64,000 nt of DNA from IMG/VR virus record IMGVR_UViG_3300028886_000031, positions 216,485 through 280,484 of that record; one strand, written 5' to 3'. The DNA is from a virus. Lineage: Duplodnaviria > Heunggongvirae > Uroviricota > Caudoviricetes. This document shows, piece after piece, positions 1-64,000 of the stretch. Within the stretch, counting starts at the first letter, position 1; the number at the start of each line of letters is the position of its first letter. Position numbers and translations under genes: made by a program. Below the pieces are notes generated by a model. It saw only the letters and a program-made list of their open reading frames with translations, ran no database searches and was not told where the DNA came from.

Positions 1-2
1 CA

Positions 3-185
3 TTCCAATACACATGGAGTTGTTATAAAAAAGGTGATAAACCTTGCGGACAATGCGGACCATGTTTTATGAGAAGAACAGCATTTAGACGTAATGGTCT
101 AGAGGATCCATTAGAATATCCTAAAGATATGATATATGACGAGATAGAAGATATTAAAAAGAATATTGTTAGCAAGGAAGTATAA
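3..185 (+). CDS. queC: 7-cyano-7-deazaguanine synthase QueC, C-terminal fragment (5' end cut by window edge)
   Basis: Frame 3 is open from the window edge to TAA at 183-185. The translation ...[36 protein letters not shown] matches the QueC C-terminal Zn-binding SCY..CGxCxxC..R..AF..G.EDP motif. Confidence 0.5.
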
Positions 186-186
186 G

Positions 187-270
187 ATGATTGACATACT
201 TAAGATTCTTGCTGCTATAACAGTTGGATCATTAATAAGTTTAACTATCATTAAGCTTTTTATGTTATAA
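187..270 (+). CDS. small hydrophobic peptide (27 aa, MIDILKILAAITVGSLISLTIIKLFML)
   Basis: The ATG overlaps the upstream stop (TAAGATGA) and the product is a single-TM-like peptide. It is too short to support strongly. Confidence 0.25.
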   Translation: MIDILKILAAITVGSLISLTIIKLFML

Positions 271-280
271 GGAGTTATAA

Positions 281-550
281 ATGAGAGAGCCAAATTTCTT
301 CAAAAAATGCTACGTTAAAACAAAAATATTTTTTTGGAAGTTATTTACAAAAAATCGCGGAAGTTTATTAGATAATACTCTAGAACGTCTTAATAAAAAT
401 GCTTTAATGTCTGAAGCATCTGAACTTAATAGTTTCTGTAAAAAATCTAATATGGATCCAATTAAGTTTATAAAATGTGATCATATCAACATAAATGGTG
501 ACATCAATGGGAATCGTGAATATATAGATGTAGAAAATAAGGTTGCATAA
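281..550 (+). CDS. hypothetical protein (89 aa)
   Basis: ORF track. RBS ggagttataaATG. Part of the plus-strand run. Confidence 0.45.
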   Translation: MREPNFFKKCYVKTKIFFWKLFTKNRGSLLDNTLERLNKNALMSEASELNSFCKKSNMDPIKFIKCDHININGDINGNREYIDVENKVA

Positions 551-842
551 AATGACATACGAAGAGAAAGTAGAAAAGATAAAGCAAGTATGTGAAGATA
601 TGGATTGCGAATGCCAATTATTTAACAATCCATCATACCAATCAGCGTTAATTGGATATACAGTTAAAAACGATCAAGTAAAGGCTGTATATTCAGAAAA
701 AGGTATTCTTGATGAACTCCAATGGAAAAATAATTGGAATTATCATGAAGCATATGACTGGTATGAATATAACGTTCTAGGGTCTCTTCCAGATTGTATT
801 ATAATAGAATTATTCCCAGAAGAACCTAAGAAATACCACTAG
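543..842 (+). CDS. hypothetical protein (99 aa)
   Basis: ORF track. It overlaps the upstream gene by 8 nt, as is typical of phage operons. Confidence 0.5.
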   Translation: MHKMTYEEKVEKIKQVCEDMDCECQLFNNPSYQSALIGYTVKNDQVKAVYSEKGILDELQWKNNWNYHEAYDWYEYNVLGSLPDCIIIELFPEEPKKYH

Positions 843-882
843 GTTTCGAAAGTTAAATACAATCACATCTTATTTAAAATGT

Positions 883-1521
883 ATGATACCAAAAAGATTA
901 TTTTTTATATGGATAGGTAAAGATATTCCACAATATGTAAATTTCTGTATTAATGCTTTTAGAAAAACAAATCCTGATTTTGAAATAGAATTTGTTCACG
1001 AAAACTCTATCAATAATGATAATTTAGATTTCAAAGAAGTTTCTGATATTTTAAAAGATAAAGAAAGTATATATTATAAAATATGGTCCTCTCCATTTAA
1101 AAAGAGAAATTTAAATCATTCAACAATATCTAGAAATATATGGTTTTCTGATATTTTAAGAATTTATCTTGTTAATAAATATGGCGGTATTTATTTGGAT
1201 TGTGATACTTATCCAATTAAACCATTTGATAATAAATTATTATCTTTAAAATGCTTTAATATAATGACAAAAAATAGAAAAAATGAAGGATACACAGATT
1301 GTTTCTTTATAGGATCACAAATAGGAGAATATTTCAAAAATAAACGAACACATATATTAACAAATGTATTCTCAAACTACGAAATTAAAACTGATAAGGT
1401 TAATTCTGTTTTTTACAAAAATAGAAATAATTTTTTTAATTGTATAGAGGATTTTGATTTAGACTATTGTATGAAGAATAAGTATATTATACATTTTAAA
1501 GCGTTAGAATGGATGAAATAA
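883..1521 (+). CDS. glycosyltransferase, GT32-like (DXD sugar-binding region)
   Basis: N-terminal FIWIGKDIP...NP.FE and SDILRIYLVNKYGGIYLDCD resemble the Gly_transf_sug/GT32 signature, which includes a DxD motif. Confidence 0.5.
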   Translation: MIPKRLFFIWIGKDIPQYVNFCINAFRKTNPDFEIEFVHENSINNDNLDFKEVSDILKDKESIYYKIWSSPFKKRNLNHSTISRNIWFSDILRIYLVNKYGGIYLDCDTYPIKPFDNKLLSLKCFNIMTKNRKNEGYTDCFFIGSQIGEYFKNKRTHILTNVFSNYEIKTDKVNSVFYKNRNNFFNCIEDFDLDYCMKNKYIIHFKALEWMK

Positions 1522-1543
1522 ATTAAAAGGATCTTTTATCAAT

Positions 1544-2266
1544 ATGATCTATATTAGTCGTTTTTTTGGCGGTCTGTGTAATAATTTGTTACAACTTGAT
1601 AATGCATTTAAATTGTTTTATAGATTAAAAATAGATTTAAATTATCTAAAAATTAATCCTAAAACGCGTAATCCAAAATATCGCAATAGAAATGTAAATT
1701 TTTTATTTAAAGAATTAGAAAAGCATTATATACATCCAGAAACAGATAAAATATTTGCTGGATGTAGACCTATTGCATATAGAAGGGGAAAACCGCTTCC
1801 TAAGATTAATCTACAAAAAAGATATCTTTTATCTCCGATTCTTAATCCAAATGCAGATCGTACATATAATTATCTAAATATCTTGGAAAAACAAAAAATA
1901 ATTAAAGAAAAATATAAAGATATTGCTGATGATAATACAATAACTTTCCATATAAGAAGAGGAGATTATTTCTATCACAAAGGTTATAAGAAATTTATAT
2001 TATCAGATAAGTATATTTTAAATGCTATTCATAAATATTCCAAAAATAGAATATTAATTCTTACAAATCCAGAGAGTATAGATTATGTTAAGAACTTAAC
2101 AGGTAATCTTAAAAATATAATATATGCTTATGATCTAAATTTAAATTTAGATGAAGAGTTTTTACTTGGTAGTGTAACTAATTATGTTATAATGAATCCT
2201 AGAAGTAGTTTTTCTAAATTATTAAGAAGTTTCAATGTCAAATATTTAAAAGATAAAAAGAAATAG
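1544..2266 (+). CDS. glycosyltransferase family 11 (alpha-1,2-fucosyltransferase-like)
   Basis: N-terminal FGGLCNNLLQ resembles GGLGNQ(M/L)FQ. FHIRRGDYF matches the GT11 HxRRGDY motif. Confidence 0.5.
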   Translation: MIYISRFFGGLCNNLLQLDNAFKLFYRLKIDLNYLKINPKTRNPKYRNRNVNFLFKELEKHYIHPETDKIFAGCRPIAYRRGKPLPKINLQKRYLLSPILNPNADRTYNYLNILEKQKIIKEKYKDIADDNTITFHIRRGDYFYHKGYKKFILSDKYILNAIHKYSKNRILILTNPESIDYVKNLTGNLKNIIYAYDLNLNLDEEFLLGSVTNYVIMNPRSSFSKLLRSFNVKYLKDKKK

Positions 2267-2333
2267 GTTATTTTTACCTATAATATTTTTAGACTTCTTT
2301 ATTTTCTAACAAAAAAAATTTAAAGGAGTTTTT

Positions 2334-2672
2334 ATGACAAGAAAACAGTTAAGAACATTATTAGAAAGTTTTAAAATCGATCCATCTTTTATTATTGTAG
2401 CTGTACAATATGATAAAGCAACAATTAGATGTAAAGATACAGAACACAGAGAATCTACAGAGAAAATTTTAAAGGAAAATAATTTTCGTTCCATTACACC
2501 TTATAAATACAGAGATAAAAAATGTAGTTCTGAAATTTTTAAAGATATAGAATTTGAGATTCCTGAAAAATATAGAATCAAGAATACTAAAACTTATATG
2601 GATATTTTATGCGATCTAGATAATGCTGTATTAAAGAATGGACAATCTAAAAATATTCTATGTCATGATTAA
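2334..2672 (+). CDS. hypothetical protein (112 aa)
   Basis: ORF track. RBS aaaggagtttttATG. Confidence 0.5.
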   Translation: MTRKQLRTLLESFKIDPSFIIVAVQYDKATIRCKDTEHRESTEKILKENNFRSITPYKYRDKKCSSEIFKDIEFEIPEKYRIKNTKTYMDILCDLDNAVLKNGQSKNILCHD

Positions 2673-2711
2673 AATACTATGCTTTAATAAATATAAAAAG
2701 GTTGTTTTAAT

Positions 2712-3053
2712 ATGAAAAATTTGAATCCTATGTATACACAAGTATATTTACAAGAGAGTCATGCCAATAGAGTTAAGAAATATGGGAAAAAAGCAGCTAA
2801 AAAAATGGAAGAAACATATCGAAAGATAACTGGACATATGAAGGAAATTAAACCAGGAGGAAAGATATATGCTGCAAATTATAATGCTCCAGGAGGAAAT
2901 ACATTTGATACTTTGGTAAAATCTAAAGAAGCTTCAGAAGAGGCATTTTCTGCATTGAAGAGAAATTTAAAAGAAATTAAAAAAGGTGCGGAAAAACAAA
3001 GACAAGCTAGAGAAGCATCAAAATTAAATCCAAAAATTCTCAAGAAATCTTAA
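2712..3053 (+). CDS. hypothetical basic protein (113 aa)
   Basis: ORF track. The product is Lys-rich. Confidence 0.5.
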   Translation: MKNLNPMYTQVYLQESHANRVKKYGKKAAKKMEETYRKITGHMKEIKPGGKIYAANYNAPGGNTFDTLVKSKEASEEAFSALKRNLKEIKKGAEKQRQAREASKLNPKILKKS

Positions 3054-3058
3054 TAGAA

Positions 3059-3820
3059 ATGAAGATATTAGGACTAGATATAGCTACAAATACAGGATAT
3101 TGTATCTTAAATGAAGGAAAGTTGGAAACATATGGAATGTTAAATATTCCAACGGAAATGAATTTACTTCAACGAATTGGATTTTTCGAAAACAACATTA
3201 TTAAACTTCTTTCTGATTATTCTCCAGATTATGTAGCAATAGAAGATTTAATAATGGGAATATCAGGCGTTAAAACATTATCATATTTATCTAGATTAAG
3301 TGGAGTAGCACTATCTTGTTGCTATAAAAAAGTCCAGAATAATATTGCTTTATATACACCATCAGAATGGAAAGCTAACTCATTTGATGATCTGAATGGA
3401 ACGGCAAAAAAATATGAAATACAAATTGCTGTATGTAAACATTTTAAACTGATAGACGAAAATACATTAAATTCAATTACGGAAAAACTAAAAGGTATCA
3501 CGGATAATACAAGTTCAATTAAAAAGAAGATGGAAGTATTATCTTGTGATACAAAGAAATATATAGCGTTTCTTGCTAGAAAAAGAAACGGCTGTAAAAC
3601 AGAATCTGAAAAGAACTCATTCTTAAAACAAATAGAAGAGAATAAGAAGACAATTCAGATTTATAAAAAACAAATAGACGATTCCAAAAAGAATATAGAA
3701 AACACTTATAAAAATATAAGTTTGGAAATAATGTCCAAGTGTGGTTTGACTTGTGATGTCAGTGATTCCATTGGAATTGCCTATTGTTTATGGAAAAAAC
3801 TAAAACCATCTAGGATTTAA
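3059..3820 (+). CDS. RuvC/YqgF-fold nuclease (putative Holliday junction resolvase)
   Basis: The N-terminus MKILGLDIATNTGYCIL resembles the RuvC-family first catalytic Asp motif, but the 253-aa length is longer than typical RuvC. Confidence 0.4.
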   Translation: MKILGLDIATNTGYCILNEGKLETYGMLNIPTEMNLLQRIGFFENNIIKLLSDYSPDYVAIEDLIMGISGVKTLSYLSRLSGVALSCCYKKVQNNIALYTPSEWKANSFDDLNGTAKKYEIQIAVCKHFKLIDENTLNSITEKLKGITDNTSSIKKKMEVLSCDTKKYIAFLARKRNGCKTESEKNSFLKQIEENKKTIQIYKKQIDDSKKNIENTYKNISLEIMSKCGLTCDVSDSIGIAYCLWKKLKPSRI

Positions 3821-3824
3821 ATGT

Positions 3825-4946
3825 ATGACAAACTTAACAACTAGACAACAAGATTTTTTGGATGTCTATAAGAGATGTAATCTAGATATGTCAGCTGCAG
3901 CAAATCTTATGGGCGTCAGTAGAGATGTCTTTAGAATGACAATCTACAGGATAGAAAAAAAGATTGGAAAAATAGAAGATGTGGATAGAATAGATGATAC
4001 GAACATTGTAAAATCTACATCTACACTCTATGATAAAGATGGAAACATTCTCAATAAATGGGTTAAAGCAGATACAAGCAAAAATCAACTAAAACATCTA
4101 GCTAAGAAGTTTATAGCAGAATATTCTAAACAACTCCCAAAGTACAAACCAGGACCGTATGGTAAAAAATATATCTATGATAATAAGTTGATTGTTTATC
4201 CAATTGCCGACGTACATCTTGGAATGTTATCTTGGTTTAATGAAACCAAGAATAATTATAATACGAAAATTGCAGATGATACAGTTAGAAAAGCTGTATC
4301 TGAATTAATTTCTAATTCTCCATGCTGTCAAGAATGTTTGATATGTAATTTAGGTGACTTCTTACATGTAGATAATCTGTTTAACAAAACTCCAAAGAAT
4401 GAAAATATACTAGATGTGGACTCTAGATATGCTAAGATTCTTAACATAGCAATTAAGCTAATGAGATATATTATAGAATATTCTCTTGTTAGACACAGAC
4501 ACGTTACAATTGCTAACTGTATCGGAAACCATGATCCAATAGGGTCTCTATGGTTAAATTCAGCATTACAGAATATATATGAAAAAGAAAAAAGAATTAC
4601 CATATTAGATAACTCATCTCAGAGATTATATTACAGATATGGTAATAACTTATTTGGAATGTCCCATGGATCAGAGATAAAAGAAAAAGATTTACCTCTT
4701 TTAATGGCTACAGAAGAAAGAGAAGATTGGGGTAATACGGACTATCATTATTGGTTTCTTGGTCATTGGCATCACAATAAGTCTGTAGATATATGCGGTT
4801 GTAATGTAGAAGCATTTTCACCTATATGTGCCAAAGATGCTTATGCTGTATCAAAAGGTTATAATTCAAAGAGTAAAATACAATTCATAACATATGATAA
4901 AGATGATGGTGAAAAAGAAAGATATTCTATATATCTCAAATATTAA
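3825..4946 (+). CDS. HTH domain fused to calcineurin-like metallophosphoesterase
   Basis: The N-terminus is HTH-like (AANLMGVSRDVFRMTIYRIEKK). It is followed by the metallophosphoesterase motifs DVHLG, GDFLHVDN, GNHD and GHWHH. Confidence 0.6.
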   Translation: MTNLTTRQQDFLDVYKRCNLDMSAAANLMGVSRDVFRMTIYRIEKKIGKIEDVDRIDDTNIVKSTSTLYDKDGNILNKWVKADTSKNQLKHLAKKFIAEYSKQLPKYKPGPYGKKYIYDNKLIVYPIADVHLGMLSWFNETKNNYNTKIADDTVRKAVSELISNSPCCQECLICNLGDFLHVDNLFNKTPKNENILDVDSRYAKILNIAIKLMRYIIEYSLVRHRHVTIANCIGNHDPIGSLWLNSALQNIYEKEKRITILDNSSQRLYYRYGNNLFGMSHGSEIKEKDLPLLMATEEREDWGNTDYHYWFLGHWHHNKSVDICGCNVEAFSPICAKDAYAVSKGYNSKSKIQFITYDKDDGEKERYSIYLKY

Positions 4947-4978
4947 ATAAATTTAAAACAGATTTTAGAAGGTACAGC

Positions 4979-5710
4979 ATGAATCATTATAATTTTTTAG
5001 CTGAAAATGTCTTGAAAACAAAGACACATTGGTCAAAATCTAATCAAGTCAATGCTATTAATGAACTAGTATTAAAATATCCAACAGCAAAGCAATTTAA
5101 AAATGCTGTTATAAGAAATGGTGATAGAAAATCAATTGAATTAATCCAGAATCTTCCGGATAATGCATCTAGATCTGACTATGTTGATTTCTTACAATCA
5201 GCATTTACGAAATATTCAACTATTGGAAAAAATATACTTTCTGCAGCTGCCGGAGTTGGTATTGGTGCAGCGACAGCATATGCAGCAGGAAAAGCTGTAG
5301 ATGCTAGCACTTCGCCAAGAACAAATTCAACACAAGAAGCACCGACAACGACACAACCACCTACAACTCCTCCAGCAACACCTCCGGCTCCAAATAATCA
5401 AGCACTTATTGATCCAACAAGTTATACTGGACGTGCTTTAAGAGCAATGGGTGCAAAGACAAATAGTCTAGGTGGAATTGTTGGAAATAGAATGAATGCC
5501 ATCGGTTTAAATGGACAGAGACTTTCTAGTATGGCAAGTAGAGCAGCAGCTGATACAAGAGGAGAAATCTTTAGTCAACAAAGAAGAGGTATTCAGGCTC
5601 TTGGTGGCGCAGCTGGATTTGGATTGGGAACTGCTGGAGCTCACGGAATTCAATCTTGGAGGCAGAAGAAACTTCAAGATAGGATAGAAGCACTCAAAAA
5701 TGGATATTAA
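4979..5710 (+). CDS. hypothetical protein with a Gly/Ala-rich segment and a Pro/Thr-rich linker
   Basis: ORF track. It contains low-complexity AAGVGIGAATAYAAG and TTTQPPTTPPATPPAP, so it may be structural. Confidence 0.5.
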   Translation: MNHYNFLAENVLKTKTHWSKSNQVNAINELVLKYPTAKQFKNAVIRNGDRKSIELIQNLPDNASRSDYVDFLQSAFTKYSTIGKNILSAAAGVGIGAATAYAAGKAVDASTSPRTNSTQEAPTTTQPPTTPPATPPAPNNQALIDPTSYTGRALRAMGAKTNSLGGIVGNRMNAIGLNGQRLSSMASRAAADTRGEIFSQQRRGIQALGGAAGFGLGTAGAHGIQSWRQKKLQDRIEALKNGY

Positions 5711-6593
5711 TATGAATAGTGATTATTCATTTCTAGAAGAATTCTTAATTCCTGCATTACTTACGCTTGGTGCATATTCTACTTTTAAAAATATGAGTCA
5801 ATCTGCATTAAACGCTAAAATGATGAATAGTATGCAGAAGGAATTAGGTAGATGTGATCCTAGAAATAGAAAATTAGCATTAAGCATTGTAAATAGATAT
5901 AGTACACAACTTACTCAAATTTATGCTAGAAAACTAGACAAAAAAACTTTAAAAAAATTAGCTGGTGCACAGAATTTAATCAATACTTATTTTAAAAGAC
6001 CACTTGATGAAATTATTAATAGTCCTAATCCAAATTGGAAAAGAGATTTATCGTTTTTCTTACAAAAAAATATTACATCTATTAATAGAAAACAGAATGC
6101 TTCTAATATGCTTACTCTTGCTGCACTTGGAACTGGTGCTGGTATAGCAACCGCTGGTGCCGCTACAGCAACAGGTGCAGCGCTCGGTCAAGTAAGTTTA
6201 TCTTTATTTGGATATAGAGTTATTCAATCTCAGCTTAAACATTTCAATTCTGTATATTACATAAAAAATATGTTGAAAGAAATGGAAGCATGTAATGACA
6301 GACAAACAGCATTAAAAATAGTGGATAAATATTGCTATCAGATATCTCAAGGATTAAATAGTATTGTAATTAAATCCGGAAAAAAAGTTCCTATGGATAT
6401 TCAATTAGAACTTCGAACAAGATTAGCAAAACCATTAATTGATATTATTAATAATCCAAACAACAAATACTGGAAGATATTAGCTATAGATTATATTAAA
6501 TCACATAGAGCACAAGAAACTATACAATATGTTAGCAATACTATATCACAACTCATTATTCCTACTGCAATAAGAAAATCATTAGGAAGATAA
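5700..6593 (+). CDS. hypothetical protein (297 aa) with a Gly/Ala-rich hydrophobic segment
   Basis: ORF track. It overlaps the upstream gene by 11 nt. Confidence 0.5.
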   Translation: MDINMNSDYSFLEEFLIPALLTLGAYSTFKNMSQSALNAKMMNSMQKELGRCDPRNRKLALSIVNRYSTQLTQIYARKLDKKTLKKLAGAQNLINTYFKRPLDEIINSPNPNWKRDLSFFLQKNITSINRKQNASNMLTLAALGTGAGIATAGAATATGAALGQVSLSLFGYRVIQSQLKHFNSVYYIKNMLKEMEACNDRQTALKIVDKYCYQISQGLNSIVIKSGKKVPMDIQLELRTRLAKPLIDIINNPNNKYWKILAIDYIKSHRAQETIQYVSNTISQLIIPTAIRKSLGR

Positions 6594-6645
6594 AATTAAA
6601 GTGATAAATAAAAAATTTACCACTTTAGATTTAAATATCTATTAA

Positions 6646-7047
6646 TTAGATATTGTCACCGATATTATCATCCGGCGTATTAAATGGAACAGCCATAGCT
6701 TGAGCTGTATTTAAAACTGCACTTACTGGTCCAGCAATGGCATGAAGGATATATTTACCAAATCCACTCTTGCAGATATATTTTCTAATAAGTGCTTTAT
6801 ACTCTTCGTATGATGTATCCGCATCAAGTCTCGCAGCAAGCATTTTTGCACTTATATGATTAATTTTCTGCAATCTGGCTTTTAAATCTAATGGATTAGG
6901 ATATTTTCCTATAATTTGATTGACAATTTCTATATCCTTAATCACCTTTGAACCAACGCCAGCTGCCATAGAAGGTCCATACCAGTCCCAGAAGCCTATT
7001 TCCTCTGTTACAATTCTTTTTAATGGATTTTTATTACTCTTTTTCAT
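6646..7047 (-). CDS. hypothetical protein (133 aa)
   Basis: ORF track. It is convergent with the upstream plus-strand block. Confidence 0.5.
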   Translation of the reverse strand: MKKSNKNPLKRIVTEEIGFWDWYGPSMAAGVGSKVIKDIEIVNQIIGKYPNPLDLKARLQKINHISAKMLAARLDADTSYEEYKALIRKYICKSGFGKYILHAIAGPVSAVLNTAQAMAVPFNTPDDNIGDNI

Positions 7048-7085
7048 TTTAAATTTCCTAATACATGTATTTAAAATTTATTAAT

Positions 7086-7790
7086 TTATAACATCGTAAA
7101 TCTCTTCATTAACTTGATGATTTTATTTTCAACAAGATAATCAAGGGCATTACCAGTATATGTATTTCCATTATTTAGCGTATAAAAATTTTTAGCCTCA
7201 TTAAGAATTTTTAATCCTTCTGTATGAGTTAATTCCATACACTTTCCTTCTTGTCTAACTTCTGTTACCTGAGATCCTTTATGTGAAGGTTCAGAAACAG
7301 CATCATAGCTGATAACGATTAAAGGCGCTTGAACATATTGCGCACCACCAGCATCGTTTACGTCAGCTAGACCTCTAAGAGAGAATCCTACTGGTATATG
7401 ATCAGCAATTAGACCACTTAGAATTTTTCCAGAAGCAGAATAAGGAAGGCTTTCTATTACTCCTTTAATTCTATTTCCTTCCCACCACCACTCTCTAACG
7501 ATATGTGATGCGTTTTTATATTCTACCGTTGTTTGCCTAATTTGATTATCGCTAATAGGATGGTCTAGTTCACATACAAATCGTCTATTATCTATTTTTT
7601 CCTGAATAGCTTTCATTCCTTGGTCCAAAACACTTCTTGGATAAACTCTTCTGTTTTGGTTTTTCTCATCAGCTGTTTGTAGATAACATTCGGCAATTAC
7701 TTTACCATCAGTATATTTTTTAAATCTATCAGGAACATCAAAGACTGCTCCTTCTATAACAATTGAAGGCGTTACTTTTGTTTTTGTCAT
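7086..7790 (-). CDS. hypothetical protein (234 aa)
   Basis: ORF track. Confidence 0.5.
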   Translation of the reverse strand: MTKTKVTPSIVIEGAVFDVPDRFKKYTDGKVIAECYLQTADEKNQNRRVYPRSVLDQGMKAIQEKIDNRRFVCELDHPISDNQIRQTTVEYKNASHIVREWWWEGNRIKGVIESLPYSASGKILSGLIADHIPVGFSLRGLADVNDAGGAQYVQAPLIVISYDAVSEPSHKGSQVTEVRQEGKCMELTHTEGLKILNEAKNFYTLNNGNTYTGNALDYLVENKIIKLMKRFTML

Positions 7791-8001
7791 GATTATTCTC
7801 GTTATAAAATAGTTTTAATTTTATTCGATATTAAATATTTAGCTTTTTCTATATATATTCAATATCAAGTTATTAAGGATATTTATCTTTTAAATGTCCT
7901 AAACCGACAACGGTCATAGAAATTAAAAATAAAATGCTTAAAAAAATATCAATAATCATAAATTAATCCTTATTTTGTTTTTATTAAAAAAGGAGTTTTA
8001 A
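7791..8001. promoter_or_regulatory. divergent AT-rich intergenic region (likely promoters for 7790- and 8002+)
   Basis: A 211-nt, very AT-rich spacer lies between divergently oriented genes. It also contains a possible 26-aa hydrophobic minus-strand mini-ORF (7880-7960). Confidence 0.3.
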
Positions 8002-8505
8002 ATGGCTAAACCTAGAATGCTTATTGTTCGTGGTCTTCCAGGATCAGGAAAATCTACGTATGTTAGAAATAACTATACTGGACTTTTTATTTTAGAGACA
8101 GATTGTTTCAATTGTGTTTCTGGACAGTATTATTGGACATCCGATAGAAGTACTGAAGCAATTAGACTTATAGATCGTATAAGTCTCGAGATTATGTCTA
8201 GCTCTAATACTCCAGATTTTGCTATCACTGGAGTCTTTGGTAGACCGTATAGTATGTTAAATCATATATATAGAGCTGAAGAAAATGGATATGATGTCTA
8301 TATCAAAACATTGACAAGTCAATATCCAAATATACATAATGTCCCAAAAGAAACTATTCAGATGTTTAAAAATAATTTTTTGTCAGAAGAACAATTAAAA
8401 GAAACATTTAAATCTTTCCAACATGTACATTATACAGAAATGCCAAAAATAAATTGGGAATTTCACGGAGAACCTGATAATGATTTCTCTAAGAACAAAG
8501 AATGA
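8002..8505 (+). CDS. P-loop kinase (polynucleotide kinase-like / AAA_33-type)
   Basis: Walker A MLIVRGLPGSGKST at the N-terminus, as in the T4 Pnk kinase domain and zeta-like kinases. It is a stand-alone 167-aa protein. Confidence 0.55.
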   Translation: MAKPRMLIVRGLPGSGKSTYVRNNYTGLFILETDCFNCVSGQYYWTSDRSTEAIRLIDRISLEIMSSSNTPDFAITGVFGRPYSMLNHIYRAEENGYDVYIKTLTSQYPNIHNVPKETIQMFKNNFLSEEQLKETFKSFQHVHYTEMPKINWEFHGEPDNDFSKNKE

Positions 8506-8516
8506 GGTAGTTCAGA

Positions 8517-9032
8517 ATGTTTTTGAAAGTTAAACAATGGGTAAATAATACAACAAGAAATATAACTATTAATACGGATCAAATTGCATGTTATTCGGAA
8601 TTTAAACATATAAAAAATTCCACAGAGATTTATCTTTCAAATAACCAATTAATAATAATTCTTCAGCCAGTATCATGGTTTGATGATATACTTGTATATA
8701 AAAATCAAGATCCAACTCCTGTTAAAGAAATAGACGATCATATAATAGTAGAGGGTGATGATAATCCTTTAGGATTTAGTACAGTTCCTAAGTCTGTAGA
8801 AAATGATGACCAAGATTCTAGTGAGCGTATGGCTACAGAAAAACAAATTAGTTATATGAAATCTATTCGTGAAAAGAAAGGTTTAAATGTTAAATTTCCA
8901 AATCATATAACATTTAAATTTGCTAAAGAATTTCTAGATAAATATGCACCAAAGAAAAAACAGAAATCTGAATTTGATTGGGAACAACTAGATGAAGATT
9001 CTGATGGTGAATTCCCTGGATACAGGGATTAG
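8517..9032 (+). CDS. hypothetical protein (171 aa)
   Basis: ORF track. Confidence 0.5.
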   Translation: MFLKVKQWVNNTTRNITINTDQIACYSEFKHIKNSTEIYLSNNQLIIILQPVSWFDDILVYKNQDPTPVKEIDDHIIVEGDDNPLGFSTVPKSVENDDQDSSERMATEKQISYMKSIREKKGLNVKFPNHITFKFAKEFLDKYAPKKKQKSEFDWEQLDEDSDGEFPGYRD

Positions 9033-9046
9033 GAAAGGAGTTTAAA

Positions 9047-9967
9047 ATGTCAAACAAACCATCTTTTAGAATTTTTAAAATGGTTAAAGGAAAAAAGAAA
9101 GTTGTTCATACTTTTGAATCCGATAACTATAACACAGCATATGAATATTTTAATGATTATTTTAAAAGAAATTTAGAAAAACCAGATTGTAAAGATAAAT
9201 ATTATTTTGAAATAATACATGAATACATAGGTCCAGATGGAAAGAAATATGATGATTTACATAAATTTCTTTTTGGAGGACCAGATGATAAATATGATAA
9301 AGAGTCCAGAAATTATGATATATCAAGCATAGATTGTTTTAGAAAGAATACAGATATTAATAAAACTCTTCAAGAATCAAAAGAAGCTGTTCACAAAGTT
9401 ATATCTAAATCTAAAGAAATGATAGATCATTATTGGTATCTTGTAAAACTTCTTGAAAGTACAGATATAAAAACTGCTCCAGAAGAGCAGATGGATGAAA
9501 TAACTCATGGCATTACTAAATTTTATGATCTAGAACATGATGTTGAAAATTATACAAATATGATTAATGACAAGCATCAGATATCTGAATATTGGAGTCT
9601 TGATTATCATATGCTCGAAGATTTAAAATACAATATTCCTTTATTAATTAAGAAAGGACATACATATCCAGCATGTTATGATGAAAAAGTAAAAGGTACA
9701 AATAAAAAACCTTGGGATTTATGGAAAGAAGATCTTAAAAAACTTCTTCTTAATGTAAATCTTTACTTGTATTATAAGAGTTATGGTCATATAGATAAGA
9801 GTGACAAACAATTAGTTGCTATTCATAAAAAATACAAAAATACGATTCCAATACATCCAGGAACAAAACGCGATATAGATCATACTAAATTATATGAGTT
9901 AATGCAAAAACATTGGAATTATGTATGGAATTGGATTAAAGAGTATGGTCAAGCTCTTTGGGATTAA
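9047..9967 (+). CDS. hypothetical protein (306 aa)
   Basis: ORF track. RBS ggaaaggagtttaaaATG. Confidence 0.55.
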   Translation: MSNKPSFRIFKMVKGKKKVVHTFESDNYNTAYEYFNDYFKRNLEKPDCKDKYYFEIIHEYIGPDGKKYDDLHKFLFGGPDDKYDKESRNYDISSIDCFRKNTDINKTLQESKEAVHKVISKSKEMIDHYWYLVKLLESTDIKTAPEEQMDEITHGITKFYDLEHDVENYTNMINDKHQISEYWSLDYHMLEDLKYNIPLLIKKGHTYPACYDEKVKGTNKKPWDLWKEDLKKLLLNVNLYLYYKSYGHIDKSDKQLVAIHKKYKNTIPIHPGTKRDIDHTKLYELMQKHWNYVWNWIKEYGQALWD

Positions 9968-10419
9968 GAAAGGAGTATATTATGGAACTTAAATTCGCTG
10001 GTTGGATAACATATCATGATAGTGATGGTAAGAAAAAACATCCAGAAATACATGATCTATTAGAAATTGCTGGAAAATTAAATCTAGATTCAGAAGCTAA
10101 AAAACATTTATGGTATATGACAGAGAAAATAATCAAAGAAGAAATTATTAAACATAAATATAAGTTTAGTGGTGAATATCATCAATATGGTGAATGTGGA
10201 ATTCCAGTATTTGAGTTAGATGGTGAGCTTGGATATGATATGTGGAGTTTTAGATCATGGGGAGGTATAATGGCTGATTGCTGGAATGAAATAGAACAAA
10301 AATCGGAGTATGATTATATAGATTTTTATATGTGGCCTGATAAAAAAGAATCAGTTTCAGCACATACAGAATTAGAATATTATAATTCTAATAATGGAAA
10401 GGAAATTGAAAAGGACTGA
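9958..10419 (+). CDS. hypothetical protein (153 aa)
   Basis: ORF track. RBS agaaaggagtatattATG. Confidence 0.55.
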   Translation: MGLRKEYIMELKFAGWITYHDSDGKKKHPEIHDLLEIAGKLNLDSEAKKHLWYMTEKIIKEEIIKHKYKFSGEYHQYGECGIPVFELDGELGYDMWSFRSWGGIMADCWNEIEQKSEYDYIDFYMWPDKKESVSAHTELEYYNSNNGKEIEKD

Positions 10420-10434
10420 TGTTTACATCTATCT

Positions 10435-10479
10435 AAAGGAATTCAGTTGTCTAACTTCCTATGACAACTGAATTCCTTT
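10435..10479. terminator. bidirectional hairpin terminator between convergent gene blocks
   Basis: A perfect 17-bp inverted repeat (AAAGGAATTCAGTTGTC ... GACAACTGAATTCCTTT) lies between the end of 9958-10419(+) and the end of 10506-10703(-). Confidence 0.5.
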
Positions 10480-10505
10480 AGGATATTCTTCCGTTTAAAT
10501 TCTAT

Positions 10506-10703
10506 CTATTCAATGTACTCACCTTCTGTTTTATCTAACTTAACTCCAGCAAATTTTTCTATATACATTTCATATAGTCTATCCTGAGTAGATGCAAAGT
10601 GTTTATATTCTTTCAACAATAAGATCTTATTGTTTTCTTCTATTGCTTTATGTATGTCACATAACTTATGGTATATTCTATCTAAATCATGAGGATCGAA
10701 CAT
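10506..10703 (-). CDS. hypothetical protein (65 aa)
   Basis: ORF track. First gene of a long minus-strand run. Confidence 0.45.
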   Translation of the reverse strand: MFDPHDLDRIYHKLCDIHKAIEENNKILLLKEYKHFASTQDRLYEMYIEKFAGVKLDKTEGEYIE

Positions 10704-11160
10704 TTTTTACTTCCCTTCCCGTTAATAGATCATAAGACCATAATATACGCTTTGAATATAAACTACAAATATCTATTATAGAACATTTAAATAATTTTTC
10801 TGAATATTTAAGTAGATCATTAAGTATTCTAATTCTTTCTGTAATGATTTTATGCTTTACTTCTTCAAATACTCTACCGAGAAATACTACACTAGATGAT
10901 GGAATAATACTATTAAAACCACATAAAGTATCTTCTGTTAAATTACAACGTTTTATTTTATATAATGAAAATTTAGCTATTGTTAAAACATCTAGAACCG
11001 TTAAAATTGTAATATTTTTGTGTGATATTTCATTATGAAGAGTTACGAAATAATAATCACTAATTTCTTCTTTTTTATTTTCTTTAGGTTTATCTTTTAT
11101 CTCTTCAATTTTTACGCTAAGCTCTATCTTTGGAATGGTAATTCTAAATGTTTTTGTCAT
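10687..11160 (-). CDS. hypothetical protein (157 aa)
   Basis: ORF track. Confidence 0.5.
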   Translation of the reverse strand: MTKTFRITIPKIELSVKIEEIKDKPKENKKEEISDYYFVTLHNEISHKNITILTVLDVLTIAKFSLYKIKRCNLTEDTLCGFNSIIPSSSVVFLGRVFEEVKHKIITERIRILNDLLKYSEKLFKCSIIDICSLYSKRILWSYDLLTGREVKNVRSS

Positions 11161-11483
11161 GATTTATCCTCAAAATATTCCTCATATAAATCTTCAGACA
11201 TGTATCCTGCTGCAGCATAAAAGAATAGCATAACTTCTTTCTCTAATTCTTCCATTTTTTCATCTTCATCTTTTGGAATATGAACATAAGCTGAACATTC
11301 ATCCACATCCACATCTAAATCCATTATATTTTTATATCTTTCTTTACCAGCTTCCGTTAAATTACAAGGTCCAACAAATGCAATTATGGAATCAAACCAT
11401 CTACCACCATCTTTAAATTGATCTGCATAATCATCTGAAACATCTACATCAATATCTAGTTTAAGAAGTTCTCTAAGTTTCAT
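11157..11483 (-). CDS. hypothetical acidic protein (108 aa)
   Basis: ORF track. ATGA overlap with the neighbouring gene. Confidence 0.5.
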   Translation of the reverse strand: MKLRELLKLDIDVDVSDDYADQFKDGGRWFDSIIAFVGPCNLTEAGKERYKNIMDLDVDVDECSAYVHIPKDEDEKMEELEKEVMLFFYAAAGYMSEDLYEEYFEDKS

Positions 11484-11854
11484 TTGGAGTTCTCTTTAGA
11501 TTTTTTTGGATGCATTTCTTTCATCCAATCCAATGCTAAATCATAAAATTCTTTTCCAACTTCTTGTATCTTTTCATTATTTATAATTTTTGGAATGACA
11601 TACATAGCACATGCTTGTTTTGTATTTGGTGTAAATATTACAGAAAGTGCTGTACTTAGAAAAATAAACAATGATATCTTACAACCTTTTATTTGTCTAT
11701 GATACTCATCATCTTTATCTGCTGCAGTAACTACAGATGTTATTATAAAGATAATTAATGCTATTGCTGAGAATAAACAGATTACTCCAAAGAATGATTT
11801 GATACCATCTAATCTCGTAATCCAGTATATAAAACTAGGTGTGATTTCTGTCAT
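11480..11854 (-). CDS. small membrane protein, paralog of 14758-15147
   Basis: It has two predicted TM segments. The C-terminus CAMYVIPKIINNEKIQEVGKEFYDLALDWMKE aligns with the C-terminus of 14758-15147 (CAVIIIPKIVNNEKLQDVGDKFYNLAIDWMEE). Confidence 0.55.
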   Translation of the reverse strand: MTEITPSFIYWITRLDGIKSFFGVICLFSAIALIIFIITSVVTAADKDDEYHRQIKGCKISLFIFLSTALSVIFTPNTKQACAMYVIPKIINNEKIQEVGKEFYDLALDWMKEMHPKKSKENSK

Positions 11855-11869
11855 GGTTGTTTCTCCTTT

Positions 11870-12199
11870 TTAATCAACTGTTTTTATTACGAATTCATAT
11901 TCTATTAAAAGATTATTTTGTCTTCTACTAAGATATATTTTATCTGGCATAATATTTATATCTATTTCAATAGATTCACCAATATTTGTAGTTTTAATGT
12001 CAGAATCTTTATTCTGACTGGTTTTAATTAAATCTCTGTAGACAAATTTTCTAGGAATCTTATGTAATAATACATCATTTAATATATAATCGAAACATTG
12101 TTTTTGTGTTTTAAATAGAGGGTTTGCAAAAGTATCTAATTCACCATCTATATATAAATCAAATGTGTAGGTCTTACAATTTTCAAATCCCATAATCAA
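11870..12199 (-). CDS. hypothetical protein (109 aa)
   Basis: ORF track. Confidence 0.5.
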   Translation of the reverse strand: MIMGFENCKTYTFDLYIDGELDTFANPLFKTQKQCFDYILNDVLLHKIPRKFVYRDLIKTSQNKDSDIKTTNIGESIEIDINIMPDKIYLSRRQNNLLIEYEFVIKTVD

Positions 12200-12486
12200 T
12201 TCTCCATTAGCTTAACATTCATAAGATGTGTATAAATTGCTTTACCATCTTCTGTTATAACTTGTATAGAATCTGAATTTTCCCAATCTTTCCATGCTTT
12301 AATATTTACCTTTTCCCACTTATTACTATCTCCTAAAATATAAGCAACATTAAATTTTTGATGATTAAAATCTATTATCTGTTTATTTCCAAATATATGT
12401 TTTGAGAAGAATCCAAATAGTACAAGTGCTAGGAATATTAAAATTGTTACAATTACAGCACAACCTTTAAACGATTCTTCATCCAT
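12196..12486 (-). CDS. hypothetical protein with N-terminal TM (96 aa)
   Basis: ORF track. Hydrophobic segment AVIVTILIFLALVLFGFF. Confidence 0.5.
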   Translation of the reverse strand: MDEESFKGCAVIVTILIFLALVLFGFFSKHIFGNKQIIDFNHQKFNVAYILGDSNKWEKVNIKAWKDWENSDSIQVITEDGKAIYTHLMNVKLMEN

Positions 12487-12733
12487 TTTCTCTTCCTTTC
12501 TTTAAAAATAACCAATCTTCAAATGTACAATGAAGATTAATTATAGAATTTTCTAATTCACCTACATATCTAATTGCACTATTAGTATTTCCTATATTAA
12601 TGATCTGAAGCAATTTAAGTTCACATTCTTTAATCTTTTCATTTAAACTTCTTACTAATTCAGAATTCTCCTTTGTCCAGAGACTAAATGCATCTTTAGC
12701 CGAATTTTCTCTATTGTAATTTTTAATATCCAT
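12479..12733 (-). CDS. hypothetical protein (84 aa)
   Basis: ORF track. Confidence 0.45.
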   Translation of the reverse strand: MDIKNYNRENSAKDAFSLWTKENSELVRSLNEKIKECELKLLQIINIGNTNSAIRYVGELENSIINLHCTFEDWLFLKKGRENG

Positions 12734-12735
12734 AT

Positions 12736-13038
12736 TTAAACCTCAGCAAACATCCACTCTTCTGGTGAAATTTCTCCAGCTAAATAGCTTCCCGGATTAT
12801 TTTTCTTAAATTTAAGAATACCTCTAGCAATGTTACTTCTTATAATATAATAGATATCTAACGTTAATTCAAATTCTCTATCTAAAACATCTACAACCTC
12901 TTGAGTTACTTTATCTACTTTTTGATATTTCTTTTGCCATGATTCTTTTGGATGACTGTTCTTTCCAAGAACACCGTCCACAATAACTCTAAAGGCATTC
13001 TTAACTATTCTAGTTGCTTCTTTTGGTGTCATAAACAT
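12736..13038 (-). CDS. hypothetical protein (100 aa)
   Basis: ORF track. Confidence 0.5.
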   Translation of the reverse strand: MFMTPKEATRIVKNAFRVIVDGVLGKNSHPKESWQKKYQKVDKVTQEVVDVLDREFELTLDIYYIIRSNIARGILKFKKNNPGSYLAGEISPEEWMFAEV

Positions 13039-13289
13039 TCTCCAGTAATATCCTTAGATTTACCTTCTATACATGCTTTTTCCATTAAACATACATCATG
13101 ACATGCCTTTTCATTATCATATTCTTTATTTTTATCATCTGGATAAAATGAGGCATGAAAACCTTTTAATCCAAGATGTTCTTTTTGATATTCTATAAGA
13201 TCATTAAGACGTTCTGACCATTTCTTAGAATTGTCATTAATAATTTCTAACATTTTTTGTTTATGTTCATCTGTTGCCGTTTCTATCAT
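13029..13289 (-). CDS. hypothetical protein (86 aa)
   Basis: ORF track. Confidence 0.45.
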   Translation of the reverse strand: MIETATDEHKQKMLEIINDNSKKWSERLNDLIEYQKEHLGLKGFHASFYPDDKNKEYDNEKACHDVCLMEKACIEGKSKDITGECL

Positions 13290-13615
13290 TTTTTGTCCTC
13301 ACTACATTTCATTTCAAATATAGCATCATTTAACTCATTAATTGCTAATGTTTGCTCTGGTTTAAATTCAGACATACCATTTGGAGTTACATAATCAAAT
13401 TTTCCACATAATATTATAAGATCTATATCCTTTATGTTATCGAAGTTGTATTGATGTAGTAAATGTATAAAGAATACTGTATTACTAAATGAAACTCTTC
13501 TATTCTCTATTCCGTCAATCATTAATTTGGTAACTTCAGGTTCAGGAAATTTTTTTAATAAATTCTTAAACTTTTGTATTACATTTTCTCTTACTTTTTT
13601 CTTCAGCTTTACCAT
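13286..13615 (-). CDS. hypothetical protein (about 109 aa; start moved to the internal Met)
   Basis: The ORF-track start at 13663 lacks an RBS. The internal MVKLKKK start at 13615 is preceded by GAGGAG at a good spacing. Confidence 0.45.
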   Translation of the reverse strand: MVKLKKKVRENVIQKFKNLLKKFPEPEVTKLMIDGIENRRVSFSNTVFFIHLLHQYNFDNIKDIDLIILCGKFDYVTPNGMSEFKPEQTLAINELNDAIFEMKCSEDKK

Positions 13616-14141
13616 CGGAATTCTCCTCATTTCGAAGTGATTGCCAATCTTTAAACATTTCAATAATATATTGATTATTTGGATCTTCTTTTTGTAGTAT
13701 TTCCCTAGCTTTATACGTTTTCTCTATCAACGTATCTTTAGTATCATATCTTCCACAATCATATAATACAAGATATGGTAAAGCACCAGCAATTATGGAT
13801 TTATATTTTCTTACATCAAGATCTAATTCGCGAATTTTATCTAATCTTTTAGTTTTATCGAATTCGCTTTCGTTATCTTCAACTAGCATTTTTGTATATT
13901 CTATTGGATCCATATTTTCTTTTTCTGCACAATAGTTGATAAATTTTGGTTCTACAGATGTATATAAAAATCTATATGCGTCATCTAAGAAATCATCCGT
14001 AACTACGGATTTTGAACTATTCCAGTATTCTCTGTAATATTTATATGCAGCAACTCTTTGTCTTACTTCTCTAAATATATCTCCATAACATAAACCTCTA
14101 GTCATATGAGAAATTTTATCTAATATTTCTACGTCGTTCAT
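13566..14141 (-). CDS. hypothetical protein (191 aa)
   Basis: ORF track. Confidence 0.5.
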   Translation of the reverse strand: MNDVEILDKISHMTRGLCYGDIFREVRQRVAAYKYYREYWNSSKSVVTDDFLDDAYRFLYTSVEPKFINYCAEKENMDPIEYTKMLVEDNESEFDKTKRLDKIRELDLDVRKYKSIIAGALPYLVLYDCGRYDTKDTLIEKTYKAREILQKEDPNNQYIIEMFKDWQSLRNEENSDGKAEEKSKRKCNTKV

Positions 14142-14771
14142 TTACTCACACCTCACTTCTGTCATTTTAATTTCATAACAATTTGCTTCTTCTTCATTTC
14201 CATTATCATCTGGAGTTATAAATTGAATCGTTATTTTATCTGGAGTATAATTTACATGTATCTTAGACATATATTTGTCTGGAATAGTTTTTATTGTTGT
14301 ATCATTCTGGAATATTTCCATAGGAGAATATTCAAATAATTCATAATATTCATATCCTATATAATTGCAAGATATGTTCTTCATCTTTATATAACACTCT
14401 TCTTGTGTATCAAACTTTTCGTTGGATTGATCTATAAGCTGACTATTTCTATAGATAGAATAAGAATATTTAAAATTACTATCTATCTGTTGTAAACAAT
14501 ACAAATGACCATCTAAAGTCTTATGTTTTATGAAGTTTGTTAATGACTCATAAGCATTTGTAGTTGTTCTCCATACTTTTTCTGTTGCAGCTTTATCTAT
14601 TGTATAATCTAAAACATCTTGATCCAGTCTTAAAATTCTCATTGTTAATAAGTTCATAAGATAATTTAGAGCATCTGATTTTGAATCAAATTTTTTTGTA
14701 TGAAGTTCTGGTAAAATTTCACCTTTACCGTCTTTAACTGTATATTTTGCTATAAATTCACTTCTTTTCAT
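14142..14771 (-). CDS. hypothetical protein (209 aa)
   Basis: ORF track. Confidence 0.5.
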   Translation of the reverse strand: MKRSEFIAKYTVKDGKGEILPELHTKKFDSKSDALNYLMNLLTMRILRLDQDVLDYTIDKAATEKVWRTTTNAYESLTNFIKHKTLDGHLYCLQQIDSNFKYSYSIYRNSQLIDQSNEKFDTQEECYIKMKNISCNYIGYEYYELFEYSPMEIFQNDTTIKTIPDKYMSKIHVNYTPDKITIQFITPDDNGNEEEANCYEIKMTEVRCE

Positions 14772-15147
14772 TCTTGACCTCTTTCTTTTTTGGACTCAAT
14801 TCTTCCATCCAGTCTATAGCTAGATTATAAAATTTATCTCCAACATCTTGTAGTTTTTCATTATTTACAATCTTTGGTATTATAATTACAGCACACATAT
14901 CTTTTGTGTTTGGAGTTAAAGCAACCAAGACGATAAATATCGGTAAAAATATTATAGGAAGTAATTTAATAAATTTTGGAATTCTACTAGAACACTCTTT
15001 CATATTATCATCCCATATAGCATATTCATTTAATAGAAATACAATAGATAACATAGCAAATATAGCAAATATAAATGCGAAAAGATGTAATACAACAGTT
15101 ATGGAATCTAACCTACTAATCCAATATACAGTCCATGAATCAATCAT
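14758..15147 (-). CDS. small membrane protein, paralog of 11480-11854
   Basis: It shares the TM architecture and a conserved C-terminal block with 11480-11854. Confidence 0.55.
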   Translation of the reverse strand: MIDSWTVYWISRLDSITVVLHLFAFIFAIFAMLSIVFLLNEYAIWDDNMKECSSRIPKFIKLLPIIFLPIFIVLVALTPNTKDMCAVIIIPKIVNNEKLQDVGDKFYNLAIDWMEELSPKKKEVKNEKK

Positions 15148-15451
15148 TTTGTTTCACCTTTTTTTGTTTACAAAATTTACATTCTGGATAATGTGTTATT
15201 GCATACCTACGATATCCATTAACTGTTATGTATTCATGTTTGATTCTATCTATCTCGATTGTTGTTTTATAATAATAAAATCCTTCATGACTGCAAAATA
15301 GTTTCTTATCCGTTTTAAATACGTCGTTTGTATTAATAGTGTCATTTATGGAATGTTGTGATTGAGGTCTATCACAACTTGTCATTGAGAACATCAATAT
15401 TATTGTTATACCAAGTATAAATAAATTAAATTTTGTTTGTGCATTGTTCAT
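15140..15451 (-). CDS. small lipoprotein/TM protein with C-terminal HYPECKFCK Cys motif
   Basis: The N-terminus has a hydrophobic signal with a Cys (LFILGITIILMFSMTSC). The C-terminal motif HYPECKFCKQKK recurs in 18398-18805 as HYPNCKFCKSK. Confidence 0.5.
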   Translation of the reverse strand: MNNAQTKFNLFILGITIILMFSMTSCDRPQSQHSINDTINTNDVFKTDKKLFCSHEGFYYYKTTIEIDRIKHEYITVNGYRRYAITHYPECKFCKQKKVKQND

Positions 15452-15463
15452 TCTTTTTCCTTT

Positions 15464-15664
15464 CTAAGTAATCTCTAACAAGCTAACATTAACTCTAACT
15501 ACTTTAAACTCATCTTTATCAAAACCATAGTCCGAACATCTATCTTTAATTTCATCCATTGCTGCATCTAGACTAGCCCATTGGGCATAATGATGCAATT
15601 TAGATATATCAATATTCTCATATTTTCTTGCAACTATATAAAATTCTTCTGAAGATTCTGTCAT
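15464..15664 (-). CDS. hypothetical protein (66 aa), tandem paralog of 15661-15879
   Basis: IKDRCSDYGFDKDEFKVVRVNV aligns with IKENCEIYGFKRENYTILEVDV of the next gene. Confidence 0.45.
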   Translation of the reverse strand: MTESSEEFYIVARKYENIDISKLHHYAQWASLDAAMDEIKDRCSDYGFDKDEFKVVRVNVSLLEIT

Positions 15665-15879
15665 TGTACTAACTCCTTTACGTTTACATCAACTTCCAGA
15701 ATAGTATAATTCTCTCTTTTAAATCCATATATCTCACAGTTTTCTTTAATTTTATTTTCAGCATCTTCTATTGTTGAATAAGAATCGAATATTTCATTTA
15801 AATCTAAAAGATCTCCAGAATCTAATTCATAAGAATCATTAAATTTTATAATATAATATTTAGCATTCAAATTTGTCAT
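15661..15879 (-). CDS. hypothetical protein (about 72 aa; start moved to an internal Met to avoid a 158-nt overlap)
   Basis: The longest ORF overlaps 15860-16606 extensively. The internal MTNLNAKYY start gives tidy packing. Confidence 0.4.
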   Translation of the reverse strand: MTNLNAKYYIIKFNDSYELDSGDLLDLNEIFDSYSTIEDAENKIKENCEIYGFKRENYTILEVDVNVKELVQ

Positions 15880-16606
15880 TATCCTGCTCCAACTCTTGAT
15901 CTGGTCTACAAGCGTACACAATAGTATCAGCATCAGATTTCCAAATATCTTTAATTGTTTTAAAATATCCTTTATTAACATATTCTTGTAAGATTCTCGG
16001 ATCAAATCCAGGAGCAATTATATGATAACCATTAAATGTAGGATTAATGAAAACCTGTTCTGATTTCTTAGGTTTTTTATCTTTTTTATCTTCAGATTCT
16101 TCTTGTTCTTTATCCTTATTCTTTTTATCTTCCTCTTCTTTTTTCTTTTCTATATCTTTAAACCAATTAACGATTGTATCTTCTATTTCTTTAACTTGTT
16201 CATATGTTATATCATCAAGATCCAGTATAATCCTTTTTGCTCTAGAATCATGAAATCCGCTGATTATCTCGCGTGTAAGAGTGTAGTAATTAAGATCCCA
16301 ATTATCTACCTGATCACACATGAATTTTAATAACTGTCTATTAATGGATTTACCAGATCTAACCTGTGGCTTAATATAACATCTAGCATGAAATTTTTCA
16401 CAGAACTCTTTGATTAGAGGAATCTTATTTTCAAAATATGGCATATTTCTAATATAAGTGTTATATAACATTCTAGCATTTTCATTTGCTGATGTAGATT
16501 CTGGATGATCCTTCTTTCTCTGAAGAATAGAAAGCATATAAAAATCATCCGGTTGTTCAAATTTTAGAACATGGAATTTGATGTTCTCGATGTTATTGAC
16601 TATCAT
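15860..16606 (-). CDS. hypothetical protein with a Lys/Glu-rich low-complexity segment (248 aa)
   Basis: ORF track. Contains the KKKEEEDKKNKDKEQEESEDKKDKKPKK tract. Confidence 0.5.
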   Translation of the reverse strand: MIVNNIENIKFHVLKFEQPDDFYMLSILQRKKDHPESTSANENARMLYNTYIRNMPYFENKIPLIKEFCEKFHARCYIKPQVRSGKSINRQLLKFMCDQVDNWDLNYYTLTREIISGFHDSRAKRIILDLDDITYEQVKEIEDTIVNWFKDIEKKKEEEDKKNKDKEQEESEDKKDKKPKKSEQVFINPTFNGYHIIAPGFDPRILQEYVNKGYFKTIKDIWKSDADTIVYACRPDQELEQDNDKFEC

Positions 16607-16811
16607 CTATTGACTCCATTGTTATTGTTAATTTGATTATTTTGTAATTTTCATTGAGTTTTTTATGAAATTTTACACATTCTTTAGCTTTTTCTATATT
16701 ATCGAATATTTTTCTTTTATATCTATGTGTAAATTCGATATCATTAAATTGCTGTAAGGATGTATTTTTTGGTATACAACAATATCTCTGTTGTTGTCTA
16801 ATTTTAATCAT
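16593..16811 (-). CDS. hypothetical protein (72 aa)
   Basis: ORF track. Confidence 0.4.
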   Translation of the reverse strand: MIKIRQQQRYCCIPKNTSLQQFNDIEFTHRYKRKIFDNIEKAKECVKFHKKLNENYKIIKLTITMESIDDSQ

Positions 16812-17116
16812 TTTTTTACCTCCTCTACTAAAAATACTTTTTCTATAGAATATTTTATAACATAACTCGGCATTTCTTTTCCATCTATTCTCTGATATGC
16901 TGTTATTGTAACGGAAGTTAGTCCTTTATCGTCTTTTTCTGTTTTTATATCTTTCTTTACAATAATATTTCCAGTATGTTGTATATCTATAATTTTCTGT
17001 AATTGCTTTTCAGCCAGTTCTCTTGTGGCATATATGATATAAGGATCATCTTCCCTTATGATATAGAAATGTTTTGCTTTACTTCTACTAAATTCTGTTA
17101 TTGGAAAGTATGTCAT
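16808..17116 (-). CDS. hypothetical protein (about 102 aa; start moved to the internal Met MTYFPITEF)
   Basis: The longest ORF overlaps the upstream gene 17118-17426. The internal start abuts its stop codon. Confidence 0.4.
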   Translation of the reverse strand: MTYFPITEFSRSKAKHFYIIREDDPYIIYATRELAEKQLQKIIDIQHTGNIIVKKDIKTEKDDKGLTSVTITAYQRIDGKEMPSYVIKYSIEKVFLVEEVKK

Positions 17117-17117
17117 T

Positions 17118-17426
17118 CTAGTTCTCCTCCGATGTGTAGTAAATACGGTATAAAATATCATAATCACAATCATCATTATAACATATCTCAACTTCTATTG
17201 GAATAGATTCATTAAAATCTATATACGAATTAATGGCTTTCTGTAATCCTTCTGTGCAACTATTTAAAAAATCATCAACTGTTTTTATATCATCTGAGTG
17301 ATTCTCTGTTCCACACCAAAACAACCATTTATCTCCATATCCATCATTTGTGATAAGTTTAAACCTTATTCTCCCTTTCAGGATGTCTATAGGATTAAGT
17401 GTATCAATAAATGTTCTTACTTTCAT
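17118..17426 (-). CDS. hypothetical protein (102 aa)
   Basis: ORF track. Confidence 0.5.
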   Translation of the reverse strand: MKVRTFIDTLNPIDILKGRIRFKLITNDGYGDKWLFWCGTENHSDDIKTVDDFLNSCTEGLQKAINSYIDFNESIPIEVEICYNDDCDYDILYRIYYTSEEN

Positions 17427-17980
17427 TTCAACTCAACTTCTTTCATGAGAAATTCATATGTATCTGATTTAATACCTTCTGCAAAATTATATATTTGATC
17501 GACAAGTATTTGATGTGGAAGAACAGAAGTTTTTATTTCTATACCTTTTTTTGAAACAAAGAGATGTTCTGAACCAGAATCTTTATAACTATAATTATAA
17601 ACACATTGATATAAACCTGAATGATAAAATCTATCCATCATATCTTTCAACATAGCATCAAAACAATCTTTTTGTGTAAGATATATTGGATTATCTTTGT
17701 TTTCTTTCTCCCCAGAATGCCATACATTATACGTGTATCTAACTTCTTTTAATTCACGTTTTTTAATATAATAATTCTTATTATCTTTCTTATATCCATC
17801 AAATGTGGTGAGTTTATCCTGTATTTCTGTTAATCCACGCCATGTAATTTTATCCTTGTTATCAAATAGAACAAGTTCCATTAATGTATTAACAGCATCC
17901 TCCCTACAATTACATATATTCTGAAGAACTTCACCAAGTCCATCAATTCTAGTATAAGCATTAAAATAACATTTAGCCAT
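17423..17980 (-). CDS. hypothetical protein (185 aa)
   Basis: ORF track. Confidence 0.5.
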   Translation of the reverse strand: MAKCYFNAYTRIDGLGEVLQNICNCREDAVNTLMELVLFDNKDKITWRGLTEIQDKLTTFDGYKKDNKNYYIKKRELKEVRYTYNVWHSGEKENKDNPIYLTQKDCFDAMLKDMMDRFYHSGLYQCVYNYSYKDSGSEHLFVSKKGIEIKTSVLPHQILVDQIYNFAEGIKSDTYEFLMKEVELK

Positions 17981-17991
17981 TTAGAACCTCC

Positions 17992-18414
17992 TTAAGCTTC
18001 GAATAGAATAATTTGATCCTGAACATCTTTCCAAAAATCATCTATTGGTATTTCTACCTCGTCACCATTATAATCTAACATTGTAACTTTAATAATTTTA
18101 ACATGACCATCTGCATCATTTCCCCATCCTATTGAATCTTTCCAATCATCATCTGTACATCCAACGTCACCAGGAACACATTCCTGGATGTTGCCCCAAT
18201 CTTCTTCCGTTCCAATATCTATTGTTCTTCTTCTACCATCAGCTAAGTGTATTACACATATATATGGTTTACAGGCATATCTAACATTTACATTTTCTCT
18301 AAACTGTCCAGGATATATAACAATCTCTCCATTGTTTTCATTTAATTTTTTAAACTTAATATCTCTGCCACAGAATGAAAAAGTATATTCATTTTGATCA
18401 AGTGTCTGGATCAT
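17992..18414 (-). CDS. hypothetical Trp/Cys-containing protein (start moved to MIQTLDQNEY)
   Basis: The internal Met is preceded by AAAGGAGAGG 8 nt upstream. The longer start lacks an RBS. Confidence 0.45.
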   Translation of the reverse strand: MIQTLDQNEYTFSFCGRDIKFKKLNENNGEIVIYPGQFRENVNVRYACKPYICVIHLADGRRRTIDIGTEEDWGNIQECVPGDVGCTDDDWKDSIGWGNDADGHVKIIKVTMLDYNGDEVEIPIDDFWKDVQDQIILFEA

Positions 18415-18805
18415 TCTTTTTATCCTCTCCTTTTTGATAAGCTTCATAATCTTTTATCGTCGCTTTTTGTTTTTCATCTAATTTACTTTTACAAAATTTA
18501 CAATTTGGATAATGAAGAATTTGTGGTGGAGTTTCATCTGTGATGTAAATTTGATGTTTTTCTTCTATTGTACTTGTTTTTACACGACATACTTTTTTGT
18601 TAATGTTACATGGAGGAATATGTACGTAATTCGTACAGACTGGTTCTGGATGTTCTACGAGGTATGTTTCTTGTTTAGTCTGGTTTTTATGAATATGAGA
18701 TTTTTCATATTCACGATATATTATATATCCTATAATACCAGAAATAATCAAGCATAACATTACAAATTGTAATATATCTAGTATACCTTCTTGTGTTATT
18801 TTCAT
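18398..18805 (-). CDS. TM protein with C-terminal HYPNCKFCK Cys motif, paralog of 15140-15451
   Basis: N-terminal TM segment LCLIISGIIGYIIY. Its C-terminal motif is shared with 15140-15451. Confidence 0.5.
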   Translation of the reverse strand: MKITQEGILDILQFVMLCLIISGIIGYIIYREYEKSHIHKNQTKQETYLVEHPEPVCTNYVHIPPCNINKKVCRVKTSTIEEKHQIYITDETPPQILHYPNCKFCKSKLDEKQKATIKDYEAYQKGEDKKNDPDT

Positions 18806-18820
18806 TTTCCCTCCTCACGA

Positions 18821-19189
18821 TCAAGTGTTTGAATCATCAACTATCTCCTTTAATAGCTTTGGAATAGCAATAAGTTGTTCTCTAATCTGTGTATATAAAC
18901 ATACAATATCTTCATATTGACTGTCTGTGAGTTTCTTTTTGTCGTGTAAACTTGTATATATACGTTTTAATGCTCTAAGATAATTCTTATATGATTTTAT
19001 ATCTCGACGTAACACATCTACATCTACAATACCACACATCTGTTTGTTAAAAATATAATATCTATTATATATTTCCAGTAGTATATTATAAATAGAATGA
19101 AAATTATATTTCCTTTTATAATATTTTATAAAACTTAATATTCTTAAAAAGAATAAATATGATCTGCTAGCTTTATCATACGGATGCAT
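18821..19189 (-). CDS. hypothetical protein (122 aa)
   Basis: ORF track. Confidence 0.5.
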   Translation of the reverse strand: MHPYDKASRSYLFFLRILSFIKYYKRKYNFHSIYNILLEIYNRYYIFNKQMCGIVDVDVLRRDIKSYKNYLRALKRIYTSLHDKKKLTDSQYEDIVCLYTQIREQLIAIPKLLKEIVDDSNT

Positions 19190-19204
19190 AAATAAAAACT
19201 CCTT

Positions 19205-19369
19205 TCACTCTGTTAAATCGATTTCGTATGGGATATTTTTATCTATGCAATATCCAATTGCTTCATCTTCGTAAGGACTAGAATAAATATCCTTGTTTTT
19301 ATAACAAACAACAAAATTCCATATATCGTTCTTCCATATTTTATATATGATAGCTGGTTCTTCTAACAT
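19205..19369 (-). CDS. hypothetical small protein (54 aa, MLEEPAIIYKIWKNDIWNF...)
   Basis: This ORF is not in the >=60-aa track. It fills the otherwise empty 19190-19362 gap in the tightly packed minus-strand run and overlaps the upstream stop. Confidence 0.35.
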   Translation of the reverse strand: MLEEPAIIYKIWKNDIWNFVVCYKNKDIYSSPYEDEAIGYCIDKNIPYEIDLTE

Positions 19370-19689
19370 GTTTCCCAATCCGAATTATCTGGCTCAATTC
19401 CTTGTAATAAAAAATTTATCCTTGCTAGAGATTTCGGACCATAATAAATGCTACAAAAATATTTAGTCATGTCCGGACATTTTTCCGTGTGACAATCTTC
19501 ACATATATGATCACATAGTTCATTCCCGGAAATTTCATACAGCTTCTGATGTATATTTTTAATCTCTTCTTGTAAATTTTTAATTTCCCTAAATATTCCG
19601 TTATATTGTTTTAGAAATTTATAATGCTCACCCAATCGATCTAGTCTCTTCTCGATTTGATGTTTAAGTTTTTCTTGTTCAGATGTCAT
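19363..19689 (-). CDS. hypothetical Cys-rich protein (108 aa)
   Basis: ORF track. Contains a CDHICEDCHTEKCPD cluster. Confidence 0.5.
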   Translation of the reverse strand: MTSEQEKLKHQIEKRLDRLGEHYKFLKQYNGIFREIKNLQEEIKNIHQKLYEISGNELCDHICEDCHTEKCPDMTKYFCSIYYGPKSLARINFLLQGIEPDNSDWETC

Positions 19690-19766
19690 GATATCACCTC
19701 ATTGAGAAAAATCCGACTACATCAATACATAATCAAATATTAATATATTTAGAATATCCTATAGAT

Positions 19767-20033
19767 TTAAAGTATAGGATAAGTCGGGAATGTTACGGAA
19801 AGAGGAAATACAAAAGAATATTCATAAGATTCTTTTTTTACAGTCTGTTTCTTTTTAGACTTTTTCTTGCTTGATTTCTTACCGTATGGATTTCCACTAT
19901 GCCAAAAATCATGGAATGTTCCTGGTTTCCCTTGGGCTATCCATATTCCATACACAACTTTAACAAGTTCCCCTTTTGTTTTGCGTTTTATATTTCCCCA
20001 ACGCCAATATCCATCTTCAGTCTGTTCTGGCAT
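19767..20033 (-). CDS. hypothetical protein with basic Lys/Ser tail (88 aa)
   Basis: ORF track. Confidence 0.45.
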   Translation of the reverse strand: MPEQTEDGYWRWGNIKRKTKGELVKVVYGIWIAQGKPGTFHDFWHSGNPYGKKSSKKKSKKKQTVKKESYEYSFVFPLSVTFPTYPIL

Positions 20034-20047
20034 ATAATTATCTCGAT

Positions 20048-20179
20048 TTATAATTGTGTTGTAGCATCTCCACCATCAAGAATAAGTGGCTGTGTATTAC
20101 ATGGGCAATTTGAACATTTACAAATACATCCAGTTAGGAATGTTGTTGTTATAACGATAAGATAAAAAACTGTTTTCAT
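20048..20179 (-). CDS. small Cys-rich lipoprotein (about 43 aa; internal start MKTVFYLIVITTTFLTGC)
   Basis: The internal Met gives a classic signal peptide plus lipobox LTGC. It is followed by CKCSNCPC. Confidence 0.4.
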   Translation of the reverse strand: MKTVFYLIVITTTFLTGCICKCSNCPCNTQPLILDGGDATTQL

Positions 20180-20252
20180 AATTTTATATTTTATTAGATC
20201 CAAAAGCCATGACATATAATAAATATAGTCTAAAACATTAAAGGAGAAACAA

Positions 20253-21491
20253 ATGGCAGAATCCATTCAGACATTTTTAAAATCTGTAGAAAACAATAGT
20301 CTACTCGGAACACTTGTTGGCGGTGGAATTATTGTAACAATATTTAGATATATAGGTCAGATATTCTCTTTTATATCTAGGATACTTTTAAATCTTATTA
20401 GTTTCGAAATAAATGAACGTTTTGATATGCAATATTATGGAAGCAGTCCTATTCAATTTAGAAAATTGATGTACATACTTTCTACAAGGTCTAAGATATT
20501 ATGGATGAAAAACGTAGAAGTTTCTAGTATGTCCAACTCTGAGATAGATTCAGCTTTTTCTTTTATACCGCATGGAAAATCATACCATAGATTATATGGA
20601 AAGTTTATTATGGTAGAAAAATCTTATGATACAAGTGGTATGAAAGTTGTTACTTATGTAAGGATACGTGTGTTCTTTTGTACTAAGAAAAAATTCTCCA
20701 AATTGTTTATGGCTGACATGAATACAATTAATCCAAAGGAATCCAATAACAAGGTAGAAATTAGTTCTCTATCTCTGGATTATGTAAATTCAGTTGGAAA
20801 GAATAAGAGACCAATCTCAACGATTTATAATCCAGATGGTATTCCGCAATTATTATTAGATGATGTTAAATCATTTCTCGCCAATGAAAGAAAATACAGA
20901 CAATTGGATATTCCATACAAAAGAAATTATCTCTTGTATGGACAGCCAGGAACTGGAAAAACAAGTTGTGTAATGGCGTTAGCCAGTGAAATAGATTGGA
21001 ATATTATTGAGATAGATATCAATAAGAATAAAATAGATGATATTATTAGAGCTAGTGCTGGTGCTAAGAATACCATATTCTTATTCGAAGATATAGACTC
21101 TATAGAAAGAAATTTAAAATCTAGGCAGAAGAGAAATAGAAGTTACGCTATTGATTTAAATTCTCCTGAAGTAACACTCGGACAAATTTTAAATTTAACA
21201 GATGGACTTATTACACCCGATAAATCTATCAGCATTTTTACAACAAACCATATAGAAGCTTTAGATGATGCTTTCTTACGTGATGGTAGAATGGATGTTA
21301 AAGTCGAGTTCAGAAACTTTGATTGGAAAACAACATGGAAGATGGTCACAGATAAAACAGATATAGATCTTTCTCTTTATAGCAATTTAATTATTAACAA
21401 TGATATTAAACCAGCCACATTACAAGAAAATATCTTAAAGTACAATCTTGGAAATTTATCTAAAGAAGAATTCATTGAAACAATTAAATGA
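20253..21491 (+). CDS. BCS1-like AAA+ ATPase with N-terminal TM segment
   Basis: Walker A LLYGQPGTGKTS. Walker B and sensor region IFLFEDID. SIFTTNHIEALDDAFLRDGRMDVKVEF closely resembles the BCS1/AAA signature. The N-terminus is hydrophobic (LLGTLVGGGIIVTIF). Confidence 0.65.
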   Translation: MAESIQTFLKSVENNSLLGTLVGGGIIVTIFRYIGQIFSFISRILLNLISFEINERFDMQYYGSSPIQFRKLMYILSTRSKILWMKNVEVSSMSNSEIDSAFSFIPHGKSYHRLYGKFIMVEKSYDTSGMKVVTYVRIRVFFCTKKKFSKLFMADMNTINPKESNNKVEISSLSLDYVNSVGKNKRPISTIYNPDGIPQLLLDDVKSFLANERKYRQLDIPYKRNYLLYGQPGTGKTSCVMALASEIDWNIIEIDINKNKIDDIIRASAGAKNTIFLFEDIDSIERNLKSRQKRNRSYAIDLNSPEVTLGQILNLTDGLITPDKSISIFTTNHIEALDDAFLRDGRMDVKVEFRNFDWKTTWKMVTDKTDIDLSLYSNLIINNDIKPATLQENILKYNLGNLSKEEFIETIK

Positions 21492-21501
21492 GGTATAACA
21501 C

Positions 21502-21690
21502 ATGGAAACACACATCTGTCCACAATGTAGTAAAGAATGTGCATATAAGCATGGAATTATGTGTACAATACAAGGATGTATTAAGGATGGAACGAGTAAT
21601 ACAAGCAATATATTTAGTGATATGTTTAAAATAGATGGTTCTAGAAATAGTAATCTAGATGCACTTAGAAAAATATTCGGTATGAGCTAA
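21502..21690 (+). CDS. small Cys-rich protein (62 aa)
   Basis: CPQCSKEC...CTIQGC is a zinc-ribbon-like pattern. Confidence 0.45.
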   Translation: METHICPQCSKECAYKHGIMCTIQGCIKDGTSNTSNIFSDMFKIDGSRNSNLDALRKIFGMS

Positions 21691-21701
21691 AGGAGATTCG
21701 A

Positions 21702-22226
21702 ATGGAACCGAAGAAATACGAAATGCTTAATCTCACATGGGAACAATGCCAAGATAAGTGTGAAATATTATCTAGATACATTAGTATATCTAGGCATATT
21801 AACAATGATATTGACCCAATAGATATTATTGTTTGTGTTGGTAGAGGTGGAATGATCCCATCTAGGTTAATAGCGGAGTCTTTAAATATTAAAGATATTG
21901 TCATGTACAATATATCATCCTACAACAGTATAGGATTAGAAGGAAAGAGTGAGATTAAAGAAACTATTCCTTTTAATTACTATGATATATTAAGTTATAA
22001 AAATGTATTGATTGTAGATGATGTGGCAACAACAATGTCCTCTATTAACTATATCAGACAGAAAATAATTATGAATAGAGCAGATAATGTAATGTATTGT
22101 AGAGCAATTTACTCAGCAACATTATATTGTAATAAAAACCTTTCTTCTAACAATAGACCAGATTTTATAGCAAGTGAATATGATGCTAATAATACATGGA
22201 TTGTATTTCCATGGGAGAAAAACTAA
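21702..22226 (+). CDS. type I phosphoribosyltransferase-fold protein
   Basis: VLIVDDVATTMSS matches the PRPP-binding motif of PRTases. The 174-aa size is that of a minimal PRTase. Confidence 0.5.
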   Translation: MEPKKYEMLNLTWEQCQDKCEILSRYISISRHINNDIDPIDIIVCVGRGGMIPSRLIAESLNIKDIVMYNISSYNSIGLEGKSEIKETIPFNYYDILSYKNVLIVDDVATTMSSINYIRQKIIMNRADNVMYCRAIYSATLYCNKNLSSNNRPDFIASEYDANNTWIVFPWEKN

Positions 22227-22285
22227 GAATAGATACTTTTCCATTATTACTTAAAAAATAAAAATGAGAAAGGAACTTATACTTA

Positions 22286-22636
22286 ATGGCAAGCTGCTGT
22301 AAGAGAGTTAAATGGTATATAGAAGATTGTATCTTTTGTATACGAATATGGTTTAGCGACTATATTATAGAACCTTTTTACGTATGGTACTTTAAACTTT
22401 TTGGTTGGAAAAAGAAATGGGTTCGAGGTTGCTATTCCATAGAAGATGATACAGATAATTTCTGGCTAACGTTGGGTGATGAAGATATTTATGTAACTCC
22501 AGACGATTTCTACTATAAATATTTTAAAGATTTTAAAAATGGGACGAAGTTTAAATGCCATTTGGTATGGAATTCCAATAAAAACAAACCGAAAAAGATT
22601 AGTGATATTCGAATTATAAAATCAAAGAGACATTGA
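22286..22636 (+). CDS. hypothetical Trp-rich protein (116 aa)
   Basis: ORF track. Confidence 0.5.
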   Translation: MASCCKRVKWYIEDCIFCIRIWFSDYIIEPFYVWYFKLFGWKKKWVRGCYSIEDDTDNFWLTLGDEDIYVTPDDFYYKYFKDFKNGTKFKCHLVWNSNKNKPKKISDIRIIKSKRH

Positions 22637-22642
22637 GGTTAT

Positions 22643-22993
22643 ATGGACATTAGAAAGAAACACAAAGATAATCTTAGAAAAATTTCTAAGAAATATGTTA
22701 GAGAAATATCCAAATATATTAAATCCCATAAATTATATGTATATGACTGTACATATGATTTCTTTGATGATGCCCTTGTAAATAACTTTTCAAGAAAACT
22801 TAATCCAGAATACGTATCTATTCTCTTACTAGATGATCCTATAAGTCTTCATGTTTTTAACGCAGAGGATGTAAAAAAGTCTAGAGAACAAGTTAAACAG
22901 AAGAACATTGACTCTTATAGGGATTCTATAGATTATTTGAAATCAAGAATTAAAGATTATGAAGAAAAAATAAATAAATTAAAGAAAAAATAA
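22643..22993 (+). CDS. hypothetical protein (116 aa)
   Basis: ORF track. Confidence 0.5.
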   Translation: MDIRKKHKDNLRKISKKYVREISKYIKSHKLYVYDCTYDFFDDALVNNFSRKLNPEYVSILLLDDPISLHVFNAEDVKKSREQVKQKNIDSYRDSIDYLKSRIKDYEEKINKLKKK

Positions 22994-23110
22994 ATGCTTT
23001 ATATATTATGTATAGTCTTATTATGTATTATCTTAATGATTGGTGCTGTTTTTTGTTTTTATAAATACATAGAATATTTGACATCTGACGAAAAAGATGA
23101 AGAAGAATAA
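22994..23110 (+). CDS. small single-TM peptide (38 aa, MLYILCIVLLCIILMIGAVFCFYKY...)
   Basis: TAAATG overlap with the upstream gene. The ORF is not in the track because of its size. Confidence 0.35.
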   Translation: MLYILCIVLLCIILMIGAVFCFYKYIEYLTSDEKDEEE

Positions 23111-23557
23111 ATTTTCTCTCGGTTTAAATGTTTAAGTTAGACTATATATATTATATCTCAATGATAGAGAACCCAAGTATTTCATCTTTTAGCACCGAAG
23201 ATGTGAAGGAAAAGACTTCGGAATAACCTTTCCATGATGAAATAGCAACGACTTGTTGAGTCCCTTCGTTGTTGCTGGGCTGTGTTTGAACTAGAACGTC
23301 CTTGAGACGTGTACGCTTATGGTTTAATTTACGATTACTTCACAACGTTGCATGGTAACGTTAGTCATCATAGGATTTTGTCGTAAAAACCAAAAAGACT
23401 TCAAATAGTAAAACATTCAGTTTTCAGTTGTCAAGGAACACAAATGTCTTAGCGTATGTAGTTCAGATGCAACCAATCTTGGGTTATTTTATTACATCCG
23501 ATAAGATGGCAGTCAAAAAAGAAATTTTCTTTGTGTCTACCAGAATAAATTTAAAAT

Positions 23558-23869
23558 GGCCTAGTGGCGAAATGGCATACGCAGCGGAGAATCTGAAAAA
23601 AGAAGAGTCCGCCTTAGTCAGAAATGATTAAGAAAAATGTGGTTGAATTCGGCTGAAGAGAGAAAACTCAGAGGGCGAGCCAAGCATGAGATGGATCTCA
23701 TGAAGGTGTAGAGACTACTGGAGGAATATTATTTCCTTAATTACCAGAATTAGCGACCACTACCTTAGCAAGTAATGTTGAAGGTAAAGAGATAGTCCAA
23801 TCCGAGAGGATGCTTAAAATCCGCCCGCCAGTTTTGGCGATGAGGGTTCGAGTCCCTCCTAGGCCACCA
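23558..23869 (+). ncRNA. tmRNA-like RNA with tRNA-like acceptor/T-arm and encoded CCA (candidate ssrA)
   Basis: 5' GGCCTAG (23558-23564) is exactly complementary to CTAGGCC (23859-23865). That is followed by the ACCA discriminator plus CCA and preceded by a T-arm GAGGG-TTCGAGT-CCCTC. The roughly 300 nt between them are GC-elevated and non-coding. A possible tag frame is ...AENLKKEESALVRND-stop, but it is atypical. Confidence 0.4.
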
Positions 23870-23892
23870 TTTTTTATGAAGGATGAACAATT

Positions 23893-24534
23893 ATGGAAGA
23901 TCGATTATGTGAATATGGTTGTAATCAAAAAGCAAAACATATTTTAAAAAATGGAAAATATTGTTGTTCAGAACATCATAATAAATGTCCAGCGATTAGG
24001 ATAAAAAATTCTAATGGAGTATTAAAAGCTTATAATGATGGAAGACTAAATGCAAAAGAGAATTATCAAAAATTATCCCGAGAAACGAAAGACAATATGG
24101 CTTGGAATAGAGGAAAATGTTTAATAAAACCAGAAGATTTAAAAGATAAAAAAGAAATATGTATAGATACAATAGAAAGAATGATTAAAAATAAACTTAT
24201 TGATCTAGAATATAAATGCTGTATATGTGGTAATATTGGAGAATGGAATGGAAAGCCATTGAAATTAGAAATTCATCATATAGATGGAAATCATCAAAAT
24301 AATTCCATAGAGAATTTAACTTATATATGTCCAAATTGCCATACACAAACAAGAACATATAGAAATAGAGGAACATCTAGATGGTTAAAAGAAGATCAAA
24401 TTAGAATTTTTTTAGATGAAAAATTACCTCTATATAATAATGATATAAATGAACTTCTGCAATATGAAAAAGTTAAAAATCAATCTTATGTATATAGAAA
24501 ATATATAGAATGGTATGTTAATAAAAAAGAATAA
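23893..24534 (+). CDS. HNH homing-type endonuclease with N-terminal Cys-rich zinc finger
   Basis: The HNH core is LEIHHIDGNHQNNSIENLTYICPNCHTQT. The N-terminus has CEYGC...CCSEHHNKC. It lies inside the tRNA island, as do the seg/HNH genes of T4-like phages. Confidence 0.65.
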   Translation: MEDRLCEYGCNQKAKHILKNGKYCCSEHHNKCPAIRIKNSNGVLKAYNDGRLNAKENYQKLSRETKDNMAWNRGKCLIKPEDLKDKKEICIDTIERMIKNKLIDLEYKCCICGNIGEWNGKPLKLEIHHIDGNHQNNSIENLTYICPNCHTQTRTYRNRGTSRWLKEDQIRIFLDEKLPLYNNDINELLQYEKVKNQSYVYRKYIEWYVNKKE

Positions 24535-24568
24535 AAATTAATATATCCGAATATATTATATAACATTT

Positions 24569-24643
24569 GCTGGGTTGGCTCAGTGGTTCAGCACCTTCCT
24601 TGTAAGAAGGATCACGGGGGTTCGAATCCCTCACCCAGCTCCA
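24569..24643 (+). tRNA. tRNA-Thr (anticodon UGU), CCA encoded
   Basis: Acceptor GCTGGGT/ACCCAGC. Anticodon arm CCTTC-CTTGTAA-GAAGG. T-arm GGGGG-TTCGAAT-CCCTC. Confidence 0.8.
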
Positions 24644-24646
24644 TCT

Positions 24647-24724
24647 CGGAGATTAGCTCAGTCTGGCTAGAGCGTTTGTTTTGGGTACAAAATGTCGGGG
24701 GTTCGAATCCCTCATCTCCGACCA
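24647..24724 (+). tRNA. tRNA-Pro (anticodon UGG), CCA encoded
   Basis: Acceptor CGGAGAT/ATCTCCG. D-arm GCTC-AGTCTGGCTA-GAGC. Anticodon arm TTTGT-TTTGGGT-ACAAA. It starts 3 nt after tRNA-Thr. Confidence 0.8.
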
Positions 24725-24957
24725 CTACAAAGATCTTGACCTAATTAGCTATATGTTTTCCGCTATTGTGAAAACGTATAAGGGGTACTATGTATATAAG
24801 TTGCTAAGAATGAAGCATAGTTTGTATCAATCCTATACAACAAGTCAAACTCACCATCGAGTTGGATATGTTCGCTAGAAATACAGCTGGTTCTAGTTAG
24901 AGAGAACATAATGGATTTATTTTTACGATGGTTATTTTTTTACAAGAAAGGTAAGTT

Positions 24958-25905
24958 ATGAGACACTCATCGAAAACACAGAGTATATCTGATGTAATAG
25001 AACTATCGAAAGAATATTATAAAATAGATGGTATTTTCTTTGATGATACTTCTGAACAGAAATATTATAAATTACGTTTTATAGATTCCCGTATTGAAAA
25101 TCCCAAAGAAAATCAGTTCGATATAAATGTCTTTAGAGATTTCGATTATGAATCAAATAAAGAATATGCTCTTATTCATGATTTATTTATACATCATGTT
25201 CGACCATTAAAGTTTGATGTAGTAAAAGAATTTTTTAAAGATTTTACTGTAAAATATCAGGTTGTTACAAAGTGCTCAGGAGAAGAATTTAACAAATGCT
25301 ATAGCATAGAATATCCGGAAGAAGCTAAATACAAGTTAGAGAGAATATACCCGCCTCATATATATTTCTTAGCTGATACACATTTTCATCACGGCACGAG
25401 ACTTAAGAACACTCCATATAAAAGTATGCAAGAATATAATGATAAACTTATACAAAAAATTAACGCAGTTGTTCCTGAATATGCAATTCTCGTTCTTGTT
25501 GGAGATGTTTATGTTCCTAGTGATAGTAAAATGGGAAGACAGGAACAGATAGAAGAATTGACAAATATAAGAAAACAAATTAATTGTGAAAAAATCATAA
25601 TAATTCGAGGAAACCATGATAAATTAACATTAATGGATTATTTAAAATGTGGATTTTATGATGTTAGAGATAACTTGATATTACATGATTATGATGGCAG
25701 TAAAATCATCTCAACACACGAAGAAATACAAGATGATATCGGTGAATATAAAAATATTTTTGGACATATTCACAAACCAGAAATTGCTGTTACTGAATCA
25801 ACGTTTAATTGCTCTGCAAATGTTCTAGATGGAATTCCTAAATCCTTATTAGAAATTTTGGAAATGATGAAGGAAAAGACTAAAAATAAGTTTAAAAACA
25901 TATAA
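24958..25905 (+). CDS. calcineurin-like metallophosphoesterase (paralog 1) with N-terminal extra domain
   Basis: Motifs ADTHFHHG, VGDVY, RGNHDK and GHIHKP. Located between tRNA genes. Confidence 0.6.
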   Translation: MRHSSKTQSISDVIELSKEYYKIDGIFFDDTSEQKYYKLRFIDSRIENPKENQFDINVFRDFDYESNKEYALIHDLFIHHVRPLKFDVVKEFFKDFTVKYQVVTKCSGEEFNKCYSIEYPEEAKYKLERIYPPHIYFLADTHFHHGTRLKNTPYKSMQEYNDKLIQKINAVVPEYAILVLVGDVYVPSDSKMGRQEQIEELTNIRKQINCEKIIIIRGNHDKLTLMDYLKCGFYDVRDNLILHDYDGSKIISTHEEIQDDIGEYKNIFGHIHKPEIAVTESTFNCSANVLDGIPKSLLEILEMMKEKTKNKFKNI

Positions 25906-26112
25906 ATAAATTATATGTTTATATATAAATATTTATTTTTATTTTTGTTTTTACTATTCATATTAATACATATCTTTTTATCCATAGATGATAGATCTCT
26001 GGGATTTCCAACAGATAAAACGAGAATGACTCTTGTAATATCTATAATTAGTTTATTACTTTTTATATTATCGATTTTATTTTCATAGAATAGAATACAT
26101 TGTATATAATTT

Positions 26113-26201
26113 GGAGAGTTACCGAAGTGGCTATAACGGGACGGTCTTGAAAACCGCTGACCCGAAAGGGTCCGGGGGTTCGAATCCCTCACTCTCCGCC
26201 A
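26113..26201 (+). tRNA. tRNA-Ser (anticodon UGA), class II, CCA encoded
   Basis: Acceptor GGAGAGT/ACTCTCC. Anticodon loop CTTGAAA. Long variable arm TGACCCGAAAGGGTCC, close to the E. coli tRNA-Ser(UGA) arm. Discriminator G. Confidence 0.8.
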
Positions 26202-26234
26202 TCTTATCTAAAATAATAAAAAGGAGTAATAAAC

Positions 26235-26930
26235 ATGGGTACGACATCCAGTTTTTTAAAACTTAGATCAAAGAAAACTCCAAAAGTTGGAGAATGGAAC
26301 ATTAATTATGCTGCAGCATTACAGCAGGCTAAAGCAGAAAACAAGTTTATTGTAACGCTGTGGACAAATGGTGATTGTTGTGGCTATTGCGTAACCGCTG
26401 AAAAATGTATGATGACAGACACATTTAAGAATTGGATGAAATCCGTCGATGCATACTTTGTTGTTCAATGTGGGACGGATAAAGATAAAGGTAAAACTAC
26501 TCATGATTGGATATATAAAGGTACTGGCTTGAGATATTATCCTGGATTTAGAGTCACATTATATAATTCAAAGGGTGTAGCTTTATTTGATCAGGCTATT
26601 GAAGGAAATAAACTGAGGAAAAATAAAGTTAATGATGCTGGTGCACGTGAAATGATTAATGGTTTTAATGAAATGTTTGCTAAGAAAACAGTTAAACGTA
26701 GTTTAAAATCTAAGAAGTCTAAACAAGATTATAAGATTAGGTTAAACGAAAAATTAACTGTAGCAAAAGTTAACAAGATTCTTGATGCCATTGATAAGTG
26801 TGATGGATATTGTCCTTGTCAACCAAGGTATGAAGGTTCAAAATGCCATTGTGAAGATTTCTTGGAGAACAAGGGCATTGGTGAACCTTGTATCTGTAAT
26901 ATATATGTAAAACAGAAGAAGGGCAAGTAA
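26235..26930 (+). CDS. hypothetical Cys-rich protein (CxxC near N-terminus, EGF-like Cys cluster at C-terminus)
   Basis: LWTNGDCCGYC is a thioredoxin-like CxxC context. The C-terminus has CDGYCPCQPRYEGSKCHCEDF...CICN. Confidence 0.5.
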   Translation: MGTTSSFLKLRSKKTPKVGEWNINYAAALQQAKAENKFIVTLWTNGDCCGYCVTAEKCMMTDTFKNWMKSVDAYFVVQCGTDKDKGKTTHDWIYKGTGLRYYPGFRVTLYNSKGVALFDQAIEGNKLRKNKVNDAGAREMINGFNEMFAKKTVKRSLKSKKSKQDYKIRLNEKLTVAKVNKILDAIDKCDGYCPCQPRYEGSKCHCEDFLENKGIGEPCICNIYVKQKKGK

Positions 26931-26946
26931 TTAACAATGGATATAG

Positions 26947-27405
26947 ATGTTGGAGGACAAAATAATGTTTAAAGTTATCAACATATTAATACAAAAAATT
27001 AAAAGTTTGTTTAAAGGAAAGAAGCCAGAGGCTAATTCTTCCGAACAAGTGCATTGGATCAATCATATATATGATGAGTCGAAATTCTGGCCTAATACTG
27101 GCGGAATGTATGCTAATGTTCACGGATTTGATGAAGGTCCTGGACAGGTGTATTGGGTTGGAGTTGATATTCGCTCATTCTTCATCAGATGTGCTGATTA
27201 CGTCATTAAATGTAAGAACAAGTCTACATATGATCATTATATAAATATGTGCGCAGAGGATATTCTTCACGCAATAAGGAACGACCCGCGTCTCGATTAC
27301 CACTATGGAAACGATGTGAATGTTGATTTCAAGTTCAGATGGTGTGATAATGAGAAACACTTTGATGTTCATTTGGGAACAGATTCTTACGCTGAAGAGA
27401 AATAA
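26947..27405 (+). CDS. hypothetical protein (152 aa)
   Basis: ORF track. Confidence 0.5.
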   Translation: MLEDKIMFKVINILIQKIKSLFKGKKPEANSSEQVHWINHIYDESKFWPNTGGMYANVHGFDEGPGQVYWVGVDIRSFFIRCADYVIKCKNKSTYDHYINMCAEDILHAIRNDPRLDYHYGNDVNVDFKFRWCDNEKHFDVHLGTDSYAEEK

Positions 27406-27413
27406 ATATTAAA

Positions 27414-27500
27414 CGCCAGTTGCCGGATATGGATAACGGGGCAGACTGTAAATCTGCTGGTTCTTGACCTTAGGTGGTTCAATTCCATCACTGGCGACCA
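27414..27500 (+). tRNA. tRNA-Tyr (anticodon GUA), bacterial class II type, CCA encoded
   Basis: Acceptor CGCCAGT/ACTGGCG. Anticodon arm GCAGA-CTGTAAA-TCTGC. It has a long variable arm. T-arm GGTGG-TTCAATT-CCATC. Confidence 0.75.
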
Positions 27501-27510
27501 TTTTAAAATA

Positions 27511-27544
27511 GACTGGGCAGGAAACTGTCCAGTCAGTTTTTACT
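27511..27544 (+). terminator. rho-independent terminator after tRNA-Tyr
   Basis: GACTGGGCAG-GAAA-CTGTCCAGTC hairpin followed by AGTTTTT. Confidence 0.55.
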
Positions 27545-27556
27545 CGATTTTAATGT

Positions 27557-27841
27557 ATGTCCAATAGAGTTTTAGAGTTTATAAAGAGAAGGTTTCCACA
27601 AGATAGTAATTGGCTTAATGGGAATTGTTATTATTTCGCATTGATATTAAGTGACCGTTTCGATGGTGAAATTCTATATGATGTGATAGACGGGCACTTT
27701 GTGACTTTAATTGATGGAATTAAATACGATTGGGAAGGTATTGTCCCACAAAATGGGATACATAAATACATTAAATGGAATGACTTTGATAAATATGATA
27801 AATATCAAAAGAAATCTGTTATAAGCGGTTGTATTAAGTAA
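27557..27841 (+). CDS. hypothetical protein (94 aa)
   Basis: ORF track. Confidence 0.5.
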   Translation: MSNRVLEFIKRRFPQDSNWLNGNCYYFALILSDRFDGEILYDVIDGHFVTLIDGIKYDWEGIVPQNGIHKYIKWNDFDKYDKYQKKSVISGCIK

Positions 27842-27857
27842 TTAAAAAGGAGAAGTT

Positions 27858-28016
27858 ATGCCAGAATCCAAAGAATTAGACCTTAAAAAGGACATAGAAA
27901 GCTGTATTAATATAATGTATACCCTTTTAGATGATATTTATGATTTATGTAAATACGAAAGTCCGGAAGCAGAAAATTTCCTAAAGGGACTGAAGGAAAA
28001 ATATAATTTTACTTAA
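27858..28016 (+). CDS. hypothetical small protein (52 aa)
   Basis: Strong RBS aaaaggagaagttATG. It is not in the track (<60 aa). Confidence 0.45.
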   Translation: MPESKELDLKKDIESCINIMYTLLDDIYDLCKYESPEAENFLKGLKEKYNFT

Positions 28017-28034
28017 ACATAGAATAAAAAGTAT

Positions 28035-28124
28035 GGAACCTTGGCTGAGTCTGGCTTATAGCAGCAACCTACTAAGTTGCCGAGGGGAAACCCTCCGCTG
28101 GTTCAAATCCAGCAGGTTCCGCCA
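28035..28124 (+). tRNA. class II tRNA-Ser-like with anticodon loop CUACUAA (anticodon ACU), CCA encoded
   Basis: Acceptor GGAACCT/AGGTTCC with G discriminator (Ser identity). D-arm GCTG-AGTCTGGCTTA-TAGC. Anticodon stem GCAAC/GTTGC. The loop differs from the tRNA-Ser(GCU) loop CUGCUAA only by G34 to A. It has a long variable arm. T-arm GCTGG-TTCAAAT-CCAGC. Confidence 0.65.
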
Positions 28125-28128
28125 TTTA

Positions 28129-28203
28129 GCCCTCATCGTCTAACGGTTAGGACATTAGGTTTTCATCCTGATAACAGGAGTTCGACTCTCCTTGAGGGTG
28201 CCA
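28129..28203 (+). tRNA. tRNA-Glu (anticodon UUC), CCA encoded
   Basis: Acceptor GCCCTCA/TGAGGGT. Anticodon arm TTAGG-TTTTCAT-CCTGA. T-arm AGGAG-TTCGACT-CTCCT. Confidence 0.8.
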
Positions 28204-28223
28204 TGATTTCGTAAAGGAGAAAC

Positions 28224-28469
28224 ATGATAGACGAGAAAACAATAGATAATTATTTATCTATATATAGAAATTTACGTCTCACGATGGAAATTTGTGGAAA
28301 TGAAACTATATCATTAGAACCATATAAATGCAGTTTTATTGTCACAATATATAAAAATGATATAGCAATTAACCAGTCCATTTTCACGGACTGGAAAGAA
28401 GCGTATCAAGATTTTGAGAAATTAATTGAAACTGAGATGGTTGACTTTATTCGTAGCAAAAAATACTAG
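28224..28469 (+). CDS. hypothetical protein (81 aa)
   Basis: ORF track. RBS aaaggagaaacATG. Confidence 0.5.
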   Translation: MIDEKTIDNYLSIYRNLRLTMEICGNETISLEPYKCSFIVTIYKNDIAINQSIFTDWKEAYQDFEKLIETEMVDFIRSKKY

Positions 28470-28574
28470 TCGATTTTAAAAACTCATCTAATTCTATATA
28501 TATTAAAAAATGTAGAGTGTTGTAATTTACAGATAAACATTCTACTTTTTGTTTTCTAATCAAACGGAGAAATT

Positions 28575-29201
28575 ATGAGTAAGTTCTTCATTACGAGTGA
28601 TGATCACTTCTACCATAAAAATATAATCAAATATTGTAACAGACCATGGAATCATGGTTTTGATAAAGATGGAAATATGATTATAACAGATGAAGATGTT
28701 CAAAACATGAACAATGAATTAATAGAGAACTGGAATTCTGTTGTAAATAAAGATGATATTGTTTTTAACCTTGGAGACTTTTGTTTCCTTGGCAAGAAAA
28801 CAAGTCCTAAATATTATTCTGAATACTCAAAGATATTCAATTGTTTAAATGGAGTAAAATATCTACTTATTGGAAATCACGATATTCCAGATGTACATGT
28901 TCATTATAAAATTGGATGGAAAGCAGTTTATGACAGACCAATTCTATGGTCAGGGAATATTATATTCTCACATAGACCTTTATGTACAAAATTAAAATGT
29001 GATGTTTCAAAACTTCCATTTATAAACATTTTTGGTCATATACATAACAACGGTTGTGATTTTGTTAATGGTGAATCTGTGGTAATTCCTTCCATTACAA
29101 AAAATACATTTTGTGCCTGTGTAGAATTAACGAACTATAAGCCGATTTTATTAAGTGAAATAGAAGATCGTATAAAAGAAAAGAGTCTGGAGAATGAATA
29201 G
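28575..29201 (+). CDS. calcineurin-like metallophosphoesterase (paralog 2)
   Basis: Motifs SDDHFYH, LGDFCF, IGNHD and GHIHNN. Confidence 0.6.
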   Translation: MSKFFITSDDHFYHKNIIKYCNRPWNHGFDKDGNMIITDEDVQNMNNELIENWNSVVNKDDIVFNLGDFCFLGKKTSPKYYSEYSKIFNCLNGVKYLLIGNHDIPDVHVHYKIGWKAVYDRPILWSGNIIFSHRPLCTKLKCDVSKLPFINIFGHIHNNGCDFVNGESVVIPSITKNTFCACVELTNYKPILLSEIEDRIKEKSLENE

Positions 29202-30018
29202 ATTCTTTACTGCAGATTGGCATCTATTCTCTGAGTCCGTTCGAAAACTTGGAGATAGACCTTATGCTGATATTTTTGCCATGAACAAGGCATTGATTAG
29301 AAATGCTAATCAAAGAACTCATTGTACATATAAAGAGGTATCTATTAAAGATGTTAATGGCAACAATGTTGCTATAAAAGTCCCGATTAAAGAAGATGTA
29401 ATATATCATTTAGGTGATTTCTATAAATATGATTCCCAATTCAAAGTAAAACCGGATGAGATTCTATCACATATAAACTCTAAAGTAATTCTCTTGGAAG
29501 GAAACCATGATAAGAACAATAGAGTAAAGATATTGGCAAATGCACTCACGATGGATATAGGTCCGTTTAAAAACGTTACATTATCACATTATCCATCTTA
29601 CTATGAAGAATCTAAGTTTCTTAATATTCCAAATCATTCTATACATATTTGTGGTCATGTCCACAAACTTTATAAATGGGCATACGATAAGTATAGGGAC
29701 GTTCTTAATATAAATGTTGGTGTAGATGTATGGAATTATAGAATAGTGTCAGAGCGGGAACTTATTACATATATCACATTTATACTTCAAAGATTAGATA
29801 ATAGTTTTATAACAGAGAATATAAATACAACATGTCATAAAGATTTTGTGCTAACAAACAACACTATAGAGCCAAAAAATCTGGAAAAGGAGAAAGATAA
29901 TGGCAAAAGAAAAGCAAGAAAATTCAAACTCGGAATCCAAGATAAACAACAAGAAATGTTGTCGCTGTATTTACAGGCACGAGAAAAAGTGCTCAAACAA
30001 GAAGTCACCGAACTTTGA
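29194..30018 (+). CDS. calcineurin-like metallophosphoesterase (paralog 3)
   Basis: Motifs TADWHLF, HLGDFYKYD, EGNHDKNN and GHVHK. It overlaps the upstream paralog by 8 nt. Confidence 0.6.
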   Translation: MNRFFTADWHLFSESVRKLGDRPYADIFAMNKALIRNANQRTHCTYKEVSIKDVNGNNVAIKVPIKEDVIYHLGDFYKYDSQFKVKPDEILSHINSKVILLEGNHDKNNRVKILANALTMDIGPFKNVTLSHYPSYYEESKFLNIPNHSIHICGHVHKLYKWAYDKYRDVLNINVGVDVWNYRIVSERELITYITFILQRLDNSFITENINTTCHKDFVLTNNTIEPKNLEKEKDNGKRKARKFKLGIQDKQQEMLSLYLQAREKVLKQEVTEL

Positions 30019-30084
30019 TAAGTTTGTTGCTAGAAAAAAGACATGTAATTGTTTTAAATATGATGAATAAAATATACAACAGAA

Positions 30085-30162
30085 GTGGATGTATATCAGC
30101 TGGCTAAGATAGTCGCTCTGATAAAGCGAAGGTCGATGGTTCGAATCCATCCATCCACACCA
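30085..30162 (+). tRNA. tRNA-Ile (anticodon GAU), CCA encoded
   Basis: Acceptor GTGGATG/CATCCAC. D-arm TATC-AGCTGGCTAA-GATA. Anticodon arm TCGCT-CTGATAA-AGCGA. T-arm GATGG-TTCGAAT-CCATC. Confidence 0.8.
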
Positions 30163-30312
30163 GAAAACAATTTTACACAATCGCTTAGAGATTTACAATA
30201 GAGTTTGGATCGTAGAATCTTCTTACACAAGAAGCATTTCACATCCAGAGATAGGATTCTCTCTACCTATACACTCTAAAGCGATTGTGTATTTTTCCAC
30301 GAAAGGAAACTT

Positions 30313-30432
30313 ATGGAAAAACGTAATGTAATGCCATGGCAGAAACAAAATGTACGCATAACATGTGGTTGTAATACAATCTTACTTTTTATAATTGTTA
30401 TCTTGTTAATAGTACTCATCAACAAACGCTAA
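30313..30432 (+). CDS. small TM peptide (39 aa, MEKRNVMPWQKQNVRITCGCNTILLFIIVILLIVLINKR)
   Basis: RBS gaaaggaaacttATG. The C-terminal half is hydrophobic. Confidence 0.35.
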   Translation: MEKRNVMPWQKQNVRITCGCNTILLFIIVILLIVLINKR

Positions 30433-30446
30433 CGAAAGGAACAGCA

Positions 30447-30662
30447 ATGGATAGTCGTGCAGCAACAGATTTTAAAATTAAATATGATTATCGTTTTGCA
30501 CCAAAAAGCAAAAACACATGTGATAAATGTAAGAGACATTATAAAGGTGTTGAGAGAATGATATGCAATGGCAGAACAGAATCAGAATGTTCTAGTACAG
30601 AATACCCTGTTACATTTACAACATACGAAAACCATACATGTAAGAGATTTAAAAGGCAGTAA
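30447..30662 (+). CDS. small Cys-rich protein (71 aa)
   Basis: CDKCKRHYKG...CNGRTESEC...HTCKRFK pattern. Confidence 0.45.
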   Translation: MDSRAATDFKIKYDYRFAPKSKNTCDKCKRHYKGVERMICNGRTESECSSTEYPVTFTTYENHTCKRFKRQ

Positions 30663-31309
30663 TGTTCAGGATACTTGGAAAAATCCCAAATAATTTCTAC
30701 TTAGCATGTTCCGGTGGAACGGACTCAATGGTGTTTTTGGATTTTCTCATGAAATATCCAAAAAATAAAATTACAATTTTACATTTTGATCATGGAACAC
30801 AATATTGTAAGGAAGCACATGAGTTCGTATATCGTTTCTGCATCGAACATAGATTATCTTTTGTAATACAATCTATATTACCTCAAGATAAAAAAGAGAA
30901 GAATGAATCATGGGAAGTTTACTGGAGAAGATGTAGATATAAATTCTTATCAGAATTTAAAGATAAACCGATCGTAATGTGTCATCAATTAAATGACTGC
31001 ATTGAAACTTGGATAATGACGTCTATGTCAGGTCATCCAAGACTGATACCTTATTATAATAGTAAATATAACATTATCAGACCGTTTCTGTGTGTTTCTA
31101 AATCACAGGTGGATGAATGGAGAAAACGACATAATGTGAAATGTGTGATTGATGGATCTAACTATGATCTCAGAGCAAAAAGAAATTATGTTCGACATGT
31201 CATGATGAAGAACATATATGAACTCAATCCTGGAATAGAGAAAACTATAAAAAGACTCATCACAAAACAATATAGTTTAGCTTTGGAGAATGAGTATGAC
31301 AATTCTTAA
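30662..31309 (+). CDS. PP-loop ATPase, tRNA(Ile)-lysidine synthetase (TilS) N-terminal-domain-like
   Basis: The SGGTDS PP-loop, HFDHG and CHQLNDCIETWIMTSMSGHP...IIRPFL parallel the TilS motifs SGGxDS, VDHGLR and HHxDDQAET...RPLL. It has no C-terminal Zn motif, so it is unlike QueC. Confidence 0.5.
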   Translation: MFRILGKIPNNFYLACSGGTDSMVFLDFLMKYPKNKITILHFDHGTQYCKEAHEFVYRFCIEHRLSFVIQSILPQDKKEKNESWEVYWRRCRYKFLSEFKDKPIVMCHQLNDCIETWIMTSMSGHPRLIPYYNSKYNIIRPFLCVSKSQVDEWRKRHNVKCVIDGSNYDLRAKRNYVRHVMMKNIYELNPGIEKTIKRLITKQYSLALENEYDNS

Positions 31310-31445
31310 CATAGTTCTATTTCTAATTATTATAGGAATAATTCTTTACTCGAATAGATCTTTTCTAACATGGTTGGATGATATTGTTGTTAAAATTCAC
31401 AAGTTTCTAGAAGAAAGGATTTCTAAATGCAACAAAAGACCATAA
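31296..31445 (+). CDS. small TM peptide (49 aa, MTILNIVLFLIIIGIILYSN...)
   Basis: It overlaps the end of the upstream gene and the start of the next one. It is not in the track. Confidence 0.3.
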   Translation: MTILNIVLFLIIIGIILYSNRSFLTWLDDIVVKIHKFLEERISKCNKRP

Positions 31446-31609
31446 CAAAAGAACAATTTATGGCGTATAGAAAAGTACAATCTAGTGGAAAATATAACAT
31501 GTTGACGGAATCTGTAAAAGCAGCACAAGCTGCTGGATTACCGCATGATGTATATATGGATATTATATGGAATTATACAGCTTTATATAACAAGTATGTA
31601 AGATACTAA
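31427..31609 (+). CDS. hypothetical protein (60 aa)
   Basis: ORF track. Confidence 0.4.
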   Translation: MQQKTITKEQFMAYRKVQSSGKYNMLTESVKAAQAAGLPHDVYMDIIWNYTALYNKYVRY

Positions 31610-31628
31610 AAACGAAAGGAAACAAACA

Positions 31629-32402
31629 ATGAAAACAATCAAAATTCTTGCAATAATATTATCAACATGTATCATAACTGGATGTTCTCAAGTAGATCTT
31701 GGTGAAGTTGGTATTAAAACAGAATTTGGTAAAATTAAAGAAGGTCCTCTTAAAGAAGGTCTATATTGGTATACATGGTTTGGACAGAATATAGAGACAT
31801 ACAATATTAAGAATCAAACATTTGATACTACAGAAATAGTTTTCTCTAAAGATGCTCAGGAAGCAACAATGATGATATCATTGTTGTATAACTTGGATAG
31901 TTCTAAAATAGTTGATCTACACAAAAACACAGGTATTAAATATTCCGATATTCTAATTAAGCCAAACTTTTCTGATACATTAAAGAATGTTTCTGGAAAG
32001 TGGGAAGCAATGGATATGATTGGAAACAGACAAAGACTTTCTGTTGAAGTCTATACAAATATGGTTGCTTTATTAAAGCCTTATGGTATCAATGTACAGA
32101 AAGTCAATATTACAAATATAGACTTTAAAGATGCGTTTGAAGCTGCTGTAGAAGAAAAACAAGTTGCACTTCAAAAAGCACTTAAAGCAAAGAATGATAC
32201 TGTTCGTATTAAAGAGGAAGCTGAACAGAAATTGTTAACAGCTGAAGCTGAAGCCAAAGCAATGTCTGTTCGTGCCAAGGCTCTTGAACAAAATAAGAGT
32301 TTGGTAGAATACGAAGCTGTTATGAAATGGAATGGAGTTCTGCCTCATTACATGATGGGACAATCTGTTCCATTTATTAACATAGGGAGTATTCAGAAAT
32401 GA
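31629..32402 (+). CDS. SPFH/band-7 (prohibitin-like) domain lipoprotein
   Basis: The signal peptide plus lipobox ITGC at the N-terminus. The C-terminal coiled Ala/Glu-rich segment EEAEQKLLTAEAEAKAMSVRAKALEQN is typical of the SPFH family. Confidence 0.55.
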   Translation: MKTIKILAIILSTCIITGCSQVDLGEVGIKTEFGKIKEGPLKEGLYWYTWFGQNIETYNIKNQTFDTTEIVFSKDAQEATMMISLLYNLDSSKIVDLHKNTGIKYSDILIKPNFSDTLKNVSGKWEAMDMIGNRQRLSVEVYTNMVALLKPYGINVQKVNITNIDFKDAFEAAVEEKQVALQKALKAKNDTVRIKEEAEQKLLTAEAEAKAMSVRAKALEQNKSLVEYEAVMKWNGVLPHYMMGQSVPFINIGSIQK

Positions 32403-32524
32403 TAGGAGTTGCTTGGTTTGTGGCGGTTGTTGTTCTTGGGATTGCTATCTGGCGCTGGCATGTTTCCGATAAGAGATATGAAGAAGAATTTAAGATAAGA
32501 CACGGGAAAAAAGACAGCGAATAA
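32399..32524 (+). CDS. small TM peptide (41 aa, MIGVAWFVAVVVLGIAIWRWHVSDKRYEEEFKIRHGKKDSE)
   Basis: ATGA overlap with the SPFH gene stop. Its local GC is higher than the surroundings. Confidence 0.4.
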   Translation: MIGVAWFVAVVVLGIAIWRWHVSDKRYEEEFKIRHGKKDSE

Positions 32525-32621
32525 AAATTCGTTTTGGGGAACTGGATACATAAATTCCAGTTCCTCAAAACATTTAGAATAATATTAAGTATGATATAAT
32601 AAATCATATAAGATTTTCCAT

Positions 32622-32795
32622 ATGAAGACATATCTCAAAAAGGTTAGAAATTTTTTCCAAGTCTGTCAAGAACAAGAAAATGGAAAAAATAGAGTAATTT
32701 GTACTGTATATAGGGAATCTGATGCCATAGCAATTGCTAAGATGTTTGAATTGCAAAATTTTGTACAGAATAATTATTGTTGTAAATCAACTTAA
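32622..32795 (+). CDS. hypothetical small protein (57 aa)
   Basis: Open frame in an otherwise empty 300-nt stretch before tRNA-Lys. RBS is weak. Confidence 0.3.
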   Translation: MKTYLKKVRNFFQVCQEQENGKNRVICTVYRESDAIAIAKMFELQNFVQNNYCCKST

Positions 32796-32836
32796 AAAGT
32801 TATATGTAAAGTATATATATTAATTTCTGTACTAAT

Positions 32837-32915
32837 GGGAGTGTAGCTCAGTTGGTAGTTTAGCACGATCCTTTTAAGATCGGGGTCGCGGGTTCGATCC
32901 CCGCCACTCCCACCA
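32837..32915 (+). tRNA. tRNA-Lys (anticodon UUU), CCA encoded
   Basis: Acceptor GGGAGTG/CACTCCC. Anticodon arm CGATC-CTTTTAA-GATCG. T-arm GCGGG-TTCGATC-CCCGC. Confidence 0.8.
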
Positions 32916-32927
32916 TTAGTTCTTTAC

Positions 32928-33103
32928 CGCGGTGCTAGTGTAATTGGAAGCACGCTTCATATTCATTCTGTCTGAATCTGCAGATAACGGACAGTTTGGA
33001 AACACGAAGAGGAATGGGAGAGACGATAAGGATGTTCGAAAGAACGCCAGTCTCCAGCGCTTATGTACAAGGCGTTGAGGTTCGAATCCACCCACCGCGA
33101 CCA
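32928..33103 (+). ncRNA. tRNA-like RNA 1 (176 nt) with about 100-nt insertion between D-arm and T-arm, CCA encoded
   Basis: 5' CGCGGTG pairs with 3' CACCGCG, followed by A and CCA. It has a D-arm AGTG-TAATTGGAA-GCAC and a TTCGAAT T-loop. The T-stem is imperfect. Confidence 0.35.
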
Positions 33104-33115
33104 TTGTTCTTTTTA

Positions 33116-33270
33116 CGGGAGACTGGTGTAATGGTAGCACGTCAGGAAGGTACACCCTGAAGGAGTCCGATTGTCGAATTACCCAAACGGATATTCGATA
33201 ATAACAGTTCGTCCGGAAGTTCTGTTATACGGAAGTACTAATCGAGGTTCGAATCCTCATCTCCTGACCA
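33116..33270 (+). ncRNA. tRNA-like RNA 2 (155 nt) with about 80-nt insertion after the anticodon arm, CCA encoded
   Basis: Acceptor CGGGAGA/TCTCCTG (one G-U pair), then A and CCA. D-arm GGTG-TAATGGTA-GCAC. There is a stem TCAGG/CCTGA with a 9-nt loop. The insert has internal hairpins (TCGAAT/ATTCGA, AACAG/CTGTT). T-arm GAGG-TTCGAAT-CCTC. Confidence 0.4.
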
Positions 33271-33273
33271 TAT

Positions 33274-33388
33274 TGCGAGGTAGTGTAACGGTAGCACATC
33301 TCTTAAGGTCATAACCTGCTGCTGGTTGGCAGTGATATATGACACGACATAGAGATAGAGACAGTTCAATTCTGTGCCCTCGCAACCA
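33274..33388 (+). ncRNA. tRNA-like RNA 3 (115 nt) with about 45-nt insertion in the anticodon region, CCA encoded
   Basis: Acceptor TGCGAGG/CCTCGCA, then A and CCA. D-arm GTGT-AACGGTA-GCAC, near-identical to RNA 2. TCTCT pairs with AGAGA across the insert. T-loop TTCAATT. Confidence 0.4.
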
Positions 33389-33435
33389 CAAAAAGTCTAT
33401 GACTTTTTTTTCAAAGTTTTTAGAAAGGAGTAATT

Positions 33436-33747
33436 ATGAATTCAGATATTTCCATAGAAATGACTCATATTTTTAAACCTAGATATCCAAAACTTTCTGG
33501 GAAGAATGAACATCTTGTTTTTAATGCAGATTGTGATGATAAACCTTTCACAATATTTCCAGAAATGCCAGGTTATAAAACTTTATCTAAATTAATATTT
33601 TTAACTGCCACAAATGTAGAATGTAAAATTAGATGGAAACCAATTAATAAAAAATTCAATAGATGTGAAGGATTGGAATTCGATATTGATTTAGAAAGAA
33701 AAATAGATTCTAAATATAACTCGGTAAAAGGTACTAGACCAAAATGA
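33436..33747 (+). CDS. hypothetical protein (103 aa)
   Basis: ORF track. RBS agaaaggagtaattATG. Confidence 0.5.
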   Translation: MNSDISIEMTHIFKPRYPKLSGKNEHLVFNADCDDKPFTIFPEMPGYKTLSKLIFLTATNVECKIRWKPINKKFNRCEGLEFDIDLERKIDSKYNSVKGTRPK

Positions 33748-34355
33748 GCATTGGTTCATCTGATACAAGAAAATTTGGAAAATGGTTTCAAATTAGATGG
33801 GCTGAAAAACTTGGAGATCCAGAGAATCCATATTTAATAAGATGGACGTTAATTTTATTTGGATACTCTATTAGATTACATCATTGGTTGAGGTCAGATG
33901 ATAGAAGATATTTTCATGATCATAGTTCAAATCTTTTAAGCATTGTATTAAAAGGATGGTACATTAACGTAACTCCAAAAGACCCATCAAAAGTACCAGA
34001 CTATAAATATTCGGATAGAAAATATTGGCATACTTTTAGATCTTTAACTGGTGATTTGTATACATCTTTTTATCTTGACGATGATAATAGGGAATTACAT
34101 TTTGTAGAAGGTATATTTAATTCCTTCAAGAATTTTCTTAACATGTTTAAATACTCTATCTGGTATTCTAAAGCCACAGATAGACATTATCTATCTATTC
34201 CAAAAAGTGGAGCATGGACTCTATTGTTTGAGGGTAGAAAATATCATAAATGGGGTTTTTATGTTCCAAAAAATAAACAATCAGAAGTTAGAAAATTAAG
34301 ACCTCTAAGATATTTTCATAAATTCGGAATAATCCAGACAAAAGATTATCAATGA
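33744..34355 (+). CDS. hypothetical protein (203 aa)
   Basis: ORF track. ATGA overlap with the neighbouring gene. Confidence 0.5.
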   Translation: MSIGSSDTRKFGKWFQIRWAEKLGDPENPYLIRWTLILFGYSIRLHHWLRSDDRRYFHDHSSNLLSIVLKGWYINVTPKDPSKVPDYKYSDRKYWHTFRSLTGDLYTSFYLDDDNRELHFVEGIFNSFKNFLNMFKYSIWYSKATDRHYLSIPKSGAWTLLFEGRKYHKWGFYVPKNKQSEVRKLRPLRYFHKFGIIQTKDYQ

Positions 34356-34828
34356 AAGTTTTATTTTTGGATATAGATGGAGTCATTAATAGATTTAAGT
34401 ATTATGATGATGGAAAACTCGACAATGAGTTAGATGAAGATTGTATTAAAAGATTAAGCAACATTATAGAATCTACAAATTGTAAGATTGTTATAAGTTC
34501 TACATGGAAGGCTTCTCCTCATCTAATGGATATTCTAGAAGACGATTTATTTCCACACTTACCCGCTGGCTGTGTCGCTGGATGTACAAAGACACATATT
34601 CCACAAGTGCAACGAGAGACGGAAATTAGGGAGTATTTAGCCGAGCATAAAGACGAGATAGAGAATTATGTTATAGTGGATGATTATGATTTTGAATTAA
34701 AATCCTTCTTAAATGGCGGTCATTGTGTTATCACAGACGCGTTAGATGGACTAACAAAAGAGGATATGGATGAATGTATCAAAATTCTAAACAAAGAAAG
34801 GAATCAAAATGACAGAAGTAAAAAGTGA
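34352..34828 (+). CDS. HAD-superfamily phosphatase (T4 Pnkp phosphatase-domain-like)
   Basis: HAD motif I FLDIDGV at residues 5-11, motif II VISSTW and motif IV YVIVDDYD. It is a stand-alone 158-aa protein. Confidence 0.6.
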   Translation: MKVLFLDIDGVINRFKYYDDGKLDNELDEDCIKRLSNIIESTNCKIVISSTWKASPHLMDILEDDLFPHLPAGCVAGCTKTHIPQVQRETEIREYLAEHKDEIENYVIVDDYDFELKSFLNGGHCVITDALDGLTKEDMDECIKILNKERNQNDRSKK

Positions 34829-35264
34829 ATTATATAACAAGATCTATGAAGATCTTAAAAATTCGATGAAAGAAAAGAATATTCAAAAAAGAGATGTTCT
34901 TAAAATAATTATCTCCGGAGTTAAAAATGAAACAATTAACAACGGGAAAGATATCACAGATGACGCATGTAAATCCGTTCTAAGAAAACTTGTAAAACAA
35001 CATGAAGATTCTATACAGCAGTTCACAGATGCAAATAGAATGGATCTTGTTTCAAAGGAAGCCTTGGAACTTACATATTTGAGGTTTTACCTTCCCAAGA
35101 TGATGTCTGACGAAGAAATGAAATCAGAAATTAATAATATTATTAAGGTAAACAATATACCTTTAGCTAGGCAAAATATGGGTCAGATCATGAAAATTGT
35201 CAAGCAGTATGATAATATAGATATGAAAAAGGCTTCAGAGTATATTAAGTCAATCATGAACTGA
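34809..35264 (+). CDS. GatB/YqeY-domain protein (tRNA-binding helical domain)
   Basis: LKNSMKEKNIQKRDVLKIIISGVKN...LRKLVKQHEDSIQQF...DLVSKEALELTYLRFYLPKMMSDEEM follows the YqeY/GatB C-terminal-domain pattern (K..D..RL..LR.L...IKN...YLP..LSEEE). Confidence 0.5.
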   Translation: MTEVKSELYNKIYEDLKNSMKEKNIQKRDVLKIIISGVKNETINNGKDITDDACKSVLRKLVKQHEDSIQQFTDANRMDLVSKEALELTYLRFYLPKMMSDEEMKSEINNIIKVNNIPLARQNMGQIMKIVKQYDNIDMKKASEYIKSIMN

Positions 35265-35276
35265 AAGAATGTAGTT

Positions 35277-36293
35277 ATGGCTAAGTACACAGACAATCCA
35301 TCTATACACATAGATGAATTTGGACATCCGCATCTAAATATATTCTTGCACTTCTTTTACGAAAAAGATCTACCAAAATATATCCCTGTTCCAAAGGATC
35401 CGGCTGTCGCGGATGAAAAATCCATGGCTGAGGCAGGTTTTGATTCTGAGATAACCTCAGCTATGAGTCCTTCTAGAATTACAAGTTCTGAATGGGGTTA
35501 TAGAAATGCTTTATTGCGAGAAATACAGGAAGAAAACAATAGAAAAAAGAAAAATGTATTTTCTAGGTTGTTCCACAAAATTAAAAGCAAATTTCATAGA
35601 GGTATTCCTGTAGAAGAGATTTTTAGTCAAGCTAAAGATAAACTTAGACTTCCAGTAACGAAAGATCTAGAACAAGCTAGAAAGAGTGCTGAAGCTTTAG
35701 AGAAGTTTTTAGCGTCTAGCGGACAGAAAAAACAAGCTGAGAAAGTTAGACAATATTGTGATATACTTGCTGGTGAGATTATACTTCTCAAGAATGGTAT
35801 AGATAAATATCTTTTAGAAGAAGATATAATTGATTTTATGCTTAAATCCGAAAAAGGTGTTTTTATAGACTTCCTTCGGAATTTCAGCAACATACTTCCG
35901 TTAGATGTAGCCAAGAAGAAGATTGATATAGATAAACTTCTTGTATTTGATAATTATTGCGTAATGTATTACGATCCATCAATAGATCCATTTAGAGAAT
36001 TAAAGGATGAAGAAACAAGACGTAAAACAACCGCTGATCCGATTCTGTTCGGAATGATATTGGGTAGTAATAAACTGTATTACATTACAGATTGGATATA
36101 TAAGGATGACGATCTTACAATGGAAAAGGTAGAGGAAGTAATGGGACGTAAGTCTAGAGCATTACAGAATGCTGAGATCGCTGACACAACATATAACCTA
36201 CATCAGTATATTACAGAAATGTCTGACCAAATAATACTTTCTATAAATTCTAAACCAGCATCATCGGATATAAGTACACAAAAATCAGAATAG
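35277..36293 (+). CDS. hypothetical protein (338 aa)
   Basis: ORF track. Confidence 0.5.
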   Translation: MAKYTDNPSIHIDEFGHPHLNIFLHFFYEKDLPKYIPVPKDPAVADEKSMAEAGFDSEITSAMSPSRITSSEWGYRNALLREIQEENNRKKKNVFSRLFHKIKSKFHRGIPVEEIFSQAKDKLRLPVTKDLEQARKSAEALEKFLASSGQKKQAEKVRQYCDILAGEIILLKNGIDKYLLEEDIIDFMLKSEKGVFIDFLRNFSNILPLDVAKKKIDIDKLLVFDNYCVMYYDPSIDPFRELKDEETRRKTTADPILFGMILGSNKLYYITDWIYKDDDLTMEKVEEVMGRKSRALQNAEIADTTYNLHQYITEMSDQIILSINSKPASSDISTQKSE

Positions 36294-36316
36294 CATCTCT
36301 TTCCAAAAAACCATGT

Positions 36317-36356
36317 AAAACAGGCTCTAATAAGATGTTAGAGCCTGTTTTTTATT
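36317..36356 (+). terminator. rho-independent terminator
   Basis: AAAACAGGCTCTAA-TAAGATGT-TAGAGCCTGTTTT followed by TTATT. Confidence 0.55.
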
Positions 36357-36538
36357 CGATTTACTTAAAATGGAGTGAGAAATACGATATATATAAATGT
36401 TTAGATATAGTGAGAAACTTGACATTGGTGTCTAGTGATTATTATATCTATGGTAATTTTACATTAGAGAAATCTGATGTTCTTGGTGCCATGACATAGT
36501 GTCAAAAAACCAAGATAAGCTTACGAAAGGAGCTAAAA

Positions 36539-36943
36539 ATGAAAATAGAGATCAACATCAGATGGGGTATGGGATCGTGTCGGTGTGGTGATGTAAACGG
36601 TAAGTTTGTCGTAGAAAATGGCTCTATCTTGGAGGATAGGGCGTGGGGAAACGAGCGGTGGCAAAATGGTAAAGCCACAGAAAACCGCTCGTATAATGCG
36701 CACATAATGAATGGCGATAGAATAACGCGCTTCTCGAAAAGTAAATACTTTGCTGCTCTGGATAAGGAAATGCAAAGGATGCTCATCGCGGAGGCGATCG
36801 AATGTCCGCGTGTCAAAGGGGACGGCACCGACCCGCGTCAAAATCACTTCTGGTATCTGATAGCTAAAAAAGATTGCAACTACAATTCTCTGCCTGAATT
36901 AAACGACTACTGGAAATCTGATGAGCACATTAAGATTTCCTAA
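36539..36943 (+). CDS. hypothetical Trp-rich protein in GC-elevated island
   Basis: ORF track. The region is visibly more GC-rich than its flanks (runs such as GGCACCGACCCGCGTC). Both minus-strand ORFs that overlap it are artefacts of the higher GC. Confidence 0.45.
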   Translation: MKIEINIRWGMGSCRCGDVNGKFVVENGSILEDRAWGNERWQNGKATENRSYNAHIMNGDRITRFSKSKYFAALDKEMQRMLIAEAIECPRVKGDGTDPRQNHFWYLIAKKDCNYNSLPELNDYWKSDEHIKIS

Positions 36944-37140
36944 ATGTTGTGCGTCCAGCATGTCCAGCGTATCCTTCCCAAAGGTGCGCTGGATTTTGTT
37001 TGCCAAAAAATATACTATATATTCTACTAACACTATAATGCCACACCATATATAGTGGTATACATTAAATATTTAACAAAATCTAAATATATTAATATTT
37101 AGAAAACGGAAAAACTGGCTTGATGAAAGGAGTGATTGAA

Positions 37141-37284
37141 ATGATTGACGAATCTAATGAACAACTAAAAAACAGATGGCAGGTTATTAAAGACCACATG
37201 CCAATACAGATATGCAATACGATAGAAGAAGCTGAAAAAGTTTATCAAGAGTATGATGCAGATGAAATCAGAAGAGTTGAATAA
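37141..37284 (+). CDS. hypothetical small acidic protein (47 aa)
   Basis: Excellent RBS gaaaggagtgattgaaATG. It is not in the track. Confidence 0.45.
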   Translation: MIDESNEQLKNRWQVIKDHMPIQICNTIEEAEKVYQEYDADEIRRVE

Positions 37285-37300
37285 AGAAAGCAACAAGAAT

Positions 37301-37774
37301 ATGAAATCAAAACTATATGCTACAATTGGAAATTATGAGCAACCTTTATGGTTTGTTATGGTGAAATGTATAGGGACTGGTTTTTTATCCGCTATTCTCT
37401 GTAAAGTTTTAGACATAGAAAACCAATATGGACTTATCTTTACAATAATATTTTGCTGTATCACAATTTTAACAATTGATACTGTTTATTTCCTAATTAA
37501 AAAGTTCATACTTAATAAGAAGTTAAGTTATACTGCTAAGATATACAACGATTTTATTAAAAAAGATCCTGAATACAAAAAATACAATTCAAAGAAATAT
37601 AATGTTTACATGGTATATGCTATGTGTAAGAAAGACGGATTTAAGTTCAAGTTTCCACAATATGGAAACAGTTCAGAAGAGATTTTAAATTTCTGGAACA
37701 GAGATGATTTAGAAGGTGTAAAGGAAAACTATGAAATATATGATTGTGAACTAATACACATGAAAGAAGAGTAA
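37301..37774 (+). CDS. membrane protein (start uncertain; ORF track begins at 37253)
   Basis: Two hydrophobic segments (LWFVMVKCIGTGFLSAILC, LIFTIIFCCITILTI). A start at the internal Met avoids overlap with the upstream mini-gene. Confidence 0.4.
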   Translation: MKSKLYATIGNYEQPLWFVMVKCIGTGFLSAILCKVLDIENQYGLIFTIIFCCITILTIDTVYFLIKKFILNKKLSYTAKIYNDFIKKDPEYKKYNSKKYNVYMVYAMCKKDGFKFKFPQYGNSSEEILNFWNRDDLEGVKENYEIYDCELIHMKEE

Positions 37775-37873
37775 TTTGACTAGAGAATAAAAATATATCT
37801 TTCAAACAATAACCTTAGAGAAAGGAGTTCTACCATGCATTGAATACCTTAACCTAAAAAAAGGAAATTAACC

Positions 37874-38167
37874 ATGAGTAGATCATACAAGAAAAAGAAT
37901 ATAGGCTGGATGGGTTGTAATTCTGAAAAAGAATACAAACAACAGTACCATAGACGTTTTCGTCGTATATATAATCAACTTCTATCTGAAGGTGAAGAGG
38001 AGAATTTTCCACATAGAAACAAATACTATGATTCTTGGTGTAGTCCTGGAGATGGAAAATTCAGAGTAGATGATGATTGGATAATGAGACTTTTAGTAGA
38101 AGAACCAGAATGGATTCTGAAAAAATACAAGAAAGATCCACTTGGACGTTATCGTATGAGAAAATAG
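37874..38167 (+). CDS. hypothetical basic Trp-rich protein (97 aa)
   Basis: ORF track. Confidence 0.5.
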   Translation: MSRSYKKKNIGWMGCNSEKEYKQQYHRRFRRIYNQLLSEGEEENFPHRNKYYDSWCSPGDGKFRVDDDWIMRLLVEEPEWILKKYKKDPLGRYRMRK

Positions 38168-38187
38168 ACTTCAGTTTCCAATAGAGT

Positions 38188-38230
38188 ATGACAGTCACAA
38201 TTTTCTATATTGTGACTGTCATATTTTTTA
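38188..38230 (+). terminator. rho-independent terminator
   Basis: ATGACAGTCACAAT-TTTCTAT-ATTGTGACTGTCAT followed by ATTTTTTA. Confidence 0.6.
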
Positions 38231-38435
38231 ATTTTTTTTCGTTACTTTAATAAATAAAAAGGATTAATCCTTAATTAATAAATGGAGATAAAAATTATGT
38301 CAGATGATAGAAATGCTGTACCAGCAGACGTTCCTGAATCAGAAGACGATCGTCCAGCTAATTCTTAATAACTGGGATTCAGACAAAATAAAACTATAAC
38401 ATAGAAATATGTTATAGTTTTTTAATCTTTTACAG

Positions 38436-39182
38436 TTGAAAGTTGTCATGAGTTGTTTTAATAAAAAGATTAAAAAACTTGTATCCAAAGATATCGTTAC
38501 AGAAGAAAAATGTATTTGTTCTGATAAATTGAAAGCCAAGGAATATGTTAAAAACTTAAATATCAAAGTTGTAAATATTCCAAAGGTTATAGATATCCTA
38601 GGAAAAGAAATAGTTCCAGAGAAAATAGATTTTACAAAATATAATTATCCTATGATGCTTAAATGTAATCATGGATGTAAATTCAATGTTCTATGCAGAA
38701 CAATTAAAAATGTAAATAAAAAAAATATAAAATATCTCAACAACTGTATAAAAATGAATTTCTCTAAAGTTAATGGAGAATTCCAATATTATAATATAGA
38801 TAGAAAAATATTTATAGAAGAATTTCTACCAATAGAGATGACAATTAAATTTCATTGTTTTCATGGTAATCCAATGTTTGTAGAAATTTTTAAAATGTCT
38901 TTTCTAAAACCAATTTGCTGTAACGAATATGATATAAATTTTAATAAATTCGAATTTACAAATGCTTTTAAAAGATATGATTTAACACCAAGAGTTCCAA
39001 GTTATCCTAAGTTGGTGGAAGATACAAAAAAACTATGTCAAAATTTCGATTATGTTAGAGTAGATTACTATATAGATGTATTGAAGAAAATTTGGTTTAG
39101 CGAATTCACTTTTAGTCCAGCAGCTGGAAATTTACATTTTATAAATCGTAAAATGGATCAATATTTTGGAAGTTTAATATGA
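38436..39182 (+). CDS. TupA-like ATP-grasp protein (capsule/teichuronic-acid-locus family)
   Basis: PMMLKCNHGCKFNVLC, EFQYYNIDRKIFIEEFL and IKFHCFHGNPMFVEI parallel the ATPgrasp_TupA blocks (fVlKpnHGsG, EwqYk..p.i.vEe.L, DyKffcFnG.p.f). Confidence 0.45.
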   Translation: MKVVMSCFNKKIKKLVSKDIVTEEKCICSDKLKAKEYVKNLNIKVVNIPKVIDILGKEIVPEKIDFTKYNYPMMLKCNHGCKFNVLCRTIKNVNKKNIKYLNNCIKMNFSKVNGEFQYYNIDRKIFIEEFLPIEMTIKFHCFHGNPMFVEIFKMSFLKPICCNEYDINFNKFEFTNAFKRYDLTPRVPSYPKLVEDTKKLCQNFDYVRVDYYIDVLKKIWFSEFTFSPAAGNLHFINRKMDQYFGSLI

Positions 39183-39856
39183 CGTTGACAAAAGAAGATA
39201 TTTTAAAACATGCTTTTGTTATTTCTATTAGTAATAAAAGATTGAGAACATTCTATGAGAGAATGAATAGTATTGGCTTTAATAACATTCAGCATGTAAT
39301 TGGTTCACAATATTCGGACGATAAAGTTAAGAATATTAATATTACAACAATAAATATTATAAAATATGCTATTAAAAACAATTATAGTAAAATAACAATA
39401 TTTGAAGATGATGCTTTTCCAGTTAAGGATTTTAATAATAGATTTCTAGAAGTTATACAGAATATCCCGGATGATGCTAGATGCTTAGCATTAGGATACA
39501 ATGCTGTAAATAGCATATTTAATAAAAATAAAGATAAAAAATACGATCTTTTAAATCAAGAAGAACTTAAAAATAAAATATTTGTTAATAGAAAATATAT
39601 TAAATCATTCTGGGGTGGTCATAGCTATATTATGTTCAAAAAAGATTATTGGAGATATATAAATCTATTATCAAAATATACTCCAGACAATTCTAAATAT
39701 GAAGTAGATAAATGTATATGGATGAGAAATAATTATTTCTATACTATAAGAATTCCATTATTTGTACAAAAAAATTTTGATGACATACATAATGTTCATA
39801 AATCAGAAGGAAACAAATGTGCTGATATGATTAATAAAGAATATAATATTCTCTAG
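39179..39856 (+). CDS. glycosyltransferase family 25-like (LPS/LOS-type)
   Basis: N-terminal AFVISISNKRLRTFYERMNSIGFNNIQHVIGSQ plus TIFEDDAFP match the GT25 signature. It is a paralog of 42714-43523. Confidence 0.5.
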   Translation: MTLTKEDILKHAFVISISNKRLRTFYERMNSIGFNNIQHVIGSQYSDDKVKNINITTINIIKYAIKNNYSKITIFEDDAFPVKDFNNRFLEVIQNIPDDARCLALGYNAVNSIFNKNKDKKYDLLNQEELKNKIFVNRKYIKSFWGGHSYIMFKKDYWRYINLLSKYTPDNSKYEVDKCIWMRNNYFYTIRIPLFVQKNFDDIHNVHKSEGNKCADMINKEYNIL

Positions 39857-40166
39857 TTTCAATTTCATTTGGAGTTATATAAGAAATATCTCCAGAATAT
39901 AAAATTTCAGTTAGAATAACTTTCTGTGCTTCTGTATAGTCCTCTGGAACCACAGGTCTAGAATATGTATTAGTACCATCTTCTAATTGATAGTATTTTT
40001 TTAAGTCCATAATTACATTTTCATTAGTATTTGTTATATTATTAGCAAATGTATATATGTTCTCGTTTGAATTATCTATTTGCCAATATAATATATCACA
40101 GAAACAGATCATATAAAATAGAATACAAGTTATAAACAATAGAATTTTTTTCATAAACTTCTCCAT
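39831..40166 (-). CDS. hypothetical secreted/TM protein (111 aa)
   Basis: N-terminal hydrophobic segment ILLFITCILFYMICFC. Confidence 0.45.
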   Translation of the reverse strand: MEKFMKKILLFITCILFYMICFCDILYWQIDNSNENIYTFANNITNTNENVIMDLKKYYQLEDGTNTYSRPVVPEDYTEAQKVILTEILYSGDISYITPNEIETREYYILY

Positions 40167-40227
40167 TTGGTAATTAATGAACCATTGTTTATTAAGGCTG
40201 ACATGTAATAATTCTATAATCTAACGA

Positions 40228-40980
40228 TTATATCTTTTCTCCCCATAAAACACAGATCTTATTGTGTTTACTTAAGAATTTCTTTTGATCTTCTGTTAGC
40301 TCATTATAATAAGGATGTTTTTTGATGTTATCTATATTAACTCTTTTAATAATTCTATATTTAACATTCCATGGAGTTTCAACAATATCACCTTCGTAAT
40401 ATCTATCATAATCATTAGAAACTCTTGTAGTAACAAACTTATTCTTTTTAGATAATTCTTCTATTTCATTTTTAGGAAATTCTATCATCTTTACTTTCTG
40501 TTTAACTATAGAATTTGCCAAATATTCACAGAATGATTCTTCTTCCATTTTGTTTGGTCTAACATGATCTAAATATACAGTATGGAAAGCTTCTTTTCTA
40601 ACTTTTACTTTAATTAATCTTTTAAACCATTTATCACAAATATTATTATAAACTTCATGAGCTAGTTCGTGTGCTATAATAATCTTATTGAATACATCTT
40701 TTGAATCTTTTATTTTGTAAAAATCCATTACATCTTCTATATTGGGATTAATTTGAATGTATTTTAACTTTGTCCAAGATCCACCAGATTCTTCTTGTTT
40801 TAATTCATGACATTGTTTTCCATTATTGTAAATTGGTTGAGAATTTATCTTTAATTTCATGTAAGATAAGTCAAAATTGTATACTTGTTTGTAAGCATTA
40901 ATACAATATCTAAAATTCTTTTTAATGAGATCGATATTAGAGTTATTTATAGATTCCATTAAAAAAGAGTATTGTTTCAT
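40228..40980 (-). CDS. CTS-tagged internal-protein candidate with HExxH metallopeptidase motif
   Basis: The true N-terminus is probably the internal MKQYSFLMESINN. It contains IIAHELAHEVYNN (HExxH). Confidence 0.55.
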   Translation of the reverse strand: MKQYSFLMESINNSNIDLIKKNFRYCINAYKQVYNFDLSYMKLKINSQPIYNNGKQCHELKQEESGGSWTKLKYIQINPNIEDVMDFYKIKDSKDVFNKIIIAHELAHEVYNNICDKWFKRLIKVKVRKEAFHTVYLDHVRPNKMEEESFCEYLANSIVKQKVKMIEFPKNEIEELSKKNKFVTTRVSNDYDRYYEGDIVETPWNVKYRIIKRVNIDNIKKHPYYNELTEDQKKFLSKHNKICVLWGEKI

Positions 40981-41306
40981 AACCATTCCTTTAATGATTT
41001 GATTGCACATTTAACATCATTTTCTGTACAATCACGAGATAAAGGACCATTTCTATGTCCTAATAAACCAAATTGTGAAGCACTACTTTGTGCCTTATCT
41101 GGATAAAATGTAAATCCACATCTATGTTTTGTTGGTTCACCTCTATATACAATAATGTATGTTTCTCCTCTAGCATTGTGTTCTGATATATGAACATCCT
41201 TATGGTTAGATATAATATTTTTAATTTCAGAAACACCTTTATCATAAATTGGAAATTCTGATTCTTGTGATGTTACAGATTCTAAAAGGAAAGAGTATTG
41301 TTTCAT
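40977..41306 (-). CDS. CTS-tagged internal-protein candidate (109 aa)
   Basis: N-terminus MKQYSFLLESV. Confidence 0.55.
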   Translation of the reverse strand: MKQYSFLLESVTSQESEFPIYDKGVSEIKNIISNHKDVHISEHNARGETYIIVYRGEPTKHRCGFTFYPDKAQSSASQFGLLGHRNGPLSRDCTENDVKCAIKSLKEWL

Positions 41307-42097
41307 ACATTTTTACCCCATTTTTCACTCATTATCTTTTTATAATTCTCTTCATTGGAACATCCATATAACTCTTTACACTTTTTATCACTTATCTTTT
41401 TCATCTTCGGAGTCATTAATTCCCAATTTTTTCTAACCCTTATCTGTTCTTCTATAGATGGTTCTGGATGTACTAATTCTATTCCTGTTCTTGCACGCCA
41501 TTTATGAACTTTTACTCCAGTAGAATCCTTATCATTTATTTTAAATATATCAGGACCATATGAACCAAGCATTTTTATAATAGTTTCTTTAGGATATTTT
41601 TCTAATATTTGATTTATACAATATGGTGGATCATATTTATTTGATATCCATTCCCATTCATAACTAAAATCCTTGAATTTTTCAAAACCAGTATCAATCA
41701 TTTTAGTTAATTCTTTCGTTTTATCTGGTATTTTGAATATTAATCCAATATATTGGACTTTAACTGGTTTTAAAATCCATACTTCATTTGTACCATCTAT
41801 ATTAAAAACTTGTTTTTTAGATGGTTTATATATGGATTCTGGATCTACATTAATTGCTTTGTGTACATAATATACATTAGATCTATATGGAGGAGCACCA
41901 TGTAAAGCTCTTGATATTGATGTAGAGAAACAAATTCTTTTTGTCACATGATCTTCATCTTTATGATATAAAGATTTTGGAACTCTTGGTGTTAAAATTT
42001 TATTATTTAAATTTTCATAACTCAAATGATAAAGTGTACTTTTTCCATCATTATATTTATAAAATAGATCTTCTGTTAAAAATGAATAATGTTTCAT
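41303..42097 (-). CDS. CTS-tagged internal-protein candidate (264 aa)
   Basis: N-terminus MKHYSFLTEDL. Confidence 0.55.
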   Translation of the reverse strand: MKHYSFLTEDLFYKYNDGKSTLYHLSYENLNNKILTPRVPKSLYHKDEDHVTKRICFSTSISRALHGAPPYRSNVYYVHKAINVDPESIYKPSKKQVFNIDGTNEVWILKPVKVQYIGLIFKIPDKTKELTKMIDTGFEKFKDFSYEWEWISNKYDPPYCINQILEKYPKETIIKMLGSYGPDIFKINDKDSTGVKVHKWRARTGIELVHPEPSIEEQIRVRKNWELMTPKMKKISDKKCKELYGCSNEENYKKIMSEKWGKNV

Positions 42098-42717
42098 TAT
42101 TTATCCTTCTTCCATTCTGTACATTTTATTAAAAACTTTACAGAGATCTTATCAACTTTAAATGGTTTTACATTATCTTTAATGACAAATTCCCAAGGTA
42201 TATCATTATCTTGAAAAGCCTTATCTCTATACTTATTATAATCTATATAATAAACATATCCTGTAAATGTTCTTACGAAATCTTTAAATAGAATTTGTTT
42301 TTTATTTGTGTCAAACATAAAAATATCCACTATACTCTTTTGTGGATATGTTGTTTGCATTTTCTTTTTAAATTCTGGATTATGAACTTTTTCACGTAAT
42401 TTTTGTCTCATTCCATTAGTCTTGAATCCCCAGATAAATTTATCTAACTTAATCTTTTTAAGTTCTGGATATTCTTTTATAATTTCATTATATAGAATCT
42501 TACTATCAAAAATAAAATGTGCTGCTGACCATTTAAAAGGAGTTACAAATACACAATCATAACCAAGTCTTCTATCATGAGTTCTACTTCCTTTGATAAG
42601 TTTCATATTTCCATTCTGACTGCCATGATAAACAGTATTATTAAGAATATAAGATTCCTTATCTTGAGTAATACTCAATTGATTTAAAGACTCTGTTAAA
42701 AATGAATAGTGTTTCAT
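42097..42717 (-). CDS. CTS-tagged internal-protein candidate (206 aa)
   Basis: N-terminus MKHYSFLTESL. Confidence 0.55.
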   Translation of the reverse strand: MKHYSFLTESLNQLSITQDKESYILNNTVYHGSQNGNMKLIKGSRTHDRRLGYDCVFVTPFKWSAAHFIFDSKILYNEIIKEYPELKKIKLDKFIWGFKTNGMRQKLREKVHNPEFKKKMQTTYPQKSIVDIFMFDTNKKQILFKDFVRTFTGYVYYIDYNKYRDKAFQDNDIPWEFVIKDNVKPFKVDKISVKFLIKCTEWKKDK

Positions 42718-43523
42718 AATTTTGATGTATTTATCAATATTGGATCCATAAAAGTTTTATGATTTATTTTATCGAATTGTAATTCATGGTTGAATTCTGG
42801 GAACTTTTTAAATATGGAATTATATAACATATCTATATTCTTTATATGATGAATATGACTTGTTCCAAACCGTCCTGTTTTAAACCATTTTGTTCCATCT
42901 TTCATAAAATCATTTTTAATATAAAAGAATTTCTTTTTATTTATATCAAGCTGTGCAAAATAAGATTCTTTTGTATAATAAATATTTTTACATGATGATA
43001 AAGTAATATCAATAAATATAGGAGCTATTTTTTTCATATATCTCATGTTATTATATGGATATATATGCTTCCTGTTTTTCATTATATCACATACTTCATT
43101 ATAGCAATCTGATGTAATGAGATAAGCCTGTGAACCACCTAATCTTATATAATTATCAGAATAGATACAGCCGCACTCATTATCATGTATTAATGTTTTA
43201 GGATCAAAACCAATCTTTACATACCCAAAAGATAACACTCCTTTAAAATTTTTATTAGATAATATATCTAATGTATTATATAATCCACTTAGGTCATTAC
43301 ATGGCCAAGCATCATCTTCATACATTATAAAATAATCTAATTTATTAGGAATTGCATATCTTTTTATAAAATCATATATATTTTGCGAAAGACCTTTTGC
43401 TGCATATAATATTTTCGGGACCGGAATACCACTCTGTGTAAATACAGTTTTTAAAACATTATATTTATAAGCATTTCTTGTTAAAACAAAAGAATTCTTT
43501 CCTAAACTAAACATATTTAACAA
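42714..43523 (-). CDS. glycosyltransferase family 25-like (paralog of 39179-39856), no CTS
   Basis: SFVLTRNAYKYNVLKTVFTQSGIPVPKILYAAKG and FIMYEDDAWP parallel the 39179-39856 motifs. Confidence 0.45.
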   Translation of the reverse strand: MLNMFSLGKNSFVLTRNAYKYNVLKTVFTQSGIPVPKILYAAKGLSQNIYDFIKRYAIPNKLDYFIMYEDDAWPCNDLSGLYNTLDILSNKNFKGVLSFGYVKIGFDPKTLIHDNECGCIYSDNYIRLGGSQAYLITSDCYNEVCDIMKNRKHIYPYNNMRYMKKIAPIFIDITLSSCKNIYYTKESYFAQLDINKKKFFYIKNDFMKDGTKWFKTGRFGTSHIHHIKNIDMLYNSIFKKFPEFNHELQFDKINHKTFMDPILINTSKL

Positions 43524-43534
43524 TCTTTCTAATT

Positions 43535-43915
43535 TTACACTACATGTCTTCGTTTAATACTATTAACAACATGCTTCACATAATCCGGTGCAAAACATTT
43601 AACCCATCTTTCCTTATCGATATATCCGCACCAAGCATCCAAGCACATTAAATGCGAAACATGCTCTTTAAACACTTTAATAATTTCTTTTAAGAATTCT
43701 TTCTTTGAGTCAGGTAAATTTTTGAAAGAATCTGATCTTGTATAATTATTCTCTAAATAATCAATAGCGTTTCTAATATCTCCTGTACAATCATCTTCGC
43801 TATTAGAATTCTTAATATCATTAGCAACTTTTGCAAATGGAATCATTTCACAATCTTCTTCTGTACAAAAATTAGAGAATGAACTAGATTCTGTTATAAA
43901 TGAATATTGTTTCAT
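43535..43915 (-). CDS. CTS-tagged internal-protein candidate (126 aa)
   Basis: N-terminus MKQYSFITESS. Confidence 0.55.
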   Translation of the reverse strand: MKQYSFITESSSFSNFCTEEDCEMIPFAKVANDIKNSNSEDDCTGDIRNAIDYLENNYTRSDSFKNLPDSKKEFLKEIIKVFKEHVSHLMCLDAWCGYIDKERWVKCFAPDYVKHVVNSIKRRHVV

Positions 43916-43916
43916 A

Positions 43917-44153
43917 TTACTTATTTTCCTTTAAAAAATTTCTATATGATTCTGAAATATCTATCCAACTTGTTCCACTTCTACCAAAATATTGGTTAGA
44001 ATCAGATTTTAGAACAATATATCCAATATTATCCTTGAAATTTGAGGATTCTATCAGTTTATCAAATTCGTCCCAATCTTTAATAGCTCTAAAGAATTCT
44101 GGAGCACCATTTAGATCTTTAAGAGTATATGCCTTATTACTTTCCATTTTCAA
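43917..44153 (-). CDS. hypothetical protein (78 aa), no CTS
   Basis: ORF track. It sits between CTS genes. Confidence 0.45.
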   Translation of the reverse strand: MKMESNKAYTLKDLNGAPEFFRAIKDWDEFDKLIESSNFKDNIGYIVLKSDSNQYFGRSGTSWIDISESYRNFLKENK

Positions 44154-44544
44154 TCTCCTTATTCAACTTAACAATCATCTTATGCATCCAATCAAAATCA
44201 ATATCTTTCCAAGTTTTGCCGGATGGTATTGTTAAATTTCTTTCTATTGGTTTAATGTAATGTTGTACTTCTTTTTCATCACCATGTAAATATGGATTAT
44301 CTTCTGGTGTTTTATACATGTAGAATTTTACATTTAAAGTGTTACCGTTAATACGAATAGAAATTTCTGCTCTATTATGACCTTTTGTTTTGGTGTATGA
44401 ACAATAAGTTTCACCACCATCTCCACCAGAAGAACATTTCCAACCTTTAATGCTTCCTAATGCTTTATCTACAATATCAGTAGTAATTGGAAAATCACCA
44501 AACCAAAGTTTTTCTGATTCCGTTAAAAATGAGTAATATTTCAT
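44137..44544 (-). CDS. CTS-tagged internal-protein candidate (135 aa)
   Basis: N-terminus MKYYSFLTESE. Confidence 0.55.
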   Translation of the reverse strand: MKYYSFLTESEKLWFGDFPITTDIVDKALGSIKGWKCSSGGDGGETYCSYTKTKGHNRAEISIRINGNTLNVKFYMYKTPEDNPYLHGDEKEVQHYIKPIERNLTIPSGKTWKDIDFDWMHKMIVKLNKEIENGK

Positions 44545-44915
44545 ATCGGTATCTCTCCATGTATAGCATCAGAAGCATTTTTTATAAAACCTCTTTTGCC
44601 TTTAGCAGTTTTTAAAATAACATCACCAAGTTCTTTCGTATGCACTACATCTTCCGGTATTATTGTTTCCATACCCATTTTCATCCCTTTTTGTAATTGT
44701 TCTTTCCAATTTACTTTTTTTGTTGGATTTAAGACTCTATGTACAACAGCTGGTCCCAATCTTGTAGGCATATCTGGATGATTCTTTAGATATGATTGAG
44801 GAACTTTAACAGATCCAGCACCAATAGCCCCAAGAAGAGATAATATTCCAGCTACACCACTTTTAATTTTTCCTTCTTCTAATATTGTAGGATCTAAGAA
44901 TGAATATTGTTTCAT
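44541..44915 (-). CDS. CTS-tagged internal-protein candidate (about 124 aa; start at the internal MKQYSFLDPT)
   Basis: The ORF track begins MKAMKQYSFL. The conserved block starts at the second Met. Confidence 0.5.
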   Translation of the reverse strand: MKQYSFLDPTILEEGKIKSGVAGILSLLGAIGAGSVKVPQSYLKNHPDMPTRLGPAVVHRVLNPTKKVNWKEQLQKGMKMGMETIIPEDVVHTKELGDVILKTAKGKRGFIKNASDAIHGEIPI

Positions 44916-44948
44916 AGCTTTCAATCTATAATATAATTTTATAGTATT

Positions 44949-45695
44949 TTAATTTATTTTAGATATTCTTTCTATTTCATTCAGAATAATTTTACAATAA
45001 TCTTCATTTTTATATATTTGACACATTTCACATGGACATTCTGAGATATCCATTCGATATTTATTATTTTTATAATGATATATTATGAATTTCTCAATTT
45101 CTAAACTTTTATATTTATCAAAATCCTTAACAGAAATAACATATCTAAAGTTATTTAAATTAAAATTATTATTTTTTAAATATTGTTCCCATTCTTTTAA
45201 CTGATCTACAGTATAATAATTAAATGGTTTTTGTATTAAATCGATTGTATAAAAAAATTTATACTTATTATCCTGAAAATATTGATATCTCATATTTATA
45301 TATTTAGCTTTAGATAAATATTTTGTTGGAAATGGTGATTTATCTAAATGACAAATATAATAATCAGCATCTAAATTAACGGATGCATTATCATATCTGC
45401 AACGTCTCCATACACATTTTTTAGTTAGTCTTTTTATAAATTCACCGTTAAAAAATTCCATTAACATAAAAATTTTATGTATATAATTCATTTCTATTCT
45501 ATAAAAGAAACTCATTTCGCCAGGAACTAAATATGATTGTAATTTATCAATCATTTCACCATGTTTTATTTTTTTTTGAGTATCTTCTTTATAATTATAT
45601 CTCATAAGATGAAATTGTTTGCATGTATTACCAATAGGATAATAAACATTATAATCTGTATTTATTTTATAACAATCTGGTTTTATTACATACAT
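44949..45695 (-). CDS. hypothetical protein (248 aa)
   Basis: ORF track. Confidence 0.5.
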   Translation of the reverse strand: MYVIKPDCYKINTDYNVYYPIGNTCKQFHLMRYNYKEDTQKKIKHGEMIDKLQSYLVPGEMSFFYRIEMNYIHKIFMLMEFFNGEFIKRLTKKCVWRRCRYDNASVNLDADYYICHLDKSPFPTKYLSKAKYINMRYQYFQDNKYKFFYTIDLIQKPFNYYTVDQLKEWEQYLKNNNFNLNNFRYVISVKDFDKYKSLEIEKFIIYHYKNNKYRMDISECPCEMCQIYKNEDYCKIILNEIERISKIN

Positions 45696-45739
45696 AATTT
45701 AGAAACTTTATTAATTTTAATTTATTTTAAAAAATTAAA

Positions 45740-46378
45740 ATGTATAAAATAACTTTACTTATCCTTTTTCCACTTATTCTATTTGGAAATGAATATTATC
45801 TTCCTACCAATAATCTAATTATTTTGAAACATAATACGTATACTATTGGCTATAATACCAATACACTTCAAGCAGCATGGGTGCAATATGTTTTAACATC
45901 AAATCAACTATGTTCTACAGTTAAATTCAAAAGAACTGATGATTTTAGACCGGATCCTTTATTAACAAACATAAATTGTTTTGTTGTAAAACCTTCTTAT
46001 TATAATAAAACTGGATATGATAAAGGACATTTATGTCCAGCACAAGATAGATCTTATAATAAAGAGGCGACATCAGAAACATTTTACATGTCCAATATGA
46101 GTCCACAACTTCCTGGATTTAACAGAGGGTCTTGGAAAAAATTAGAAGAATGGACTAGACAATATGCAATCACAAACGGAAATCCTGTTACAGTTGTAAC
46201 AGGACCAGTTTTTATGGAATATGAAATACATGATTTACATAAACACATTGAATTAAGAGATGGTCACAAGATATGTGTTCCAAATCAATATTTTAAAATA
46301 TTGTTAACAAAAGAATTGGTAAATGAAAGTGAATGTATTACAAACAAGATTATGTTTCTAATGGAGAATAAACAATGA
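45740..46378 (+). CDS. DNA/RNA non-specific endonuclease (NucA/EndoG beta-beta-alpha-Me family) with signal peptide
   Basis: YDKGHLCPAQD matches the (F/Y)DRGH(L/Q)xPA active-site motif. SNMSPQ resembles the SN(I/M)xPQ block. The N-terminus LLILFPLILFG is hydrophobic. Confidence 0.65.
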   Translation: MYKITLLILFPLILFGNEYYLPTNNLIILKHNTYTIGYNTNTLQAAWVQYVLTSNQLCSTVKFKRTDDFRPDPLLTNINCFVVKPSYYNKTGYDKGHLCPAQDRSYNKEATSETFYMSNMSPQLPGFNRGSWKKLEEWTRQYAITNGNPVTVVTGPVFMEYEIHDLHKHIELRDGHKICVPNQYFKILLTKELVNESECITNKIMFLMENKQ

Positions 46379-47082
46379 CAACATTGCCAATAACATTCAG
46401 TACGCATAACAGAACAGAATATGCAACAACATGTCTTAAAAAATTAATAGAAAATTTGAAATTTGATGGAGATATTTATCTTTATATATGTGACGATAGA
46501 TCCACAAAAGAACACATTAATTCATTAATAGAAACATTAAGAACATGTAATTTTTCAAATTATGAAATAATATCTTGTACAGAAGAACATTATGGTTATG
46601 GATATGTTTTAAATACAGCTTTAGATAAAGCATATTCTTATAGTGACGTAGCATTAACAATGGAAGATGATTGGCTTCTCCAAACTAAAACAGATTTTAA
46701 TATACCAGTTAATATGTTACTTAATAACAGTGATAAATATGCTGGAATTAGATTATGTGTAAAAGAAATAGATGGATTAATTCATAACAATTTACCAAAT
46801 AATTTTTTTATGTTTAAAAATGTTCCGAGATTATATTTTGCACATTATGTTTTTCAATGTATGCTAAGACATAAAAAAATATTTGAAAAAATAAGATTCC
46901 TAGAAAATACATTTCCACAACGTGCAGAGTTAGATTTAAAAGACAAATATAAAAAAATAGTTTTAAAACCTAAATTAAATCATTTATTAATGTTAAATTA
47001 TATTCTTCCCGATGGATCTCCTATATTTAAACATATAGGAAAAATTTCGACAATGCCAGGCAATAGAAATAATTATAGATAA
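46375..47082 (+). CDS. glycosyltransferase family 2-like
   Basis: PITFSTHNRTEY...LYICDDRSTKEH resembles the GT2 N-terminal pattern (xxIPxYN....DDGSTD). Confidence 0.45.
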   Translation: MTTLPITFSTHNRTEYATTCLKKLIENLKFDGDIYLYICDDRSTKEHINSLIETLRTCNFSNYEIISCTEEHYGYGYVLNTALDKAYSYSDVALTMEDDWLLQTKTDFNIPVNMLLNNSDKYAGIRLCVKEIDGLIHNNLPNNFFMFKNVPRLYFAHYVFQCMLRHKKIFEKIRFLENTFPQRAELDLKDKYKKIVLKPKLNHLLMLNYILPDGSPIFKHIGKISTMPGNRNNYR

Positions 47083-47101
47083 CAAATTAAAATTTGAACT
47101 T

Positions 47102-48778
47102 ATGAAAATAGCTGTAATTACTCATTTTAATTATAATTCTAATTATGGACAGAGATTACAAAATATATCTCTTGTTACATATCTTAAAAATATTTATCAA
47201 ACAGAAGATATATATACATTTGCATATGATATTCGCGGCTATAAATTAGAAAAAATAAGACATACGGATATAGAAGATAAATATCTAAAATTAATACAAT
47301 TAGATTTTAAAGATCCAAATACATTTATTAATTATGATTTATATGTATTTGGAAGTGATCAAGTTTTTGCATATGCGAAATGGATGTCACAAAATATTAA
47401 AGATATGTTTTATGGAAATTTATTTATAAGATATGGATTTAAACATTTTATATCATATTCATCATCTGCTAATTCACATTTAGATAATTATAAGAAATAT
47501 GTATGCAGTAATTTTAAATATATTTCATTTAGAGAAAAAAATGATGTATTAAAATATAATATTCCAAATAGTATTTATAATATAGATCCTGTATTTTTAC
47601 AGTCTAAAGAATTCTGGGAAAGTTTAGAAAAGAAACCGAATTTTATTAATGAAAATGAAATATTTGATTTTGAATATTCTATAGGAAGAAAAGATTTTGA
47701 GATTACAAAAAAAGATGGTATAAAATACATACATATTTATTTTAATAATTATATTAAATCTAATTGGGTTGGTTATGGTGAATTCCTTTGGTTGATACAT
47801 CATTGCAGAAAATTAATAACATCTAGTTTTCATGGTTTTGCATTTGGTATCATATATCAAAAACCATATATAGAATTTAAACATAATTATAGAATAGATG
47901 ATTTAATAGAAATTTTAAATATAAAATTTGATAATAATGTTATTAATTATGACGAAATACAAGAGAATATTAAAAAAGAACAAGAACGTTCAAAAGAATA
48001 CTTTTTGAAATCTTCTGTTTTTAATTATTGTTGTTACTCTAAAGATAAATATATACATGATAATTCTACATCTGGTGGAGTTTGCCCAGAATTGGCTAAA
48101 TATGTTTTTAATAACAATGGTATTGTTTATGCTGCTAGATATAATAATGATTTTACAAAAGTAATAATAGATTCTGTGGATAATTTGGAAGATTATTTTA
48201 AATATTTTGTTAAATCAAAATATAATTTTAGTTATATGCCTAAATTATCAATTATTAAAGAACAATTAGAAAATGGAAAATTAATTCTGTATATTGGTAG
48301 TCCATGTCAAATTCTAGCATTAAAAACATATCTTAAAAAAGATTATGATAATTTAATACTTGTAGATTTTGAATGCCGAGGTTTTTCTACATCTAAAAAA
48401 TTAGAAAATTTTACCAAAAATATAGAATCGAAATATGGATCTAAAATTAAAAATATTGATTTTAGACCAGATCATAGAGTTGATGGAGTATTAGTTGAAT
48501 TAAATGATGGTAGAACTATTAAATACAAAGTCTCTGTATTTAGAGACTTTGTATTTAGAAGTTTAGAAAAATGCCAAGAATGTAAATTTGATCATGGAAC
48601 AATATCTTATTCAGATATTACTGTAAGTGATTTTTGGTCTAATTCTAAAAATAAATGGAAGCTCGGCAAAGAATTTACACCAGAAAATGGATGTAATCAT
48701 GTAAGAACAAATACATTAAAAGGTTTTATTTTCTTTAATAAAATCAAAGATAAGATATTCTACAAACAATTAAAATAA
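47102..48778 (+). CDS. polysaccharide pyruvyl transferase-like protein (558 aa, two-domain)
   Basis: N-terminal MKIAVITHFNYNSNYGQRLQNISL resembles the PS_pyruv_trans N-terminus. The C-terminal half has a CxxGF/Cys-containing domain. Confidence 0.4.
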   Translation: MKIAVITHFNYNSNYGQRLQNISLVTYLKNIYQTEDIYTFAYDIRGYKLEKIRHTDIEDKYLKLIQLDFKDPNTFINYDLYVFGSDQVFAYAKWMSQNIKDMFYGNLFIRYGFKHFISYSSSANSHLDNYKKYVCSNFKYISFREKNDVLKYNIPNSIYNIDPVFLQSKEFWESLEKKPNFINENEIFDFEYSIGRKDFEITKKDGIKYIHIYFNNYIKSNWVGYGEFLWLIHHCRKLITSSFHGFAFGIIYQKPYIEFKHNYRIDDLIEILNIKFDNNVINYDEIQENIKKEQERSKEYFLKSSVFNYCCYSKDKYIHDNSTSGGVCPELAKYVFNNNGIVYAARYNNDFTKVIIDSVDNLEDYFKYFVKSKYNFSYMPKLSIIKEQLENGKLILYIGSPCQILALKTYLKKDYDNLILVDFECRGFSTSKKLENFTKNIESKYGSKIKNIDFRPDHRVDGVLVELNDGRTIKYKVSVFRDFVFRSLEKCQECKFDHGTISYSDITVSDFWSNSKNKWKLGKEFTPENGCNHVRTNTLKGFIFFNKIKDKIFYKQLK

Positions 48779-48846
48779 ACAAGATTTGCCATTAGTGATG
48801 GACATAATGAAAACGACTAAATCTAATTAAAATCAACTATGCTCCA

Positions 48847-50652
48847 CTATTGCATTTCATATAAACATTCTAATAATTTATCATTATTATCTTTAGAATT
48901 TATTGCTAATCTTATAAACTCGGAATTAGAAAAACCTTTTTTATGAGAACAATCTTTTATAAGAAATGATTTTTTCCATAATCTTTTTAATAATGATTTT
49001 ACATTAAAAGGTTTATTTACTCTACATAAAACATAATTTCCTTCTGATGGGAAAACAGTTAAGAACTTAATTTTAGAAAGTTCATTAATAAACCTATAGC
49101 GTTCATATATAAGTTTTTTACAACTTATTTTATATTCACTATCATATCTATCTAAAATTTGAAGGAAAAATTCACCTATAGAATTAATATTCCATATAGA
49201 AAGATGTTTTTTTATTGTGGATATTATCTCTTTATTACCGCTTGCTATAAATCCTAATCGTACTCCTGGGATACCATAACTCTTAGATATAGATTTTATA
49301 ATACTGACGTGTTTATTAGCATACAAAAAAACATTATTTAATAATGTATAATTATCAATAGCAAAATCCATAAAAGATTCATCTATTAAAATAGATATAT
49401 TATTATTTTTAGCCCATATTACAAGTTTAAAAATATCTTTTTTAGATATAAAATTTCCAGATGGATTATCTGGATTTATTAGAATAATAGAAGATAATGA
49501 CTTATTATTAAAATATTGTATAATATCATCTACTGTATATCTAAATCCATTAGATTGTGGGGCGTTAAATACAATTTTACGATCGTCACTAATTCTGTTA
49601 GAATATTCTTCAAATGTAGGATATATAAAGCCAACTTTACCTTTGCTATTATTCATCCATATATTAATTATTTCAGATGCGCCATTTCCAACAGCAACAA
49701 ATTCATTTTTTAAATTAAAAATTTTAGATACTAATAAAGAGTTAATGTTTTGACCAGATGGATATTTTCTAATAAGATCATCTAGAGAATTTTTAACTTC
49801 CAAAATCATTTTCTCTGATGGATAATATGGATTAACGAGATACGTATAATCTTTAATATTTGGATATCTCCAATAGCCACCATAACGTTCTGATATTTTT
49901 TTAATTTGTGTATCTGGTTTACAAAATATAGATTCCGCAATATTTAAGTCTTGTATATCATCGATTTCATACCATTTCTCATCATTTAATGGCAATGCTT
50001 TAATTAACTTTTTATCTATAGACGTAATTATTTTTAAAACTTGTTCATAATATTCATTATTACTAATAGACTTAATATATACATCTAAAAATGGTACAAG
50101 ATTATTTTTAGAAAATTCTTTAGAAAATTTATATATATTTACAGTTTTATAATAAGAATCTAAATAATTATAATCAAATTTTGTTTTATCTATAAAATTT
50201 ATAATATTATAATCGTTATCCATTTGAATACAAGTACCATCCATCCAGTTCTGATACTTATCTACAACGGCAACATTTTCATATTTAGATTGAATAAGAT
50301 TTGTAATTATACTATCTTGAAAAATAATATCACTTTCCAATAAAATTGTATCATCTTTAATTAATTCATCAGAAGCTATTTTTAAGGAATATATATTATT
50401 TGTTTTGTGATAATCTAAATTTGAAATATATTGTATTGGAATATTGTTCCATTTATTACCTAGATATTTTTCAAGATTTTCTTTTTTATATCCATCTACT
50501 ATTATTATCTTATCTAGGTTAATTTTGGACAATTGATTTAGCATTCTATCTATTAATCTAACGCCATTAATTTTTACCATACATTTTGTATTATTTTTGG
50601 TAAAATTCTTTAAGCGTTTTCCCATTCCAGCTGCTAATATTAATGCTTGCAT
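48847..50652 (-). CDS. bifunctional sugar-phosphate nucleotidyltransferase / class I-II PLP aminotransferase-fold fusion
   Basis: N-terminal MQALILAAGMGKRL is the nucleotidyltransferase signature. C-terminal AVGNGASEIINIW...KSISKSYGIPGVRLGF is aminotransferase/CobD-like. Confidence 0.5.
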   Translation of the reverse strand: MQALILAAGMGKRLKNFTKNNTKCMVKINGVRLIDRMLNQLSKINLDKIIIVDGYKKENLEKYLGNKWNNIPIQYISNLDYHKTNNIYSLKIASDELIKDDTILLESDIIFQDSIITNLIQSKYENVAVVDKYQNWMDGTCIQMDNDYNIINFIDKTKFDYNYLDSYYKTVNIYKFSKEFSKNNLVPFLDVYIKSISNNEYYEQVLKIITSIDKKLIKALPLNDEKWYEIDDIQDLNIAESIFCKPDTQIKKISERYGGYWRYPNIKDYTYLVNPYYPSEKMILEVKNSLDDLIRKYPSGQNINSLLVSKIFNLKNEFVAVGNGASEIINIWMNNSKGKVGFIYPTFEEYSNRISDDRKIVFNAPQSNGFRYTVDDIIQYFNNKSLSSIILINPDNPSGNFISKKDIFKLVIWAKNNNISILIDESFMDFAIDNYTLLNNVFLYANKHVSIIKSISKSYGIPGVRLGFIASGNKEIISTIKKHLSIWNINSIGEFFLQILDRYDSEYKISCKKLIYERYRFINELSKIKFLTVFPSEGNYVLCRVNKPFNVKSLLKRLWKKSFLIKDCSHKKGFSNSEFIRLAINSKDNNDKLLECLYEMQ

Positions 50653-50697
50653 TTATATCACCTGTATATATTTCTGATGATTTAGCCCATGAAATAT

Positions 50698-51846
50698 TTA
50701 TATTATATAATCTTTATATTCTTCTTGACCCAATATCAAATTAATAATATTATCTGTTGGAGTTTTTCCATTTGGATATTTTTTACAGTATTTTTCTATG
50801 TGTTCTTTTCTAATATCACGCTTTATATCATTTCCATCTATAACATTTTGAACGAATGTTCTTAAACTATCGTTCGGACCACATAATTCATGACTGTTAA
50901 TAGCATCTTTGCATATTTCTGTATGATTAGTTTTTAAGATATTCATAGACAAATCATTTGTCATATAACAAACTGGTTTATCCATATAAAGATATTCACA
51001 TTTAAATGATCCACAATCATGAATCATTGCATCTGAATATCTGAAATATGGAACATAATTTTCGGAACAATCTATAGTGAATAATTCAGCTAAATAATCT
51101 AACTTATTAAATATATCTTTTACAATATTCATTGGCAAAAATTTATATATTCTATTTGTTAGTCTACACCAACTATAATATAATAAAGGATGTGGTCTTA
51201 TTATAAAATCAACTTCTGAGTTAAATTCTTTTAATGAACAAATATCTTTATATCTGTTTAAAAAGTCACTCTTGTCGACTTTGTTACTACGGCCTAATGT
51301 CCAATGAGGACAAATCAATATACGCTTTTTTGTACTTGGTTCTAGTGCATATTCATCTTTCCAAGGATCTTCAAGATGTTCTTTGGGAATATTAAGGACT
51401 TCTTCGAAAGGATTTCCTGTTTCTACTATATGATTAGGTTTTTGATTATAATCTCCTTTTCTACATATACCAATTAAACAATCCTTAAACATCTTATAGT
51501 AAGAGCTATCTGTATCAAAAGCATATGGAACAAATAGAAATTTTCTATTCTTAAGAATAGTATTCATTGTAGAAATATCACAATATCTTTCTTTATGAGG
51601 ATCCGATGGAATTATCAAATCAAAATCATTATAATTATCTATTGTAATATCATATATAGATTTTGTTTCTATAACATTAAAACGCTTATGTTTCTTTAAC
51701 TTTTCAACTAATGGCTCAATTTTAGATTTGAGTTTATCATAAACAAATTGTGTTCCATCTACCTTCGTATTTCCTTTATATCTAATTACACAAACATTGA
51801 TTTTATCTTTAGAACGAATATTGTCTAATATTTCAGATCTTGTCAT
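50698..51846 (-). CDS. CDP-alcohol/glycerophosphotransferase-like (TagB/TagF family?) protein
   Basis: ILICPHWTLG resembles the IL(Y/F)APTWR motif of Glyphos_transf. The start was moved to the internal Met MTRSEILD, which has RBS TGAGGTA 8 nt upstream and avoids an 83-nt overlap. Confidence 0.4.
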   Translation of the reverse strand: MTRSEILDNIRSKDKINVCVIRYKGNTKVDGTQFVYDKLKSKIEPLVEKLKKHKRFNVIETKSIYDITIDNYNDFDLIIPSDPHKERYCDISTMNTILKNRKFLFVPYAFDTDSSYYKMFKDCLIGICRKGDYNQKPNHIVETGNPFEEVLNIPKEHLEDPWKDEYALEPSTKKRILICPHWTLGRSNKVDKSDFLNRYKDICSLKEFNSEVDFIIRPHPLLYYSWCRLTNRIYKFLPMNIVKDIFNKLDYLAELFTIDCSENYVPYFRYSDAMIHDCGSFKCEYLYMDKPVCYMTNDLSMNILKTNHTEICKDAINSHELCGPNDSLRTFVQNVIDGNDIKRDIRKEHIEKYCKKYPNGKTPTDNIINLILGQEEYKDYII

Positions 51847-51862
51847 TTTAAGTACCTCATTT

Positions 51863-52681
51863 TTAACATCTATTAAAGAGTTTATTACATAAATTATGTA
51901 ATTCGTTATGAACATCTGATCCATTGCCAAATATTTCATGTTCAAAATTTTGAATTAATAATGGCTGTATATATTTTATTGTTTGTTTATTAATAATTTT
52001 AACAATGGCAGTTCTTCCATCTATTTTTCCTACATATTTAACTGGTATTCCCATAGCAATACAAGGTAAATATATATGCAATCTAGATGTATATACAATC
52101 TTAGCATTCTCTTTGAGATATTTCAAACGATTATATGCTACACTTTCCATTTCTAATTCTGTTCTATTATGGTGATGAACTAATTGAGTTAAAGAAACAG
52201 AATTTTTTTCTGAATGTGATTTTACAAAATTATTTCCACAATCAATAAAAATAATCTTATCATTTTTCTGATTGATATTTGAAAAATCTAATAAATTAGC
52301 CATTAATGATGGACATAATGAAACATACGAATTCGGACATTGATCCTTAAATAATTCATACGTTTTAAAGTCTCGACAACCAAATCTTTTATTAGTTCTA
52401 AGATCTTTTATTTTATTAGAGCAATGAAATCCTATATAATTATATACATCTTTCTTATTATTCCAAAATTTTGTATTTGAAGTTTCTACAGTTGAAAAAA
52501 ATCCACTCATAATCATTACATCGTTGTCTTTAAAATCAAAACGATCTATTTTATCTCTTCTTACATAATTAGAGTCTATATTATGTTTTTTTATAAAATT
52601 ACGAAGGCATAATATATAAATGAAATCACCTAAATTATGATGACGATACCTGTAATTAGTACATGAAATTGTATATATCAT
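51863..52681 (-). CDS. polysaccharide pyruvyl transferase-like protein
   Basis: YTSRLHIYLPCIAMGIPVKYVG resembles the PS_pyruv_trans C-terminal block (TSRLHAaI.Al..G.P). Confidence 0.4.
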   Translation of the reverse strand: MIYTISCTNYRYRHHNLGDFIYILCLRNFIKKHNIDSNYVRRDKIDRFDFKDNDVMIMSGFFSTVETSNTKFWNNKKDVYNYIGFHCSNKIKDLRTNKRFGCRDFKTYELFKDQCPNSYVSLCPSLMANLLDFSNINQKNDKIIFIDCGNNFVKSHSEKNSVSLTQLVHHHNRTELEMESVAYNRLKYLKENAKIVYTSRLHIYLPCIAMGIPVKYVGKIDGRTAIVKIINKQTIKYIQPLLIQNFEHEIFGNGSDVHNELHNLCNKLFNRC

Positions 52682-52995
52682 AAATCGATCTTCTTAATTA
52701 ATTCACAAAGTCTGTTGTAAACATTATCTTCTTTATATCTCAGACATTCGTTATTGTTATATTTAATACTCAATACACATTGTTTATCATGTTCATTTAA
52801 TGTACATTCTCTAGGTTTTCCGTTTACAACCTCATAACAATGTGGATCATCACATAACAAACTTCTCAAGTGTGCTTGGTTGTTTCCACACAAACCATAC
52901 ACATCTCCTAATCCAATCCACTTTAGAACTTGTCTAATTTCTTTGAGAAGTTCTACATCTTTTTTATTAAAACTTTTCTTTTTAAACCAAAACAT
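52678..52995 (-). CDS. hypothetical Cys-containing protein (105 aa)
   Basis: ORF track. Confidence 0.45.
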   Translation of the reverse strand: MFWFKKKSFNKKDVELLKEIRQVLKWIGLGDVYGLCGNNQAHLRSLLCDDPHCYEVVNGKPRECTLNEHDKQCVLSIKYNNNECLRYKEDNVYNRLCELIKKIDL

Positions 52996-53033
52996 ATTAA
53001 ACTCCTTTTTTTTATTTTTTTTAAAAAGAAAAA

Positions 53034-53339
53034 TTAGAAATCCATACTAATACCAACAACTACGGACGGCTTTTCTTTATAACATTGATTATCAGTTACA
53101 TTAGAACTTGTTTCATCCCACCATTTTTCCTTTTCTGGTTTATTTAAGTCTACAACTTTAACAAATGGTTTAATTTTTAAATCTTTATACCAATCTATAG
53201 CCTTTTTTAATACATTCTTTTCTTTTTTCTCTTTTTTAACAGGTTCTTTAACTAAAGTGAAAATAGTTGTTCCATCAGAATGCTCTGTGATTTTAACACC
53301 ATCTTTTATGGTTTCTTTAATTATCTTTTTCTCTTCCAT
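53034..53339 (-). CDS. hypothetical Lys-rich protein (start moved to the internal MEEKKIIKE)
   Basis: The track ORF extends to 53546 and would overlap tRNA-Gln on the other strand. The internal Met avoids this. Confidence 0.4.
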   Translation of the reverse strand: MEEKKIIKETIKDGVKITEHSDGTTIFTLVKEPVKKEKKEKNVLKKAIDWYKDLKIKPFVKVVDLNKPEKEKWWDETSSNVTDNQCYKEKPSVVVGISMDF

Positions 53340-53475
53340 ATAAATTATGTATTTTATATTTTTTCGATCTAAACTTTTTTGACTTATCATTGAATTTACA
53401 TAATAAATAAAAATATTAAAAGACTTTAAAACATATATAGAGATTATATATATTAATAAATGTTGAATAACAGAT

Positions 53476-53549
53476 TGTCCAGTGATGTAATGGCAGCATA
53501 GGGGTTTTTGATACCCTTCGAGACCGTTCAAATCGGTCCTGGACAACCA
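53476..53549 (+). tRNA. tRNA-Gln (anticodon UUG), CCA encoded
   Basis: Acceptor TGTCCAG/CTGGACA. Anticodon arm GGGGT-TTTTGAT-ACCCT. T-arm GACCG-TTCAAAT-CGGTC. Confidence 0.75.
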
Positions 53550-53696
53550 TTTTTCAAAGGTTATTTACATTTGGATGAGAAAACAAGTTTAACATGTTTT
53601 TGACCCAGCATTGTTAACTCTAATCTAATGAGTTAGATTAGATTTCTCAAAATGGGTCTCTATTTTTTGTCGAAAAATTAATGAAAGGATAATCAC

Positions 53697-54308
53697 ATGA
53701 AAGCTAAAGATTCATTTATAGAGATATTGAAAAAAGTAGATCGTTTTGCTATAAATACAGTAATAGAAAATTTAACAAATGGAGGTTTCTTTGAAGCACC
53801 AGCATCAACAAAATATCATGGTGACTACCCAGGAGGTCTCGTTGAACATTCTTTAAATGTATATGAACAAGCTATGTATCTGTGGAAAGTAGAACAGAAA
53901 GTTAGAAAAGATGTTGTTAAAGATATAACAGAAGAGAACATTATTGTAGCATCATTGCTACATGATGTTTGCAAAATGGATCTTTATCATCTTACAAAGA
54001 AGTGGAAAAAGGATGAAAACAATAAATGGATTCAATATGATGCCTATGAAAAGAAATATGAGGAAATGCCTGTTGGACATGGAGAAAAAAGTGTCATTAG
54101 GTTATTGTCTTGGGGTCTCACATTAATGGAACAAGAAATATTGGCAATTAGATGGCACATGGGAGGATTTGATTTATCGGACTATCAAGACGCTAGAAGA
54201 TGTTTTGAGACAGCTGCAGATAAATATGCTTTAGTTCCAATTATTGTCTCTGCTGATTGGTTAGCAAGTAGAATTAAAGAAAGAGACGACAAAAAAGAAG
54301 GAGAATAA
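53697..54308 (+). CDS. HD-domain phosphohydrolase (YfbR-like)
   Basis: GGLVEHSLNV and ASLLHDVCKMD are the H...HD motifs of the HD superfamily. Confidence 0.55.
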   Translation: MKAKDSFIEILKKVDRFAINTVIENLTNGGFFEAPASTKYHGDYPGGLVEHSLNVYEQAMYLWKVEQKVRKDVVKDITEENIIVASLLHDVCKMDLYHLTKKWKKDENNKWIQYDAYEKKYEEMPVGHGEKSVIRLLSWGLTLMEQEILAIRWHMGGFDLSDYQDARRCFETAADKYALVPIIVSADWLASRIKERDDKKEGE

Positions 54309-54310
54309 CA

Positions 54311-54643
54311 ATGGAAAAGTTCACTTATAAAACACAATATGGTGATTATGAAAATTGTTTCTTTCGAGTTGGTAAATATCCAAATGGCAATATAGCAATC
54401 TCTATCATTAGTGAAAATGATGGTCCAATTACACATTGTACAACAAATACAGGAATGAAACTTTCTGATGATAGAATTGCTGTTAAATATTGGTCAGAAA
54501 ATGAAGGAATGGAAGAATTTCTAATCCAAATGGGAATTATAGAACCAGACCCATGTGATATAGATATAAACTCTCCAATGACTCCAGATATATATAAACT
54601 CACAGAAAAAGGCATAAATCTAATTAAAGAACAACTTAGTTGA
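54311..54643 (+). CDS. hypothetical protein (110 aa)
   Basis: ORF track. It lies between the HD and NMNAT genes. Confidence 0.5.
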   Translation: MEKFTYKTQYGDYENCFFRVGKYPNGNIAISIISENDGPITHCTTNTGMKLSDDRIAVKYWSENEGMEEFLIQMGIIEPDPCDIDINSPMTPDIYKLTEKGINLIKEQLS

Positions 54644-54695
54644 ATAAATGTTCAATAACATTTCAAGTATTTCGTTAACTTGTTAGGAGAAAGAA

Positions 54696-55655
54696 ATGGA
54701 AAACAACAAAGAAAAGATTGCCGTGATAGTCGGCAGATTCCAAGTAGCTGAACTTACTCAAGGTCACTTGGATTTATTTAGAAAAGTTATAGATGATGAC
54801 TATGGAAGTATACTTCTTGTCCTAGGTTTATCACCTACAAAATGTACACAAAGAAATCCATTAGATTTCGAATCTCGTAGATTAATGTTCGAGGAAGAAT
54901 TTCCTGGGAAACTTACTATACAATATCTAAGAGATGAAGCTAGTGATTCTGTATGGTCTGTTAATTTAGATCGTATAATAGATGATATACGCGGAAATAG
55001 AGATGTTGTTCTTATAGGAAGTAGAGATTGTTTCTATGATTGCTATGATGGATGTTATAAAAATAATTTTATAGAATATGTTCCTAAAGTATATACAAGT
55101 GGAAGTGAACAGAGAAAATCACTTTCAAGACAGATTAAATCCAATAAGTATTGGAGAGCTGGTTGTATTTATGCCACAATGAACCAGTATCCATCAGTAT
55201 ATGCTACAGTAGATTGTGCTATATTTAACGATATGTCTCTAGATAAAATTTATTTAGCTAGAAAGGAAAATGAATATTCATATAGATTTGTAGGTGGATT
55301 TAGTTCTCCCACGGATTCTAGTTTTGAAGCAGCAGCTAGAAGAGAGGCAGCAGAGGAAACAAAACTAGAGACTACAATCATTCAATATATTGGAAGTCGT
55401 AAAATAGATGATTGGCGTTATAGATCAGAGACTAATAAAATTATTACCAATTTCTATGCTATGGTAAAGAATTGGGGTAGAGCACAACCTAGTGATGATA
55501 TTAAGGAATTATATCTCGTAGATTTTAATACATTGAGTGAGAATGATATTATGCCAGAGCATAGAGAGTTATTTAATATGCTCTGCAATTGGAGAACCGC
55601 ATATATACTTAAAAATCCAAGTATAAAAGATGCAGTTATTAAACAACTCGATTAA
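54696..55655 (+). CDS. natV: bifunctional NMN adenylyltransferase / Nudix hydrolase (NadM-Nudix, NatV-type)
   Basis: N-terminal IAVIVGRFQVAELTQGH is the archaeal-type NMNAT motif. The C-terminal Nudix box is GGFSSPTDSSFEAAARREAAEETKLE. Confidence 0.7.
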   Translation: MENNKEKIAVIVGRFQVAELTQGHLDLFRKVIDDDYGSILLVLGLSPTKCTQRNPLDFESRRLMFEEEFPGKLTIQYLRDEASDSVWSVNLDRIIDDIRGNRDVVLIGSRDCFYDCYDGCYKNNFIEYVPKVYTSGSEQRKSLSRQIKSNKYWRAGCIYATMNQYPSVYATVDCAIFNDMSLDKIYLARKENEYSYRFVGGFSSPTDSSFEAAARREAAEETKLETTIIQYIGSRKIDDWRYRSETNKIITNFYAMVKNWGRAQPSDDIKELYLVDFNTLSENDIMPEHRELFNMLCNWRTAYILKNPSIKDAVIKQLD

Positions 55656-55700
55656 GTATCTTGTTAAGGTTAATTCGTTACAAAGACAAGGAGAAAAACA

Positions 55701-57149
55701 ATGGAAAATGAATTCAATATTATGTTAGCCAGTGATAGCTATAAGTTCGGTCACTGGAAGGCGTACATGCCAGATACAGAATATGTATATTCTTACTTAG
55801 AAGCACGTAAAGGTGCCAAGTTTAATAAAACATTATGGTTTGGACTTCAATCAATTATTCTAAAATATCTTAGTGGAACAGTTGTAACAGATCAGAAAAT
55901 TAGAGAAGCTAAAAGTTATATTGATTTACATCTTGGTAAAGGTGTTTTTAATGAAGATGGTTGGAGATACGTATTAAACAACTATAACGGTCGCTTACCA
56001 ATTCGTATAAATGCAGTAGAAGAAGGTAAACTTGTAGATGTTGGAAATGTTTTGATGACTGTAGAAAATACAGATCCAAATGTTCCATGGCTTACAAATT
56101 ATCTAGAAACTATATTAATGCAGGTTTGGTATCCTACAACTGTTGCAACACAAGATTGGGAAACAAAACAATTGTTGAAATATTATCTTCAACGTACTGG
56201 ATGTTCTGAAAAAGGACTTCCATTCATGTTGCATGGTTTTGGTATGAGAGCAGCAACTTCTTACGAAAGTTGTGCTCTTGCTGATGCTGCACACTTAATT
56301 AACTTTAAAGGTACAGATACAGTTCCAGCATTAAAATTTATATGCGAATATTATGGAAAAACTTTAACATGTAGAAATATTCAAGAAATACAAGAGAATC
56401 CAAGTATTGATTTTCCCGGATATAGTGTTTTTGCTACAGAACACAGCATTATGACTTCTAGAGGTGAAGCTGGTGAATGGGATGTAGTAGAAAACATATT
56501 TAAGGCATGTCCATCTGGCATATGCAGCATTGTTATTGATAGTTATGATTATAGAAGATTTATCAATACATGTGGTCAAAGATTTTACGAAACAATTATG
56601 AATAGGGATGGCAAAACCGTATTTAGACCGGACTCCGGCGATCCCATTTCTACTACATTAGACGTATTGGAATTGCTAGATAGTCATTTTGGATCCACAA
56701 AAAATGCTGCTGGATTTAAAGTTTTAAATCCAAAAATTGGCGTTTTGTGGGGTGATGGAATAGATTACAATGGTGTTCGTGATATTCTCTTTGCAATGTT
56801 TAATGCTGGATGGGCAGCAGAAAACATTGTATTTGGCATGGGTGGTCACATGGTTCAATCCGGATTAACAAGAGATACAATGCGTTTTGCATTTAAGTGT
56901 TCAGCACAATACTATAAAGGTGAATGGCATGATGTTTGGAAACATCCAATAGATATTACTAAAGCATCTAAGCGTGGTCGTTTAGCATTATTACATGTTA
57001 AAGGACAAGATGGAAATATGTTCTATAAAACCATTAGGGATTTTGAATTAAAGAATCCAAATGATAATCAGTTAAGATGTATATTTGAAAACGGATATTT
57101 ACGTGAGCGTGTATCATTTGATGATGTAAAGATAAATTCTACATTATAG
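55701..57149 (+). CDS. nadV: nicotinamide phosphoribosyltransferase (NAMPT)
   Basis: N-terminus MLASDSYKFGHWKAY and internal GFGMRAATSYESCALADAAHLINFKGTDT are NAMPT family signatures. Length is 482 aa. Confidence 0.75.
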   Translation: MENEFNIMLASDSYKFGHWKAYMPDTEYVYSYLEARKGAKFNKTLWFGLQSIILKYLSGTVVTDQKIREAKSYIDLHLGKGVFNEDGWRYVLNNYNGRLPIRINAVEEGKLVDVGNVLMTVENTDPNVPWLTNYLETILMQVWYPTTVATQDWETKQLLKYYLQRTGCSEKGLPFMLHGFGMRAATSYESCALADAAHLINFKGTDTVPALKFICEYYGKTLTCRNIQEIQENPSIDFPGYSVFATEHSIMTSRGEAGEWDVVENIFKACPSGICSIVIDSYDYRRFINTCGQRFYETIMNRDGKTVFRPDSGDPISTTLDVLELLDSHFGSTKNAAGFKVLNPKIGVLWGDGIDYNGVRDILFAMFNAGWAAENIVFGMGGHMVQSGLTRDTMRFAFKCSAQYYKGEWHDVWKHPIDITKASKRGRLALLHVKGQDGNMFYKTIRDFELKNPNDNQLRCIFENGYLRERVSFDDVKINSTL

Positions 57150-57329
57150 TAGAGTAAAGACAATTTCACTTAGGTTCCCTGCTGTAGTTTAATTAAAACA
57201 TCATTGTCCTTCAATAAACCATGGAGTGTTGAAGGACGGTGAAGATGTCGGTACGATTGCAATCCAGCTGGCTCTGATCGAGTTAATCCAGACTGGCAGG
57301 GAATCTATCTAAAAGAAGGAGAGTGTGGA

Positions 57330-57887
57330 ATGATTCATTTGATAACTGGAGATGGATTAGGTGAAGATTATGAAAAAGAATTACGTTCATATATACAAGA
57401 AACAGATACTTTTGATTTTGAAGAAGTAGAAAAACATTCTATTGAATATATAAATAGATTTTTTGATGTAGAGGATACTAAAGAATTGAAATTTTGTTGT
57501 TTATCACCTTATGGTGATTTAATTACAAAAGCACAGATTCTTGACCTTTGCGTACTTGAAAATTTGCAAAATAAAAAGGCTGTTCTATTTGATCCAATGA
57601 ATTTTGTACATCCATATTATAAAAGAAAATTTACAAATAAAGTATGTGAATTATGTTCTAAGAACAAGCATAATTTTACAATCGTTACAAATGATGTAAA
57701 TATTATGACGGAAATTAGATTATGTGTTAAAGATAAAATTCTAAATTCAACTGATGTAAAAACAACATTCTATTGGAAAGATGAAAAGATAGATCTTAGG
57801 ATTTCTGAATATGGTTGTTATCAAGATTATCCAGACCATTTTTATGATCATGATTATGTAGATCAGTTAACAAGGTTATTTGACTAA
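57330..57887 (+). CDS. hypothetical protein (185 aa)
   Basis: ORF track. RBS aagaaggagagtgtggaATG. Confidence 0.5.
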   Translation: MIHLITGDGLGEDYEKELRSYIQETDTFDFEEVEKHSIEYINRFFDVEDTKELKFCCLSPYGDLITKAQILDLCVLENLQNKKAVLFDPMNFVHPYYKRKFTNKVCELCSKNKHNFTIVTNDVNIMTEIRLCVKDKILNSTDVKTTFYWKDEKIDLRISEYGCYQDYPDHFYDHDYVDQLTRLFD

Positions 57888-57901
57888 TTAGGAGGTAAAG
57901 A

Positions 57902-58459
57902 ATGTTTGATTTTCTATTCAAAAAGAAAGATTCAAAACCTGTAGACAATAATATTGTAAAAGTTGAATTAATTGGGTGTGATGATCAAAATAGATGTAAT
58001 TTATATTATGATTCAAAACAAGATAGATTTTATGATTTTGTAATACCATATAGAGAAGATTGTACTCTGGATATTTTAAAGAAATATTTTTTGGGAATAC
58101 TTCCAATACCATTTGTAAATGGTAGAAGTTATCCTTGGAGGGATCTTATTGGACATAGGGTAGATGATATTAGAAATTTAAAAGTTTTAGATCAAGATAT
58201 TATACAAGAATATTGTAATAAACATCTTGGTGAAAAGATATTTTTAAATAATGGCTGTATGATATTGTCTAGCTGTATAATTGGAAAATGTACTTATAGT
58301 ACATACAGTCGTTCAAAAGAAACAGATTTCTTTAATTATTGGAATTTGAATGGCAATTATCCATTCTCTATGATTCTTAATAAAATGCGCAATCAAGAAG
58401 AAAAAGATAATTTAATGAAAAAACTTCGCGGTATAGAGTATAAAATGGTATACGAATGA
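57902..58459 (+). CDS. hypothetical protein (185 aa)
   Basis: ORF track. RBS ttaggaggtaaagaATG. Confidence 0.5.
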   Translation: MFDFLFKKKDSKPVDNNIVKVELIGCDDQNRCNLYYDSKQDRFYDFVIPYREDCTLDILKKYFLGILPIPFVNGRSYPWRDLIGHRVDDIRNLKVLDQDIIQEYCNKHLGEKIFLNNGCMILSSCIIGKCTYSTYSRSKETDFFNYWNLNGNYPFSMILNKMRNQEEKDNLMKKLRGIEYKMVYE

Positions 58460-58472
58460 AGAGGAGTAAATT

Positions 58473-58700
58473 GTGCAAATTGGTACAAATTACTATAATG
58501 TAAAGTTGGAAAATGATAAAGGTATAGAAGTAAAAGTGAATAATGTATATACAGAAAAGGGTTTTTTTGATGCTGGAGAGAAAGCATTAAAATATGTTAA
58601 TTCCGTGAATAATGAAAATTGTAAAGTAATAGAAATTACAAGAGTTTTAAGAGATGCAACATTAACAGAATGTATGTTAGAAAACGGAAAGGAAAATTAA
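58473..58700 (+). CDS. hypothetical protein (75 aa, GTG start)
   Basis: RBS agaggagtaaattGTG. Confidence 0.45.
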   Translation: MQIGTNYYNVKLENDKGIEVKVNNVYTEKGFFDAGEKALKYVNSVNNENCKVIEITRVLRDATLTECMLENGKEN

Positions 58701-58701
58701 A

Positions 58702-58941
58702 ATGTTGAGAACGTGTGATCGATGTGGTATAGGCGATGATTATTACATGATGTATTTTGGTTTTAATAAAGATGATGTTGTAAATGTTATTTGTGATGAA
58801 TGTGCGATGAATCACAAAGACGAATATACAAATATAGTTTCTGTTCATACAATAGCAAAACTCGTTCCGCCAGTAGAAAATAAAATAAGAAAGGAAGTTT
58901 TAAATGACGATACAGGAAGTGTTCAAAAATCAGGGTCTTAA
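58702..58941 (+). CDS. hypothetical Cys-containing protein (79 aa)
   Basis: CDRC...CDEC pattern. Confidence 0.45.
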   Translation: MLRTCDRCGIGDDYYMMYFGFNKDDVVNVICDECAMNHKDEYTNIVSVHTIAKLVPPVENKIRKEVLNDDTGSVQKSGS

Positions 58942-59485
58942 GGTAGAATCATTTGAAATTAAACAAGAACATGTAGATATTAGAGATTTTAAAAATTTTG
59001 CTATTTATATTCCAGATGCTGGTATGAGTCGTATTTATGTGCTTAAGGCTTTAATTGGTGATAGATTATATACAAAATGTTATGGAGTTATTCCAACACA
59101 TTATACTAAAGAAATTGTTTTTAATTGTATGGTTGGAGACTATGAAGACTATAGAACAAGGATATTAATTAAAAAACCAGATATAGATCCAAGAACGAAT
59201 GTATATAACGAAGTAGTAATAACAGATCGTTGTGGAAGACTTACACAATTTAATGCCAATATATGTTACTGTAATGTAGATGGTATATATTCTACAACAG
59301 TGAGTGATAATTATATAGACAAATTTGTCAAATATGATAATGAATACATTGGTTATTTTCATACGTATGAAAAAGCCAAACATGCCATTTTAAAAATAAG
59401 AGAGGAATATCTCTTAGATTTAGAGATAAAAAAGAAACTTGTATTTTCTGACGAAGACGTAGAAATGGCTCTAAATGGAAATTGA
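58904..59485 (+). CDS. hypothetical protein (193 aa)
   Basis: RBS gaaaggaagttttaaATG. Overlaps the upstream gene by 38 nt. Confidence 0.45.
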   Translation: MTIQEVFKNQGLKVESFEIKQEHVDIRDFKNFAIYIPDAGMSRIYVLKALIGDRLYTKCYGVIPTHYTKEIVFNCMVGDYEDYRTRILIKKPDIDPRTNVYNEVVITDRCGRLTQFNANICYCNVDGIYSTTVSDNYIDKFVKYDNEYIGYFHTYEKAKHAILKIREEYLLDLEIKKKLVFSDEDVEMALNGN

Positions 59486-59644
59486 AGCATTTCGAATCCC
59501 ATATCATAATGGATTAACACACGTAAATGAAGTCATGAAGGTGTTTGCCACGGATAAAAAAACAGCAGAGCATATAGTCGAACATTCATTCACAAACAAA
59601 AACTCATACATTATAAAGGATGAACAAAGAAAGGAAGCAATACG

Positions 59645-59929
59645 ATGAATATTCATTTTACAAATGTCAAATGGGACTGTGATAATAAAAATGATTTAAA
59701 AAAATTAGATAAAGAGTTTACTGTAGACTTATACGATATTATTCCTCAAGATGAATTTGATGATATATTATCCGATTTTATATCAGAAAAATATGGATTC
59801 TGCCACGAAGGTTTCGAATATGACTTTACATCCTCTGAGATAGAACTTGGAAAACAGTTCAAAAAGTTAATTAAGGATGTTGTCAATGAGTTAAAAGGAG
59901 ATCAAAATGAATCAACTCACACAAAATGA
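59645..59929 (+). CDS. hypothetical acidic protein (94 aa)
   Basis: ORF track. Confidence 0.5.
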   Translation: MNIHFTNVKWDCDNKNDLKKLDKEFTVDLYDIIPQDEFDDILSDFISEKYGFCHEGFEYDFTSSEIELGKQFKKLIKDVVNELKGDQNESTHTK

Positions 59930-60500
59930 TATATATCTCGTAACGACAGATTGTGAGAATATTATTAGGAATTTACGCTTAGAGTATAAACAAAAAATAA
60001 AAGAAATTGTCGATAAACAAAATGGCTTAAAACACAAACTCCTTAAACGAGTTTGTGATATAATTAATATGACATATTTAAAAAATATTGATCCAAAAAT
60101 ATTCACATATGAAGACTGCAAAGAAAATCCAGCACTTCTTGATAGGTACTTAGATGAGTCCGATGAAATTAAATATACCAAAGATGGAAAATATATGGTA
60201 TTTAAAGAAAACGGTAATTACGCTTTCAGCTCTTATGTAATACCAATTGAAGTTATATGTAATCCAGAATTGGATGAAAAGTTCTCCAAATATATAGAAG
60301 CAATGCTTAGTAAAACAGATCTAGACTTTTTAGAAAATAGATACCTTACAACTAAAAAAGATTTTGCAAACACTGAGTATGAGTACAACAAAGCAAAATC
60401 CAAATTCATAACACAATACGAAAGTATATTAGAAAATACAAAATGGTATCATCGTTGGGATGAAGTTATAACACAAGATGGTGAAAAGATATTCACATGA
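59907..60500 (+). CDS. A-type module protein (C-terminal-region motif YxxSSYVIPIEV)
   Basis: The internal block FSSYVIPIEVICNPELDEKF parallels YYVFPVEVFRYSNNIKIRDKIF in 62154-62759 and YWIFPVEVFKYPNNYKK in 63578+. Confidence 0.5.
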   Translation: MNQLTQNDIYLVTTDCENIIRNLRLEYKQKIKEIVDKQNGLKHKLLKRVCDIINMTYLKNIDPKIFTYEDCKENPALLDRYLDESDEIKYTKDGKYMVFKENGNYAFSSYVIPIEVICNPELDEKFSKYIEAMLSKTDLDFLENRYLTTKKDFANTEYEYNKAKSKFITQYESILENTKWYHRWDEVITQDGEKIFT

Positions 60501-60787
60501 GTAATAAATCTATAGAAAATTCTATATATAGAGTTTATAAAAAAGATTTACTAAAAGCATTAGAAGATAAAATAGAACGCATTAAAAAACACATAGAAGA
60601 TTTTCCCGAATCTTTCGATTATTGTGTGAGAATTAATACAAATGTATTTATGTTAGATAACAAAGTAACTTATACATCATATAAGGCTCCAACTCAAAAA
60701 GATATAGATATGTTGCTAGAACCTGATATACATATAATTTATGATAGTGTAAACAAGTGTTACATGAGGGAGGTAGTTTTTGACTAG
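60497..60787 (+). CDS. hypothetical protein (96 aa)
   Basis: ORF track. ATGA overlap. Confidence 0.45.
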   Translation: MSNKSIENSIYRVYKKDLLKALEDKIERIKKHIEDFPESFDYCVRINTNVFMLDNKVTYTSYKAPTQKDIDMLLEPDIHIIYDSVNKCYMREVVFD

Positions 60788-61181
60788 GAATGATTTTGTT
60801 TCAAATAGTTCGTCTTGTAGTTTTGTTGTTTATATTGAAACACAACAGGACTTGGATGAACTTTCTAAAATATGGAAAGATGTTAGAAAATTAACAAATA
60901 ACCATGTGGAAGTATATGATAACTTAGAAGATGCCTGCAATAGATGTGGAATGTATTTCACAACTGGATATCTAGATAATAATGATTGGAACATGATAGA
61001 AGTTGGTGAAGCCATCAATGTTTCTAGTGGTGATGATCATTATCTATATTTCGAAAAAAAATTTGATGAATTACGTGATTTGTTTACTAATAATTATAAG
61101 TTTAAATTATATCGGGACTATGATGCCCATTATTCAACAGGAATGGATTACAAAGAAAAGGAGAAAAAATCATGTTCGTAA
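60780..61181 (+). CDS. B-type module protein 1 (N-terminus MTRNDFVSNSSSCSFVV)
   Basis: Shares the N-terminal DFVSNSSS(S/C)SF block with 61384-62142 and 62756-63283. Confidence 0.55.
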   Translation: MTRNDFVSNSSSCSFVVYIETQQDLDELSKIWKDVRKLTNNHVEVYDNLEDACNRCGMYFTTGYLDNNDWNMIEVGEAINVSSGDDHYLYFEKKFDELRDLFTNNYKFKLYRDYDAHYSTGMDYKEKEKKSCS

Positions 61182-61387
61182 AATTCGAAACAGATGAAGG
61201 ATTTATACATATAGAAACATTTCAAAAAATTACGACTGGAGTTGTAGATGCAAAAAGATATACTGAAATTAATGGAATTTGTGTGAGTTCGAAATATTAT
61301 AATGATTACATTAATGCTATAGAAGACGCAATTATTTCAAAACGTCCAATGGTTGATTTAACACCAGAAGGAATGGGAATAATATGA
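61172..61387 (+). CDS. hypothetical protein (71 aa)
   Basis: ORF track. Overlaps its neighbours by a few nt. Confidence 0.4.
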   Translation: MFVKFETDEGFIHIETFQKITTGVVDAKRYTEINGICVSSKYYNDYINAIEDAIISKRPMVDLTPEGMGII

Positions 61388-62142
61388 TTAGAACAGACTT
61401 TGTTTCCAATAGTTCTAGTAGTTCATTTGTGTTAAAAACCACAAAGGACATGACTGATAAAAGTACATATGAGCAGTTTTTAAAATATTTCTCTAGCGGA
61501 AATGTTCTTGATGGATATAATGTAGAGGAATATGAAAATGCTATTGCCGATCGAACTGTATTTAGTATATTTGAGTTTGAATTCTTTACTAAATATGATG
61601 AAAAACAAAAAGTATATGATAAGTATTATAACATTCCACCAATGGAATGTTTAACGGATGGTGAAGATATAGATACAATTATAGAAAATATTTTTAAAGA
61701 TCAGAATGGTGGTTTCGAAAGCAATGGATATTTCTTCGTACACGAGGATTTTGTTTTTGAACATAGAGGGATATCTGTTATAACTCCAAAATCTATAGAA
61801 TATACTAGAAAAATACTTAAATTGATTAGAGACCAAAAATGGCAACCAGAATTATATAAAGAAAATTATTATGTTATTAAAAATCATTTTGATAGATATA
61901 AAGATGATAAAGGAAAAAGTCGTTGTAGAACTCTTAATGTAGATGAAGCAGAAACTGTTCTAAACAAAATAGAAAAAGAACTTAAAAATGGTATAAACTA
62001 CATTGTTATAGCCATGTCTTATTCTGGTGACGGAATGGGTGCTGGAAAGTTATGGTATGACAAAGATTGGGATAAAGAAAAGAGTTGTTATAAAGAAATA
62101 GAAGAAAATAATTTTGGTGAAACTTTCTTCATAGACTGGTAG
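61384..62142 (+). CDS. B-type module protein 2 (N-terminus MIRTDFVSNSSSSSFVL)
   Basis: Conserved N-terminal block. Confidence 0.55.
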   Translation: MIRTDFVSNSSSSSFVLKTTKDMTDKSTYEQFLKYFSSGNVLDGYNVEEYENAIADRTVFSIFEFEFFTKYDEKQKVYDKYYNIPPMECLTDGEDIDTIIENIFKDQNGGFESNGYFFVHEDFVFEHRGISVITPKSIEYTRKILKLIRDQKWQPELYKENYYVIKNHFDRYKDDKGKSRCRTLNVDEAETVLNKIEKELKNGINYIVIAMSYSGDGMGAGKLWYDKDWDKEKSCYKEIEENNFGETFFIDW

Positions 62143-62153
62143 GAGGTGATAGC

Positions 62154-62759
62154 ATGACAAAGAAAACAGAACAAGAACTAGAAAGTTTAAGATGTACTAA
62201 TATTGTATTAAGCATATTACGTGATAGAAGGTCTGAAAAAATTAGACATGAACGTGCTGTCAAAGCATTAGAAATAGACATGTCGAATAAGTATATGGTA
62301 AAGATAGTATCTACAATGTATGAGCTATTAACAAAATTTAAGGTCAAAGAAGATATCTCAAATCCAGTATCCGGAAACGGATTTCTTGCTAATGACAATG
62401 GATATTATACCATACTATATAATACAATAGAATTATCATGTGATGAGAAATATATTAGAATAGACGATACTTGCGGTGATTATTACGTATTTCCAGTCGA
62501 AGTATTTAGATATTCTAACAACATAAAGATAAGAGATAAAATATTTCGTGATTTTCTAGATAGATGTCGAATTGTAACGCTACAGCAATCTATAGGTGAG
62601 TCAAATCGTAGAATAAAATTCTGGGATGAAACTATAACAGATGAAATTAAAAAGAGAAATAAAAACATAGCAAAATTAGACAGACTTACAAAAAAGAAGA
62701 TCGAACCTTTATATTTAACAGAGATTAAATTCGATAACAAAAAAAGGAGAGGAACATGA
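62154..62759 (+). CDS. A-type module protein 2 (FPVEVFRY motif)
   Basis: Shares ...ILYNTIELSCDEKYIRIDDTCGDYYVFPVEVFRYSNN with the partial gene at 63578+. Confidence 0.55.
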   Translation: MTKKTEQELESLRCTNIVLSILRDRRSEKIRHERAVKALEIDMSNKYMVKIVSTMYELLTKFKVKEDISNPVSGNGFLANDNGYYTILYNTIELSCDEKYIRIDDTCGDYYVFPVEVFRYSNNIKIRDKIFRDFLDRCRIVTLQQSIGESNRRIKFWDETITDEIKKRNKNIAKLDRLTKKKIEPLYLTEIKFDNKKRRGT

Positions 62760-63283
62760 TTAGACTGGATTTTGTATCAAATAGCTCATCTAGTAGTCAT
62801 ATTGTTATTGCACATGAAATAAACAATGAGCATTTACCAATAATTATGAATATTAAAAAGATATATGTTCCATCAAAAGATTATGGCACTCATAAATTTG
62901 GCTGGGAATGGATAGATTATAAAGATTTCTGGTCTAAGTTAAACTTCTGTGCTATTCAATTACATGATTTAAAGAAATATTGTAAAGAATGGAATCAATA
63001 CGATATAAAATATTACAGAGAATATTATAAAAGATATAGATTTGATAAATGTTTAAAAATGTTACAGAAGGTATGTAAAGAGAAATTCAATTTGGATGTA
63101 AAACTTAAATTGGAATATGAGAAAAATGAAGAATGGGAATATTATATAGATCATCAATCTTCGATTGTTGAAGCTACTAATATGGACATGTTTGAAAATG
63201 AAGATACATTATATAGGTTTTTGGGTAACGAGAGAGATTCTTATATAGAAGGTGGAAATGACAATGACTGTGGAGGTTATTAA
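62756..63283 (+). CDS. B-type module protein 3 (N-terminus MIRLDFVSNSSSSSHIV)
   Basis: Conserved N-terminal block. Confidence 0.55.
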   Translation: MIRLDFVSNSSSSSHIVIAHEINNEHLPIIMNIKKIYVPSKDYGTHKFGWEWIDYKDFWSKLNFCAIQLHDLKKYCKEWNQYDIKYYREYYKRYRFDKCLKMLQKVCKEKFNLDVKLKLEYEKNEEWEYYIDHQSSIVEATNMDMFENEDTLYRFLGNERDSYIEGGNDNDCGGY

Positions 63284-63285
63284 TT

Positions 63286-63567
63286 ATGAGAAAGTTATCT
63301 AAAATAATAATTTCTATTTCTATTATATTAACAACATTTCATCATGTAAAAAATTTACATCCTACTAATATACATTACCATAATCATCCGGAAACTAATT
63401 ATAATGGCATATATTATAAACAACTTAAACTTAAATGTATAAATTGTAAAGCTACATTCTGGGAAGTTCTGCCACATGAATATGATCCTATCTTACAAAA
63501 ATATGTCTGTATAGTACCAATTCCATTATATTGTAAAAAATGTCGTGGTGAATCTATTAATATGTAG
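63286..63567 (+). CDS. hypothetical Cys-rich protein (93 aa) with N-terminal hydrophobic segment
   Basis: CINCKAT...CKKCRGES zinc-ribbon-like. N-terminal IIISISIILTTF. Confidence 0.45.
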   Translation: MRKLSKIIISISIILTTFHHVKNLHPTNIHYHNHPETNYNGIYYKQLKLKCINCKATFWEVLPHEYDPILQKYVCIVPIPLYCKKCRGESINM

Positions 63568-63577
63568 AAAGGATGTT

Positions 63578-64000
63578 ATGAGTAAGACTTTAATGCCAGC
63601 ACATAAATCTTTCAATTGGACTTCACCATCTGAAGTTTTAGATAAACCAATTCCTGATATAGATGTAGTTCAGAAAATACTTATAGAAAAGAAATGTGTA
63701 GAAGATAGATATAAAAAAGAATGTGAGAATATCAACAATAGTTTAAAAAAGAAATATGTGGCTAATGTTTTATATATAATGTGGGAACTTATTACAACAA
63801 ATAAAGATATTAAATCTAATTTCCTTATACCAATTGATGATAATGGTGAATTGCTAGAATATAGATCTGGAAGATATTTTGATTTTACGTCATTAGAATT
63901 TTCTAAAAACGGTAGATATGTACGAGTTTATGATTCATGGGGAAGTTATTGGATATTTCCAGTAGAAGTATTTAAATATCCAAATAACTATAAAAAAATG
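63578..64000 (+). CDS. A-type module protein 3 (3' end truncated by window edge)
   Basis: Open to the window end. Paralog of 62154-62759 (YWIFPVEVFKYPNNYKK). Confidence 0.5.
   Translation, partial: MSKTLMPAHKSFNWTSPSEVLDKPIPDIDVVQKILIEKKCVEDRYKKECENINNSLKKKYVANVLYIMWELITTNKDIKSNFLIPIDDNGELLEYRSGRYFDFTSLEFSKNGRYVRVYDSWGSYWIFPVEVFKYPNNYKKM

What the first reader, a model, noticed from the sequence alone, without database searches (positions are those of the whole stretch)
32928..33388. Three tandem tRNA-like genes with canonical ends but 45-100-nt insertions in the anticodon/variable region
Immediately after tRNA-Lys lie three back-to-back elements of about 176, 155 and 115 nt. Each has a perfect 7-bp acceptor stem, a conventional D-arm, a TTCRANT T-loop, a discriminator A and an encoded CCA.

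Two of the D-arms are near-identical: GGTGTAATGGTAGCAC and AGTGTAACGGTAGCAC.

Between D-arm and T-arm they carry long extra sequence containing its own hairpins, for example TCGAAT/ATTCGA and AACAG/CTGTT in element 2. In element 3, TCTCT pairs with AGAGA across a 47-nt loop.

The inserts are too short for group I introns. Possibilities:
- small-intron-containing tRNAs;
- processed stable RNAs like the T4 species 1 and 2 RNAs encoded in its tRNA cluster;
- tRNA mimics or decoys for host anticodon nucleases.
Basis: seen in the sequence. Interest (0 to 1): 0.75.

Follow-up and report, generated by a model that had tools for sequence, protein, structure and literature searches.

The report
Three conserved oversized tRNA-like phage RNAs
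Right after a lysine tRNA gene, this large phage carries three conserved genes for RNAs that have the ends and elbow of a tRNA but hold 40-100 extra structured bases where the anticodon or variable region should be; they are real and under selection, but they are not ordinary decoding tRNAs and what they do is unknown.

Summary
E1 (32928-33103), E2 (33116-33270) and E3 (33274-33388) each have a 7-bp acceptor stem, a GUGU/GCAC D arm, a T loop, discriminator A and encoded CCA. They sit between tRNA-Lys(UUU) and a terminator.

They are not chance or decay. The same triad occurs in synteny in three other phage lineages. It is 71-100% identical, like the real tRNAs there, while one neighbouring protein is only 49-57% identical. 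Compensatory changes are abundant: in E1, 19 of 43 pairs.

They are not canonical tRNAs:
- T stems are only 2, 4 and 4 bp.
- E2 has a 9-nt anticodon-type loop and an 80-nt variable region.
- E1 and E3 have long hairpins inside the anticodon loop.

No Rfam family, group I core, bulge-helix-bulge motif or tmRNA features were found. Removing one stretch never gave a consistent canonical tRNA, although the same test did so for another oversized phage tRNA class.

Best reading (0.45): stable tRNA-derived mimics or scaffolds that keep their inserts. Main rival (0.3): pre-tRNAs with unusual small introns, most plausibly E3. Closest precedents are T4 RNA C/D and the "enigmatic introns" of Lak megaphages.

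The parts
32792..32821 (+). Promoter-like site (TTAAAA-18 nt-TATATT) about 15 nt upstream of tRNA-Lys. Probable start of the tRNA-Lys/E1/E2/E3 transcript.
   Evidence: Consensus scan. An A/T-rich TATATATA box lies at the same place in L360, L362 and L368. The inference is weak.
32837..32915 (+). Canonical tRNA-Lys(UUU) with encoded CCA. First gene of the unit.
   Evidence: ARAGORN. Rfam tRNA, 58.6 bits. Replaced by a 49%-identical tRNA-Lys(UUU) allele in L368.
32928..33103 (+). E1, a 176-nt tRNA-like RNA.
- Acceptor 32928-32934 / 33093-33099.
- D arm 32938-32953.
- P2, a two-tier hairpin standing where the anticodon loop should be, 32955-33009. Its base stem is CUUC/GAAG and its apical tetraloop UGCA is at 32979-32982.
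- Purine-rich junction 33010-33019.
- P3 33020-33054.
- P4, an 8-bp hairpin with 7-nt loop AUGUACA, 33055-33077.
- T loop with a 2-bp stem 33079-33089.
- A33100, then CCA 33101-33103.
   Evidence: 19 of 43 pairs show changes on both sides, against 7.2+-2.1 in shuffles and at most 5 in slid controls.
33116..33270 (+). E2, a 155-nt tRNA-like RNA.
- Acceptor 33116-33122 / 33260-33266 (G2.U71).
- D arm 33126-33140.
- 5-bp stem with 9-nt loop AAGGUACAC, 33142-33160.
- Variable region 33161-33243: closing stem UCCG/CGGA 33166-33169 / 33230-33233, hairpin Ha 33173-33199, and hairpin Hb 33200-33228 with invariant UCCGGA loop.
- T arm of 4 bp, 33244-33258.
- A33267, then CCA 33268-33270.
   Evidence: 100% identical in L368. 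6 pairs show changes on both sides, against 2.4+-1.1 in shuffles.
33274..33388 (+). E3, a 115-nt tRNA-like RNA.
- Acceptor 33274-33280 / 33378-33384.
- D arm 33283-33297.
- Anticodon-type stem AUCUCU/AGAGAU, 33298-33303 / 33351-33356.
- Junctions UAA(G) 33304-33307 and (C)GACAU 33345-33350.
- Inserted hairpin 33308-33345 with invariant apical loop GCUGGUU at 33321-33327.
- T arm of 4 bp, 33361-33375.
- A33385, then CCA 33386-33388.
   Evidence: The L362 copy scores 33.3 bits on Rfam tRNA (gathering score 29), with a 40-nt insert in place of the anticodon loop.
33390..33411 (+). Terminator-like hairpin AAAAAGUC-UAU-GACUUUUU running into a U tract. End of the unit.
   Evidence: Read. The scan missed it because the stem is A/U-rich. 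L360 and L362 have GAGCUUCGGCUUUUUUUU at the same place.

Best explanation
E1, E2 and E3 are genes for stable, tRNA-derived structured RNAs that keep their extra domains. In effect they are natural 'tRNA scaffolds'.

Proposed mechanism, all of it inferred:
- They are transcribed together with tRNA-Lys(UUU) from one promoter to one terminator.
- They are cut out like tRNAs. RNase P makes the 5' end and 3' trimming stops at the encoded ACCA.
- The intact acceptor stem, D arm, T loop and elbow give them tRNA-like folding, processing and stability.
- In place of a decoding anticodon loop they display conserved extra helices and loops. E1 has P2, P3 and an AUGUACA hairpin. E2 has a 9-nt xGUACAx loop and a two-hairpin variable region with a UCCGGA loop. 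E3 has a roughly 20-bp arm capped by GCUGGUU.
- They therefore act as tRNA look-alikes that engage a partner which recognises tRNA shape, while the inserted domains provide the specific contact. The most likely partner is a host anticodon nuclease or another tRNA-binding enzyme, which would make them a decoy or inhibitor. A tRNA-processing, modifying or aminoacylating enzyme is also possible.

Shown here: the anatomy, the conservation, the covariation, the synteny and the non-canonical features.
For: 1. Real, selected RNA structure.
- The triad is syntenic in L360/L361/L365, L362 and L368.
- E1 has 19 of 43 pairs with compensatory double changes, against 7.2+-2.1 in shuffles and at most 5 in slid controls. 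E2 has 6 against 2.4.
- Identity is 71-92% between the three distant lineages. That is the same range as tRNA-Tyr, tRNA-Ile and tRNA-Lys of the same phages. The adjacent 103-aa protein is only 49-57% identical.
- No open reading frame is conserved across the region.

2. The inserts themselves are constrained.
- The apical loops GCUGGUU (E3), UCCGGA (E2) and xUGUACA (E1) and the GAAUC/GAUAAC motif of P2 are invariant, while the supporting stems change length and sequence.

3. The junction that flanks the E3 insert covaries. Alignment columns 32 and 73 read A/G, G/A, A/G and G/A in the four lineages. This fits a tandem purine-purine motif in the insert-containing form.

4. They are not canonical decoders.
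- T stems are 2, 4 and 4 bp.
- E1 and E2 have an extra base in the acceptor-D connector.
- E2 has a 9-nt loop with G, not U, before GUA in two of three distinct sequences.
- No single deletion gives the same canonical tRNA in the three lineages tested. The same test turns 'class A' oversized phage tRNAs into high-scoring tRNAs.

5. No splicing apparatus was seen.
- Rfam gives no group I or ribozyme hit even at E<=10.
- Pfam or PHROGs scans covering most of the window's 56 ORFs of 150 aa or more found no RNA ligase, RtcB or EndA family.

6. Context.
- The co-transcribed tRNA-Lys(UUU) belongs to the isoacceptor cut by anticodon nucleases such as PrrC (PMC3014915). It is swapped for a 49%-identical allele between phages whose flanks are 89-100% identical.
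- Neighbouring genes include an RNA-repair-type HAD_SAK_2 protein, metallophosphoesterases, a TilS-like PP-loop protein and a YqeY/GatB-like protein.

7. Engineering precedent. RNAs inserted into a tRNA body are stably expressed in bacteria (PMC3753655).
Against: - No expression, end-mapping or partner data exist. Processing, stability and any decoy role are inference.
- Invariant insert loops would also be expected if a dedicated protein recognised the inserts for excision.
- With its hairpin removed, the E3 of L362 and L368 leaves the 8-nt loop UGAAACAU. An uninterrupted tRNA at the syntenic position in the related phage L001 carries exactly that loop. This points towards an interrupted tRNA.
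- All three elements keep ACA(C/U) next to the 3' strand of the anticodon-type stem, plus A73. That could be the remains of real anticodon loops.
- Related phages tolerate long variable arms on ordinary decoders. E2's large variable region alone therefore does not exclude decoding (PMC7590224).
- Only four lineages are known, and two pairs of them are close. Covariation statistics are good for E1 but thin for E2 and E3.
Confidence: 0.45

Rival explanations
1. They are precursor tRNAs with unusual small insertions (mini-introns), and in E1 and E2 hyper-expanded variable arms. The insertions are removed by an unidentified endonuclease plus ligase or repair pathway. The products are working tRNAs, possibly with 8-9-nt anticodon loops. 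These would be the same phenomenon as the 'enigmatic introns' annotated in Lak megaphage tRNAs.
For: - E3 is a nearly complete tRNA with a single hairpin in the anticodon loop. The L362 copy passes the Rfam tRNA gathering score.
- Excising the hairpin leaves UAAGACAU in the window and L360, and UGAAACAU in L362 and L368. UGAAACAU is the exact loop of an uninterrupted tRNA at the equivalent position upstream of the 203-aa ORF homologue in L001.
- ARAGORN calls L360 and L362 E3 as tRNA-Val(GAC/AAC) after a 34-nt deletion.
- All three elements keep A-C-A-(C/U) before the 3' strand of the stem, and A73.
- Their conservation equals that of the real tRNAs.
- There is precedent. Another large group of phage tRNA genes ('class A') carries a conserved insertion of about 45 nt inside the anticodon stem, and these become canonical tRNAs of at least 10 specificities when it is deleted.
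- Lak megaphages were reported to have oversized tRNAs with introns (PMC6784885).
- An RNA-repair-type HAD domain and phosphoesterases lie nearby.
Against: - No deletion gives the same canonical tRNA across lineages for E1 or E2. The window's own E3 is not called at all.
- The T stems are defective, and E1 and E2 have an extra connector base.
- E1 would need at least two excisions and would still lack a T stem.
- There is no group I core, no bulge-helix-bulge motif, and the inserts are not at position 37/38.
- No ligase or splicing endonuclease was found among the window ORFs scanned.
- Insert loops are invariant and the E3 junction covaries, which is unusual for a passive intron.
- The body of the L001 tRNA is no closer to E3 than hundreds of unrelated tRNAs: 61-66% identity, rank 251-1028 of 2942.
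Confidence: 0.3
2. They are building blocks of an RNA-RNA assembly. Self-complementary loops let E1 and E2 pair with themselves or with each other through kissing loops. The tRNA-like ends serve only for processing.
For: - The apical tetraloop of E1 P2 is UGCA, CAUG or CGCG in the three distant lineages. The sequences differ but each is self-complementary. By chance this is 1/16 per lineage.
- The E1 hairpin loop contains UGUACA.
- The E2 loop contains GUAC, or UGUACA in L362.
- The E2 Hb loop is UCCGGA, and the E2 3' junction contains AGUACU.
Against: - The loops other than the P2 tetraloop are invariant, so there is no covariation test.
- Four-base kissing contacts are weak.
- Palindromic loops could equally be protein sites or come from DNA-level events.
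- Full-length duplex prediction was uninformative.
- E3's loop is not palindromic.
Confidence: 0.1
3. They are decaying tRNA pseudogenes or chance tRNA-like sequences with no function.
For: Default ARAGORN and Rfam at gathering threshold do not call them. Several tRNA features are degenerate.
Against: - They are conserved in synteny in four lineages at tRNA-like identity, with many compensatory changes.
- E2 is 100% identical between the window and L368, while the flanking genes differ by 3-11%.
- Hits with an NCCA tail are 16 times more frequent than in shuffles.
Confidence: 0.03

Closest known systems
Bacteriophage T4 species 1 and species 2 RNAs (rnaC, rnaD)
   Same: - They are small stable RNAs of 139 and 119 nt encoded back to back at the end of a phage tRNA cluster, directly after a tRNA gene.
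- rnaC has a perfect T arm, CCGGG-UUCGAAU-CCCGG, near its 3' end.
- Their biological role is unknown (PMC3014915).
   Different: - There is no detectable sequence similarity. blastn of the region against 50,697 phage records hits only the tRNA-Lys part.
- Read by eye, T4 rnaC and rnaD show no clear 7-bp acceptor plus D arm plus encoded ACCA. E1-E3 have all three.
Oversized tRNA genes with 'enigmatic introns' in Lak megaphages (Devoto et al. 2019, PMC6784885)
   Same: - Both are large gut-associated phages with tRNA genes too long for bacterial tRNA finders.
- In both, an 'intron' is only called when eukaryote or intron mode is switched on. Here that is ARAGORN -i at lowered thresholds.
- In both, the inserted sequences are highly conserved between genomes.
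   Different: - The Lak cases were reported as tRNAs of defined anticodon (Phe, Gly, Thr, Tyr) with one intron. Here the anticodon calls are inconsistent between lineages.
- E1 and E2 also have large variable regions and defective T stems.
- Sequence comparison was not possible, because the paper's supplementary table is not held.
- Splicing has not been shown in either case.
'Class A' oversized tRNA genes found here in IMG/VR phage tRNA clusters
   Same: They share the D arm GUGUAAYGGUAGCAC, a 7-bp acceptor and often ACCA. They are 109-123 nt long with a structured insertion in the anticodon arm, and they sit inside phage tRNA arrays.
   Different: - Class A has one conserved insertion of about 45 nt (a hairpin plus CAGCA) in the 5' strand of the anticodon stem.
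- It has normal 5-bp T stems and U8.
- It becomes a canonical tRNA of many specificities when the insertion is deleted.
- E1-E3 share none of the class A insert sequence and fail the deletion test.
Engineered tRNA scaffolds and aptamer-tagged tRNAs
   Same: A foreign structured RNA is placed in the anticodon arm or variable arm of a tRNA body. The cell then processes and stabilises it like a tRNA (PMC3753655, PMC7590224). E3 has exactly this architecture.
   Different: Those are man-made. Here the arrangement is natural, conserved and of unknown cargo function.
tmRNA and other tRNA-like domains
   Same: They share an acceptor stem, a T arm and a CCA end, with a long insertion between them.
   Different: - There is no G3.U70, no tag reading frame and no pseudoknots.
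- A D stem is present.
- ARAGORN tmRNA mode gave only a spurious permuted call at an 80% threshold.
- Rfam tmRNA_permuted scores 19 bits against a gathering score of 47.

Membership tests
Canonical tRNA (Rfam RF00005) | 7-bp acceptor stem, discriminator base, CCA end | tested here: met
   All three elements. The stem is conserved or covaries in relatives.
Canonical tRNA (Rfam RF00005) | 5-bp anticodon stem closing a 7-nt loop with U33 and a purine at position 37 | tested here: not met
   E2 has a 9-nt loop. E3 has 47 nt between the stem strands. E1 has a 4-bp stem enclosing a 47-nt hairpin domain.
Canonical tRNA (Rfam RF00005) | 5-bp T stem with a 7-nt T loop, and a 2-nt connector (U8, N9) | tested here: not met
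   The T loops are present, but the stems are 2 bp (E1), 4 bp (E2) and 4 bp (E3). The connector is CUA in E1, CUG in E2 and UA in E3.
Canonical tRNA (Rfam RF00005) | Score at or above the family's gathering threshold (29 bits) | tested here: inconclusive
   The window elements give no hit. The L362 copy of E3 scores 33.3 bits, with a 40-nt insertion.
Group I intron-containing bacterial tRNA | Intron with the conserved catalytic core, typically over 200 nt, detectable with the Rfam group I model | tested here: not met
   The inserts are 34-103 nt. Rfam gives no group I hit even at E<=10.
Archaeal/eukaryal protein-spliced tRNA intron | Bulge-helix-bulge motif at the exon-intron borders, canonical site 37/38 | tested here: not met
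   The folds show a 3-4-nt and a 5-6-nt junction flanking a continuous hairpin, with no 3-4-3 bulge-helix-bulge arrangement. The insertion lies 5' of the conserved ACA(C/U), not at 37/38. This was judged by eye.
tmRNA | G3.U70 pair, tag-peptide reading frame with a resume codon, pseudoknots | tested here: not met
   None of the three has G3.U70. No reading frame is conserved. ARAGORN -m and Rfam are negative.
T4 rnaC/rnaD stable RNAs | Sequence homology to T4 species 1 or species 2 RNA | tested here: not met
   blastn against the phage collection finds no similarity outside tRNA-Lys. The sequences show only the generic T loop in common.
T4 rnaC/rnaD stable RNAs | Stable small RNA released from a tRNA-cluster transcript | not testable with these tools
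   This needs RNA data. The genomic position is analogous.
Lak-type 'intron' tRNAs | A mature tRNA of defined anticodon recovered after removing one insert | tested here: inconclusive
   E1 and E2: no consistent product. E3: Val(GAC) in L360, Val(AAC) in L362, and no call in the window.
ROOL / GOLLD and other large phage-associated RNAs | Match to the Rfam covariance models | tested here: not met
   No hits in the window or in the relatives.

The most novel reading that the evidence does not exclude
Large phages may encode a previously unrecognised class of 'cargo-carrying' tRNA-like RNAs. A tRNA chassis ensures processing and stability. The anticodon or variable region has been replaced by dedicated functional modules. 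These RNAs would be deployed together with fast-evolving tRNA-Lys(UUU) alleles as an RNA-based counter-defence cassette against tRNA-targeting immunity. Alternatively, and equally novel, bacteria-infecting phages may use an unknown non-group-I splicing route for small tRNA introns. The roughly 45-nt 'class A' insertion found in tRNAs of at least 10 specificities would be the widespread example, and E3 a variant.
Probability: 0.3. Interest if true: 0.85.

Novelty: new variant of a known kind. Interest (0 to 1): 0.68.

Why it matters
- Phage tRNA clusters are usually read as codon-usage helpers or, more recently, as replacements for tRNAs destroyed by host immunity. Conserved RNAs that look like tRNAs at both ends but cannot decode suggest phages also use the tRNA shape for something else, such as decoys, inhibitors, scaffolds or an unknown splicing pathway.
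- The three genes have no Rfam family and standard annotation does not see them.
- The same search showed that oversized tRNA-like genes are common in phage tRNA arrays, so the blind spot is general.
- The function of the analogous T4 RNAs has been open for decades. A compact four-gene operon with clear covariation gives a testable system.

Tried and rejected
**Searches that found nothing useful**
- Rfam at gathering threshold and at E<=10 on the window and on relatives gave only tRNA, plus spurious tmRNA_permuted, CRISPR-DR and snoRNA hits.
- Searches for more homologues:
  - GenBank phages by blastn.
  - IMG/VR by three insert-specific patterns.
  - JGI metagenomes, which returned only the L360 lineage.
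  - GTDB genomes: one scan found nothing and one gave a chance hit inside an ORF.
  - nhmmer against 3.36 Mb of phage tRNA-cluster loci, which matched only D-arm and T-arm fragments.
- Pfam and PHROGs scans of most of the window's ORFs of 150 aa or more found no RNA ligase, RtcB or splicing endonuclease family. One 167-aa P-loop protein at 8002-8505 gave only a weak partial match to a PHROG annotated 'RNA ligase'.
- Literature searches found no description of these RNAs.

**Ideas tested and dropped or weakened**
- ARAGORN intron mode called Gly(UCC), Asn(GUU) and Leu(AAG) only at lowered thresholds. The calls are not reproduced in relatives, so they were rejected as anticodon assignments.
- tmRNA or small-ORF idea for E1: the AUG after GAGG opens no conserved frame. 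There is a stop after 4 codons in L360 and immediately in L362 (read).
- 'All three are valine tRNAs', based on NAC-A next to the stem and A73. This is weakened for three reasons:
  - The two bases before ACAC in E1 vary freely: AA, UG, GA, UU.
  - The G/A in E3 covaries with a base across the junction.
  - This D arm is typical of Gln, Trp and Gly phage tRNAs, and is seen in none of 109 distinct Val tRNAs.
- E1 as a tRNA-Tyr relative: the loop (A/C)UGUACA differs from the phage's tRNA-Tyr loop CUGUAAA by one base, but the hairpin sits in the variable-arm position. The acceptor does not track tRNA-Tyr.
- Antisense targets of the conserved loops within the window: only chance-level 8-10-mers.
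- Whole-molecule duplex prediction between the elements: uninformative, because it ignores internal structure.
- Homology of E3 to the 8-nt-loop tRNA of L001: the loop and the position agree, but overall identity is unremarkable.
Full report
**1. What is there**

The window is an A/T-rich stretch of a large phage. It has a T4-type prohead protease, NAMPT and many nucleotide and sugar enzymes. One protein encoded here is found on contigs of up to 321 kb. ARAGORN finds nine tRNAs, all with encoded CCA.

The region of the finding is laid out as follows:

| Feature | Coordinates | Length |
|---|---|---|
| tRNA-Lys(UUU) | 32837-32915 | 79 nt |
| spacer | | 12 nt |
| E1 | 32928-33103 | 176 nt |
| spacer | | 12 nt |
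| E2 | 33116-33270 | 155 nt |
| spacer | | 3 nt |
| E3 | 33274-33388 | 115 nt |
| A/U-rich hairpin running into a U tract | 33390-33411 | |

A promoter-like TTAAAA-18-TATATT site lies just upstream of tRNA-Lys. The four genes therefore look like one transcription unit.

**2. Check of the observation**

- 7-bp acceptor stems. The one in E2 includes G2.U71.
- A D arm GUGU-N7/8-GCAC with the GG of a normal D loop.
- T loops UUCGAAU, UUCGAAU and UUCAAUU.
- Discriminator A and CCA.

Several details differ from 'conventional':
- The T stem has only two conserved pairs in E1 and four in E2 and E3.
- E1 and E2 have three bases between the acceptor and D stems.
- E3 has one extra base before the 3' acceptor strand.

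Neither default ARAGORN nor Rfam at gathering threshold reports the elements.

A generic filter (T loop, at least 4 of 5 T-stem pairs, 7-bp closing stem, 95-260 nt) is not selective by itself. It finds 9 hits, against 9.2+-3.6 in dinucleotide shuffles. With an NCCA tail it finds 2, against 0.125 expected. Those two are E2 and E3.

**3. Relatives**

GenBank phages and IMG/VR contain no homologue.

The small ORFs that flank the RNAs led to three further lineages with the same gene order. That order is: two metallophosphoesterases, a TilS-like PP-loop protein, a Band-7 protein, a small ORF, tRNA-Lys, E1, E2, E3, terminator, a 103-aa ORF, a cupin-like ORF of 183-203 aa, HAD_SAK_2 and YqeY (YqeY lies further downstream in L362). 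The lineages are:
- L360, which is the same as L361, L364 and L365.
- L362.
- L368, a close relative of the window.

Identities to and among the distant lineages:

| Gene | Identity |
|---|---|
| E1 | 71-78% |
| E2 | 77-84% |
| E3 | 85-92% |
| tRNA-Tyr | 85-92% |
| tRNA-Ile | 74-82% |
| tRNA-Lys | 81-99% |
| neighbouring 103-aa protein (amino acids) | 49-57% |

The elements fall in the same range as the genuine tRNAs of the same contigs.

Against L368, E1 is 96% identical, E2 100% and E3 94.8%. The flanking genes are 89-97% identical.

**4. Structure and covariation**

RNAalifold and explicit pair counting support the following folds (coordinates).

E1:
- Acceptor stem and D arm.
- P2, whose 4-bp base stem CUUC/GAAG (CUCC/GGAG in L362) stands where an anticodon stem would. 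It encloses a two-tier hairpin with invariant GAAUC-N4-GAUAAC.
- A purine-rich junction.
- P3, a two-tier hairpin.
- P4, an 8-bp hairpin with the 7-nt loop (A/C)UGUACA. It directly abuts the T loop, which is the position of a class II variable arm.
- 19 of 43 pairs show changes on both sides, against 7.2+-2.1 in shuffles and at most 5 when partners are slid.

E2:
- A 5-bp stem, UCAGG/CCUGA or UCGGG/CCCGA, with the 9-nt loop AAGGUACAC or AAUGUACAA.
- An 80-nt variable region in which UCCG/CGGA closes two hairpins. One has an invariant UCCGGA loop.
- 6 pairs show changes on both sides, against 2.4+-1.1 in shuffles.

E3:
- A 6-bp stem AUCUCU/AGAGAU.
- Junctions UAA or UGA on the 5' side and GACAU or AACAU on the 3' side.
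- A hairpin whose stems differ in length and sequence between lineages. Its apical GCUGGUU is invariant.

The two junction purines of E3 covary as A/G, G/A, A/G and G/A in the window, L368, L360 and L362. The change has therefore happened at least twice. I read this as a purine-purine motif at the foot of the inserted helix, which means selection acts on the insert-containing form.

No reading frame is conserved over the region, and the indels are not multiples of three.

**5. Are they intron-containing tRNAs?**

With intron mode and thresholds lowered to 90%, ARAGORN calls E1 Gly(UCC), E2 Asn(GUU) and E3 Leu(AAG).

I then deleted every possible single stretch from each element in the window, L360 and L362 and re-ran ARAGORN:

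| Element | Window | L360 | L362 |
|---|---|---|---|
| E1 | Trp or Ile | Gly, Leu and others | Thr |
| E2 | Ile or Asn | Arg | nothing |
| E3 | nothing | Val(GAC) | Val(AAC) |

All calls were at or near the default threshold.

The test does have power. It converts the 'class A' elements described in section 7 into tRNAs that pass 115% of the threshold.

Other negatives:
- The inserts (34-103 nt) are far below group I size and give no Rfam hit.
- There is no bulge-helix-bulge arrangement.
- Pfam or PHROGs scans covering most of the window's 56 ORFs of 150 aa or more found no RNA ligase, RtcB or EndA-type gene.

Points in favour of splicing, mainly for E3:
- Removing exactly the hairpin leaves the 8-nt loop UAAGACAU or UGAAACAU.
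- An uninterrupted cloverleaf tRNA with the loop UGAAACAU sits at the matching position upstream of the 203-aa ORF homologue in the related contig L001. ARAGORN labels it 'tRNA-?(Phe|Val)(aaac)'.
- The body of that tRNA is, however, no closer to E3 than hundreds of unrelated tRNAs.

All three elements keep A-C-A-(C/U) just before the 3' strand of the stem, and A73. This could be a relic of a shared ancestral anticodon loop. A valine origin is not supported, because among canonical phage tRNAs this D arm belongs mostly to Gln, Trp and Gly, and to none of 109 distinct Val tRNAs.

**6. Interpretation**

Shown:
- Three tRNA-derived genes are under purifying selection on both the tRNA-like frame and the inserted domains.
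- They lie in one unit with tRNA-Lys(UUU).
- They are not canonical decoders as encoded.

Inferred:
- They are processed like tRNAs and accumulate as oversized tRNA-like RNAs.

I commit to the 'tRNA mimic or scaffold with cargo' model at 0.45. The reasons are the invariant cargo loops, the covarying E3 junction, the multiple departures from tRNA geometry in E1 and E2, the failed deletion test and the lack of any visible splicing machinery.

The most likely use is to engage a factor that recognises tRNA shape. A decoy or inhibitor of tRNA-directed host defence fits the context. The companion tRNA-Lys(UUU) belongs to the isoacceptor cut by anticodon nucleases such as PrrC (PMC3014915). It has been exchanged for a 49%-identical allele between two phages that are otherwise 89-100% identical here. 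That role is not tested.

The other models are:
- Small-intron pre-tRNAs, 0.3, strongest for E3.
- Kissing-loop assembly, 0.1. It rests on self-complementary loops: UGCA, CAUG and CGCG in E1 P2, plus UGUACA, UCCGGA and AGUACU. Apart from the varying P2 tetraloop there is no covariation test.
- Pseudogenes, effectively excluded.

**7. Comparison with what is known**

- T4 RNA C and RNA D share the genomic logic and, for RNA C, a T arm. Their function is unknown (PMC3014915), and there is no sequence similarity.
- Lak megaphages were reported to carry oversized tRNAs with 'enigmatic introns', predicted only with eukaryotic settings (PMC6784885). This is the nearest published description, and it has no mechanism.
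- Engineered tRNA scaffolds and variable-arm aptamer tags show that such chimeras are processed, stable and even translationally active in bacteria (PMC3753655, PMC7590224).
- E1-E3 have no Rfam family and were found in only four lineages.

A scan of IMG/VR for the same D arm showed that oversized tRNA-like genes are frequent in phage tRNA arrays. It gave 64 distinct sequences from capped searches:
- 'Class A', 109-123 nt.
- 'Class B', 96-100 nt, with the motif GGAAGUCCGAGA...GUAGGCA.
- Several singletons.

In class A, a conserved hairpin plus CAGCA interrupts the 5' strand of the anticodon stem. The split stem covaries. At alignment columns 26/96 the pairs are CG 18, UA 6, AU 1 and UG 1. At columns 27/95 they are UA 11, GC 7, UG 6 and CG 1.

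**8. Verdict**

It is a new variant of a known but unexplained kind: stable tRNA-like RNAs, or oversized tRNA genes, in phage tRNA clusters. Its function is unresolved. The decisive experiment is simple, namely sizing the RNAs and looking for junction reads.

Noticed in passing
IMG/VR loci, e.g. L148:564-682, L156:400-515, L161:8428-8548 (minus strand), L145:8895-9016 and L145:9129-9249: 'Class A' is a widespread group of phage tRNA genes: 36 distinct sequences of 109-123 nt from capped scans. Each carries a conserved insertion of about 45 nt (hairpin GAUCCUG-loop-AGGAUAC, then CAGCA) inside the 5' strand of the anticodon stem. Deleting it gives high-scoring canonical tRNAs of at least 10 specificities (Met, Asp, Ser, His, Pro, Thr, Trp, Gln, Ile, Cys). 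The split anticodon stem covaries. There is no Rfam family. This may be a small non-group-I tRNA intron.
   Followed up: partly
IMG/VR loci, e.g. L132:2971-3067, L155:4213-4313, L137 and L139 (minus strand): 'Class B' is a second group of oversized tRNA-like genes, 96-100 nt. They share the same D arm and a conserved insert GGAAGUCCGAGA-hairpin-GUAGGCA-hairpin. L132 scores just above the Rfam tRNA gathering score, at 29.7 bits. Deletion tests give inconsistent anticodons.
   Followed up: partly
window 32837-32915 compared with L368:3225-3299: tRNA-Lys(UUU) at the head of the operon is replaced by a completely different tRNA-Lys(UUU) allele, 49% identical, with acceptor UCCUCCU instead of GGGAGUG. 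The two phages are otherwise 89-100% identical in the flanking genes and in E1-E3. This suggests cassette swapping or diversifying selection on this isoacceptor.
   Followed up: partly
L011:1044-1131, 1944-2028, 2866-2952, 3220-3305; L003:5401-5484, 6026-6108, 7104-7190: Related phages were found through the 203-aa ORF. They encode tRNA-Lys, Trp, Cys, Met, Phe and His with long, class II-like variable arms, 82-88 nt in total. These isoacceptors normally have short variable loops.
   Followed up: no
L001:3090-3166: A cloverleaf tRNA with an 8-nt anticodon loop UGAAACAU lies upstream of the homologue of window ORF 33744-34355. ARAGORN labels it 'tRNA-?(Phe|Val)(aaac)'. The loop equals the two junctions of L362 and L368 E3 joined together.
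   Followed up: partly
window 32979-32982; L360 and L362 equivalents; window 33063-33069, 33147-33155 and 33212-33217: Hairpin loops in E1 and E2 are self-complementary. The P2 tetraloop is UGCA, CAUG or CGCG in three lineages. Other loops are UGUACA, GUAC and UCCGGA. At DNA level these are 6-bp palindromes. The meaning is unknown.
   Followed up: no
L366:16583-16709 (LR745206.1, a 635-kb uncultured phage): Another oversized (123-nt) tRNA-like gene with a 7-bp acceptor, a D arm and a T arm lies inside a dense tRNA cluster of a huge phage. It is unrelated in sequence to E1-E3.
   Followed up: no
window 28035-28124: ARAGORN calls a 90-nt class II tRNA with anticodon ACU, labelled Ser. This is an unusual A34 anticodon that would read AGU.
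   Followed up: no
window 28575-30018, 24958-25905, 30662-31309, 34352-35264: A cluster of RNA- and tRNA-related genes surrounds the RNA genes. It holds three calcineurin-like phosphoesterases, a 215-aa TilS-like PP-loop protein that lacks the usual C-terminal tRNA-binding part, a HAD domain of the 'Swiss Army Knife' RNA-repair type, and a YqeY/GatB-like protein.
   Followed up: partly
L360:4935-5180: L360 has an extra intergenic stretch of about 250 nt between the Band-7 region and the 57-aa ORF. The window lacks it. It was not analysed for RNA structure.
   Followed up: no

What the first reader, a model, noticed from the sequence alone, without database searches (positions are those of the whole stretch)
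38436..52995. Extensive glycan-modification gene set, interrupted by the CTS island: possible DNA or virion glycosylation
Modules include:
- a TupA-like ATP-grasp;
- two GT25 (LOS/LPS-type) paralogs;
- GT2;
- two pyruvyl-transferase-like proteins;
- a TagF-like phosphotransferase;
- a nucleotidyltransferase fused to a PLP aminotransferase-fold domain, which implies synthesis of an unusual NDP-activated amino or alcohol donor;
- GT32 and GT11 fucosyltransferase-like genes at 883-2266.

For a lytic T4-like phage this many glycosyltransferases is unusual. T-even relatives use glycosyltransferases to hypermodify hmC DNA (glucose, arabinose), and the window also begins inside a QueC gene (7-deazaguanine pathway). 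Alternatives are capsid or tail glycosylation, or host surface remodelling to block superinfection.
Basis: inference. Interest (0 to 1): 0.55.

Follow-up and report, generated by a model that had tools for sequence, protein, structure and literature searches.

The report
Swappable glycan-decoration cassette in jumbo phage
A 321-kb phage from the rumen carries about sixteen sugar-chemistry genes, including a five-gene block that a near-identical sister phage lacks. The sister phage has a different gene pair doing the equivalent job, so related phages seem to build differently decorated glycans, on a target that is still unknown.

Summary
The gene set is real, and larger than reported. Pfam, NCBIfam and a structure model confirm these genes:
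- a TupA-like ATP-grasp;
- two pyruvyl-transferase-like genes, one fused to an FrhB-type redox domain;
- a LicC-type nucleotidyltransferase fused to a CobD/HisC-type PLP domain;
- a TagF-like phosphotransferase;
- GT32 and GT11.

The two 'GT25' genes and the 'GT2' gene are only weakly supported.

The window belongs to a circular 321,653-bp jumbo phage with a T4-type prohead protease. The 'CTS island' is a run of seven capsid-targeted internal proteins.

The main new result comes from a sister phage that is about 92% identical. It lacks window 46377-52687 exactly (five genes). Elsewhere it carries a TagF-like + TagD-like pair that our phage lacks. So the two phages hold alternative 'CDP-alcohol synthase + phosphotransferase' modules.

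Bacterial homologs of the fusion enzyme occur in at least 589 species. In the seven loci I annotated they sit in polysaccharide or other envelope-glycan loci, next to LicD or TagF-like transferases.

I found no hydroxymethylase, TET or C5-methyltransferase gene in the roughly 104 kb examined. DNA glycosylation is therefore unsupported, but not excluded: Bacillus phage SP-15 is a precedent.

The chemistry is well supported. The acceptor is inferred: host envelope glycan is slightly favoured over the virion.

The parts
38448..39182 (+). TupA-like ATP-grasp, a putative amide ligase acting on a sugar or acid carboxylate. It is 97.6% identical in the sister phage.
   Evidence: Pfam PF14305 E 6e-19. 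Conservation in the sister phage. The exact 244-aa product is in the protein collection.
39179..39856 (+). Putative GT-A glycosyltransferase, weakly GT25-like. Conserved in the sister phage.
   Evidence: PF01755 E 0.0019, 18.5 bits, below the 24-bit cut-off. 93.8% identical in the sister phage.
39831..40166 (-). Small protein with an N-terminal hydrophobic segment. Function unknown.
   Evidence: Hydropathy scan. No significant family hit.
40228..44915 (-). Hypervariable island of seven internal head proteins carrying an N-terminal capsid-targeting sequence, MK[QHY]YSF[LI].E. This is the 'CTS island'. It is not part of the glycan pathway.
   Evidence: Motif scan: seven ORFs here, none elsewhere in the window. 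Prohead protease S77 is present. The island's content differs in the sister phage.
42714..43514 (-). Near-orphan gene inside the island, without a capsid-targeting sequence. Possibly a divergent GT25-like glycosyltransferase. Absent from the sister phage.
44949..45695 (-). Conserved Cys-rich protein of unknown function.
   Evidence: No Pfam, NCBIfam or PHROG hit. 90% identical in the sister phage.
45740..46378 (+). DNA/RNA non-specific endonuclease with a hydrophobic N-terminus. Its stop codon overlaps the start of the first cassette gene.
   Evidence: PF01223 E 9e-39. Sequence read.
46377..52687 (.). 6.3-kb five-gene accessory cassette. It is present here and absent from the otherwise collinear sister phage (about 92% identical), where about 12 bp take its place.
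   Evidence: blastn of the window against L103 and junction sequences. The same gene order appears in two independent assemblies. GC is 23.5%.
46375..47082 (+). Putative GT-A (GT2-like) glycosyltransferase with an EDD motif. A 41%-identical reading frame sits directly upstream of the TagF-like gene in another large phage contig (L098), where it was not called as a gene.
   Evidence: TIGR04440 E 1.6e-4, weak. tblastn to L098.
47102..48778 (+). Polysaccharide pyruvyl transferase fused to an FrhB/FdhB-type flavin/Fe-S redox domain. A 58%-identical paralog lies outside the window, and an ortholog of that paralog is in the sister phage.
   Evidence: PF04230 5e-17, PF04432 2.7e-14, PF04422 2e-4. Paralog and ortholog.
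48847..50652 (-). Bifunctional enzyme: an N-terminal LicC/PntC-type cytidylyltransferase and a C-terminal CobD/HisC-type PLP domain. Predicted CDP-amino-alcohol synthase.
   Evidence: It keeps every column that is invariant across the 24-sequence family alignment, including the SISKSYG lysine.
50698..51846 (-). TagF-like CDP-alcohol phosphotransferase.
   Evidence: PF04464 above cut-off. Invariant His and Asp motifs are kept. AlphaFold pLDDT 81.5. Foldseek top hit TagF, then TarL and Bcs3.
51863..52681 (-). Pyruvyl-transferase-like protein, matching the C-terminal half of the family profile.
   Evidence: PF04230 E 4e-7, 30.6 bits against a 25.3-bit cut-off.
52678..52995 (-). Small Cys-rich protein. 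It is conserved in the sister phage, where it directly follows the nuclease, so it is not part of the cassette.
883..2266 (+). GT32 (883-1521) and GT11 fucosyltransferase-like (1544-2266) pair. It lies downstream of Gat-QueC and about 12 kb downstream of the phage's Gmd and Fcl-like genes.
7086..7790 (-). T4 gp21-type prohead protease (Peptidase_S77). This is the enzyme expected to cleave the capsid-targeting sequences.

Best explanation
**What the stretch is.** It is part of a dispersed, modular glycan-building toolkit of an uncultured 321-kb rumen jumbo phage with T4-type head maturation.

**Step 1 (inferred from domains and nearest solved relatives).** The fusion enzyme at 48847-50652 uses its PLP domain to make a phosphorylated amino-alcohol from a central metabolite.
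- The most likely product is phosphoethanolamine, by decarboxylating O-phospho-L-serine.
- The alternative is serinol phosphate, by transaminating DHAP.
- Its LicC-like domain then condenses the product with CTP to give a CDP-amino-alcohol.

**Step 2 (inferred from family, fold and gene neighbourhood).** The TagF-like enzyme at 50698-51846 transfers the phospho-amino-alcohol onto a sugar hydroxyl.

**Step 3 (inferred).**
- The pyruvyl-transferase/FrhB fusion and the second pyruvyl-transferase-like protein add a pyruvate-derived substituent. This would be a ketal or, if the redox domain reduces an enolpyruvyl ether, a carboxyethyl ether.
- The GT2-like protein adds a sugar.
- The conserved ATP-grasp forms an amide on a carboxylate.

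**Step 4 (shown by comparison).** The donor and transferase pair is a swappable module.
- The sister phage lacks this cassette.
- It carries instead a TagF-like + TagD-like (CDP-glycerol) pair that this phage lacks.
- Related phages should therefore make products that differ in their phospho-alcohol decoration.

**Step 5 (least certain).**
- All enzymes are soluble, and there is no flippase, polymerase or initiating phosphoglycosyltransferase. They must therefore act in the cytoplasm on a pre-existing sugar acceptor.
- I favour the host's lipid-linked envelope polysaccharide or teichoic-acid precursors, which the host would then export. This would change the infected cell's surface, for example to block superinfection or re-adsorption of progeny.
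- I put this choice of acceptor at about 0.4 on its own, the virion at about 0.3 and DNA at about 0.12. The remainder covers targets not considered here and the possibility that the cassette does nothing for the phage.
For: **Domain and family assignments:**

**The fusion enzyme**
- Its best solved relatives are the Ser-P/Thr-P-decarboxylase-like 6oux (7e-38) and CobD 1lc5. Bona fide HisC proteins score lower.
- Its N-terminal domain matches LicC 1jyk and the PntC domain of Tde1415 (6pd1). Both activate 2-aminoethyl-type head groups.
- It retains every column that is invariant in the 24-sequence family alignment.

**Bacterial homologs**
- There are more than 8000 of them, in at least 589 GTDB species.
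- In the seven bacterial loci I annotated, they sit in polysaccharide or other envelope-glycan loci. A flippase or Wzy-type polymerase is visible in three of the seven.
  - In four loci a LicD phosphotransferase is adjacent or one gene away. In three of those four, an OCD/mu-crystallin gene lies between.
  - In three loci a homolog of the phage's TagF-like gene lies within a few kb: L073, L019 and L018.
  - L073 reads fusion | Octopine_DH | TagF-like | Wzx.

**TagF-like membership:**

**Module swap**
- Window against L103.
- L107 against L099.
- The TagF-like gene is paired with a TagD-like cytidylyltransferase in two other large phage contigs.

**Other points**
- No multi-pass membrane protein is encoded in the window.
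- A LicC-like plus TagF-like pair that adds a phospho-amino compound to a glycan has a precedent in C. difficile CD0242/CD0244 (PMC10714395).
- A TupA-like ATP-grasp that amidates GlcA with ethanolamine-P or serinol-P has a precedent in Cj1438 (PMC11800379).
- The cassette is not an assembly chimera. It appears in two independent assemblies and has phage-like GC.
Against: - No enzyme activity, substrate or product has been tested.
- Sequence cannot separate decarboxylase from aminotransferase: HisC and CobD profiles score alike, and both fall below their cut-offs.
- Nothing in the data identifies the acceptor.
- Host-surface remodelling is documented mainly for temperate phages (my knowledge), and no integrase was seen here.
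- The host is unknown, so it is unknown whether it has teichoic acids, LOS or capsule.
- The ATP-grasp is conserved in the sister phage, which lacks the fusion enzyme. Its amine donor therefore cannot depend on that enzyme.
- Three of the putative glycosyltransferases are weakly supported.
- The FrhB 'reductase' role is speculation.
Confidence: 0.5

Rival explanations
1. Virion glycosylation. The toolkit builds a glycan on capsid, decoration or tail proteins in the cytoplasm, as chloroviruses, mimiviruses and some mycobacteriophages do. The glycan would be fucosylated, pyruvylated and decorated with a phospho-alcohol. Swapping the donor module would then change the virion's surface 'serotype'.
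For: - All enzymes are soluble and no export machinery is encoded.
- The phage makes its own nucleotide sugar: Gmd passes its equivalog cut-off, and the Fcl-like gene scores 1.6e-104. It also has two GT11 genes.
- The LicC-like + TagF-like pair of C. difficile acts on a protein-linked GlcNAc in the cytoplasm (PMC10714395).
- The best viral structural neighbours of the TagF-like model include giant-virus proteins: a Hokovirus cytidylyltransferase fusion and WcaK-like pyruvyl transferases.
- The second glycan locus lies about 3.6 kb from a gp10-like baseplate gene.
- The toolkit is retained but diversified between sister phages.
Against: - No protein-initiating O- or N-glycosyltransferase has been identified.
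- No structural gene adjoins the cassette in the window.
- No tailed-phage virion is known to carry teichoic-acid-like or pyruvylated glycans (my knowledge).
- Homologs of the fusion enzyme in the bacterial loci annotated here sit in polysaccharide loci, not protein-glycosylation loci.
Confidence: 0.3
2. DNA hypermodification. The glycosyltransferases and the TagF-like enzyme decorate a modified base in phage DNA with sugars and a phosphodiester-linked group, protecting it from host nucleases.
For: - Phage DNA glycosyltransferases include GT-A-fold enzymes, and the glycans can be complex, with nucleotide-sugar genes in the same cluster (bioRxiv 10.1101/2023.12.21.572611).
- Bacillus phage SP-15 carries a TagF-like gene within a 10-gene host-like carbohydrate cluster. 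That cluster is proposed to build glucuronolactone-1-phosphate and glucose on its DHPU base (PMC5977210).
- The SP-15 protein is a structural neighbour of the TagF-like model (rank 7).
- The genome carries a Gat-QueC fusion, so it does modify its DNA in some way.
Against: - No ThyA-like hydroxymethylase, 5mYOX/TET, C5-methyltransferase or hmdU kinase was found in about 104 kb examined. Known pathways are usually clustered with such genes.
- No glycosylated 7-deazaguanine is known to me.
- An ordinary dTMP kinase is encoded.
- GT11, GT32 and pyruvyl transferases are sugar-on-sugar enzymes with no known DNA role.
- The role of the SP-15 cluster is itself only proposed.
Confidence: 0.12
3. Passenger cargo. 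The cassette is recently acquired bacterial DNA with no adaptive role for the phage.
For: - It is an indel between sister phages.
- The fusion enzyme is of bacterial descent, and no record in the cultured-phage collection holds a full-length homolog.
Against: - All five ORFs are intact.
- The fusion enzyme keeps every invariant residue of its family, and so does the TagF-like protein.
- GC is fully adjusted to the phage: 22.7% for the fusion gene, against about 30-63% for bacterial homologs.
- The same enzyme types recur in three other large phage contigs.
- The sister phage holds a functionally equivalent pair.
Confidence: 0.05

Closest known systems
C. difficile flagellin type A glycan genes CD0242 (LicC-like cytidylyltransferase) and CD0244 (TagF-like phosphotransferase) (PMC10714395)
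   Same: A LicC-type cytidylyltransferase makes a CDP-activated small amino compound. A TagF-like enzyme then transfers it, as a phosphodiester, onto a sugar. All steps are cytoplasmic.
   Different: - There the head group is phosphothreonine, made by a separate enzyme. Here a PLP domain is fused to the cytidylyltransferase.
- There the acceptor is flagellin-linked GlcNAc. Here the acceptor is unknown.
- The activities in that system are themselves a model built from mutants.
TagD/TagF wall-teichoic-acid enzymes and TagF-like capsule polymerases (TagF 3l7j, TarL 8va1, Bcs3 8a0c)
   Same: - Same Pfam family and fold for the transferase.
- The sister phage pairs it with a TagD-like enzyme.
- A GT2+TagF-like fusion with capsule-polymerase architecture lies just outside the window.
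   Different: - The donor-making enzyme here is not TagD but a LicC-like/PLP fusion.
- Sequence identity to TagF is about 14%.
- Whether it polymerises or adds a single group is unknown.
Campylobacter jejuni HS:2 capsule glucuronamide pathway: Cj1438 TupA-like ATP-grasp (PMC11800379), with the companion PLP enzymes Cj1436 and Cj1437
   Same: A TupA-like ATP-grasp occurs together with CobD/HisC-type PLP enzymes that, as I recall, make ethanolamine-P or serinol-P (Cj1436/Cj1437 roles are from my knowledge, not read here). In that system the amine is ligated to a uronic acid.
   Different: - Here the PLP domain is fused to a cytidylyltransferase, which points to phosphodiester transfer rather than amide transfer.
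- The ATP-grasp is kept in the sister phage that lacks the PLP enzyme.
- I did not compare sequences with Cj1436, Cj1437 or Cj1438 directly.
Bacillus phage SP-15 carbohydrate cluster, genes 146-155 (PMC5977210)
   Same: A jumbo myophage carries host-like teichoic/teichuronic-type genes, including a TagF-like enzyme and glycosyltransferases.
   Different: - SP-15 has an hmdU synthase and a chemically defined hypermodified base. Neither is seen here.
- There is no sequence-level similarity: tblastn of the TagF-like protein finds nothing in 50,697 phage records.
Treponema denticola Tde1415 (PntC-AEPT fusion, PDB 6pd1)
   Same: A LicC-like cytidylyltransferase is fused to a PLP enzyme that makes its 2-aminoethyl substrate.
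   Different: - The PLP domain there is class V, an aminoethylphosphonate transaminase. Here it is class I/II, CobD/HisC-like.
- Only the N-terminal domains match.
Giant-virus, cyanophage and mycobacteriophage glycan gene sets (chlorovirus Gmd/GMER and capsid glycans; cyanophage P-SSM2 'LPS' cluster; mycobacteriophage virion glycosylation). These comparisons are from my own knowledge.
   Same: Lytic viruses that encode nucleotide-sugar synthesis plus many soluble glycosyltransferases and no export genes.
   Different: - To my knowledge none combines a CDP-amino-alcohol synthase, a TagF-like transferase and a pyruvyl-transferase/FrhB fusion.
- The target is proven for chloroviruses and mycobacteriophages but not here.

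Membership tests
TagF-like CDP-alcohol phosphotransferases (Pfam PF04464 Glyphos_transf) | Match to the family profile above the curated cut-off | tested here: met
   24.9 bits against a 22.1-bit cut-off, E 1.2e-5. Most homologs carry PF04464.
TagF-like CDP-alcohol phosphotransferases (Pfam PF04464 Glyphos_transf) | Two-Rossmann GT-B-type fold closest to TagF/TarL | tested here: met
   AlphaFold pLDDT 81.5, pTM 0.86. Foldseek top hit TagF 3l7j, E 2.9e-8; also TarL 8va1 and Bcs3 8a0c. GT-B epimerases score about as well.
TagF-like CDP-alcohol phosphotransferases (Pfam PF04464 Glyphos_transf) | Conserved catalytic histidines and the SD..HD..S motif | tested here: inconclusive
   H181, P218-H219 and S271-D272...H276-D277...S280 are invariant in 40 homologs and present in the phage protein. 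I did not map them residue by residue onto TagF H444/H584.
TagF-like CDP-alcohol phosphotransferases (Pfam PF04464 Glyphos_transf) | Genomic pairing with a cytidylyltransferase that makes the CDP-alcohol donor | tested here: met
   It is adjacent to the LicC-like fusion gene here. It is adjacent to a TagD-like gene in L098 and L099. In three bacterial loci the homolog lies within a few kb of the fusion gene.
LicC/PntC-type cytidylyltransferase fused to a CobD/HisC-type PLP enzyme | N-terminal NTP_transferase domain with the G-x-G-x-R-L motif; C-terminal class I/II PLP fold with the Schiff-base lysine | tested here: met
   PF00483 1.6e-11 and PF00155 1e-25. LAAGMGKRL is read in the sequence. 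K457 in SISKSYG is invariant in the family. LicC 1jyk and 6pd1 match the N-terminus.
LicC/PntC-type cytidylyltransferase fused to a CobD/HisC-type PLP enzyme | Reaction type of the PLP domain: phospho-amino-acid decarboxylase or aminotransferase | tested here: inconclusive
   HisC profile 154.6 bits against CobD profile 145.4 bits, both far below their cut-offs. The PDB ranking favours decarboxylase-like 6oux over CobD over true HisC.
Polysaccharide pyruvyl transferases (PF04230) | Profile match above the cut-off | tested here: met
   47102-48778: 63.1 bits. 51863-52681: 30.6 bits. The cut-off is 25.3 bits.
Glycosyltransferase family 25 | Profile match above the cut-off | tested here: not met
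   39179-39856 scores 18.5 bits, below 24. 42714-43514 has no hit even at E <= 1. They are best called GT-A-like candidates.
T4-type hmC DNA glucosylation | dCMP hydroxymethylase (ThyA-like) plus a GT-B alpha/beta-glucosyltransferase | tested here: inconclusive
   Neither was found in about 104 kb. The remaining 217 kb or so was not readable.
Phage 5mYOX/ThyS-linked DNA glycan gene clusters (bioRxiv 10.1101/2023.12.21.572611) | A glycosyltransferase adjacent to a C5-methyltransferase, 5mYOX or ThyS homolog | tested here: not met
   No such neighbour lies within the window or its flanks (same calls).
Temperate-phage seroconversion modules (Gtr, Oac, Wzy-type) | Membrane-embedded modifying enzymes, in a temperate phage | tested here: not met
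   No multi-pass membrane protein is encoded in the window. No integrase family was hit in the window.
T4-type internal head proteins (the 'CTS island') | An N-terminal targeting peptide of about 10 residues ending in (L/I)-x-E, together with a gp21-type prohead protease | tested here: met
   Seven ORFs carry MK.YSF[LI].E. Peptidase_S77 lies at 7086-7790. Cleavage and packaging cannot be tested here.

The most novel reading that the evidence does not exclude
The phage uses this toolkit on itself. It would coat its virion, or less probably its DNA, with a teichoic-acid-like, fucosylated and pyruvylated glycan. Sister phages would then switch the phospho-alcohol decoration (glycerol phosphate versus an amino-alcohol phosphate) by swapping a two-gene donor/transferase module. 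That would amount to phage 'serotype switching', driven by antibody, lectin or host-defence pressure in the rumen.
Probability: 0.35. Interest if true: 0.8.

Novelty: new variant of a known kind. Interest (0 to 1): 0.5.

Why it matters
Clusters of 'cell-envelope' genes in large lytic phages have been noted for two decades without a demonstrated role.

**A natural comparison.** Two phages about 92% identical differ cleanly in which CDP-alcohol synthase + TagF-like pair they carry, while they share the rest of the toolkit. If either phage or its host were cultured, or the enzymes were expressed, comparing their products would show what the toolkit decorates and why it diversifies.

**A possibly uncharacterised bacterial enzyme family.**
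- The LicC-like/PLP fusion occurs in at least 589 bacterial species, many of them from gut or rumen metagenomes.
- In the loci annotated here it always sits near a LicD or TagF-like transferase, and often next to an opine-type dehydrogenase.
- I found no paper on it in the library searched.
- It probably installs phospho-amino-alcohol groups on capsules of Bacteroidales and other gut bacteria, which are major determinants of phage and immune recognition.

Tried and rejected
**Searches that found nothing**
- Megablast of 14.5 kb and 18 kb of the window against 50,697 phage records: no hit.
- Single-protein scans of IMG/VR with the fusion enzyme, the pyruvyl-transferase fusion and NAMPT: nothing.
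- An alignment-based scan found five viral contigs that share only the fusion gene.
- tblastn of the TagF-like protein against cultured phages: nothing.
- The pyruvyl-transferase fusion matched only unannotated fecal 'Bacteriophage sp.' contigs.
- PHROGs: no family for any glycan gene.
- Literature searches for the fusion enzyme, CDP-ethanolamine with LicD, or carboxyethylamino phosphate groups returned nothing relevant.

**Analyses that were uninformative**
- Structure of the orphan GT-like gene from a single sequence: pLDDT 38, unusable, so no fold search was run. It has too few homologs to build an alignment.
- The sigma-70 promoter scan matched at the rate of shuffled sequence. The T4 late-promoter motif TATAAATA lay upstream of only one gene. 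Expression timing could therefore not be inferred.
- No repeats mark the cassette ends. The only oddity is a short relic of a pyruvyl-transferase-like ORF.

**Ideas rejected**
- I considered that the ATP-grasp uses the fusion enzyme's amine product, as in C. jejuni. I rejected this as a requirement, because the ATP-grasp is conserved in the sister phage that lacks the fusion enzyme.
- I considered an assembly chimera. I rejected it because the cassette appears in two independent assemblies and has phage-like GC.

**Limits**
- Walking the contig beyond about 20 kb on either side was not possible within the look-up limits.
- The host could not be identified.

Full report
**1. What the window is**

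The window is AT-rich: 28.6% GC overall and about 23.5% across the glycan genes. It has no nucleotide-level relative among 50,697 deposited phage genomes.

Exact-protein look-ups place it on a 321,653-bp contig, ena:ERZ27256887:k141_2997416. Genes from the two ends of the window map to contig positions near 20 kb and near 280 kb, in the same orientation. The window therefore runs across the contig ends, which indicates a circular or circularly permuted complete genome.

Phage identity rests on these features:
- a Peptidase_S77 (T4 gp21-type) prohead protease at 7086-7790;
- PHROG matches for an exonuclease, phosphoesterases and others;
- nine tRNA genes;
- homing-endonuclease domains;
- a large majority of small ORFs with no family.

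NrdD and NrdG just upstream point to an anaerobic host. A sister contig comes from the cattle-rumen project PRJEB21624. I could not identify the host.

**2. Checking the observation**

- TupA-like ATP-grasp (6e-19);
- two PS_pyruv_trans proteins (5e-17 and 4e-7);
- NTP_transferase + Aminotran_1_2 fusion;
- Glyphos_transf, i.e. TagF-like (24.9 bits against a 22.1-bit cut-off);
- GT32, GT11 and the QueC C-terminus.

I tested the TagF-like assignment further.
- An alignment of 40 homologs shows invariant His and Asp motifs that the phage protein keeps.
- An AlphaFold model built on that alignment is confident (pLDDT 81.5, pTM 0.86).
- Its best PDB match is the teichoic-acid polymerase TagF. TarL and the capsule polymerase Bcs3 are also listed, alongside generic GT-B epimerases.

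Three assignments are weak.
- The first 'GT25' gene is below threshold, 18.5 against 24 bits.
- The second 'GT25' gene (42714-43514):
  - has no family hit at all;
  - is nearly an orphan even in an exhaustive HMMER search of 1.8 billion proteins;
  - resembles the first only over a 38-residue EDDA motif;
  - gave an unusable single-sequence model.
- The 'GT2' gene rests on a hit at 1.6e-4.

The larger pyruvyl transferase is fused to an FrhB/FdhB-type redox domain. A non-specific nuclease also sits in the middle of the region.

**3. The 'CTS island'**

Seven ORFs in 40228-44915(-) begin with MK[QHY]YSF[LI].E, and no other ORF in the window does. Together with the gp21-type protease, this is the T4 pattern of internal head proteins, whose N-terminal capsid-targeting peptide is cleaved after (L/I)-x-E (established T4 biology). 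The island is unrelated to glycan chemistry. The orphan GT-like gene inside it has no targeting peptide.

**4. The decisive comparison**

A sister phage (143-kb contig; loci L099 and L103) is collinear with window 35951-61854 at about 92% nucleotide identity. It differs from our phage as follows.

- **(a) The five-gene cassette is missing.** Window 46377-52687 is absent from the sister phage. This stretch holds exactly the five genes GT2-like, pyruvyl-transferase/FrhB, LicC-like/PLP fusion, TagF-like and pyruvyl-transferase-like. In the sister phage the nuclease stop codon is followed, about 12 bp later, by the homolog of 52678-52995.
- **(b) The internal-protein island has different content.** It lacks the orphan GT-like gene and holds capsid-targeted GNAT and NUDIX proteins instead.
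- **(c) Several genes are conserved.** The ATP-grasp, the first GT-like gene, the unknown 248-aa gene, the nuclease and the GT11 gene at 1544-2266 are at least 90% identical at the protein level.

Downstream of the window, both phages share a second glycan locus: GT11, a GT2+Glyphos_transf fusion of 775 aa, GT32, a 230-aa protein, and a second pyruvyl-transferase/FrhB gene. There the sister phage has a further 1.44-kb pair, a TagF-like gene (38% identical to ours) plus a TagD-like cytidylyltransferase. Our phage lacks this pair precisely.

In the regions compared, each phage therefore has one stand-alone 'cytidylyltransferase + TagF-like transferase' pair, of different kinds and at different loci. 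A third, more distant large phage contig (L098) also pairs the TagF-like gene with a TagD-like gene. A 41%-identical match to our GT2-like protein lies just upstream there, although it was not called as a gene.

The cassette is not an assembly artefact.
- It appears with the same gene order in two independent assemblies.
- Its GC equals that of the neighbouring phage genes, whereas bacterial homologs of the fusion gene have about 30-63% GC.

**5. Where the enzymes come from**

The fusion enzyme belongs to a very conserved bacterial family.
- Mean column identity over 24 sequences is 81%, and the phage copy keeps every invariant residue.
- The family has more than 8000 homologs. The best non-self match is 61% identical.
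- It occurs in at least 589 GTDB species, many of them from gut and rumen samples: Bacteroidales, Akkermansia, Fibrobacter, Clostridia.

In the bacterial loci I annotated, the gene sits in polysaccharide or other envelope-glycan loci. A flippase or Wzy-type polymerase is visible in three of the seven.
- In four loci a LicD phosphotransferase is adjacent or one gene away. In three of those four, an OCD/mu-crystallin gene lies between.
- In three loci a homolog of the phage's TagF-like gene lies within a few kb. In L073 an octopine-dehydrogenase gene lies between them and a Wzx gene follows.

Two unrelated opine-type dehydrogenase families recur next to the fusion gene. This suggests that its product carries a free primary amine, which some bacteria modify further (inference).

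No deposited phage record holds a full-length homolog of the fusion enzyme. The TagF-like protein has no tblastn match in the phage collection.

**6. Mechanism**

The N-terminal domain's nearest solved relatives are LicC (CTP:phosphocholine) and the PntC domain of Tde1415 (CTP:2-aminoethylphosphonate). The C-terminal domain's nearest are a Ser-P/Thr-P-decarboxylase-like enzyme (6oux) and CobD, ahead of true HisC proteins.

The simplest reading is phosphoserine → phosphoethanolamine → CDP-ethanolamine. This needs only central metabolites and no kinase. Serinol phosphate made from DHAP is the alternative. Sequence profiles cannot separate the two.

The TagF-like enzyme would then transfer the phospho-amino-alcohol to a sugar. 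The same logic has been proposed for C. difficile CD0242/CD0244 (PMC10714395).

The pyruvyl transferases would add pyruvate-derived groups. A reductive role for the fused FrhB domain, giving a carboxyethyl ether, is my speculation.

The ATP-grasp probably forms an amide on a carboxylate, as Cj1438 does (PMC11800379). Its amine donor cannot depend on the fusion enzyme, because the sister phage keeps the ATP-grasp without it.

The phage also encodes Gmd (above its equivalog cut-off), an Fcl-like GDP-fucose synthase and two GT11 genes, so it can make and transfer fucose.

**7. The acceptor**

No multi-pass membrane protein is encoded in the window. The Pfam families hitting the called genes of the flanking regions include no flippase, polymerase or initiating phosphoglycosyltransferase. 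All of the chemistry is therefore cytoplasmic and needs a pre-existing sugar acceptor. Three candidates remain.

- **Host lipid-linked envelope precursors.** This is favoured by the ancestry of every enzyme.
- **Virion proteins.** This is favoured by the phage's own nucleotide-sugar supply, the lack of export genes, the protein-glycan precedent in C. difficile, and giant-virus structural neighbours.
- **DNA.**
  - For: GT-A-fold DNA glycosyltransferases exist, and SP-15 carries a TagF-like gene in the cluster proposed for its phospho-sugar base.
  - Against: about 104 kb examined contains no hydroxymethylase, TET or C5-methyltransferase gene. The visible DNA-modification gene is Gat-QueC.

I rank them host envelope about 0.4, virion about 0.3 and DNA about 0.12.

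**8. Novelty and verdict**

Phage-borne envelope-glycan genes are a known kind. Three things are new here:
- the particular chemistry: a CDP-amino-alcohol synthase fusion + TagF-like + pyruvyl-transferase/FrhB, none with a full-length match in a deposited phage genome;
- the clean reciprocal module swap between near-identical jumbo phages;
- the link to a widespread bacterial enzyme family on which I found no literature.

I rate this a new variant of a known kind, of moderate interest. The main open question is the acceptor.

Noticed in passing
window 40228-44915 (-); L103 3659-9176: A hypervariable island of capsid-targeted internal proteins. The sister phage's version includes two GNAT acetyltransferases and a NUDIX hydrolase that carry the same N-terminal targeting peptide, so these enzymes are presumably packaged and injected. 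The window ORF 40228-40980 carries an HELAHE (HExxH) metalloprotease-like motif.
   Followed up: partly
window 1-179; L015 8017-9303; L015 3915-7584: The QueC at the window start belongs to a 428-aa GATase-QueC fusion of the 7-deazaguanine DNA-modification pathway. Just upstream lie NrdD and its activase NrdG, separated by a LAGLIDADG homing-endonuclease ORF.
   Followed up: partly
L106 6284-7285 and 9011-9979 (about 10-14 kb upstream of the window start): The phage encodes Gmd (GDP-mannose 4,6-dehydratase, above its equivalog cut-off) and an Fcl-like GDP-L-fucose synthase. Together they form a complete GDP-fucose branch that matches the two GT11 genes. A dTMP kinase lies next to them.
   Followed up: yes
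L107 11432-17020 (about 9-14 kb past the window end): A second glycan locus: a GT2+Glyphos_transf fusion of 775 aa (capsule-polymerase-like architecture), GT32, a 230-aa protein and a second pyruvyl-transferase/FrhB gene. It is followed by rubrerythrin-like and cysteine-desulfurase genes and a 1406-aa gp10-like baseplate protein.
   Followed up: partly
window 48779-48846 (-): The intergenic stretch between the convergent genes 47102-48778 and 48847-50652 holds a short relic reading frame, SFSLCPSLMANLVYF. It matches residues about 118-133 of the pyruvyl-transferase-like gene 51863-52681 (77% over 52 nt). It is probably a trace of past recombination within the cassette.
   Followed up: partly
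L003, L009, L073 (bacterial loci): In bacteria the LicC-like/PLP fusion gene is repeatedly followed by an opine-type dehydrogenase (OCD_Mu_crystall or, alternatively, Octopine_DH) and then a LicD or TagF-like transferase. This hints at a possibly uncharacterised pathway for N-substituted phospho-amino-alcohol groups on gut bacterial polysaccharides.
   Followed up: partly
window 24569-32915 and 53476-53549: Nine tRNA genes: a cluster of eight, plus tRNA-Gln at the right edge of the glycan region. Interspersed are three metallophosphoesterase-family genes (24958-25905, 28575-29201, 29194-30018; at least the first and third match phrog_547) and a PP-loop (TilS-like) gene at 30662-31309. A HAD_SAK_2 gene (34352-34828) and a YqeY gene (34809-35264) lie just past the cluster. 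Together they suggest a tRNA or RNA repair and modification module.
   Followed up: no
window 54696-57149: A NUDIX + NAMPT pair (NAD salvage, as in KVP40-like phages). It is 96-99% identical in the sister phage.
   Followed up: no
window 35277-36293: A 338-aa protein with a weak PHROG 'transposase' match, in a locally GC-richer stretch (about 36%). At least the part covered by L103 is 96% identical in the sister phage.
   Followed up: no
window 38183-38227 (+): A strong 19-bp-stem hairpin followed by a T run, directly upstream of the ATP-grasp gene. It probably marks a transcription-unit boundary.
   Followed up: no
window 45740-46378: A non-specific nuclease with a hydrophobic, signal-like N-terminus. 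Its stop codon overlaps the start of the first cassette gene (ATGA), so in this phage the cassette is probably co-transcribed with it.
   Followed up: partly
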